Source of the DNA: Leucoraja erinacea
Lineage: Eukaryota
NCBI RefSeq assembly: GCF_028641065.1
Contig: NC_073401.1
Coordinates: 22,940,001 to 23,004,000, forward strand
Direction: 5' to 3'
DNA length: 64,000 nt
Position 1 is the first letter of the stretch, and every line of letters starts with the position of its first letter. The notes beneath the pieces are model-generated. The model did not search any database. It was not told the DNA's origin and worked only from the letters and a program-made list of their open reading frames with translations. Positions 1 through 64,000 of the stretch are shown here, in pieces. A program made the position numbers and the translations under genes.

Positions 1-239
1 AGACATCATCAATTAAGAAATCCTGTGAAATATACATCAATAAGAAGAGAATAGCAATAAGCAGCCAGTTATGACCGGAACTAATATATACATCAGATAG
101 AGCAGGTGAACGCCAAAGTTCAGACTGAAACCATCAGGTGCTACTGATGCATTGAGATTACAGATCCCAAGAAACATTCTCATGAATGCCGTCACGGTTA
201 GAGATCCAGCAAAACAAGACTCCGCCATTGGATTCTATA

Positions 240-520
240 TGACTCGCCGGGGCGGGCAATATCTGATTGGGGATGGACAGGTATCGTTTCAGGTCTAGAC
301 CCTTCTGCACTAATTGAGACAGAGGGCAGAAAGCTGGAAAATATATATGAGGTGTGATAAAGCCTGCCAAGTTATAAGTGGATACATGTGAGAGGGGGTT
401 GAATAGCAGATGGGGGTAGGGGGTTAATTGGCAAAGGCTAGGGGTGAAAAGGGAATCAGCACCAAGCGGGGAATGGAGTGAAGGATAACCCTGGAGGAAG
501 GGGGTGAAAGGAGATAGGTG
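240..520 (-). mobile_element. Old Penelope terminal-repeat remnant (paralogs near 13155-13440 and 42610-42900)
   Basis: Reverse strand gcagaagggtctagacctgaaacga resembles the hammerhead-bearing terminus. Confidence 0.45.
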
Positions 521-1141
521 ACGTCCCCAACCTGTTACTAACAATTTTGTCAAATAGGTGGTATATTTTTTAATTATAAATTTATTTTACGACTGGATAT
601 TGACATCGTACTAGAGGGTATCTTTAGATAGGATTTACCCAGATCGGATAATTTATTTTTTTCATAATTTATAATTTTCATAATTTTTCATCATTTATAC
701 TCCCTGTTAAAAATGTGTTGTTATTCCCTGAGAAGAACATCCAAGCAGTTTCCATATGCCGAAAGCTGTTTATCCCAATTCTGGGAATCACAATTTATAC
801 TTCGGTTAATTGTTGTTACGAAGCCCCCCTTCAAGATGAGTCTAGCGCTCACCCCTGCGAGCCTAAACTTTATTCCTCTCGTTATATTGTTTAAATATAT
901 GACCACTTCTGGTGATTAATGGTCAGCTGATTAAAGACCGCGGTAATGCCGCGGTTAACTAATTCGTCAACCCACACTTTTCATCGCGGTTTCCATTGTA
1001 TAAACACTGATATGTTGTGATATTTTGTGCGGATTTATTGGAGACTATTGGGTACTTCAAGCATATTCGCGTAATGCCAAGACTGTACTTCCGTATTTCT
1101 GGGATATCCAAAATAGGGATACGGATTGGCACCTAATCTGG

Positions 1142-1175
<34 letters not shown>

Positions 1176-1376
1176 ATGTGCAACTTCCCTTCAGCTGTCC
1201 TAACACATGGATCACCATCAATCATGAAAATGCAGTTTACTTGAAATATTACGAAGTTTCACAAAATACCAGTTTATACACACTGGCATCATCGGACATT
1301 ATTGTTTTTATTCTATTGAAGGCAAGGACATTTGCACAGAAAATTACAACGATGCATCGTAAGTAGAATAATCTGT

Positions 1377-1382
1377 TTTATT
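1377..1382 (-). terminator. polyA signal AATAAA, cluster 1
   Basis: About 180 nt after the stop codon, conserved in all clusters; a second AATAAA at 1307-1312. Confidence 0.7.
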
Positions 1383-1561
1383 GCATTAAATGTTACATTA
1401 TTGTTTGTCAATTCACCGTAAATTACGGACAGCGCATTCACGGCAACAAAATGCACACGTGCTGCGTTCGAACAACTACCCTGTTAAAGCGAACATTCGA
1501 TATCTGAATATTGGATTAATTTACAACGAAATGGAGCAAATCGGGAAATTGATCCTTTGAA

Positions 1562-1884
1562 TTAGAGGCAACTGGATCTGGCGATGTTGGCCTTAATCGG
1601 GGTTGCCTGGGTTTCGTGTTTAACCACACAGGAGTAAAGATCGTGTGAGTTCCAGTAGGCGGCTGGCAGAGTCAGGTAACTGCTCGCACTGAACGAGTTG
1701 TCCTTCTCCTGCTGGACCCGGCTGGTCGCAGCGCCGTCACTTCTCGCACTGCCGTCCACGGTCCACTTAATGTCCACAGCGCCCGGGTTGAATCCGCTCA
1801 CCAAACACACCAGGGTGGCGGTATTTTTTGCGGTGACTTCACCCATTGATGGCGCCAGAATGGAAACGGTGGGGGAGCGCGGAC
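1562..1884 (-). CDS. IGLC: Constant (C1-set) exon, cluster 1
   Basis: Acceptor tttatttccag; ATLVCLVSGFNP, W, SASSYLTL, YSCVVKH; penultimate Cys (SSCL*) for the H-L bond; 323 nt. Confidence 0.95.
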
Positions 1885-3743
1885 CTGGAAATAAAGAATT
1901 GAAATAAATACAGGTGAATTATTTATCAGTTAGTCCTTGGAGTGTAGAAGACCTTAGGGTGATCGCATGGCGGTGTACAAAATCGCGAGGGGAATACATA
2001 GGGTTGGCGCATGGAATCTTTTCCCCGTAGTAGGAGAATGAAGAATTAAAGGGCTTTGGTTCAGGGCAACATTTGTACACATAACGCGTTGACTCCATGG
2101 AATGAGTTCCCCAGAGAAGTTGACGAGGCAGGTACAATAAAACACCATTTAAATAAACATTTGAATTAATACTTGGATAAGAAAGGTTCAAAGAGATATG
2201 GGCCTGACACGCGCAAATGGGACCAGCTCGAGTAGGGCAACCCGGTCGGCATGAAATAGGTGGACTGAAGGACTGTTCCACCGCTGCATAACTCCGTGGC
2301 TCTATGGCCGTGTACTGCACTGGCTTTACAATTACCGTTCATTTATAAACTTCATTTTATACAGCAGAATCATGATAAGTTAATGTTTATGGGGGTATAT
2401 CCGAGGTTTGGTAAAACATTTAACATACGATTTTCTACAGATCATGGAAACGGGCAGAAAAAATGTAAATACAACTCATCCTGGCAGAATGAGCAGCATT
2501 TCCAAATTAATGCTTGTTTAAATAGTAATCCCAATTCTATCCCGGAATAATCTGTAGAATGTTACTTATTAGTGAATCTTCCACATCGTCCAGAAAGTCC
2601 ATGATTCAATGATGGTGGCGGGCAGAAAAATGAAAGGTAAAACTAAAGAAATGTTTTGGTCAGTTTCAAATTCCTTCTGACACTTGTCCAGACAGCTCTG
2701 GGTTTAACATCCAACATATTCGGACTTTAAAAAACATTTCAAGCTAATGCAGGTTTCATGAACATCAGGGAAGAAAGTGGGAAATAGACTTTCAGATCAT
2801 TACAGAATTTAATAACTTTGAAGCACAGCTGTCAGTCTGTAAAGGCGTTAAATTCCACGATGATCAAGAAGCCACGGATAGATGAGCGCAGATTTCCCGG
2901 AGTATTGTAGGGATGGAGGTAAAGGATTATTTAAAAAAAAAAAAAACAAGTTCACGTAGGAGAAACAAGGAACCGCGAATGTTGGCATCTTGAGTACAAC
3001 ACAAAGTGCTAAAGTAATCCAGCGGATCAGACAGCATCTCTGGAGGACAAAGAAAGATGATATTTCCGTTCGGGAAAGTCTCGCAAAGATTCCGACACGA
3101 AACATTGCCCATCTATACGTCTACCGGAGATGCTGGCTGGCCCGTTGTGTTCTACTTAGGTCTAATAGGATCTTTCTACCGAGGATTTGTGATGGAAAGC
3201 AAATCATAAGTTCAACGATTCGTTGTTTCACACCGTGAATACTTTACTTACTGCTTAGATTCAGTTTGGTTCCTCTCCCGAATGTGACTTTGTCATAATT
3301 GCCATCACACACAGCACAGTAATAATCGGCCGCGTCCTCCGATTGCACGTTGGTGATGGTTAAATGCATTTGGTTCGTGGATGATTCCTCGGATCCCGTG
3401 AATCGGTCTGGAATTCCGGTGCCTCTGGTGGAGCCTCCATACCACACGAAGACAGGGCTGCTGTCCGGCTTCTGCCAGTACCAGCTCGTGTACCAGCTAC
3501 CGATGCTGCCCCCTGACAGTGTACAGGTGATTTTGACGGTTGTTCCCGGCGATTGTGATATAGACGGGACCTGAGTCAAGGTAATCTCCGCGTTTAAAGC
3601 TGATAGAAATAACAGATAAATATACAGAACCATTAGAAAAAAAAAACACGGCAGAATGTAAAACGATACAGCATTAATCATTCTGCGCTCTACTCACAGT
3701 GGAAACAGGTCACCAAGGCGAGAACCCAAACCCATTCAGCCAT
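1562..3743 (-). CDS. IGL: Ig light chain cluster 1, germline-joined VJ, type II/NS3 (lambda) class; intact; exons 3698-3743 (L), 3252-3599 (VJ), 1562-1884 (C)
   Basis: Exons splice in frame with GT/AG phase-1 junctions: MAEWVWVLALVTCFH-SLNAEITLTQVPS...WYWQKPDS...DAADYYCAVCDGNYDKVTFGRGTKLNLS-SPRSPTVSIL...ARSSCL*. WYWQKPDS and MHLTITNVQSEDAADYYC match shark type II (lambda) chains as I recall them. Confidence 0.95.
3252..3599 (-). CDS. IGLV: Fused VJ exon, cluster 1 (CDR3 AVCDGNYDKVT)
   Basis: Acceptor tttctatcag, canonical Cys/Trp/YYC, FGRGTKLNL J motif contiguous with V and no RSS, donor A|gtaagt; 348 nt, in frame. Confidence 0.95.
3698..3743 (-). CDS. Leader exon, cluster 1 (MAEWVWVLALVTCFH)
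   Basis: 46-nt exon, ATG at 3743, donor T|gtgagt, hydrophobic signal peptide. Confidence 0.93.
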
Positions 3744-3842
3744 GTTGAAGGTTATAAGGGAATATTTTGCTGCACAAGCGCGGTTTTGAGCCCTTTCCAA
3801 GTCTCTCTTTTAAAGTCTTCAGTCACTAAATATTAATTATTC

Positions 3843-3863
3843 ATGCAAATCTTTATCCACGTG
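3843..3863 (-). promoter_or_regulatory. IgL promoter: octamer ATTTGCAT plus E-box CACGTG
   Basis: ATGCAAAT on + at 3843-3850 (light-chain orientation on the gene strand), 100 bp upstream of the ATG; CACGTG at 3858-3863; conserved in all three clusters. Confidence 0.85.
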
Positions 3864-4639
3864 ACATCCATTCACTGAATTATTGGCTCGGGGTAAAATT
3901 ATATTTCTGCAACTCCAGCCCTTTGGGAGAAAAAAATATTCATGTTGTTTTAAGTGGGAGGAGAAAAGCAGACAACGGTGAACTCAACGACGGCGGGGGG
4001 AGGGGGAGAGAAGCTCTGAGACTCACACGGGAACTGTTGTGTGAGAGCAGGCTCTTATTTACTGAGTAAAAGTGGTCAGCTGTGTTGAATGGTGGCACTG
4101 TACAGACTTCGCACTAATCACCTTAAGCTTCCAAATAGTTATAAAATAATACATTTGTCCTTTTCCTACAAATAATTCGCAGCCGTGTAATTAAAGGGGA
4201 ACATGGAGATGACAGATAAATTAAATGGTAATTTTTCATCGGTCTGCTCCACAGAACATGGACTTAACATCCCAGAAACGGCTGCAGACACGGAAGCAAG
4301 AAACAAACTCACAAAAGTTGCAATCATTAGGAAGTCGATAGAGACACGGACTGGCTGGGCGTTAAGATCTATTGTATTGCATTCTGGAGTCTTAATTCAT
4401 TCCGTTGCAGCGCTGAATTCATTGCTTTGAGTTTTTTTATTTCAAAACGACCTTGGTATTCATTTTTATCCAGAAGGGGAGACAGAAAGTCGTCCAACGC
4501 AGGCCAGTTGGTTGCACATCTGTCCTGGAGAAATATTGCAAGCTGTTACCAAATCGATATAAAGGGCACTGACAAAATGATCCAGGTTATCTCGCAAAAG
4601 TCAAAATGTTGTTGAGAAAGAGAGATAATTTAGAAATGA

Positions 4640-6128
4640 GAGCAGAGGGGCTTGGGAGTGCTGGTGCAGGGTGGTGAAGTTAATTTACAAGTCGGTAGTA
4701 AGGAAAGCATTTCTTTGGAGAGGGCCAGAACACAAAAACAAAATACAAAAACAGGAATGTAATGCTAAGCCTTTATAAGGCACCGGTCAGACCGCATTTG
4801 GAGTGTGGTGAGCAGTTTTCGGCTCCAATCTGAGGAAGGATGAGCTAGCGTTGGAGAGGGTCCAGAGGAGGTTTCCGAGGGTGATTCCAGGGATAATTGG
4901 GTTAACATGTGATGAGCGTTTGACGGCACTGTGTCCGTGCTCGCTATATAGTTTATAAGGACGAGAGGGGGGGAGACCTCATTGAAATTAACCGAATCGT
5001 GAAAGGCCCGGATAGAGTGGATGTGGAGTGGATGTTTCGACGAGCGGGGGAGCCTAGGACCAGAGGTGAAAGCCTCAGAATAAAAGCACGTCTATTTAGA
5101 AAGGACATGGGGAGGAATTCCTTTAGACAGAGGGTGGTGAATCTGTGGAATTCGTTGCCGCAGGGGGATGTGGGAGCCAAGTCGATGGATATTTTTAAGG
5201 TGGAGATTGAGTGGTTGTTGATTAGTAACAGTGTTAAGGGTTATGAGAAGAAGTCAGGAGAATGGGGTTGAGAAGAAAAGATAAACCAAGCGTGATAGAA
5301 TGACGGGGTAGAATTGATGGGCCAAATGGCCTAATTCTCCTACAATTTATGAATTCATGAACGATGTTTCACCAATTTAACCAAAGGCTTTGAAGAAGTA
5401 CAATGACAGGCAGATATAATTTCGAGGAGGCATTTGATAAGGTGATAAATCGAAGGTTGATATGGTAAATAATATGGTAACATTGGGGGTAGGGTATTGA
5501 TATGGATGGAGAACTTGTATGGCAGACAGGAAGCAAAGAATAGGAATTAACAGGTCCTTTTCACAATGGCTGGCAGTGACTAGTGGGGTGCCACACGGCT
5601 CGGTGATGGGACCTCGGTTATTTACAAGATATATTGACGATGATGAAGGAATTAAATGTAACATCTCCATGTTTGCGGATCACAGAAAGCTGAGTGGCAG
5701 TGTGAGCTGCGAGGAGGATGCTAGGAGGCTGCAGGGTGACCTGGACAAGATTATGCAGTATTATGTGCATAAATATGCGGTTATCCACATTGGGGGCAAA
5801 AACAAGAAGGCAGATTATAATCGAATGGTGTCAGATTAGGGAAAGGGGAGGGGGGGGGGGGTGCAACGAGACCTGGGTGTCCTTGAACATCAGTCACAGA
5901 AATAAATCATGCAGGTACAGTCGACAGTGAAGAAAGCAAATGACACGTTGGCCTTCATAGCGAGAGGATTTGAGTGCAGGAGCATGGAGGACCTACTGCA
6001 GTTGTACAGGGCCCTGGTGAGAGCACACCTGGAGTATTGTGTGCAGTTTTGGTCTCCTAATATGAGGAAGGACATTCTTGCTATTGAAAGAGTGCAACGT
6101 AAATTCACCAGATTAATTCCCGGGATGG
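4640..6128 (+). mobile_element. Degenerate CR1 LINE fragments (RT 3' region)
   Basis: SGVPHGSVMGP, FAD, LYRALVRAHLEYCVQFWSP, RVVNLWNSLP. Confidence 0.85.
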
Positions 6129-8074
6129 AGGATACGCAACAAGCTGGAATGAGGTACAACAACTACCTATGAAAGGTAACAGTGTTAGCATCTAACGTCA
6201 GAAAAACAACTAATGCAAAAGAGAGAGGTTGATAGTGCTTCAGTTATACTTCATCGCAGAATCGAGCAAAGTATTGAAATGTAAATGCCTTTGAAGCAAT
6301 TAAGAAAATGATTACTAATAGACCCATATCTGCAACGAGCGAGTGGTCGACGGTTAGAAGCATGAGAGGTGCTTTAATTGAAGCACAGGTGATTATGCGG
6401 GGTCTTAACAGCATGTGAAGGGAGAGGACAATTCGTCTGGGGTAATCTAAAACTAAACGTCACCTGTAACACAAAAATCAATGCCTACTTCAAAAAGTGA
6501 AGAAACAAAACACATCTCTCAGAATGGAGAAAGCCTCATCAATTACGTTTCTGAAAATGTGGTAGACGCAGTCTTTATTTTTTTCCAAAGGTAGAAATAT
6601 TCCTAATAAACAAGGTGGGGTAGTGATATGTTACCAGGGGTGGTTGGGACTGCAGATCAGAGGTTACAATCAGGTTAGTCACCATTTTACTGTTTGGTGA
6701 ATTAGCTTCAAGTGACCGAGTGCGGATGAGGAACATCATCTCCTCCCCATTGACCAGCAACACAGTGCATTTCAAGGCTGCGCGCTTTACACCCTTTTCT
6801 ACTTCGTGTACACGCATGGAATGAAGCACAGCTCCAAAGTCATCTATCCACCCCCAACACCATTCTATTTGGATGAATCACTGATGGTGCTGCGTCAACA
6901 TAGAGAAGGGAGACGGAACACTTGGTTGAGTGGTGTCAGAACAACAACCTTTCGCTCCAAAGCAACAAGACGGAACTGGTCGCTGACTTCAGAAAGAGGA
7001 AGTCCGGGGACCCCCGGCCAGTTTGTTTCAGTGGAGAGGGTTATAACTGATTATAACTAATTCTAGGCATTAACACCGGGCCCAGCAAACAAATGCATCA
7101 CCGAATGAGCGCCAATGCCTCTACTTTCAAAGAATTAAAAAAAATACTTTGTCTCCAAATACTCCAACAAACGTTTACAGATCTACTACAGAAAGTACAC
7201 CACCCGGTTTAAGAACAGCTACTTACCTACAACTATCCAGATTTTGGAAGGACCAACATACCCCTAATCTTGCCTCGCTAATGGGACACTATGCCCCAAA
7301 ACTTGTACACTATCGACGTGTTTTTTTATTATTATGTTTTTGGCCGCAATCTTGTTTCATTCTTTCTGATGTAGATGTATAATGTATATATCATTTATTC
7401 TTGTGTATTTTCTGTCACAGTCCACGTGTAGGCGATGTTTCTGCAAACAAGAGTTCTCGGTTTAAAATGAGTTGTAATTGGATTTTCTGTTTGTTTCTTT
7501 TAAGAGAATAATGTTCAGTTATTTATGTCATGCGTCGTTGTTTAAATCTTTATGACTTTCATTGACACTCAACACCTTGGCAAATTGGATAGATGGAAAA
7601 CCTGAGGCTAAAATCCTGGAACCAAAACCCACTCAAATGTACAAAATCCTGTTTGCAACTGTCTTCATGTTTGTCCAAAATTAATATTAAAGTCTCTCCC
7701 GGAGGTAACATTCCCATTATTCACATTCAGTATGCACGAGCATTTTGGCCAATGATTTAATTCTCCTCTATCCCCTTAACTAGTTGTGTTCTGTACCAAT
7801 AGCAATATATTCACATCAACAATCATGATGGAATAGCGGCTTACACGCAGGAGAGGGAGAGAGTACTCAGCGAGCACTTCAAACTTCAATATGACAGGAG
7901 AATGAGTAGGTAAATGATGGATGAAATCTATCACAGAGAAGTATGAGCTTGTATCGTTTGCCTCGTGTGTGGAGGGGGAGGAGGGGGAGGCAATGTGGGT
8001 TCAAAGTTCGCAGGAACCGAGGGACTTTGTGTTCATGAGCACACATCTGCCAAGGTAGAAAGATATATCGCGAG

Positions 8075-8515
8075 AGTAGACAATAGACTACAGACAATAG
8101 ATGCAGGAGGAGGCCATTCGGCCCTTCGCGCCAGCACCGCCATTCAAAGGCTGATCATCCCCAATCAGTACCCCATTCCCACCCTCTCTCCATATCCCCT
8201 GACTCCGCTATTTTTAAGAGCCCTATCTAGTTCTCACTTGAAAGAATCCAGAGAACCTGCCTCCATCGCCCTCTGAGGCAGAGAATTCCACACTCACGAC
8301 TCTCTATGAGAAAACGTATTTCCTCGTCTCCGTTCTAAATGGCTTACTCCTTATTCTTGAACTGTGGTCCCTGGTTCTGGACTCCTCCAACATCGGGAAC
8401 ATGTGTTTTGCCTCTAGCGTGTCCAAACCCTTAACAATCGTATATGTTTCAATGAAATATCCTCTCATCCTTCAGAGTGTACAAGCCCAGCTGCTCTATT
8501 ATCTCAGCATATGAC
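8075..8515 (-). mobile_element. CR1 LINE 3' end (paralogous copies near 38135-38570 and 53228-53675)
   Basis: Reverse-strand CR1 C-terminus and 3' UTR with a (caataga)n tail. Confidence 0.75.
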
Positions 8516-8959
8516 AGAGTAGTGAGCAAAAACCTGTGATATATGTGGGGTTTCAAAGAACGAAGTATCGAGTAAGCGGAGAGGTTACCTCTCAAGCTTT
8601 GGTTAAACCGTGGCTGAATCGGAAAACTGTGATAGAAGAATATTTTTATGCAGTGAAAGATTCCTCCTATTCGCTCCCTGCAAAGGTGAAGGAAGTGAAG
8701 ATAAACAATGGTTTCAAACCTAAATCACATCACGCAAAGGCCTTGACCACATATCCAGACATATTTCAACAGGGAAGGTGTGGAATCTAAATTATGTTAA
8801 GTGTCTGGAATATTTCAGAAGAAACATCAGTTTGTATGATTGATTATTACAAAACAACTGGGTCCCAAATATATCTTTCAAGGGGAAAATAATCCAATTA
8901 TTGCTGGTCTGGCCTGTACGTGACCTCAGACACAATATTGCGTTTGACCCATTTCAGAA

Positions 8960-9446
8960 CCAAGCGGAGGTTGGGCGATCGTTTCGCCGAACACCTCCGC
9001 TCGGTCCGCAATAACCTAGCTGACCTCCCGGTGGCTCAGCACTTCAACTCCCCCTCCCACTCCGCCTCTGACCTCTCTGTCCTGGGTCTCCTCCATGGCC
9101 ACAGCGAGCAGCACCGGAAATTGGAGGAACAGCACCTCATATTCCGTTTGGGGAGTCTGCACCCCGGGGGCATGAACATCGACTTCTCCCAATTCTGTTA
9201 GTCCTTGCTGTCTCCTCCCCTTCCTCAGCTCCCCTGCTGTCTCCTCCCACCCTCCAGCCTTCCGGCTAGTCCTCCTTTTCCCTTTCTTGTCCCCACCCAC
9301 CCCCACCCCTGATCAGTCTGAAGAAGGGTTTCGGCCCGAAACGTTGCCTATTTCCTTCGCTCCATAGATGCTGCTGCACCCGCTGAGTTTCTCCAGCTTT
9401 TCTGTGTAACCTTCGATTCTCCAGCATCTGCAGTTCCCTCTTTAAC
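8960..9446 (+). mobile_element. 5'-truncated Penelope-like element (GIY-YIG C-terminus plus terminal repeat), copy-specific
   Basis: TKRRLGDRFAEHLRSV...VAQHFNS...RKLEEQHLIFRLGSL; TSD TCAGAA at 8954-8959 and 9447-9452; empty sites near 39010 and 54890. Confidence 0.85.
9318..9345 (+). ncRNA. Minimal hammerhead ribozyme core in the Penelope terminal repeat
   Basis: CTGAAGA-A-GGGT(TTCG)GCCC-GAAA-CG-TT with palindromic AACGTT stem III. Confidence 0.65.
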
Positions 9447-9559
9447 TCAGAATTGGCCGCGTTGAGCTTCATCACAGATGTAAGGTACGGCAGCGCCATC
9501 TACCGTTAGAATCGGAGACTGCATCAGTATCTTCTGCCCACGCGGTCAAATGGTCAACT

Positions 9560-10854
9560 TATTTTCTTTGTTTTTTAAGAGATATATACAAAACCGTGCA
9601 ACACCATCACCATAAATAAAACAAATTAAGAAAAACAACAGTCAAAATAAAAAAAAAAGTAGATAGGGGATAAAAAAGAAGTAAATTAAAAAAAAAAATT
9701 GGAATAAGACCGTGTGGTTCACTTTACCAACTTAAAAAGAGCAAAAACATTACATTGATTAGTTATCTGGAGATAATTCAATAATCATACAAACATACCA
9801 TCTAGTTCTATACAACGCAATCTTCCCATATCTAGCTCGGCATTTATCTAATTGGTGTCATGGCTCAAATAAATGGTCCATTATTCCCAGATCTTCTCAA
9901 ATGAATTTTCCTTGACTCTCAAGGAATATGTCAATTTCTCCATATTAAAGATGTCTCGCACAATTTCTAACCACTGTTCCTGTTTTGGACTTTTTCATTA
10001 AGCCACTGCCTGGTAATGGCCTTCTTACTTGCTGCAAGCACAACTTTAATCAAATATGTATCTTTTATTTTTACAATATCTTTAATACGGCCCAGATACA
10101 TCACATGGCAGGTATTTGGAATTTTATAACCCAAGATATTTTTTACAGCTGCATTAACATTTTCCCAGTATGGCCTTATCTTTACACAGTTCCAGAAAAT
10201 ATGCGAGTGGTCTGCCTCCGTACTCCCACACAGCCTCCAACAGTGTTGTTGGACAGTGAGTTTGCTGCTTATAAAAAAAAGCGAGATAGATTCTTCCAGC
10301 AAAACTCTTTCCATACTAATGTGCTTGTGGAAGGACATTGTGTTTCACACATTTGATACCATTCTTCTTATGGGGGAAGAAGAAGCCGCCATTGCCGGCC
10401 CGCGGATAACTTCTACCGCGGGCCCGGCATGGACTTACCATCACCCCTGGAGGGGAGCTTCGACCGCCGGCCCTGCAGTCTACGGTGCTTCTGGCTGCGG
10501 CGGGGACTTTAAATCTCAACCGCCGGCCTGCGGCCTACACAATCTTGAAGCCGCGGTCTCCGGTGAGGAAAGACCGATCCTGGACTGGACTCTGGACTCT
10601 GGTCTTGTCCACGGGGGGGGGGGGAAATGGAGGAGGGCGGCCAACATTTTTTGTGCCTTCCACCACAGTGATGAATGCTGTGGTGGATGTTTATGTTACA
10701 TGTTGTGTCCTGTTTATGCATTTTATTATTTTGTTAACCCATCTTTATGCTTTGCATGGAACTGATTTTTAAATTATGTAAAGCACTTTGGGGTCAATGA
10801 AAATTGACTATAAATGTGCTATATAAATAAACTTATTATTATTATTATTATTAA

Positions 10855-10901
<47 letters not shown>

Positions 10902-12240
10902 TATCTGAATCTTTAATTCTGCTTCCTATTTTGTTTTTATGTAGAGCGTTGATTCTCCCCCGCTTCCCATCAGAGCTTGGTAGAAAGCAGAGTTGACCCG
11001 AGACCCCTTCTGTTTGTATGCATCCACAATCACCTTGATCACATTATTTGAAGTTTCATCTAGTTCTGGCCTTATCTCTTTTGTAAAGTCGTCTCTTAAT
11101 TGCAAGTATCTAAAAAAATCTTTGTTTTCGAGACCAGACTTTGACTTTAAATCTTGGAAGCTCATAAACTCGCCATTTTCTGAAACTGTATACATTGCCA
11201 TTATGCCTTTTTGTGCCCATTCTTTGAATTTTGAATCATACACCCCTGGTTAAACTTTGAGTCATATGCGAACCACTTCAATGCGCGAACCCCTCTTTTT
11301 AATTTGTATTTTTCCACTATAACATTACATATTTCTAACGTAAATGCTACTATGTGGTCCATAGCGTATCTCAAAGCCCCTCTCAGATATTAGTCTCCCA
11401 CCAAAATCTGGATCTGGTAACCATGTCCATCGAGATTCATAATCAGGTCTACACCAACAGAGGTCTGAGTTGAGCTACATAAAAGTATTTCCTCAGATTT
11501 GGTAAAGCCATTCCACCCTTGCTTTTCGGCAGTTGAAGTGTTGTTAGTTTTATTCTTGTTTTTTTGCTATTCCAAATGAATCTAGAGATCATTTTATCCC
11601 AGGCTATGGATTTATCTCGGGGGACATTAATTGGGAGAGATTGGAATAAATATAGTAGTTTAGGTAGGATATTCAGTTTTACCGTTTGTATTCTGGCACT
11701 GAAGTCTAGAGGAAGGGTCGACCACCTTTCAACATCATTTTTGATGTTTTCTTCAATTTTGTTATAATTAGTTTCAAACGAGTTGGAAAGTGTTTTGGTT
11801 ATAGTTACACCAAGATACTGCATCGTTTTAGAATTCCATTCCAGATTATATGCATCTCTGATTTGGTGGGATGGAGAATAATTGCATGAAATAATTTGTG
11901 TTTTTGTTATATTCAGTTTATACCCTGAGTAGTATCCATTTGTTTCAAATAGGTTCATTACATTTGGGAGACATATATCTGGTCGTTCAAGAAAAATAAT
12001 GATATCATCAGCGAAAAGACCAATTATATGTTCTTTCCCCCCATTTTGACCCCCTGCAGGTCTTCTCTCTGCCTTATTGCTTGTACTAAGGGTTCAATAT
12101 ACAAAACGAAGAGAGTAAGAGAAAGACAGCATCCTTGCCTTGTGCCCCTCTCTAACTGGATCCGTTTTGATATGTTTCCATTTACCTTAATCCTAGCTGT
12201 AGGCTCCTGATATATTGTTTTAATGCACCGAATTGCATCT
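9560..12240 (-). mobile_element. Degenerate L1/Tx1-clade LINE ORF2 fragment
   Basis: [42 protein letters not shown]...HIFWNC; T-rich tail at the low-coordinate end. Confidence 0.8.
10370..10900 (+). mobile_element. SINE-like insertion with an L2-type 3' tail and (ATT)n, nested in the L1
   Basis: gtaaagcactttg...aaatgtgctatataaataaa followed by (tta)n; shorter copy at ~39905-40240. Confidence 0.55.
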
Positions 12241-14164
12241 TGGGCAATACCTGCATTTTCACATCAAGCAGTTTACATTTGTCTCCCCATAAATGACAAG
12301 AACTGTAAATATACCAAAGGTGCTGCAGATTATGTCAATATTTTTGGATTGATTCAGCATCTAAGAGCAAGATAACTGCAGGGACCACAGAACATCGTCG
12401 AATGCAGCGCCACTTCATGCTGGATGAACATTTACTCGAAGCTACATCTTGTGTTATTGTGAGCAGCCAGACAACTTTATTTTACGGTACAGAGATGAGT
12501 TCTCCTGCCCACCAGCCCCCGCATTCCTCTGCCAACTGGGATTCTTTTTGTACAGGTCCCGATCATTTCTGCAGATCTGCTGTAAGCATGTATCAGCCAT
12601 GATCATATTGAAAGGCGGTGCAGGCTCGAAGGGCCGAATGGCCTACTCCTGCACCTATTTTCATTTAAAAAAAGTATCACTAGGAGTTATTCAGTAGGGA
12701 AATGCCCTTCGGCCCAACACGTCCCACCTGCCCGCGGTGGCCCGTATCCCTCTAAACCTTTCCTATCAATGTACCTGTCCAAATGTTTATTAAATGTTGT
12801 TATAGTACCTGTTTGAACTACCTCTTGTAACTAAACCACGTGGCACCGTGGAGCTTACTGGGCCAAATATCCAAGCTCGTATGGAGGTTGAGGAATACTG
12901 CGTTGATGAAACACTAAACGCTGACCAATGTTTCCAAAATACCCGTCGCCCATCAAAAGTAAAGGAAGCCTCGCGGGGGTAGGAAAATGGGGACAAAGCA
13001 TGGATATGTTCGACTTGCAACTGGGTGTAGGATATCAATGTAGATCATGGAAAAGTCTGACAAGAAGTGGATTGAAGAGGTAAATTCGATCAGAGAGGTG
13101 GTCATAATACCGGACAAATCCAGCAAAACAAGACTTCGCCATTGGACTCCACATGACTCGCCGGGTCAGGCAACAGCTGATTAGAATTGCGAGGCATCAT
13201 TTCAGGTCGTGCCCCTGGAACAGAGGAGGTAAATGTGTAAAATAGATATGAGGTGCGATACAGCTGGCCAAGTGATAGATCGGTGGATACATGTGAGAGG
13301 GGGTTGATTAGCAGATTGGGGCGGGGGGTTAATTGGCAAAGGCTGTGGGTGAAAAGGAACAAGAAATGAAATCAGCCACAAAATAAGGGGGAAAGGGAGT
13401 GAATGGTAACCGTGGAGGAAGGGATGTGATAAAAATAGACAGCACACGTCCCCAACCTGTTATTGTACTACTGGAAATTGACATCGTAGTGGAGAATCTC
13501 TCCAGATAGGACACCCACATCGGAAGCAGATTTCCCCCAGATTTTCACAATTTATTCCCCCTGTTAAACATGTTTTTTTATTCCCAGAGAAGAACATCCA
13601 AGCAGTTGCCATGTCCCGAAAGCTGTTTATCCCATTAGCCCTGCGAGCCTAAACTTTATTTCTTTCGTTATACTGTTTAAATATATGACCACTTCTGGTG
13701 ATTAATGTTGAGCTGATTAAAGACCACGGTAATGCCGCGGTTAACTAATCCCTCAACCCACACTTGTCATCGCGTTTTTCCTGGTATAAACACTGATATA
13801 TTGTGATATTTAGTGCGGAACGATTGGACACATTTGGGTACTTCAAGCATATTAGCGTAATGCCAAGACTGCGCTTCCGTATTTTTGGGATATCCAAAAT
13901 AGGAGACACTGGTTTGCACCTAATTTCTTCAATCTGGGGGGGGGGGGGGGGGGGGGGGGTATGTGCAAGCGGTCCCTTCAACTGTCCTAACACATGGATC
14001 TACGATCAATCATGAAACCTCAGTGTATTTGAAATATAACAAAGGTTCACAAAACGCCAGTTTATACACACTGGCATCATCGGACATTATTGTTTTTATT
14101 CTATTGAAGGCAAGGACATTTGCACAGAAAATTACAACGATGCATCGTAAGTAGAATAATCTGT

Positions 14165-14170
14165 TTTATT
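14165..14170 (-). terminator. polyA signal, cluster 2
   Basis: AATAAA on minus, position conserved between clusters. Confidence 0.7.
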
Positions 14171-14349
14171 GCATTAAATGTTACATTATCGTTTTTCAGT
14201 TCATCGTAAAATACCAACAGCGCATTCACGGCAACAAAATGCACACGTGCTGCGTTTGAACAAATACCCTGTTAAAGCGAACATTCCATATCTGAATATT
14301 GGATTAATTTACAAAGAAATTGAACAAATCGGGAATTTGATCCTTTGAA

Positions 14350-14672
14350 TTATAGGCAACTGGATCTGGTGATGTCTGCCTTAATCGGGGTTGCCTGGGT
14401 TTCGTGTTGAACCACACAGGAGTAAAGATCGTGTGAGTTCCAGTAGGCGGCTGGCAGAGTCAGGTAACTGCTCGCACTGAACGAGTTGTCCTTCTCCTGC
14501 TGGACCCGGCTGGTCGCAGCGCCGTCACTTCTCACACTGCCGTCCACGGTCCACTTAATGTCCACAGCGCCCGGGTTGAACCCGCTCACCAAACACACCA
14601 GGATGGCGGTACTTTTTGCGGTGACTTCACCCATTGATGGCGCCAGAATGGAAACGGTGGGGGAGCGCGGAC
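14350..14672 (-). CDS. IGLC: Constant exon, cluster 2 (open frame)
   Basis: 323 nt, 6 aa differences from the cluster 1 C exon. Confidence 0.9.
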
Positions 14673-17064
14673 CTGGAAATAAAGAATTGAAATAAATACA
14701 AATGAATTATTTATCAGTTGATTTAAAAGTCAGAATCGATTCAGCTGGAATGACTCCAGGCAAGATATATGCCGACTCGTTGGATAGATTGGATATGCGA
14801 GGACGTTAGTCCTTGGAGTGTAGAAGACCTTAGGGTGATCGCATGGCGGTTACAAAATCGCGAGGGGAATACATAGGGTTAGCGCATGGAATCTTTTCCC
14901 CGTAGTAGGAGAATGAAGAATTAGTGGGTTTAGGTTCAGGGCAACATTTGTACACATAACGCGTTGACTCCATGGAATGAGTTCCCCAGAGAAGTTGATG
15001 AGGCAAGTACAATAACACCATTTAAATAAACATTTGAATTAATACTTGGATAAGAAAGGTTCAAAGAGATATGGGCCTGACACGCGCAAATGGGACCAGC
15101 TCAAGTAAGGCAACCCGGTCGGCATGAAATAGCTGGACTGAAGGACTGTTCCACCGCTGCATAACTCCGTGGCTCCATGGCCGTGTACTGCACTGGCTTT
15201 ACAATTCCCGGTCATTTATAAACCTCATTTTATACAGCAGAATCATGATAAGTTAATTTTTATGGGGGTATATCCGAGGTTTGGTAAAACATATAACATA
15301 CAATTTTCTACAGATCATGGAAACGGGCAGAAAAAATGTAAATACAACTCATCCTGGCAGAATGAGCAGCATTTCCAAATTAATGCTTGTTTAAATAGTA
15401 ATCCCAATTCTATCCCGGAACAATCTTTAGAATGTTACTTATTAGTGAATCTTCCACATCGTCCAGAAAGTTCATGATTCAATGATGGTGGCGGGCAGAA
15501 AAATGAAAGGTAAAACTAAAGAAATGTTTTGGTCAGATTCAAATTCCTTCTGACACATGTCCAGACAGCTCTGGGTTTAACATCCAACATATTCGGACTT
15601 TAAAAAACATTTCAAGCTAATGCTGAATTTAAAGACGCTGTACTATTTCCTTCCAATCGTACGATTCAAGGCAATTCAGCAATAACCTCGTATACACGTG
15701 TGCCCATTTCTGCATTAATTTATCAGAAAATGGAAAATTATGTCTCGCTCTTTGAAGCTTTTTTGACATGTCGGTCTACCAACCGCCTGCCCGTAAAAAA
15801 AATCAACACTCAGAGGGATCATGTTTAACAGCATAATGAACAGTCTGCGTTTTCTGCTATATCATACACTCGATGGCAATCGGAGAACTAGCATCAAAAT
15901 CCCTTGCAGGTTCTACAAGAGTCAAGGGTACAAAGAGTCTGACGGCATATCCACACAAATGTGATCAGCTAAGGTGGCAATGGCTCGCTGAACGAGGAAT
16001 GAACCAGAATCCGGTTCTGCTCTTGTTTCTAATTTCGGAGCTGAATCAGACTTGCAACAATCCTCCACGCTTTCGCGTAAAGGGAATTGAAATGCTCCGT
16101 GCGAAGCGTTTAAATTTTGGTTTTAACCTTTTCCCTGACAATTAGTTTTAGCGCTGTTGTAGGGAGCGCGTGTAACCCTGTCTAAACGCCACTTCACCCT
16201 CATGGTATCATTAAAACGATCAGAAATCAACTTCGCGCAATTTGCCCTAATGGGTATTTGCAATTCCAAAAATATCCCATTTAAATTCACCGACATCCCT
16301 TGCCAAATGTTTATTAACTTTCCTTTGGATGTTTCCAATGATTCTATTTGGCCCACTCTCAGAGTTGGTATTATCCGTGTCCACAATATACTGTAAGTTA
16401 ATGAAATCTCATAATTTCCCGAACATTTGTTCAAGTAACGGCAACAGTTTTGGTTTGCATTCCGCTTATATTGAAGCAAAGTGACCAATAGCAGCAGTCT
16501 CATATGGAACCCGCCACTTGAGGATACTTCAAATCAGAGAATCAGTATTCCTGTTAAAGGAGCAGGTTTCATGAACATCAGGGAAGGAAGTGGGAAATAG
16601 ACGTTCAGATCATTACAGAATTTAACAACTTCGCATTTGAAGCACAGCTGTCAGTCTGTGAAGGCGTTAAATTCCACGATGATCAAGAAGCCACGGATAG
16701 ATGAGCGCAGATTTCCCGGAGTATTGTAGGGATGGAGGTAAAGGATTATTAAAAAAAAAACAAGTTCACGTAGGAGAAACAAGGAACCGCGAATGTTGGC
16801 ATCTTGAGTACAACACAAAGTGCTGAAGTAATCCAGCTGATCAGACAGCACCTCTGGTCCACAAAGAAAGATGATATTTCCGTTCGGGAACCTTTCGCAA
16901 AGGTTCCGACACAAACCATTGCCCATCTATACTTCTACCGGAGAAGCTGGCTGACCCGTCCTGTCTACTTTAGTTTAATAAGAACTTTCTACCGAGGATT
17001 TATGATGGAAAGCAAAACCCAAGTTCAACGATTTGTTGTTTCACACCGTGAATACTTTACTTAC

Positions 17065-17410
17065 TGCTTAGATTCAGTTTGGTTCCTCTCCCGAAGGTGA
17101 ATATGTATGTACTTGCTGGCACGCACAGCACAGTAATAATCGGCCGCGTCCTCCGATTGCACGTTGGTGATGGTTAAATGCATTTGGTTCGTGGATGATT
17201 CATCGGATCCCGTGAATCGGTCTGGAATTCCGGTGCCTCTGGTGGTTCCATACCACACCAAGACAGGGCTGCTGTCCGGCTTCTGCCAGTACCAGCTCGT
17301 GTAGAAGCTACCGATGCTGCCCCCTGACAGTGTACAGGTGATTTTCACGGTTGTTCCCGGCGATTGTGATATAGACGGGCTCTGAGTCAAGGTAATCTCC
17401 GCGTTTATAG
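17065..17410 (-). pseudogene. IGLV: Out-of-frame VJ exon, cluster 2
   Basis: 34 nt between the Cys codon and the J-Phe codon. Confidence 0.88.
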
Positions 17411-17507
17411 CTGATAGAAATAACAGATAAATATACAGAACCATTAGAAATAAAAACACAGCAGAATGTAAAACGATACAGCATTAATCATTATGCGCTC
17501 TACTCAC

Positions 17508-17553
17508 AGTGGAAACAGGTCACCAAGGCGAGAACCCAAACCCATTCAGCCAT
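17508..17553 (-). CDS. Leader exon, cluster 2
   Basis: Same sequence as the cluster 1 leader, gtgagt donor. Confidence 0.9.
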
Positions 17554-17652
17554 GTTGAAGGTTATAAGGGAATATCTTGCTGCACAAGCGCGGTTTTGAG
17601 CCCTTTCCAAGTTTCTCTTTTAAAGTCTTCAGTCACTAATTATTAATTATTC

Positions 17653-17673
17653 ATGCAAATCTTTATCCACGTG
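17653..17673 (-). promoter_or_regulatory. Octamer plus E-box, cluster 2
   Basis: ATGCAAAT 17653-17660, CACGTG 17668-17673. Confidence 0.85.
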
Positions 17674-19119
17674 ACACCGATTCACTGAATTATTGGCTCG
17701 GGGTAAAATGATATTTCTGCAGCTCCAGCCCTTTGGGAGAAAGAAATATTCATGTTGTTTTAAGTGGGAGGAGAATAGCAGACAACGGTGAACTCAACGG
17801 CGGCGGGGGGAGGGGGAGAGAAGCTCTGAGACTCACACGGGAACTGTTGTGTGAGAGCAGGCTCTTATTTACTGAGTAAACGGTGTCAGCTGTGTTGAAT
17901 GGTGGCACTGTACAGACTTTGCACTAATCACCTTAAGCTCCCAAATAATTATAAAATAACACCTTTGTCCTTTTCCTACAAATAATTCGCAGTCGTGTAA
18001 TAGTGCAATGCACCATTCCACCATTAGCCCCTTCATTGTATTTAAAGTGTCCACTTTAATGGTGAAATTAAACGGCACATGAGAGTCTGTTAATATGTCT
18101 TCATCGCAATGCGAGAGAACGACCCTTCAGACGGTCGAATTGAAGGGCATGGGAAGAACAATACATCATTAATTAAAGTAGAAATGTGAGGGTGAGGTAA
18201 TGCTGTATAGGGGTAAATGCATGCCATGGAACGGAGCCAGCTGAATGTATTGTGTTATTTTTACTTGAATGGGCTGCATGGTAACTCAAATATCACTGTA
18301 CCATAATTGGTGCGTGTATGTGACACTAAATGTGAACTTGAACTTGAAATCCACCAGCAAATTCAATTAAAATATCGGAAATTCCAGATGTAGACGGAAG
18401 CTTTCAACGTAATCATTCAAAAGACAGAAACTACACACGTGCCACAAGAAATAAAACATCCACGATTATCTCAACATGTTAAAGACAGCATTAAACTAAG
18501 AGCACAAAAAATTTCTATGAGCAAAGTTGAATGGAAATCAGAAAATTGAACAGCGAATTGTAAAATAATATGTCGAAGCGTTCAATGAGTATATTAAAAT
18601 ATTGTTGGACGTCAGCTAGAAGTGTTAATGCATGATAGTAAGAAATGCTGTCATTTTTATTACAACCTACAGACTGGACAGTGAAGTAGGGGATCTGGGG
18701 TAAAAGTAAAGGGGAATATGGAGATGACAGAAAATGTAAACTGAAAAATGTCCTCGGTCTGCACTGCTACAGAACACGGACAACATCCCAGAAACGGCTG
18801 CAGACATGGAAGTGGAAGCAAGGAACAAACTCACTAACGTTGCAATCATTAGGAAGTTGATAGAGCCACGGGCTGACAGGGTGTTAAGATGTATTGTATT
18901 TCATTCTAGAATCTTAATTCATCCCAATGCAGCGCTGAATTCATTGCTTTGAGTTTTTATTTCAAAACTACCATGGACGTTCCTTGGTGATCATTTACAT
19001 TCAGAAAGGAGGAGGGACAGAAATATTGCAAGCTGTTACTAAAACGATATAAAGGGTATTGACAAAATAATCAATAAGGTCATCTCGCAAAAGTCAAAAT
19101 ATTGTTGAGAAAGGGAACA

Positions 19120-21100
19120 TTCAGAAACGTAAGGTGCAAAGGGGTTTGGGAGTGCTGGTGCAGGATTCCCCAAAAGTTAATTTACAAGTCTGTAGTCGGG
19201 AAGGCAAATGCAATGCTAGCATTTCTTTCGAGAGGGCCAGAACACAAAAACAGAATACAAAACCAGGGATGTATTGCTGGGCCTTTATCAGGCACTGGTC
19301 AGACCGCATTTGGAGTGTTGTGAACGGTGTCGGGCTCCAATCTGAGGAAGGGTGAGCTGGCGTTGGAGAGGGTCCAGAGGAGGTTTACGAGGGTGATCCC
19401 ATGGATCCCAGGGCGACACAACCCTGATTGGACTGATCCAGGTTGGGGAGGAATCTGCCTACAGACAGGAAGTAACACAGCTGGCGTCCTGGTGCCTTCG
19501 TAACAATCTGGAGCTCAATGTCCTTAAGACGGTGGAATTGATAGTAGACTTTGGGAGAGCGCCCCCTCCCCTCCTGGATAGAGTGGATGTGGAGTGGATG
19601 TTTCGACGAGCGGGGGAGTCAAGGACCAAAGGTTATAGCCTCAGAATAAAAGGACGTACATTTACAAAAGGTGATGAGGAGGAATTCCTTTAGTCAGAGG
19701 GTGGTGAATCTGTGGAATCCATTGCTTCAGAACGCTGTGGAAGCCAACTCAATGGATATTTTTAAGGTGCAGATTGATTGGTTGGTGATTAGTAAGAGTG
19801 ATAAGGGTTATGGGGATAAGTCAGGAGAATGGGGCTGAGAGGGGCTGAGAGGGAGAGATAAATCAAGCGTGATAAAATGGCCGGGTAGAATTAGAGCTGA
19901 AAGGCCTAATTCTGGTCCTACAATTTATGAATTTATGAAGGACGTTCCACCAATTTACCGAAAGGCTTTGAAGAAGTTCCAAGCCAGGCAGATATAATTT
20001 CGAGCAGGCATTTGATAAGGTGAGGAATCGAAGGTTGATCTGGTAAATAATGTGGTAATATTGGAGGTAGGGTATTGACATGGATGGTGAACTATATGGC
20101 AGACAGGAAGCAAAGCGTAGGAATTAACGGGTCCTTTTCAGAATGGCAGGCAGTGACTAGTGCCGCAAGGCTCAGTGTTGGGACCTCAGTTATTAACTAT
20201 ATATATTAACGATTAAGATGAAGGAATTAAATGCAACATCTCCAAGTTTGCTGATTACACAAAGCTGGGTGACAGTGTGAGCTGCATGGAGGATGCTATG
20301 AGGCAGCAGGGTGACTTGGATAGGATGTGTAAATGGGCAGATGCATGACAGATGCAGTATAACGTGGATAAATGTGAGGTTATCCACTTTGGTGGCAAAA
20401 ACAGGAAGGCAGATTATTATCTGAATGGTGTCAAATTTGGGAAAGGGGAGGTGAAACGAGAACTGTGTGTCCTTGAACACCAGTCACGGAAAGAAAGCTT
20501 GCAGGTGCAGTCGGCAGTGAAGAAAATCGAATGGCACGTTGGCCTTCATTGCGAGAGGATTTGAGTATAGGAACAAGGTGGTCCGACGGCAGTGGTACAG
20601 GGCCCTAGTGAGACCACACCTGGTCTATTGTGTGCAGTTTTAGTCTCTAAATTTGAGGAAGGACATTCTTGCTATTGAGGGAGTGCAACGTCGGTTCACC
20701 AGATTTTACTTCGGAGTCACGTGAGAAGATTCCGTGAAGACATATAACATTCTTAAGGGATTGGATACACTAGATGCATGTAAAATGTTCCCGATGATGG
20801 GGGAATCCAGAACCAGGCGTCCTAGTTTTAAAAAATGGTAGGCCATTTAGGACAGAGATGCGGAAACACTTTTGTTACGCAGAGAGTTGTGAATCTGTGG
20901 AATTCTCTGCCACAGAAGGCAATGGAGGCCAAATCACTGGTTGTATTCAACAGAGAGTTAGATATAGCTTTTAGGGCTGATGGAACCAAGGGATATGGGG
21001 AGAAAGCAGGAACGGGATACCGATTTTGGATGATCAGCCATGATCATGTTGAATGGCGGTGCTGCTCGAAGGGCCGAATAGCCTACTCCTGCACGTATTT
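19120..21100 (+). mobile_element. Degenerate CR1 LINE fragments upstream of cluster 2
   Basis: KCEVIHFGGKNRKADYYLNG, RVVNLWNSLP, CR1 3' UTR. Confidence 0.85.
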
Positions 21101-22032
21101 TCTACGAGTCTTGGTATTTATTGTTAAGAAAAGAACATTGGGCGATTAGTTTGAAACATAGATCACGCATAAATAGGCAAAATTCAGGTTGGAAAGATGC
21201 AAAAACTGATGTGCCTCATAGATCACTGCTGGAGCCACAATTTCTAAAAATGCTTAAAAAAATGTTGGCTGTTGAATTTGTTAATGACATGAAGAACAAA
21301 ACAAGGCCACCGTGGATGTGGATAGTTCCAGTGATTGGGCAAAGGCCTGGTAAATGCGGGATGTGGGAACATGTGAAATGTCAATTTTGGCAGGATAAGT
21401 GATACAAAAGAATGTTATTTACAATATAGACACAAAAAGTTGAGGTAACTCAGAGGGACAGGCAGCATCTCTGGAGAGAAGGTATGGTTAACGTTTCGGG
21501 TCGAGGCCCTTCATATTTACATTTTGACAATTTTCAGTGTTTTGAGATGCAGAATTATTTCGAATTGTTGGTGAGCATTCGCCACAGGCTAGAAAAAGGT
21601 ACAACAACTACCTAGGAAAGGTAACAGTGTTAGCATCTTACGCCAGAAAAACCGAATACAAAAGAGAAAGGGTCTTAGTGTTTCAGTTGTACTTCATCGC
21701 AGAATCGAGCAGAGTATTGAAATGTAAATGCCTTTGAAGCAATTCAGAAAATGGTTACTAATAGACCCATATCTGCAACGAGCGAGTGCTCGACAGTTTG
21801 AAGCATGAGAGTTGCTTTAATTGAAGCACAGGTGATTATGCGGGGTCTTAACAGCATGTGAAGGGTGAGGACAATTCGGCTGGGGTAATCTAAAGCTAAA
21901 CGTCACCGGTTAAACAAAAATAAATGCCTACTTCAAAAAGTGAAGAAACAAAACACATCTCTCAGAATGGAGAAAGCCTCATCAATTACGTTTCTGAAAA
22001 TGTGGTAGAAGCAGTATTTACTTTTTTTCCAA

Positions 22033-25000
22033 ATCACCATCTCCACCCCCATCACCATCTCCAACCCCCATCACCATCTCCACCCCCATCACCATCTCCA
22101 CCCCCATCACCATCTCCACCCCCATCACATCTCCACCCCCATCACCATCATCCACCACCCCCATCACCATCTCCACCCCCATCACCATCTCCACCCCCAT
22201 CACCATCATCCACCCCCATCACCATCTCCACCCCCCTCACCATCTCCACCCCACACCATCTCCACCCCCATCACCCTCTCCACACCCCATCACCATCTCC
22301 ACCCCCATCACCATCTCCACCCCCATCACCATCTCCACCCCCATCACATCTCAACCATCACCATCCACCCCATCACCATCTCCACCCCCATCACCATCTC
22401 CACCCCCCATCACCATCTCTCCACCCCCATCACCATCTCCACCCCCATCACCATCTCCACCCCCATCACCATCTCCACCCCCATCACACATCTCCACCCC
22501 CATCACCATCTCCACCCCCATCACCATCTCCACCCCCCATCACCATCTCCACCCCCATCACCATCTCCACCCCCATCACCATCTCCACCCCCATCACCAT
22601 CTCCACCCCCATCACCATCTCCACCCCCATCACCTATCTCCACCCCCATCACCATCTCCACCCCCATCACCATCTCCACCCCCATCATCCATCTCCACCC
22701 CCATCACCATCTCCACCCCATCACCATCTCCACCCCCATCACCATCTCCACCCCCATCACCATCTCCACCCCCATCCTAGCTCCACCCCCATCACATCTC
22801 TCCACCCATCCATCACCATCTCTCTCCCCCCATCACCATCTCCACCCCCATCACCATCTCCACCCCCATCACCATCTCCACCCCCATCACCATCTCCACC
22901 CCCATCACCATCTCCACCCCCATCACCATCTCCACCCCCATCACCTCTCCACCCCCATCACCATATCCATCCACCCCCATCACCATCTCCACCCCCATCA
23001 CCATCTCACCACCCCCATCACCATCTCCACCCCCTCCCATCCCCATGCCCATCTCTCCCCCCCCATCACATCTCCACCCACATCCCATCTCCACCCCCCA
23101 TCCATCTCCACCCCCATCACCATCTCCACCCCCATCACCATCTCCACCCCCATCACCATCTCCACTCCCCCATCACCATCTCCACCCCCCATCACCATCT
23201 CCACCCCCATCACCATCTCCCACCCCCATCAAAATCTCCACCCCACCATCTCACCCCCATCATCTCCACCCCCATCACCATCGATCCCCCCCCATCACTA
23301 TCTCCACCCCCAGCATCACCATCTCCACCCCCATCACCATCTCCACCCCCATCACCATCTCCACCCCCATCACCATCTCCACCCCCATCACCATCTCCAC
23401 CCCATCACCATCTCCACCCCCATCACCATCTCCACCCCCATCACCATCTCCACCCCCATCCCATCAAGCTCCACCCCCATCACCATCTCCACCCCCATCA
23501 CCATCTCCACCACCATCACATCTCCAACTCCACCCCCATCACCATCTCCACCCCCCATCATCACATCTCGCCCCCATCACACCATCTCCACCCATCAGCA
23601 CCCCACCGCCACCCCCATCACCATCTCCACCCCCATCACCATCTCCACCCCCCATCACCATCTCCACCCCATCACCATCTCCACCCCACATCACCATCTC
23701 CCCCCCCATCACCATCTGCCCACCCCCATCACCATCCTCCACCATCTCATCACCATCATCCACCCCCATCACTACCTCTCCACCCCATCACCATCTCCAC
23801 CCCCATCACCATCTCCACCCCCATCACCATCTCCACCCCCATCACCCTCCACCCCCTCACCATCTCCACCCCCCATCCCATCTCACCCCCATCACCATCT
23901 CCCCCCACCCCCATCCCCTCTCACCACCCCCATCACCATCTCCACCCCCATCCCATCCATCTCCACCCCCATCCCCCATCCCCCCCCCCATCACCATCTC
24001 CACCCCCATCACCATCTCCACCCCCATCATCCCTTCCCCCCCCATCACCATCTCCACCCCCATCACCACTCCACCCCCATCACCATCCCCCCACATCCAC
24101 CCCACCCCCACAGCCCACCCCCAATCACCATCTCCACCACCCCATCACCATCCCCACCCCCCATCACCTCACCATCTCCACCCCCATCACCATCTCCACC
24201 CCATCACCATCTCCACCCCCATTCACCATCACCACACACCCCATCACCATCTCCACCCCCATCACCATCTCCACCCCATCACCATCACTCACCATCTCCA
24301 CATCCCCATCACCGCCATCCACCATCTCCCCACCCATCACCATCTCCCCCCACCCATCACCATCTCCACCCCCATCACCATCTCCCACCCCCATCACCAG
24401 CCTCCACCCCCATCACCAGCTCAACCCCCATCACCCCCATCTCCACCCACACCATCACCATCCACCCCCCCATCACCATCCTCCACCCCCATCAAAATCT
24501 CACCAGCCACCCCATACACCATCCACCATCTCCACCCCCCTCACCATCTCCACCCCCATCACCATCTCCACCCCCCATCCCCATCTCACCCCACCCCCAC
24601 CATCACACCCCATCCACCATCTCCCCCCCCCATCACCATCTCCTCCCCATCACCATCTCCACCCCCATCCCACCCCCATCACCATCTCCCCCCCCCCCCC
24701 ATCTCCACCCCCATCACCATCTCCCCCCCATCACCATCTCCCACCCCCATCACCAATCTCCACCCCCATCACCATCTCCACCCCCATCATCCCCATCCCG
24801 CACCCCCATCACCATCCACCATCCCCCCTCCCACCATCTCCACCCCCATCACCATCTCCACCCCCATCACCATCCACACCCCATCACCACCCCATCACCA
24901 GTGCTCCACCCCCATCACCATCTCGTCCACCCCCATCACCATCTCCACCCCCATCACCATCTCCACCCCCCCATCATCATCTCCCACCCCCATCACCTCT

Positions 25001-39119: not shown

Positions 39120-40203
39120 TATTTTCTTTGTTTTTTAAGAGATATATACAAAACCGTGCAACACCACCACCATAAATAAAACAAAGTAAGAAAAACAACA
39201 ATCAAAATAAAAAAATAAGTAGATAGGGGAAATAAAAGAAGTAAATTAAAAAAAAAATTGGAATAAGACCGTGTGGTTCACTTTACCAACTTAAAAAAAG
39301 CAAAAACATTACATTGATTAGTTATCTGGAGATAATTCAATATTCATACAAACATACCATCTAGTTCTATATAACGCAATCTTCCCATATCTAGCTCGGC
39401 ATTTATCTAATTGGTGTCATGGCTCAAATAAATGGTCCATTATTCCCAGATCTTCTCAAATGAATTTTCATTGACTCTCAAGGAATATGTCAATTTCTCC
39501 ATATTAAAGATGTCTCGCACAATTTCTAACCACTGTTCCTGTTTTGGACTTTTTCATTAAGCCAGTGCCTGGTAATGGCCTTCTTACTTGCTGCAAGCAA
39601 AACTCTAATCAAATATGTATCTTTTATTTTTACAATATCTTTAATACGCCCCAGATACATCACATGGCAGGTATTTGGGATTTTATAACCCAAGATATTT
39701 TTTACAGCTGCATTAACATTTTCCCAGTATGGCCTTATCTTTACACAGTTCCAGAAAATATGCGAGTGGTCTGCCTCCGTACTCCCACACAGCCTCCAAC
39801 AGTGTTGTTGGACAGCGAGTTTGCTGCTTATTAAAAAAAGCGAGATAGATTCTTCCAGCAAAACTCTTTCCATACTAGTGTGCTTGTGGAAGGACATTGT
39901 GTTTGAAGCCGCGGTCTCCGGTGAGGAAAGACCGATCCTGGACTGGACGCTGGACTCTGGTCTTGTCACGGGGGGGGGGGGGGGGGGGGGGGGGGTGTGG
40001 AGGAGGACGGCCAAAATTGTTTGTGCCTTCCACCACAGTGATGAATGCTGTGGTGGATGTTTATGTTACATGTGTGTCCTGTTTATGCATTTTATTATTT
40101 TGTTAACCCATCTTTATGCTTTGTATGGAACTGATTTTTAAATTATGTAAAGCACTTTGGGGTCAATGAAAATTGACTATAAATGTGCTATATAAATAAA
40201 CTT

Positions 40204-40235
<32 letters not shown>

Positions 40236-41500
40236 ATTATCTGAATCATTAATTCTGCTTCCTATTTTGTTTTTATGTAGAGCGTTGATTCTCCCCCGCT
40301 TCCCATCAGAGCTTGGTAGAAAGCAGAGTTGACCCGAGACCCCTTCTGTTTGTAGGCATCCACAATCACCTTGATCACATTATTTGAAGTTTCATCTAGT
40401 TCTGGCCTTATCTCTTTTGTAAAGTAGTCCCTTAATTGCAAGTATCTAAAAAAATCTTTGTTTTCGAGACCAGACTTTGACTTTAAATCTTGGAAGCTCA
40501 TAAACTCGCCATTTTCTGAAACTGTATACATTACCATTATGCCTTTTTGTGCCCATTCTTTGAATTTTGAATCATACACCCCTGGTTAAACTTTGAGTCA
40601 TATGCGAACCACTTCAATGCGTGAACCCCTCTTTTTAATTTGTATTTTTCCACTATAACACTACATATTTCTAACGTAAATGCTACTATGTGGTCCATAG
40701 CGTGTCTCAAAGCCCCTCTCAGATATTAGTCTCCCACCAAAATCTGTATCTGGTAACCCTGTATCTACCTTTCAATTTCTTTCCATCGAGATTCATAATC
40801 AGGTCTACACCAACAGAGGTCTGAGTTGAGCTACATAAAAGTATTTCCTCAGATTTGGTAAAGCCATTGCTTTTCGGCAGTTGAAGTGTTGTTAGTTTTA
40901 TTCTTGTTTTTTTGCTATTCCAAATGAATCTAGAGATCATTTTATCCCAGACTATGGATTTATCTCGGGGGACATTAATTGGGAGAGATTGGAATAAATA
41001 TAGTAGTTTAGGTAGGATATTCATTTTTACCGTTTGTATTCTGGTACTGAAGTCTAGAGGAAGGGTCGACCACCTTTCAACATCATTTTTGATGTTTTCT
41101 TCAATTTTATTATAATTAGTTTCAAACGAGTTGGAAAGTGTTTTGGTTATAGTTACACCAAGATACTGCATCGTTTTAGAATTCCATTCCAGATTATATG
41201 CATCTCTGATTTGTTGGGATGGAGAATAATTGAATGAAATAATTTGTGTTTTTGTCATCAGCGAAAAGACCAATTATATGTTCTTTCCCCCCTATTTTGA
41301 CCCCCTGCAGGTGTTCTCCCTGCTTTATTGCTTGTGCTAAGGGTTCAATATACAAAACGAAGAGAGTAGGAGAAAGACAGCATCCTTGCGTTGTGCCCCT
41401 CTCTAACTGGATCTGTTTTGATATGTTTCCATTTACCTTAATCCTAGCTGTAGGCTCCTGATATATTGTTTTAATGCACCGAATTGCATCTTGGACAATA
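39120..41500 (-). mobile_element. L1/Tx1-clade fragment, duplicate of 9560-12240
   Basis: Collinear near-identical sequence; QGCCLSPTLF, GLFADD. Confidence 0.8.
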
Positions 41501-43209
41501 CCTGCATTTTCATATAACAATTACAGCACGGTAACAGGCCATCTCGGCCCTACAAGTCCATGCCGAACAATTTTTTTTTTCCCCTTAGTCCCACCTGCCT
41601 GCACTCGTACCATAACCCTCCATTCCCTTCTCATCCATATGCATATAACAAACCATATAACAATTACAGCACGGAAACAGGCCATCTCGGCCCTACAAGT
41701 CCATGCCGAACAAATCACATCAAGCAGTTTACATTTGCCTCCCCATAAATGACAAGAACTGTAAATATACCAAAGGTGCTGCAGATTATGTCAATATTTT
41801 TGGATTGATTCAGCATCTGAGAGCAAGATAACTGCAGGGACCACAGAACATCGTCGAATGCAGCGCCACTTCATGCTGGATGAACATTTACTCGAAGCTA
41901 CATCTTGTGTTATTGTGAGCAGCCAGACAACTTTATTTTACGGTACAGAGATGAGTTCTCCTGCCCACCAGCCCCCGCATTCCTCTGCCAACTGGGATTC
42001 TTTTTGTACAGGTCCCGATCATTTCTGCAGATCTGCTGTAAGCATGTATCAGCCATGATCATATTGAAAGGCGGTGCAGGCTCGAAGGGCCGAATGGCCT
42101 ACTCATGTACCTATTTTCATTAAAAAAAAGTATCACTAGGAGTTATTCAGTAGGGAAATGCCCTTCGGCCCAACAAGTCCCACCTGCCCGCGGTGGCCCG
42201 TATCCCCCTAAACCTTTCCTATCAATGTACCTGTCCGAATGTTTATTAAATGTTGTTATAGTACCTGTTTGAACTACCTCTTGTAAATAAACCACGTGGC
42301 GCCGTGGAGCCTACTGGGCCAAATATCCAAGCTCGTATGGAGGTTGAGGAATACTGCGTTGATGAAAAACTAAACGCTGACCAGTATTTCCAAAATACCC
42401 GTCGCCCATCAAAAGTAAAGGAAGCCTCGCGGGGGTAGGAAAATGGGGTCAAACCATGGATATGTTCGACTTGCAACTGGGTGTAGGATATCAATGTAGA
42501 TCATGGAAAAGTCTGACAAGAAGTGGATTGAAGAGGTAAATTCGATCAGAGAGGTGGTCATAATACCGGACAAATCCAGCAAAACAAGACTTCGCCATTG
42601 GACTCCACATGACTCGCCGGGTCAGGCAACAGCTGATTAGAATTGCGAGGCATCATTTCACGTCGTGCCCCTGGAACAGAGGAGGTAAATGTGTGAAATA
42701 GATATGAGGTGCGATACAGCTGGCCAAGTGATAGATCGGTGGATACATGTGAGAGGGGGTTGATTAGCAGATGGGGGCGGGCGGTTAATTGGCAAAGGCT
42801 GTGGGTGAAAAGGAACAAGAAATGAAATCAGCCACAAAATAAGGGGGGAAGGGAGTGAATGATAACCGTGGAGGAAGGGATGGGATAAAAATAGACAGCA
42901 CACGTCCCCAACCTGTTATTGTACTACTGGAAATTGACATCGTAGTAGAGAATCTCTCCAGATAGGACACTCACATCGGAAGCAGATTTCCCCCAGATTT
43001 TCACAATTTATTCCCCCTGTTAAACATGTTTTTTCATTCCCAGAGAAGAACATCCAAGCAGTTGCCATGTCCCGAAAGCTGTTTATCCCATTTCTGGGAA
43101 TCGAGAAGTAACTACTTTTACTCCGGTTAATTGTTGTTGCGAAACCCCCCCCTTCAAACCGGAACCACCCCCCCCCCCCCCCACTGGTTTGCACTAATAT
43201 CTTCAATCT

Positions 43210-43244
<35 letters not shown>

Positions 43245-43448
43245 ATGTGCAAGCAGTCCCTTCAACTGTCCTAACACATGGATCTACGATCAATCATGAA
43301 ACCGCAGTTTATTTGAAATATAACAAAGTTTCACAAAATACCAGTTTATACACACTGGTATCATCGGACATTATTGTTTTTATTCTATTGAAGGCAAGGA
43401 CATTTGCACAGATAATTACAACGATGCATCGTAAGTAGAATAATCTGT

Positions 43449-43454
43449 TTTATT
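43449..43454 (-). terminator. polyA signal, cluster 3
   Basis: AATAAA on minus, position conserved between clusters. Confidence 0.7.
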
Positions 43455-43633
43455 GCATGAAATGTTACATTATTGTTTTTCAGTTCATCGTAAAATACCA
43501 ACAGCGCATTCACGGCAACAAAATGCACACGTGCTGCGTTTGAACAAATACCCTGTTAAAGCGAACATTCGATATCTGAATATTGGATTAATTTACAAAG
43601 AAATGGAGCAAATCGGGAATTTGATCCTTTGAA

Positions 43634-43956
43634 TTAGAGGCAACTGGATCTGGCGATGTTGGCCTTAATCGGGGTTGCCTGGGTTTCGTGTTTAACCACA
43701 CAGGAGTAAAGATCGTGTGAGTTCCAGTAGGCGGCTGGCAGAGTCAGGTAACTGCTCGCACTGAACGAGTTGTCCTTCTCCTGCTGGACCCGGCTGGTCG
43801 CAGCGCCGTCACTTCTCGCACTGCCGTCCACGGTCCACTTAATGTCCACAACGCCCGGGTTGAACCCGCTCACCAAACACACCAGGGTGGCGGTACTTTT
43901 TGCGGTGACTTCACCCATTGATGGCGCCAGAATGGAAACGGTGGGGGAGCGCGGAC
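43634..43956 (-). CDS. IGLC: Constant exon, cluster 3
   Basis: 323 nt C1-set domain ending SSCL*. Confidence 0.95.
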
Positions 43957-46843
43957 CTGGAAATAAAGAATTGAAATAAATACAAATGAATTATTTATCA
44001 GTTGATTGAAAAGTCAGAATCGATTCAGCTGGAATGACCCAGGCAAGATATATGCCGACGGTGCCAGGTTTCGAACGCCTGAACTATAGGCATAGATTGG
44101 ATATGCGAGGACGTTAGTCCTTGGAGTGTAAAGACCTTAGGGTGATCGCATGGCGGTTACAAAATCGCGAGGGGAATACATAGGGTTAGCGCACGGAATC
44201 TTTTCCCCGTAGTAGGAGAATGAAGAATTAAAGGGCTTTGGTTCAGGGCAACATTTGTACACATAATGCGTTGACTCCATGGAATGAGTTCCCCAGAGAA
44301 GTTGATGAGGCAGGTACAATAACACCATTTAAATAAACATTTGAATTAATATTTGGATAAGAAAGGTTCAAAGAGATATGGGCCTGACACGCGCAAATGG
44401 GACCAGCTCAAGTAGGGCAACCCGGTCGGCATGAAATAGGTGGACTGAAGGACTGTTCCACCGCTGCATAACTCCGTGGCTCTATGGCCGTGTACTGCAC
44501 TGGCTTTACAACTACCGTTCATTTATAAACCTCATTTTATACAGCAGAATCATGATAAGTTAATTTTTATGGGGGTATATCCGAGGTTTGGTAAAACATA
44601 TAACATACGATTTTCTACAGATCATGGAAACGGGCAGAAAAAATGTAAATACAACTCATCCTGGCAGAATGAGCAGCATTTCCAAATTAATGCTTGTTTA
44701 AATAGTAATCCCAATTCTATCCCGGAACAGTCTTTAGAATGTTACTTATTAGTGAATCTTCCACATCGTCCAGAAAGTCCATGATGGTGGCGGTCAGAAA
44801 AATGAAAGATAAAACTAAAGAAATGTTTTGGTCAGATTCAAATTCCTTCTGACACTTGTCCAGACAGCTCTGGGTTTAACATCCAACATATTCGGACTTT
44901 AAAAAACATTTCAAGCTAATGCTGAATTTAAAGACGCTGTACTATTTCCTTCCAATCGTACGATTCAAGGCAATTCAGCAATAACCTCGTATACACGTGT
45001 GCCCATTTCTGCATTAATTTATCCGAAAATGGCAAAATGATGTCTCGCTCCTTGAAGCTTTTTTGACATGTCGGTCTACCAACTGCCTGCCCATGAAACA
45101 AAATCAACACTCAGAGGGATCATGTTTAACAGCATAATGAACAGTCTGCGTTTTCTGCTATATCATACACTCGATGGCAATCGGAGAACCAGCATCAAAA
45201 TCCCTTGCAGGATCTACAAGAGTCAAGGGTACAAAGAGTCTGACGGCATATCCACACAATTGTGATCAGCTAAGGTGGCAATGGCTCGCTGAACGAGGAA
45301 TGAACCAGAATACGGTTCTGCTCTTGTGTCTAATTTCGGAGCTGAATCAGACTTGCAACAATCCTCCACGCTTTCGTGCAAAGGGAATTGAAATGCTGCC
45401 GTGCGAAGCGTTTAAATTTTGGTTTTAACCTTTTCCCTGACAATTAGTTTTAGCGCTGTTGTAGGGAGCACGTGTAAACCTGTCTAAACGCCACTTCACC
45501 CTCATGGTATCATTAAAACGATCAGAAATCAACTTCGCGCAATTTGCCCTAATGGGTATTTGCAATTCCAAAAATATCCCATTTAAATTCACCGACATCC
45601 CTTGCCAAATGTTTATTAACTTTCCTTTGGATGTTTCCAATGATTCTATTTGGCCCACTCTCAGAGTTGGTATTCTCCGTGTCCACAATATACTGTAAGT
45701 TATCTCATAATTTCCCGAACATTTGTTCAAGTAACGGCAACAGTTTTGGTTTGCATTCCGCTTGTATTGAAGCAAAGTGACCAATAGCAGCAGTCTCATA
45801 TGGAACCCGCCACTTGAGGATACTTCAAATCAGAGAATCAGTATTCCTGTTAAAGGAGCAGGTTTCATGAACATCAGGGAAGAAAGTGGGAAATAGACTT
45901 TCAGATCATTACAGAATTTAACAACTTCGCATTTGAAGCACAGCTGCCAATCTGTGAAGGCGTTAAATTCCACGATGATCAAGACGCCACGGATATAAGA
46001 GCGCAGATTTCCCGGAGTGTTGTAGGGATTGAGGTAAAGGATTATTTGAAAAAAAACAAGTTTACGTAGGAGAAACAGGGAACCGCGAATGTTGGCATCT
46101 TGAGTACAACACAAAGTGCTGAAGTAATCCAGCGGATCAGACAGCATCTCTGGAGGACAAAGAAAGATGATATTTCCGTTCGGGAAAGTCTCGCAAAGAT
46201 TCCGACACGAAACATTGCCCATCTATACGTCTACCGGAGATGCTGGCTGGCCCGTTGTGTTCTACTTAGGTCTAATAGGATATTTCTACCGAGGATTTGT
46301 GATGGAAAGCAAAACATAAGTTCAACGATTCGTTGTTTCACACCGTGAATACTTTACTTACTGCTTAGATTCAGTTTGGTTCCTCTCCCAAAGGTATATT
46401 TACTGTGGTCCCACACAGCACAGTAATAATCGGCCGCGTCCTCCGATTGCACGTTGGTGATGGTTAAATGCATTTGGTTCGTGGATGAGACCACGGATCC
46501 CGTGAATCGGTCTGGAATTCCGGTGCCTCTTGAGGTTTCATACCACACCAAGACAGGGCTGCTGTCCGGCTTCTGCCAGTACCAGCTCGTGAAAAAGCTA
46601 CCGATGCTGCCCCCTGACACTGTACAGGTAATTTTGACGGTTGTTCCCGGCGATTTTGATATAGACGGGACCTGAGTCAAGGTAGTCTCCGCGTTTATAG
46701 CTGATAGAAATAACAGATAAATATACAGAACCATTAGAAAAAAAAACACAGCAGAATGTAAAACGATACAGCATTAATTATTCTGCGCTCTACTCACAGT
46801 GGAAACAGGTCACCAAGGCGAGAACCCAAACCCATACAGCCAT
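43634..46843 (-). CDS. IGL: Ig light chain cluster 3, germline-joined VJ, type II (lambda); intact; exons 46798-46843 (L), 46362-46700 (VJ), 43634-43956 (C)
   Basis: MAVWVWVLALVTCFH-SINAETTLTQVPS...YYCAVWDHSKYTFGRGTKLNLS-SPRSPTVS...ARSSCL*; all splice sites canonical and in frame. Confidence 0.95.
46362..46700 (-). CDS. IGLV: Fused VJ exon, cluster 3 (CDR3 AVWDHSKYT)
   Basis: 339 nt, in frame, no RSS between V and J. Confidence 0.95.
46798..46843 (-). CDS. Leader exon, cluster 3
   Basis: 46 nt, gtgagt donor, E3V change relative to clusters 1 and 2. Confidence 0.92.
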
Positions 46844-46942
46844 GTTGAAGGTTATAAGGGAATATTTTGCTGCACAAGCGCGGTTTTGAGCCCTTTCCAA
46901 GTTTCTCTTTTAAAGTCTTCAGTCACTATTTATTAATTATTC

Positions 46943-46963
46943 ATGCAAATCTTTATCCACGTG
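46943..46963 (-). promoter_or_regulatory. Octamer plus E-box, cluster 3
   Basis: ATGCAAAT 46943-46950, CACGTG 46958-46963. Confidence 0.85.
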
Positions 46964-47749
46964 ACATCGATTCATTGAATTATTGGCTCGGGGTAAAATT
47001 ATATTTCTGCAACTCCAGCCCTTTGGGAGAAAGAAATATTCATGTTGTTTTAAGTGGGAGGAGAATAGCAGACAACGGTGAACTCAACGGCGGCGGGGGG
47101 AGGGGGAGAGAAGCTCTGAGACTCACACGGGAACTGTTGTGTGAGAGCAGGCTCTTATTTACTGAGTAAAAGTGGTCAGCTGTGTTGAATGGTGGCACTG
47201 TAGAGACTTTGCACTAATCACCTTAAGCTTCCAAATAGTTATAAAATAATACATTTGTCCTTTTCCTACAAATAATTCGCAGCCGTATAATTAAAGGGGA
47301 ACATGGAGATGACAGATAAATTAAATGGTAATTTTTCATCGGTCTGCTCCACAGAACATGGACTTAACATCCCAGAAACGGCTGCAGACACGGAAGCAAG
47401 AAACAAACTCACAAAAGTTGCAATCATTAGGAAGTCGATAGAGACACGGGCTGACAGGGCGTTAAGATGTATTGTATTGCATTCTGGAGTCTTAATTCAT
47501 TCCGTTGCAGCGCTGAATTCATTGCTTTGAGTTTTTTTATTTCAAAACTACCATGGACGTTCCTTGGTATTCATTTTTATCCAGAAGGGGAGACAGAAAG
47601 TCGTCCACCGCAGGCCAGTTGGTTGCACATCCGTCCTGGAGAAATATTGCAAGCTGTTACCCAATCGATATAAAGGGCACTGACAAAATGATCCAGGTTA
47701 TCTCGCAAAAGTCAAAATGTTGTTGAGAAAGAGAGATAATTTAGAAATG

Positions 47750-49665
47750 AGAGCAGAGGGGCTTGGGAGTGCTGGTGCAGGGTGGTGACGTTAATTTACA
47801 AGTCGGTAGTAAGGAAAGCATTTCTTTGGAGAGGGCCAGAACACAAAAACAAAATACAAAAACAGGAATGTAATGCTAAGCCTTTATAAGGCACTGGTCC
47901 GCCCGCATTTGGAGTGTGGTGAGCAGTTTTCGGCTCCAATCTGAGGAAGGATGAGCTAGCGTTGGAGAGGGTCCAGAGGAGGTTTCCGAGGGTGATTCCA
48001 GGGATAATTGGGTTAACATGTGATGAGCGTTTGACGGCACTGTGTCCGTGCTCGCTATATGGTTTATGAGGACGAGAGGGGGGGAGACCTCATTGAAATT
48101 AACCGAATCGTGAAAGGCCCGGATAGAGTGGATGTGGAGTGGATGTTTCGACGAGCGGGGGAGCCTAGGACCAGAGGTGAAAGCCTCAGAATAAAAGCAC
48201 GTCTATTTAGAAAGGACATGGGGAGGAATTCCTTTAGACAGAGGGTGGTGAATCTGTGGAATTCGTTGCCGCAGGGGGATGTGGGAGCCAAGTCGATGGA
48301 TATTTTTAAGGTGGAGATTGAGTGGTTGTTAATTAGTAACAGTGTTAAGGGTTATGAGAAGAAGTCAGGAGAATGGGGTTGAGAAGAAAAGATAAACCAA
48401 GCGTGATAGAATGACGGGGTATAATTGATGGGCCAAATGGCCTAATTCTCCTACAATTTATGAATTCATGAACGATGTTTCACCAATTTAACCAAAGGCT
48501 TTGAAGAAGTACAATGACAGGCAGATATAATTTCGAGGAGGCATTTGATAAGGTGATGAATCGAAGGTTGATATGGTAAATAATATGGTAACATTGGGGG
48601 TAGGGATATGGATGGAGAACTTGTATGGCAGACAGGAAGCAAAGAATAGGAATTAACGGGTCCTTTTCACAATGGCTGGCAGTGACTAGTGGGGTGCCAC
48701 AAGGCTCGGTGATGGGACCTCGGTTATTTACAAGATATATTGACGATGATGAAGGAATTAAATGTAACATCTCCATGTTTGCGGATCACACAAAGCTGAG
48801 TGGCAGTGTGAGCTGCGAGGAGGATGCTAGGAGGCTGCAGGGTGACCTGGACAAGATTATGCAGTACTTTGTCCATAAATATGCGGTTATCCACTTTGGG
48901 GGCAAAAACAAGAAGGCAGATTATAATCGAATGGTGTCAGATTAGGAAAAGGGGAGGGGGGGGGGGCGGTGTGCAACGAGACCTGGGTGTCCTTGAACAT
49001 CAGTCACAGAAATAAATCATGCAGGTACAGTCGGCAGTGAAGAAAGCAAATGGCACGTTGGCCTTCATAGCGAGAGGATTTGAGTGCAGGAGCATGGAGG
49101 ACCTACTGCAGTTGTACAGGGCCCTGGTGAGACCACACCTGGAGTATTGTGTGCAGGTTTGGTATCCTAATATGAAGAAGGACATTCTTGCTATTGAAAG
49201 AGTGCAACGTAAATTCACCAGATTAATTCCCGGGATGGTGGAACTGACAAATGATTGACAGGGCTTATATGCACTGGAATTTTGAAGGATTTGAAGGGTT
49301 CTTATAGAAACATATAAAATTCTTAAGAGGTTGGATACGCTAGATGCAGGGAATATATGCCCGATGTTGGGGGAGACAAGAACCAGGGGTTGCACTTTAA
49401 AAAGAAGGGGTAGGGCCTTACTGAAATGCGGAAACACGTTTTTACCCAGAGAGTTGTGACTGTGGTATTCTCTGCCATACAAGTGGAGGCAGTGGAGGCC
49501 ATTCACTGGATATGTTCAAGAGAGAGAGAGATATAGCTTTTAGGGCTGACGGAATCAAGGGATAGGGGAGAAAGCAGGAACGGGGTACTGATTTTGGACT
49601 ATCAGCCATGATCATATTGAATGGAGGTGCAGCTCGAAGGGCCGAATGGTCTTCTCCTGCTCCTT
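47750..49665 (+). mobile_element. CR1 fragments upstream of cluster 3
   Basis: [26 protein letters not shown]. Confidence 0.85.
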
Positions 49666-51743
49666 TTTACTGAGAGTGCTGGTGTTTATGGAAATCGGAA
49701 GAACAGAACATTGGGCGATTAGTTGGAAACATAGAAAACGCATAAACAGGCTAATTTCTGGTTAGAAAGATGCAAAAACTGATGTGCCTCATAGATCACT
49801 GCTGGAGCCACAATTCCCAAAAATGTTTACACACAGTCAAAAAAGCTACAAAATGTTGGCTGTTGAATTTGCTAATGACATGAAGCACCAACCAAGGCCG
49901 CCGTGCATGTGGATAGTTCCCGTGAATGGGCAAAGGCCTGGCAAATGCGGGATGTGGGAACATGTGGAATGTCAATTTTGGGAGGGTAACTGATATAAAA
50001 TAATGCTCTTTACAATATAGACACAAAATGCTGGAGTAACTCAGCGGGACGGGCAGCGTCTCTGGAGAGAAGGAATGGGTGACGTTTCGGGTCGAGACCC
50101 TTCTTATTTACAGTATGACTTTTTGCAGTGTTTTGAGATGCAGAATTATTTCGGTTCCCTGGTGAGGATACGCAACAAGCTAGAATGAGGTACAACAACT
50201 ACCTATGAAAGGTAACAGTGTTAGCATCTAACGTCAGAAAAAAAACTAATGCAAAAGAGAGAGGTTGATAGTGCTTCAGTTATACTTCATCGCAGAATCG
50301 AGCAGAGTATTGAAATGTAAATGCCTTTGAAGCAATTCAGAAAATGATTACTAATAGACCCATATCTGCAACGAGCGAGTGGTCGACGGTTAGAAGCATG
50401 AGAGGTGCTTTAATTGAAGCACGGTGATTATGCGGGGTCTTAACAGCATGTGAAGGGGGAGGACAATTCGTCTGGGGTAATCTAAAACTAAACGTCACCT
50501 GTAACACAAAAATCAATGCCTACTTCAAAAATTGAAGAAACAAAACACATCTCTCAGAATGGAGAAAGCCTCATCAATTACGTTTCTGAAAATGTGGTAG
50601 ACGCAGTCTTTATTTTTTTCCAAAGGTAGAAATATTCCTAATAAACAAGGTGGGGTAGTGATATGTTACCAGGGGTGGCTGGGACTGCAGATCAGAGGTT
50701 ACAATCAGTTTAGTCACCATTTTACTGTTTGGTGAATTAGCTTCAAGTGACCGAGTGCGGATGGGGAACATCATCTCCTCCCCATTGACCAGCAACACAG
50801 TGCATTTCAAGGCTGCGCGCTTTACACCCTGTTCTACTTCCTGTACACACATGGAATGAAGCACAGCTCCAATGTCATCTATTGATCCACCCCAACACCA
50901 TTCTATTTGGATGAATCATTGCTGGTGCTGCGTCAACATAGAGAAGGGAGACGGAACACTTGGTTGAGTGGTGTCAGAACAACAACCTTTCGCTCCAAAG
51001 CAACAAGACGGAACTGGTCGCTGACTTCAGAAAGAGGAAGTCCGGGGACCCCAGGCCAGTTTGTTTTAGTGGAGTAGTTGTGGAGAGGGTTATAACTGAT
51101 TATAACTAATTCTAGGCATTAACACCGGGCCGAGCAAACAAATGCATCAGCGAATGAGCGCCAATGCCTCTACTTTCAAAGAATTTAAAAAATATATTTG
51201 TCTCCAAATACTCCAACAAACATTTACACATCTACTACAGAAAGTACACCACCCGGTTTAAGAACAGCTACTTACCTACAACTATCCAGATTTTGGAAGG
51301 ACCTACGTACCCCAAATGCTGCCTCGGTAACGCGACACTATGCCCCAAAACTTGTACACTATCGACGTGTTTTTTTATTATTATGCTTTTTATCGCAATC
51401 TTGTTTCTTTCTTTCTGATGTACATGTATAACGTATGTATCATTTATTCCTGTGTATTTTCTGTCACAGTCCACGTGCCTGCGATGTTTCTGCAAACAAG
51501 AGTTCTCGGTTTAAAATGAGTTGTAATTGGATTTTCTGTTTGTTTCTTCTAAGAGAACAATGTTCAGTTATTTATGTCATGCGTCGTTGTTTAAATCTTT
51601 ATGACTTTCATTGACACTCAACACCTTGGCAAATTGGATAGATGGAAAACCTGGGGCTAAAATCCTGGGACCAAAACCCACTCAAATGTACAAAATCCTG
51701 TTTGCAACTGTCTTCATGTTTGTCAAAAAAAAATATTAAAGTC

Positions 51744-52845
51744 TCAGATTCAGATTCAGATTCAGATTCAGATTCAGATTCAATTTTAATTGTCATTGTC
51801 AGTGTACAGTACAGAGACAACGAAATGCATTTAGCATCTCCCTGGAAGAGCGACATAGCAAACGATTTGAATAAATAATAATAATAGGTGTCCGTGGGGG
51901 GGGGGGTGATTGGCAGTCACCGAGGTGCGTTGTTTAGTAGAGTGACAGCCGCCGGAAAGAAGCTGTTCCTCGACCTGCTGGTTCGGCAACGGAGAGACCT
52001 GTAGCGCCTCCCGGATGGTAGGAGGGTAAACAGTCCATGGTTGGGGTGAGAGCAGTCCTTGGCGATGCTGAGCGCCCTCCGCAGACAGCGCTTGCTTTGG
52101 ACAGACTCAATGGAGGGGAGCGAGGAACCGGTGATGCGTTGGGCAATTTTCACCACCCTCTGCAATGCCTTCCGGTCGGAGACAGAGCAGTTGCCATACC
52201 ATACTGTGATGCAGTTGGTAAGGATGCTCTCGATGGTGCAGCGGTAGAAGTTCACCAGGATCTGAGGAGACAGATGGACCTTCTTCAGTCTCCTCAGGAA
52301 GAAGAGACGCTGATGAGCCTTCTTGATCAGAGTAGAGGTATTGTGGGTCCAAGAGAGGTCATCGGAGATGTTGACTCCCAGGAACCTGAAGCTAGAAACA
52401 CGTTCCACCTCCGTCCCGTTAATGTGGATGGGGGTGTGCGTGCCGCCTCTGGACTTCCTGAAGTCTACAATGAGCTCCTTGGACTTCTTGGAGTTAAGGG
52501 CCAGGTTGTTGTCAGCGCACCATGCTGCTAAGTGCTGGACCTCCTCCCTGTAGGCCAGCTCATCGTTGTTGCGGATGAGGCCAATCACCGTTGTATCATC
52601 TGCATACTTGATGATGGTGTTAGTACCATGTACAGGTGTGCAGTCATAGGTGAAGAGGGAGTAGAGGAGGGGGCTCAGCACACAGCCCTGTGGAACGCCG
52701 GTGTTCAGGGTGAGGGTTGAAGAGGTGTGCTTGTCTAACCTCACAGACTGGGGTCTGTTGGTTAGAAAGTCCAGTATCCAGTTGCAGAGGGAGGGGTCGA
52801 TGCCCAGGTTACCGAGTTTGGTGATCAGTTTTGATGGTATAATGT
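51744..52845 (-). mobile_element. Young 5'-truncated Rex/Babar-type LINE, copy-specific
   Basis: Uninterrupted 275-aa ORF with [18 protein letters not shown] and [10 protein letters not shown]; (GATTCA)n tail; empty sites near 7695 and 37770. Confidence 0.88.
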
Positions 52846-53995
52846 CTCCATCTCCGGAACGTTCCCATTATTCACATTCAGTATGCACGAGCATTTTGGC
52901 CAATGATTTAATTCTCCTCTATCCCCATAACTAGTTGTGTTCTGTACCAATAGCAATATATTCACATCAACAATCATGATGGAATAGCGGCTTACACGCA
53001 GGTGAGGGAGAGAGTATTCAGCGAGCATTTCAAACTTCAATATGACAGGAGAATGAGTAGGTAAATGATGGATGAAATCTATCACAGAGAAGTATGAGCT
53101 TGTATAGTTTGCCTCGTGTGTGGAGGGGAGGGGGAGGGGGAGGCAATGTGGGTTCAAAGTTCGCAGGAACCGAGGGACTTTGTGTTCATGAGCACACATC
53201 TGCCAAGGTAGAAAGATATATCGCGAGAGTAGACAATAGACTACAGACAATTGGTGCAGGAGGAGGCCATTCGGCCCTTCGCGCCAGCACCGCCATTCAA
53301 TGGCGGATCATCCCCAATCAGTACCCCATTCCTGCCTTCTCCCCATATCCCCTGACTCCGCTATTTTTAAGAGCCCTATCTAGCTCTCTCTTGAAAGCAT
53401 CCAGAGAACCTGCCTCCATCGCCCTCTGAGGCAGAGAATTCCACACTCACCACTCTCTGTGAGAAAAAGTATTTCCTCTTCTCCGTTCTAAATGGCTTAG
53501 TCCTTATTCTTAAACTGTGGTCCCTGGTTCTGGACTCCTCCAACATCGGGAAGCTGTTTTTTGCCTCTCGCATGTCCAAACCCTTAACAATCGTATATGT
53601 TTCAATGAGATATCCCCTCATCCTTCTAAACTTCAGAGTGTACAAGCCTAGATGCTCTATTCTCTCAGCATATGACAGAGTAGTGAGCAAAAACCTGTGA
53701 TATATGTGGGGTTTCAAAGAATGAAGTATCGAGTAAGCGGAGAGGTTAGCTCTCAAGCTTTGGTTAAACCGTGGCTGAATCGGAAAACTGTGAAAGAAGA
53801 ATATTTTTATGCAGTGAAAGATTCCTCCTATTCGCTCCCTGCAAAGGTGAAGGAAGTGAAGATAAGCAATGGTTTCAAACCGAAATCACATCACTACGAA
53901 CGCAGAGGCCTGGGCCACATAACCAGACATATTTCAACAGGGAAGATGTGGAATATAAATTCTGTTAAATGTCTGTAATCTTTCAAAAAAAAACA

Positions 53996-54762
53996 TCAAG
54001 TCAAGTCAAGTCAAGTTTATTTGTCACATACACATACGAGATGTGCAGTGAAATGAAAGTGGCAATGCTCGCGGACTTTTGTGCAAAAGACAAACAACCA
54101 AACAAACTATAAACACTATCATAACACACATATTCTTTTACATAATAAATAATGGAAGAAAAAACGTTCAGTAGAATTAGTCCCTGGTGAGATAGGCGTT
54201 TACAGTCCGAATGGCCTCTGGGAAGAAACTCCTTCTCAACCTCTCCGTTCTCACCGCATGGCAACGGCGGCGTTTGCCTGACCGTAGCAGCTGGAACAGT
54301 CCGTTGCAGGGGTGGAAGGGGTCTCTCATGATATTGTTGGCTCTGGAGTTGCACCTCCTGATGTATAGTTCCTGCAGGGGGGCAAGTGAAGTTCCCATAG
54401 TGCGTTGAACGCACTACTCTCTGCAGAGCCTTCTTGTCCTTGGCAGAGCAATTCCCAAACCAGATGGTAATGTTCCCGGACAAGATGCTTTCCACCGCCG
54501 CTGCGTAGAAGCACTGGAGGATCCTCGGAGACACTCTGAATTTCCTCAATTGCCTGAGGTGGTAAAGGCGCTGCCTTGCCTTACTCACGAGTGCTGAGGC
54601 GTGTGATGCCCATGTCATATCCTCGGAGATGTGGACTCCCAGATATTTAAAACAGCTCACCCTATCCACAGGATCCCCATTTATACTCAATGGAGTGTAC
54701 ATCCTCGGATGCTGTGCCCTCCTAAAGTCCATGATCAGCTCCTTCGTTTTTTTTTTGATGTT
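53996..54762 (-). mobile_element. Second Rex/Babar-type LINE 3' fragment, copy-specific
   Basis: KTKELIMDFRR...FKYLGVHISEDMTW...KARQRLYHLRQL; (CAAGT)n tail; empty sites near 8828 and 38885. Confidence 0.85.
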
Positions 54763-57639
54763 CATGGTGTATGATTGATTATTACAATACAACTGGATCC
54801 CAAATATATCATTCAAGGGGAAAATAATCCAATTATTGCTGGTCTGGCCTGTACGTGACCTCAGACACAATATTGCGTTTGACCCATTTCAGAATTGGCC
54901 GTGTTGAGCTTCATCACAGATGTAAGGTACGGCAGCGCCATCTACCGTTATAATCGGAGACTGCATCAGTATCTTCTGCCCACGCGGTCAAAAGCAAAGA
55001 TGTCAAAAGGTCGATTTCTATTACCGCCTTTACTCAGTGCGAGCTGCTTGTATGTTATTTTATCCAAACTCTTTTTTTTAAGACTATGTCACTATAAATT
55101 GCACATAAGAGGAAAAATATTTTGTGTTTGTTTCTCCAAGTGCAATTGAGCATTCAGTAACTTTATTGACTCCGTCTTTTTTTACTGTCATGTATCAAAA
55201 GTTAAAGCCGCTCCTCAATTAGTATATTCGCATCCACACCCATAATCGCCAAATGAGTAGGCATTAGATGGGTTTATGGGCTTGCACATTATCGTAATAT
55301 TGCTACATGTATGTATGTAGTTTGTTTTGTTTTGTTTTGTTGTGCTATTCTTATAACAAATGTAATGCACTTTGGCCAACGAGAGTTGTTTTTTAAATGT
55401 GCTATATCAATAAATGTGACTTGACTTGACTTGACAATGATAATTGACCATTTGTCCCATCTCCGCAATCAATGAACATTATTTCATAACCGATGCAATG
55501 CTGCCACCTAATGTTGCAAGACTGCACGGCACAGAGACGAACATTTGGGCAATACCAGCATTTACTCATCAAGCAGTTTGCATTTGCCTCCCCATAAATG
55601 ACAAGACCTGCAAATGTCCCAAAGGTGCTGCAGATGATGTCACTATTTTTGGATTGGTTCAGCATCTAAGAGCAAGATAACTGCAGGGACCACAGAACAT
55701 CGTCGAATGCAGCGCCACATCATGCAGGATAAAAATTTACATCTTGTGTTATTGTGGGCGGCCAGACAACTTTATTTTACGGTACAGAGATTAGTGCTCC
55801 TGCTCACCAGCCCCCGCATTCCTCTGCCAACTGGGCTTCTTTATGTACAGGTCCCGATCATTCCTGTAGATCCGCTGTCAGCATGTGTCACTTGGAGTTA
55901 TTCAGTAGGGAAACTGCCCTTCGGCCCAACAAGTCCCACCTGCCCGCGTTAGGCCCGTATCCCTCTAAACCTTTCCTATCAATGTACGTGTCCAAATGTT
56001 TATTAAATATTGTTATAGTACCTGTTTGAACTACCTCTTGTGGCAGCTCGTTCCACATACCAATCTCTGTGCGAAAATGCTGCGCCTCGGGTTCCTATTA
56101 AATCATTCATCTCTCACCTTAAACCTACTCTGTTACCCAGAGTAGCAGAATCAAGAACCAGCGGTTGTGAACTGCGATCCATCCACTTGTGATCATATAA
56201 GCATTGGAATTGTTCCCAATTATATTGTTATTTACGAATGATCTGCATTAAAAGAAATGCAATTTCATAAACCTTCCAATCATTTATTTACGTAATATTA
56301 TGTGAGACATGTACTACCGTTTCTTATGTGAAATTACATTTAACCGGGGATGAGAGATATTTCCCTCTGGGTTTTCTTCCTGATGTCAACCAAATTGCAG
56401 AACAAATGAGAATTTGCACGAGAGCTCCCAGGTTGTTCCACAGACTTATGAGTTGTACATGCAGTATATGATGGATATAACAACTGGTGAAATTTACTAA
56501 AATATAGTAATGCAATTGAATATATAGCAGAGTAGCTTGCAGTCGAAGCAACTTTAAAATATATAGTTCTATAATTCGATTCTCGCCTAATTTCATTGAA
56601 ATCCCCATTACTCATTTCATCAGACTACCTACCTCAATAGGAGGACATTTTGTAATAAATAACTGATCAGACACAAAGAATATATCAACTGGAATGTGCA
56701 GAAGGACTCAAATTCTTGACCTAAAAGCATCCCTGGACTTAACTATTTTTATTATTGGCGTCAGTCTTCACCTGGCAAATCCCAAATCTCTGGAATTTCA
56801 CCCCAACGTATCTTCATCTCACTACTTTGTACTCCTCCTTGTAGCTGACCTCAAAATCATCTATGTTGGCCACATTTTAGACCCCTGCTCTTTTTTTTAA
56901 ATTAGGAAGTGAAATGTCCTTCTCAAACTGTTGCAGTTCTCTACATGTGGATATCTACATATTTAAAATGTGCATTATTGGATTCAGGTTATAGATCTGA
57001 TTTGACACCATTGGAAGTGGTGTTTTACAGTTTTAACGTGTAATTGTCCACTCCTTGATGCCTGGTCTGACCAACCTACTTCCACAAGTGTACCAGAACC
57101 AACATAATCTCACCAAACACAGCCGGGTCGTAGAAGAGCCTCTAATTGATGTGAACATTAAAGGAATTGAACAACGGGATGAGTTTCAGGATCCCAGGAA
57201 AGAACCATCGACGGATCTGCCACTGGCGAGCACCAATGGTTCTAGAGTAGGGAAGAGATGTCATTTGGCGAATAGGGGTTTGTGGGGGAGGGATTATTAG
57301 CAAGATTAATGTCCCTTGTCATTTCTGTGTGTACGTAAATAAACCACGTGGCGCCGCGGAGATGTGACGGCAGGAGCTTGCTGGGCCAAATATCCAAGCT
57401 CGTATGGAGGTTGAGGAATACCCCGTTGATGAAACACTAAACTCTGACCAGTATTCCCAAAATACCCGTCGCCCATCAAACGCAAAGGAAGCCTCGCGGG
57501 GGGTAGGGAAATGGGGACAAAGCATGGATATGTTCGACTTGCAACTGGGTGTAGGATATCAATGTAGATCTTCAAAACATCATAGATCTTTCTCTTTATA
57601 GTAAATAGGACTGGTCTAGTTGTAGACCGGGAATTAATT

Positions 57640-59620
57640 CTGAGGTACCGACATGCATCAGGAAGACCACTATCACCTCGATGCCAAAGAAAATCGAAAC
57701 CTCATGCCTTAATGACTACCGTCCACATGTCTTGACATCCACCATTACGAATTGCTTTTAGAGCAGCCAGATTAAGCCTACCAAGCAGCCTTGATATACA
57801 GCAGTTCGTCTAATTCCACAACAGGTCCACTGCTGATGCCATCTCTCTCGCCCTACACTTGCCCTTAGAACATCTGGATGAGACGAGCACCTACATCATA
57901 TACCAGAGCCCTACTTTCTATACCATTATCATAAGCAAGCTCATCTCCAAACTAATGGAACGGAATCAGCACTCCCCACTTCAATCGGTCTTCGTCTTCC
58001 TGACCAGCAGACCACAATCTGTGAGGATAGGTGACCAATCATCCACTACCATAATCCTCAACACTGATGCCCCATAAGGATGAGTTCTCAGCCCCCCCCC
58101 CCCCCCCCCCGCTACACTACACTACACTGCACTGCATACACCTNNNNNNNNNNNNNNNNNNNNNNNNNNNNNNNNNNNNNNNNNNNNNNNNNNNNNNNNN
58201 NNNNNNNNNNNNNNNNNNNNNNNNNNNNNNNNNNNNNNNNNNNNNNNNNNNNNNNNNNNNNNNNNNNNNNNNNNNNNNNNNNNNNNNNNNNNNNNNNNNN
58301 NNNNNNNNNNNNNNNNNNNNNNNNNNNNNNNNNNNNNNNNNNNNNNNNNNNNNNNNNNNNNNNNNNNNNNNNNNNNNNNNNNNNNNNNNNNNNNNNNNNN
58401 NNNNNNNNNNNNNACACTNNNNNNNNNNNNNNNNNNNNNNNNNNNNNNNNNNNNNNNNNNNNNNNNNNNNNNNNNNNNNNNNNNNNNNNNNNNNNNNNNN
58501 NNNNNNNNNNNNNNNNNNNNNNNNNNNNNNNNNNNNNNNNNNNNNNNNNNNNNNNNNNNNNNNNNNNNNNNNNNNNNNNNNNNNNNNNNNNNNNNNNNNN
58601 NNNNNNNNNNNNNNNNNNNNNNNNNNNNNNNNNNNNNNNNNNNNNNNNNNNNNNNNNNNNNNNNNNNNNNNNNNNNNNNNNNNNNNNNNNNNNNNNNNNN
58701 NNNNNNNNNNNNNNNNNNNNNNNNNNNNNNNNNNNNNNNNNNNNNNNNNNNNNNNNNNNNNNNNNNNNNNNNNNNNNNNNNNNNNNNNNNNNNNNNNNNN
58801 NNNNNNNNNNNNNNNNNNNNNNNNNNNNNNNNNNNNNNNNNNNNNNNNNNNNNNNNNNNNNNNNNNNNNNNNNNNNNNNNNNNNNNNNNNNNNNNNNNNN
58901 NNNNNNNNNNNNNNNNNNNNNNNNNNNNNNNNNNNNNNNNNNNNNNNNNNNNNNNNNNNNNNNNNNNNNNNNNNNNNNNNNNNNNNNNNNNNNNNNNNNN
59001 NNNNNNNNNNNNNNNNNNNNNNNNNNNNNNNNNNNNNNNNNNNNNNNNNNNNNNNNNNNNNNNNNNNNNNNNNNNNNNNNNNNNNNNNNNNNNNNNNNNN
59101 NNNNCACAGCCAAACACCAATCCAACTCAATTTACAATTGCCAAGACATTACCACCATAGTGGACCGGATATCAAATAATGACCAGACGGAATACAGGAA
59201 GGAGATTGAGAACATTGTAACCTGGTGCCAAGGCAACAATGTTTCCCTCGATGTCAGCAAGATAAAGGAGATTGTAATTGACTTCAGGAAGCGAAGAAGC
59301 ACACACACACACTCACACTCACACTCACACACACACACACACCAGTATACATTGACAGCGCCGAAGTAGAGATGGTTCCAAGCTTCAAGTTCATAGGAAT
59401 AAATATCACCAGCAATGTGTGCTGGACCAGTCACATAGCAGCTATGGGCACGAAAGCAGGCCAGCGCTTCAACTTCCTTAGAAGGCTTTAGGAGGTTCGG
59501 CATGTCCCCAACCAAACCCCAAAGACCAGTCTCACCCCGGACAACCCCTCTTCCCGTCTCTCTCATCAGGCAAGACGTACAGACGTGTGAAAACGCATAC
59601 CTCCAGATGCAGGGCCTGTT
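57640..59620 (+). mobile_element. Degenerate Rex/Babar LINE split by gap 58144-59104
   Basis: FLTSRPQSVRIG...IILNT; TEYRKEIENIVTWCQGNN...KEIVIDFRK. Confidence 0.7.
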
Positions 59621-60053
59621 TCTTCCTGGAACACCGGGATCAGAAGGACACTACTTCAGAGAGACACAAAATGCTGGAGTAACTCAGTGGGACAGGCAGC
59701 ATCTCTGCCCCGCTGAGTTACTCCAGCAGTTTCTGTCTATCTTCTGTTTAAACCCGCATCTGCAGTTTCCTCCGACTCTACGACTGAATTGGATTTGATC
59801 AAATTAAGATTTGTTCGCTGATCACTGATAGCCTTTGTTTCGCTGAATTCATTTTACACATTTAACTTATTAGATTGTCTCCTCTTATTTTCAGCGTAGG
59901 CTGGTTTGAACAAAATCACACCTTAAATGCCAAGCGCAGCAATGCTCGAGTTAAGGTGTTGGTTTTCGGCGCAGAGGCGAGGCGTTCTGATAACACTTGG
60001 TTCTGCGTTTCTGCTTCTATTGGGCGACAGCTATTTTCAGAACCCACAGCGGC

Positions 60054-60116
60054 ATGGCTCTGCAGAGCATCGAGTTCTGCACAGCCCACATCCGGCCGAA
60101 CTGTGAAAGGGGAACA
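60054..60116 (+). other. Possible upstream first exon of the V-set receptor (MALQSIEFCTAHIRPNCERGT)
   Basis: Good Kozak context (GGCATGG), phase-0 donor gtaacc, candidate acceptor ctaat...cccgcagtag at 60379-60406; GATA- and CCAAT-like motifs just upstream. Confidence 0.3.
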
Positions 60117-60244
60117 GTAACCGGTCGCTTCAAACTCTTGTCCTCCAGAGATGTTGCCTGACCCACTGAGTTACTCCAACACTCTGTGACGTTTTTTTGT
60201 AAACTAGCATCTTCAGTTCCTTGTGTCTGCAAAAAAACTATGGT

Positions 60245-60345
60245 AGGTACACAAAAATGCTGGAGAAACTCAGCGGGTGTAGCAGCAACTATGGAGCGAA
60301 GGAAATAGGCAACGTTTCGGGCCGAAACCCTTCTTCAGACTCCAG
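60245..60345 (-). mobile_element. Penelope terminal repeat with hammerhead core (60311-60338)
   Basis: Reverse complement closely matches 9315-9410, including CTGAAGAAGGGTTTCGGCCCGAAACGTT. Confidence 0.75.
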
Positions 60346-60418
60346 TCTTCAAACTCTGTTAGTTCTAGCAAACCACCGCTAATGCAAACCTGTCTGCCCG
60401 CAGTAGCGTCTCGTAAAC

Positions 60419-60836
60419 ATGAAGTTCGTTACATTTATATATGTTGATATCTGGACTTTCTGCACTGCCTGGTCACTGATTGTTACTGACGGAATGCTGG
60501 TTTACCAGACTCCGAGTAAACTCACAGTGTCTGAAGGAGGAACAGCGAAGCTGAACTGTAACGTTTCTATTGATAAAATCAACGACTTGGTAATCAATTG
60601 GTTTCGTGAATCAAGCAATGCAAGTAATGAGACCTACGTAATTTACATGAACAAATCCAAAGTACTCCGTTCCTTCGAGCTAGAATTTACTAGGGACCAA
60701 CATTTATACAGAAGCCAATTATCGATAAAAAATCTTCAGCAAGAAGACAGCGGCACATATTACTGTGAATTGATTACGTTGAGTCCGCCCTCCACTCGGG
60801 GCTTCAACGGCAACGGAAGCCTATTGATGGTAACAG
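60419..60836 (+). CDS. Signal peptide plus single V-set Ig domain exon of a CD28/CTLA-4/PD-1/NKp30-like receptor
   Basis: VYQTPSKLTVSEGGTAKLNC...INWFR...LSIKNLQQEDSGTYYC...LSPPST...GNGSLLMVT; phase-1 donor G|gtagga at 60836; five N-glycosylation sequons. Confidence 0.85.
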
Positions 60837-60967
60837 GTAGGATTATGCAATTATTCATAATTAAATTCAAATTAAATCAATTGAACAGCAGCCTTCAGTT
60901 CCTGATCCTAGCAAAACAACCTGGACACAGATGCCACTGGGCAACAGCAGCGGCTCGCGATTTAGGT

Positions 60968-61000
<33 letters not shown>

Positions 61001-61990
61001 GTGAGTGTCAGCGGATTGTTGCTCCCTAATTACCTAGTTACTGAATTTCGTGAAATTAACTCTCTTGGGCGTTGTGAGTACCCGAGTGTGGGAAGATGTT
61101 GGTGGGATTGTCCTCGAGGGTGAAATGTACTGGTGAACATTAAACACTAAGCAGCATTTGCAAAATAGATGTCCCCACAAAAAGAAATATAGACTTCGAA
61201 GGAGATAGAAAGAAAAAATGGAAACAACATGTGGAAATGTTCGTCTTGCAACTGATTTAGAAGATCAATGTAGATAATCTCAAAATATTCTGCTTCACGT
61301 CGACTTCATTTGATAGTTGCCATTTGTGTAATTGTACACCCGAGTATAGTTAAACGCATCATTTTGTAACCTAAATATTGTTACCTGATCGGTAGATATA
61401 CAAACGGGTGAGCAACGTTTCTATGACAGTTATATTGAATTAGAGTTTGGCATCATGTTTTTGATCAGTGTGAGAATTCAGAAGTATTAAAGCTGCTCTG
61501 TTTGTGCTTTGAGAGGGGAAAGTTTAAAGTTGATGTGAGCGGTAAAAAAAAAGTTACAGAGGGCGGGGAGTGCCTGGAACGACGGGTATGGTGGAACGAC
61601 GGAAATTGTGCGGAAAGGCACATGGATAAGCATGGAAAGGAGGGATATGGATTGTGTGCAAGCAAATAAGGGTCGGTGTCATGTTCGGCACATACGATGT
61701 AGGCCGAGAGGGCTGTTCAGGTCCTGTATTGTCCTGTTTTAAATAAAGTTAACGATGTTGGTGATTGCAGATCAGACCACATCTATATATCTGTAACTTG
61801 GACTGACATGGTTCCCGACCCGAGATCATTTGTTATCGAGAATGAGAACCTTCAAATCTCTATATAAAAAAATAAAACACAGTATAGTTGAACCATTTTG
61901 ATTTTACTCGGATTGTTGCAGTTGAATTTTTGATTTTCAAAAAGTCACTGCACAGCTTATTCAAGAAAAGTAATGCAACCGCAAACGTTA

Positions 61991-62178
61991 TGCCCCTGTC
62001 CCACTTAGGAATCCTGAACGGAAACCTCTGGAGACTTTGTGCCCCACGCAAGGTTTCCGTGCGGTTCCCGGAGGTTGCAGGTGGTTGCCGGAGGTTGCAG
62101 GTAGTGGAAGCAGGTAGGGAGACTGACAAAAACCTCCGGGAACCGTTCCGTTCAGGTTTCCTAAGTGGGATAGGGGCA
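61991..62178. mobile_element. PIF/Harbinger-type MITE
   Basis: ~33-bp TIRs tgcccctRtcccacttaggaaWcctgaacggaa; TTA target duplication at 61988-61990 and 62179-62181. Confidence 0.8.
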
Positions 62179-62415
62179 TTAGTAATTACACAAATCGGGT
62201 GATCTTGCTCTATGATAATTTTGTACAAAATATTGCAGATGCAGAAAATGTTGGAAATGCTCAGCAGGTCAGGAAGCAACTTTGGCTAAATTCTACACGT
62301 TTTGATTCACAATTCACCTGAATTCCATAACTGGTGCATTGTAAAATATTGTCAACTTCTAGTTCCACGTGAAGACTCCGAGCCTTCGGCAGCCAATTTT
62401 ACATCGGCGGGAACT

Positions 62416-63222
62416 GAGGTTATCCATTTTGGTGGCAAAAACAGGAAAGCAGACTATTATCTAAATGGTGGCCGATTGGGAAAGGGGGAGATGCAGCGAG
62501 ACCTGGGTGTCATGGTACACCAGTCATTGAAGGTAGGCATGCAGGTGCAGCAGGCAGGAAAGAAAGCGAATGGTATGTTAGCTTTCATTGCAAAAGGATT
62601 TGAGTATAGGAGCAGAGAGGTTCTACTGCAGTTGTACAGGGTCTTGGTGAGACCATACCTGGAGTATTGCGTACAGTTTTGGTCTCCAAATCTGAGGAAG
62701 GACATTATTGCCATAGAGGGAGTGCAGAGACGGTTCACCAGACTGATTCCTGGGATGTCAGAACTGTCTTATGAAGAAAGACTGGATAGACTTGGTTTAT
62801 ACTCTCTAGAATTTAGGAGATTGAGAGGGGATCTTATAGAAACTTACAAAATTCTTAAGGGGTTGGACAGGCTAGATGCAGGAAGATTGTTCCCGATGTT
62901 AGGGAAGTCCAGGACAAGGGGTCATAGCTTAAGGATAAAGGGGAAATCCTTTAAAACCGAGATGAGAAGAACTTTTTTCACGCAGAGAGTGGTGAATCTC
63001 TGGAACTCTCTGCCACAGAGGGTAGTTGAGGCCACTTCATTGGCTATATTTAAGAGGGAGTTAGATGTGGCCCTTGTGGCTAAGGGGATCAGGGGGTATG
63101 GAGAGAAGGCAGGTACGGGATACTGAGTTGGATGATCAGCCATGATCATATTGAATGGCGGTGCAGGCTCGAAGGGCTGAATGGCCTACTCCTGCACCTA
63201 ATTTCTATGTTTCTATGTTTCT
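62416..63222 (+). mobile_element. Young 5'-truncated CR1 LINE in the receptor gene intron
   Basis: Open ORF to 63126, intact 3' UTR, (ttctatgt)n tail. Confidence 0.9.
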
Positions 63223-63576
63223 AACTCCCAGTTTTAAACACTGACGGTCAAATGTGTTTTGCGATATCAGTTGATCAATTTTCTACATCAAGAAACTCAT
63301 CTTTCCGCTGTCTTTAAAAAATATATCAACTTGTGGAATATAAATGGAAAGCACTTCCGCCGAGAAGCGAAACGGCCGAATATAACGAGAAAATACTAAA
63401 CCTCGGCATTTTAAGTTTGATTACATATATAATATTGTAAAGGATCTCAAAACGATGCAGGTGTAGTGGGTCAACTCTCCGGGAGCGCGCATAGTACTCC
63501 TTTACTTTTCAGTAACACGTGCCAATTATAGTTTCCTAACAATATTAACACTGATATTTGTACACTTCTTTCAAAG

Positions 63577-63672
63577 TTTACCGGAAAGAACTACATTCGT
63601 GGCTTTATCCGCTGATTTGCCTCCTGATATTTGTCATTATTTTCATAGCGGTACGCTGTTGGAAGGTAAAAC
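63577..63672 (+). CDS. Stalk/transmembrane exon of the V-set receptor
   Basis: Acceptor cttctttcaaag in phase 1 matches the V-exon donor; VYRKELHS-WLYPLICLLIFVIIFIAV-RCWKVK; consensus donor C|gtgagt at 63672. Read-through would end at 63755. Confidence 0.75.
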
Positions 63673-64000
63673 GTGAGTATCAAGCTTTCACCGCCAACTT
63701 AAGAGGCTTACGTCAATTTTCCGCTGTAAATAACGAATATACTCTGAATATATAATATTCATCAACAAATTATTACGGTAACATTGACAGTGTTGGCGAT
63801 CAATTTCAAACAGGGAAATGCATCATAGAAGTGTACAGCAATGAGTACCCAATTTGGCCCATCGTATGTGTACAACAATGTGCTCAAATATGGCAACTAA
63901 AATGCGTGAAAGTGTGTATCATGCGTGAAAGCGTGTCCCCTCCTCTGCAATATTTGCAATCTATATAAAATAATCAGATGTTTGTGCTAAAAGGACACAA

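What the first reader, a model, noticed from the sequence alone, without database searches (positions are those of the whole stretch)
3252..46700. Near-identical germline-joined clusters carry very different CDR3s
Frameworks, leaders, promoters and introns are almost identical, yet the CDR3s are AVCDGNYDKVT (33 nt), AVRASKYI.. (34 nt) and AVWDHSKYT (27 nt). CDR1 (SWY/SFY/SFF), CDR2 (YGGST/YGTT/YETS, including a codon indel) and the FR3 loop (EES/DES/VVS) also differ. Germline joining of type II chains is established. No split, RSS-bearing template is present here, so the junction diversity must come from independent germline RAG events before homogenisation of the flanks, or from a post-joining diversifier such as gene conversion or germline hypermutation plus selection.
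Basis: partly seen in the sequence, partly recalled or inferred. Interest (0 to 1): 0.75.

Follow-up and report, generated by a model that had tools for sequence, protein, structure and literature searches.

The report
Old antibody loops in homogenised clusters
Three tandem, pre-joined skate antibody light-chain genes are 96-98% alike outside their binding loops but differ at about a third of the bases in the main loop, likely because copy-to-copy DNA exchange homogenised the flanks while selection likely preserved older loop variants, a known evolutionary pattern rather than a new diversifying machine.

Summary
There are three germline-joined lambda (type II) VJ-C clusters (A, B, C), probably little skate: A's V is identical to RefSeq XP_055511526.1. 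CDR3 differs by 30-37%, against 2.4-4.1% for the J-C intron.

B's 34-nt junction is best read as the common 33-nt junction plus one extra base, so 'AVRASKYI' is a shifted frame. That base is a null allele or an assembly error; I could not tell which.

The three CDR3s look like descendants of one old joint: the A/B cores are homologous (P=0.0007), and related 9- and 11-codon 'VWD' junctions occur in other skates and rays.

The clusters are mosaics. B keeps a 240-bp intron island next to J (11% diverged, against 2.6% further on), which matches its old upstream flank (13%). Synonymous CDR3 sites are also raised. Across sharks and rays, C exons group by genus while CDR3 classes cross genera.

Best reading (0.65): old duplicates homogenised by gene conversion or unequal crossover, with selection keeping the CDRs different, as in opsin paralogues. 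Separate RAG joints for these three genes and germline hypermutation are poorly supported. Real, tidy, not surprising.

The parts
3843..3850 (-). Cluster A promoter octamer (also 17653-17660 in B, 46943-46950 in C)
   Evidence: read from the alignment; the octamer label is recalled
3698..3743 (-). Cluster A leader exon
   Evidence: matches the N-terminus of P0001
3252..3599 (-). Cluster A germline-joined VJ exon, in frame; CDR3 3283-3315 AVCDGNYDKVT
   Evidence: 100% identical to XP_055511526.1
1562..1884 (-). Cluster A C exon, intact
17508..17553 (-). Cluster B leader exon
   Evidence: RNA reads of a relative skip 17411-17507 (9 reads, run X23)
17065..17410 (-). Cluster B VJ exon; 34-nt CDR3 17096-17129 = 33-nt class plus one base at 17113/17114; frameshift, with a stop at codon 15 of the shifted C frame
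16825..17064 (-). B-specific old island in the J-proximal intron (26 of 234 differences to C, 27 of 234 to A; A vs C 3 of 241)
14350..14672 (-). Cluster B C exon, open in its own frame
18704..21560 (-). B upstream flank, colinear with A and C upstream but 13% diverged (308 of 2352): relic of the old duplication
46798..46843 (-). Cluster C leader exon
46362..46700 (-). Cluster C VJ exon, in frame; CDR3 46393-46419 AVWDHSKYT (two codons shorter)
43634..43956 (-). Cluster C C exon, intact
204..1300 (.). A downstream flank, 13-17% diverged from B's, while B and C downstream flanks are 98% alike
34830..43092 (.). Third copy of the inter-cluster spacer (96-99% to 5649-13636 in most blocks); may point to a further cluster hidden in the N gaps at 31751-34829
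   Evidence: the hidden cluster is inferred

Best explanation
These are three tandem germline-joined lambda (type II) light-chain clusters whose CDR3s likely descend from one ancient, already-joined V-J junction and were likely kept divergent by selection, while gene conversion or unequal crossover likely homogenised the promoter, frameworks, distal intron and C exon. Shown: gene structure, the divergence mosaic (1-4% segments beside 11-17% relics), raised synonymous and non-synonymous CDR3 differences, and related junctions in other skates and rays. Inferred: the duplications are older than the 2-4% identity suggests. Exchanges that erase a distinct CDR are selected against, which leaves a peak of divergence at CDR3 and, in B, a linked 240-bp neutral island. 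Length change (C, -6 nt) is by a small in-frame deletion or by retention of an old 9-codon form. B's +1 base is a null allele or an assembly error. The result is a small hard-wired light-chain repertoire that somatic hypermutation can then vary (established for sharks, not tested here).
For: Island: B vs C 26/234 in the first 240 intron bases, against 50/1948 in the rest (Fisher P=2e-8; 0 of 5000 permutations reach the window maximum). The rate equals B's old upstream flank (308/2352, P=0.47), and so does the ts/tv ratio (P=1.0). Which copy is the odd one out changes along the gene (chi-square permutation, 0 of 5000): B in the 5' flank, proximal intron and C exon, but C in FR1-FR3. The CDR2 codon gap unites B+C. 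In CDR3, pS 0.23-0.51 is about equal to pN 0.27-0.37, against FR pS 0.015-0.059, which fits older ancestry and not only fast amino-acid change. Both intron types occur in contigs of two coded organisms (B-type pieces X3 rec. 17, X2 rec. 9; A/C-type loose ends at 16964 in X1, X3, X2), so that split predates theirs. The nearest CDR3 to A is Amblyraja P0069 (AVCDTSTYKFT) and to C is Amblyraja P0002 (AVWDNSKYKFT); the nearest C exons of A, B and C are from the same species. Among 90 genes the nearest neighbour is congeneric for 75.4 C exons, 62.5 frameworks and only 31 CDR3s. The six 5-codon CDR3 genes from six genera are rejected as a clade on C (AU p=6e-5) but not on frameworks (p=0.64). The general model is described for opsin paralogues (PMC3924837, passages).
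Against: DNA was available for only three genes, and CDR3 has 6-8 synonymous sites; part of pS comes from path averaging in multi-hit codons. A vs C has no intron island (3/241) yet differs at 10 of 27 CDR3 bases, so very short retained tracts must be assumed there. CDR3 divergence (30-37%) is still about twice the oldest relics (P 0.02-0.13 against 0.17), so selection on amino acids is needed as well. B-C core homology is not significant alone (P=0.25), and A-C is borderline (P=0.05). B's best CDR3 match is a dogfish sequence, so B may be a separate, much older junction. Short CDR3s give noisy nearest neighbours. The 5-codon group was named after seeing a first tree. A gapped assembly of a tandem array can create false mosaics.
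Confidence: 0.65

Rival explanations
1. Plain birth-and-death duplication of one joined gene, followed by very strong positive selection on CDR3, with no important role for conversion.
For: CDR3 pN 0.27-0.37 against flank 0.024-0.041. CDR-biased replacements among joined skate type I genes were reported (PMC2192082, abstract). A vs C is 1-2% diverged over 2 kb upstream.
Against: Does not explain the neutral intron island, the abrupt 3%-to-13% boundaries, the raised synonymous differences or the shifting site patterns.
Confidence: 0.13
2. A, B and C come from separate germline RAG joinings of split lambda clusters, later homogenised.
For: Germline RAG joining is documented for nurse shark kappa (NS4), with at least five events (PMC2193156, passages). 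Three different lengths as assembled. B-C core similarity is not above chance. Discrete length classes (5, 8, 9, 11, 12 codons in 94 genes) may reflect separate ancient joints.
Against: Reviews state that all lambda genes are joined in the species studied. 0 of 6 loose ends shown at the V 3' end (17127-17130) run into a heptamer (8 of 32 loose-end rows hidden). Differences are interspersed over codons 3-11, not a central block, and A and B share the 11-codon frame. A, B and C sit in one rajid clade on C (SH-aLRT 98), whose other members carry the same VWD-type junction.
Confidence: 0.08
3. AID-type hypermutation acts in the germ line on these transcribed clusters and leaves fixed changes in CDR3 and the J-proximal intron.
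For: The raised zone (CDR3 plus about 240 bp of intron) lies where somatic hypermutation acts (recalled). 13 of 26 island differences are in runs (permutation P=0.014 for B-C, 0.06 for B-A), and tandem changes mark shark hypermutation (PMC5931798, passages). pS is about equal to pN in CDR3.
Against: No WRC/GYW enrichment among island differences (4/12 vs 30/101; 0/14 vs 26/103). ts/tv as in old flanks. Tandem excess is also present in A's downstream flank (P<0.001). The leader intron and framework synonymous sites are not raised, and A vs C proximal intron is 1%.
Confidence: 0.07
4. The differences or the mosaic are assembly artefacts (collapsed or chimeric tandem copies, base errors).
For: 8 N gaps, a satellite and 96-99% duplicated spacers. 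No contig or read group with B's 34-nt length is listed. B's extra base sits in an AA run.
Against: CDR3s of A and C are in frame and resemble those of other species. A B-type intron and an exact match to B's CDR1 stretch exist in independent runs. Each copy has its own private differences. Likely only for B's extra base (about even odds).
Confidence: 0.07

Closest known systems
Cartilaginous-fish Ig lambda (type II, NS3) germline-joined VJ-C clusters
   Same: Cluster layout, joined VJ, no RSS at V or J; 62-90% V identity to lambda-labelled proteins of sharks, rays and chimaeras; A is an annotated RefSeq protein.
   Different: Nothing in kind. The added detail is the flank mosaic, the B intron island and B's +1 base.
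Germline-joined type I (sigma-2) genes of Raja erinacea (Anderson et al. 1995, PMC2192082; abstract and reference list only)
   Same: Many joined clusters in a skate with differences concentrated in CDRs and replacements exceeding neutral changes.
   Different: Other isotype. I could not read the body, which per the search index mentions CDR3 19 times and gene conversion twice, so it may already discuss this.
Recent germline RAG joints of nurse shark kappa/NS4 (Lee et al. 2000, PMC2193156; passages and one seventh of the text)
   Same: Joined genes in a cluster array.
   Different: There split relatives exist and the joints can be rebuilt from them. Here no split relative was found and the junctions are point-diverged.
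Peak of divergence under gene conversion plus selection, e.g. red/green opsins (Fawcett and Innan review, PMC3924837; passages)
   Same: Introns homogenised within species, with a narrow functional region keeping older, cross-species differences.
   Different: Here a multi-copy antigen-receptor array; conversion tracts were inferred from three copies, not formally mapped.

Membership tests
Chondrichthyan Ig lambda (type II) cluster | Leader-V-J-C cluster with one V, J and C | tested here: met
   splice joints seen in RNA reads of a relative
Chondrichthyan Ig lambda (type II) cluster | V and C closest to lambda-class chains | tested here: met
   (all chondrichthyan hits labelled lambda, light chain or hypothetical); trees held no kappa or sigma rows
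Chondrichthyan Ig lambda (type II) cluster | V-J joined in the germ line, no RSS between them | tested here: met
   genomic-type contigs spanning the junction in X1, X2, X3
Recent germline RAG joint (NS4 type) | Closely related split V-RSS / RSS-J gene exists | tested here: not met
   none in the window or in the loose ends shown; the whole genome was not available, so absence is not proven
Recent germline RAG joint (NS4 type) | Differences confined to a central trimmed / P / N block | tested here: not met
   differences interspersed over codons 3-11
Conversion plus selection (peak of divergence) | Abrupt switches between young and old divergence along paralogues | tested here: met
Conversion plus selection (peak of divergence) | Neutral sites linked to the selected region are also older | tested here: inconclusive
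   met for B (island) and for CDR3 pS on 6-8 sites; not met for the A vs C intron
Conversion plus selection (peak of divergence) | Selected region groups across species while flanks group within species | tested here: met
   protein level only:
Conversion plus selection (peak of divergence) | Formal tract detection on many paralogues with outgroup DNA | not testable with these tools
   no eukaryote genome DNA could be fetched
AID hypermutation footprint | WRC/GYW targeting and transition bias | tested here: not met
AID hypermutation footprint | Excess of tandem substitutions | tested here: inconclusive
   P=0.014 and 0.06 in the island, but also in a control flank

The most novel reading that the evidence does not exclude
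Shark-type tandem hypermutation leaks into the germ line at transcribed, pre-joined lambda clusters and writes heritable changes into CDR3 and the J-proximal intron; conversion and selection then sort them. A somatic antibody diversifier would be building the inherited repertoire.
Probability: 0.07. Interest if true: 0.8.

Novelty: new member of a known kind. Interest (0 to 1): 0.32.

Why it matters
Germline-joined light chains gave up junctional diversity, and how they keep a varied repertoire is an old question. The evidence suggests that ancient CDR3 lineages survive as selected islands while C exons, introns and promoters are homogenised within each lineage, and current shark and ray genomes make this directly testable. 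It also warns that CDR3 length differences among joined genes should not be counted as separate germline RAG events without outgroups. The ingredients are all known, so the gain is incremental.

Tried and rejected
Whole-genome search for an unjoined lambda V: no genome is held. No RNA holder was listed for this stretch, so expression of A, B and C themselves was not tested. Logan contigs gave one junction-spanning contig per run, so B's extra base could be neither confirmed nor rejected, and depths are not copy numbers. Idea that adjacent V-exon differences (CDR1, FR3 loop) are single tandem events: intermediate states and in P0068 allow stepwise single changes, so it was dropped. B as a 30-nt junction plus a 4-nt duplication: possible from B alone, but 20 of about 27 RNA reads and all 3 spanning contigs differ from B by a one-base gap. 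AID-hotspot test: negative, with 2 of 10 Fisher tests near p=0.02 in unhelpful directions. V-only protein search at near lengths gave only 4 hits. Earlier findings of the scan: none. PMC7094790 and PMC47676 are not held; no supplement could be read for PMC2192082. Eight paper searches listed no study of conversion or CDR3 islands in chondrichthyan lambda arrays. Most subscription papers are missing from that library, so this is weak evidence of novelty.
Full report
What is there. The window holds three immunoglobulin light-chain clusters on the minus strand, each with octamer, leader exon, 97-98 nt intron, joined VJ exon, intron and one C exon. blastn with the VJ, C and leader regions finds exactly three copies of each. 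The V of cluster A is 100% identical to RefSeq XP_055511526.1, labelled lambda-like, Leucoraja erinacea, so the window is probably little skate. [quoted passage not shown] RNA reads of a related, coded organism show the leader-V splice (9 reads) and the J-C splice (20 reads) (run X23).

The observation. CDR3 differs at 10/33, 10/27 and 10/27 aligned bases. The J-C intron differs by 2.4-4.1%, the 5' flank by 2.5-4.2% and the C exon by 0.9-2.8%. Non-synonymous CDR3 differences exceed the flank rate in all three pairs (P 1e-4 to 1e-6). CDR1+2 does so in one pair of three, and frameworks and C in none.

B's junction. Laid on B, all three junction-spanning contigs (one each in X1, X3, X2) and 20 of about 27 RNA reads show a one-base gap in CDR3; 3 reads show a two-base gap. 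With the base at 17114 set aside, B reads as an 11-codon junction, AVRASSTYIFT. As assembled, B shifts frame and meets a stop at codon 15 of the shifted C frame. No listed contig carries B's own junction, so a null allele cannot be told from an assembly error.

One junction or three? I compared CDR3s of 94 chondrichthyan lambda chains. The set left out 7 rows without a pattern match, 5 reptile rows, partial proteins, one divergent Pristis row, one fused model and most redundant chimaera cDNAs. Lengths were 9 (37), 11 (36), 12 (13), 5 (6) and 8 (2) codons. A 'VWD' junction of 9 or 11 codons recurs in Amblyraja (AVWDNSKYKFT), Rhinoraja (GVWDNSKFT), Hypanus, Mobula, Pristis and a Leucoraja cDNA (AAWDNSNYKFT). 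The X1/X3 contig reads AVWDNSNDKFT (decoded by hand); by hand tally A and B each match it at 16 of 24 core bases. A and B cores match each other at 15 of 24 against a shuffle mean of 8.0 (P=0.0007). A-C is borderline (P=0.05) and B-C is not significant (P=0.25). Differences are spread over codons 3-11 rather than forming a central block. On C exons, A, B and C fall in one rajid clade with SH-aLRT 98. None of the 6 loose ends shown at the V 3' end runs into a heptamer; read by hand, the longer ones continue into other CDR3-J sequences (8 of 32 rows hidden). One old joint is therefore the simplest origin for these three, although B's closest CDR3 is from dogfish and could be a separate ancient lineage.

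The flanks are a mosaic. B is 2-4% from A and C from about 450 bp upstream of the leader to the C exon, but 12-14% beyond that in colinear DNA, part of it LINE-like. A's downstream flank is 13-17% from B's, while B and C are 98% alike there. Inside the gene, B's first 240 intron bases differ from C at 26/234, against 50/1948 further on (P=2e-8). That rate and the ts/tv ratio equal those of the old upstream flank (P=0.47, P=1.0). Site patterns change along the gene (0 of 5000 permutations). Both intron types are present in two coded organisms. Synonymous CDR3 differences are as high as non-synonymous ones, on only 6-8 sites. Against this neat picture, A and C have no intron island (3/241), and CDR3 is still about twice as diverged as the oldest relics, so amino-acid selection is also needed.

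The wider pattern, at protein level only. The nearest neighbour is from the same genus for 75.4 of 90 C exons, 62.5 frameworks and 31 CDR3s (ties shared; identical congeneric CDR3s excluded). In a 57-row subset, six 5-codon genes from six genera are rejected as a clade on C (AU p=6e-5) but not on frameworks (p=0.64); the group was named after a first tree had been seen. On frameworks, C groups with two Amblyraja genes (SH-aLRT 85) and A and B with the Leucoraja cDNA (91), on only 72 columns.

Mechanism. The best reading (0.65) is old duplicates of an already-joined gene, homogenised by conversion or unequal crossover, with selection preserving distinct CDRs. This is the peak-of-divergence pattern described for opsins (PMC3924837, passages). 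The mosaic and the counts are shown; conversion and selection are inferred. Rivals: selection alone (0.13), separate RAG joints (0.08), germline hypermutation (0.07) and artefact (0.07). Hypermutation has a mild tandem excess in the island, but no hotspot or transition signal, and the same excess appears in a control flank (shark tandem signature from PMC5931798, passages).

Against what is known. CDR-biased replacement among joined skate genes was reported in 1995 for type I (PMC2192082; I saw only the abstract and references, and no supplement could be read). Germline RAG joining was shown for kappa, where split relatives exist (PMC2193156, passages and part 4 of 7). PMC5985310 (passages) added nothing on this point. 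The older type II papers were seen only as reference entries and may already discuss CDR3 length classes. Eight searches listed no conversion analysis of these arrays, but the library lacks most subscription papers. Verdict: a real, well-supported new instance of known phenomena; interest 0.32.

Noticed in passing
window 3695-3732, 17505-17542, 46795-46832 (+): An RSS-like motif (perfect heptamer, 22-bp spacer, nonamer with 2 mismatches) spans the leader exon end and splice donor of each cluster; 0 matches in 100 shuffles, but the three are copies of one site, the pattern was fitted after seeing it, and it may simply follow from leader codons and the splice site.
   Followed up: partly
window 31751-34829 and 34830-43092: A third copy of the inter-cluster spacer starts right after a 100-N gap, so a further cluster may be missing from the assembly; the X1/X3 junction and cDNA P0068 match none of A, B, C.
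   Followed up: partly
window 22033-27437: A 5.4-kb GC-rich satellite of an 18-bp unit (about 298 copies) interrupts B's upstream spacer.
   Followed up: no
loose ends at window 17127-17130: The coded organisms carry further divergent lambda-like V lineages with other CDR3 classes, not present in this window.
   Followed up: partly
proteins P0043, P0057, P0059, P0060, P0062, P0064: A very short 5-codon CDR3 lambda gene recurs in five shark genera and one ray, which suggests a conserved, possibly specialised light chain.
   Followed up: partly
window 2750, 14720-14805, 15623-16562, 44003-44113: J-C introns differ by insertions or deletions: A lacks about 940 bp present in B and C.
   Followed up: no
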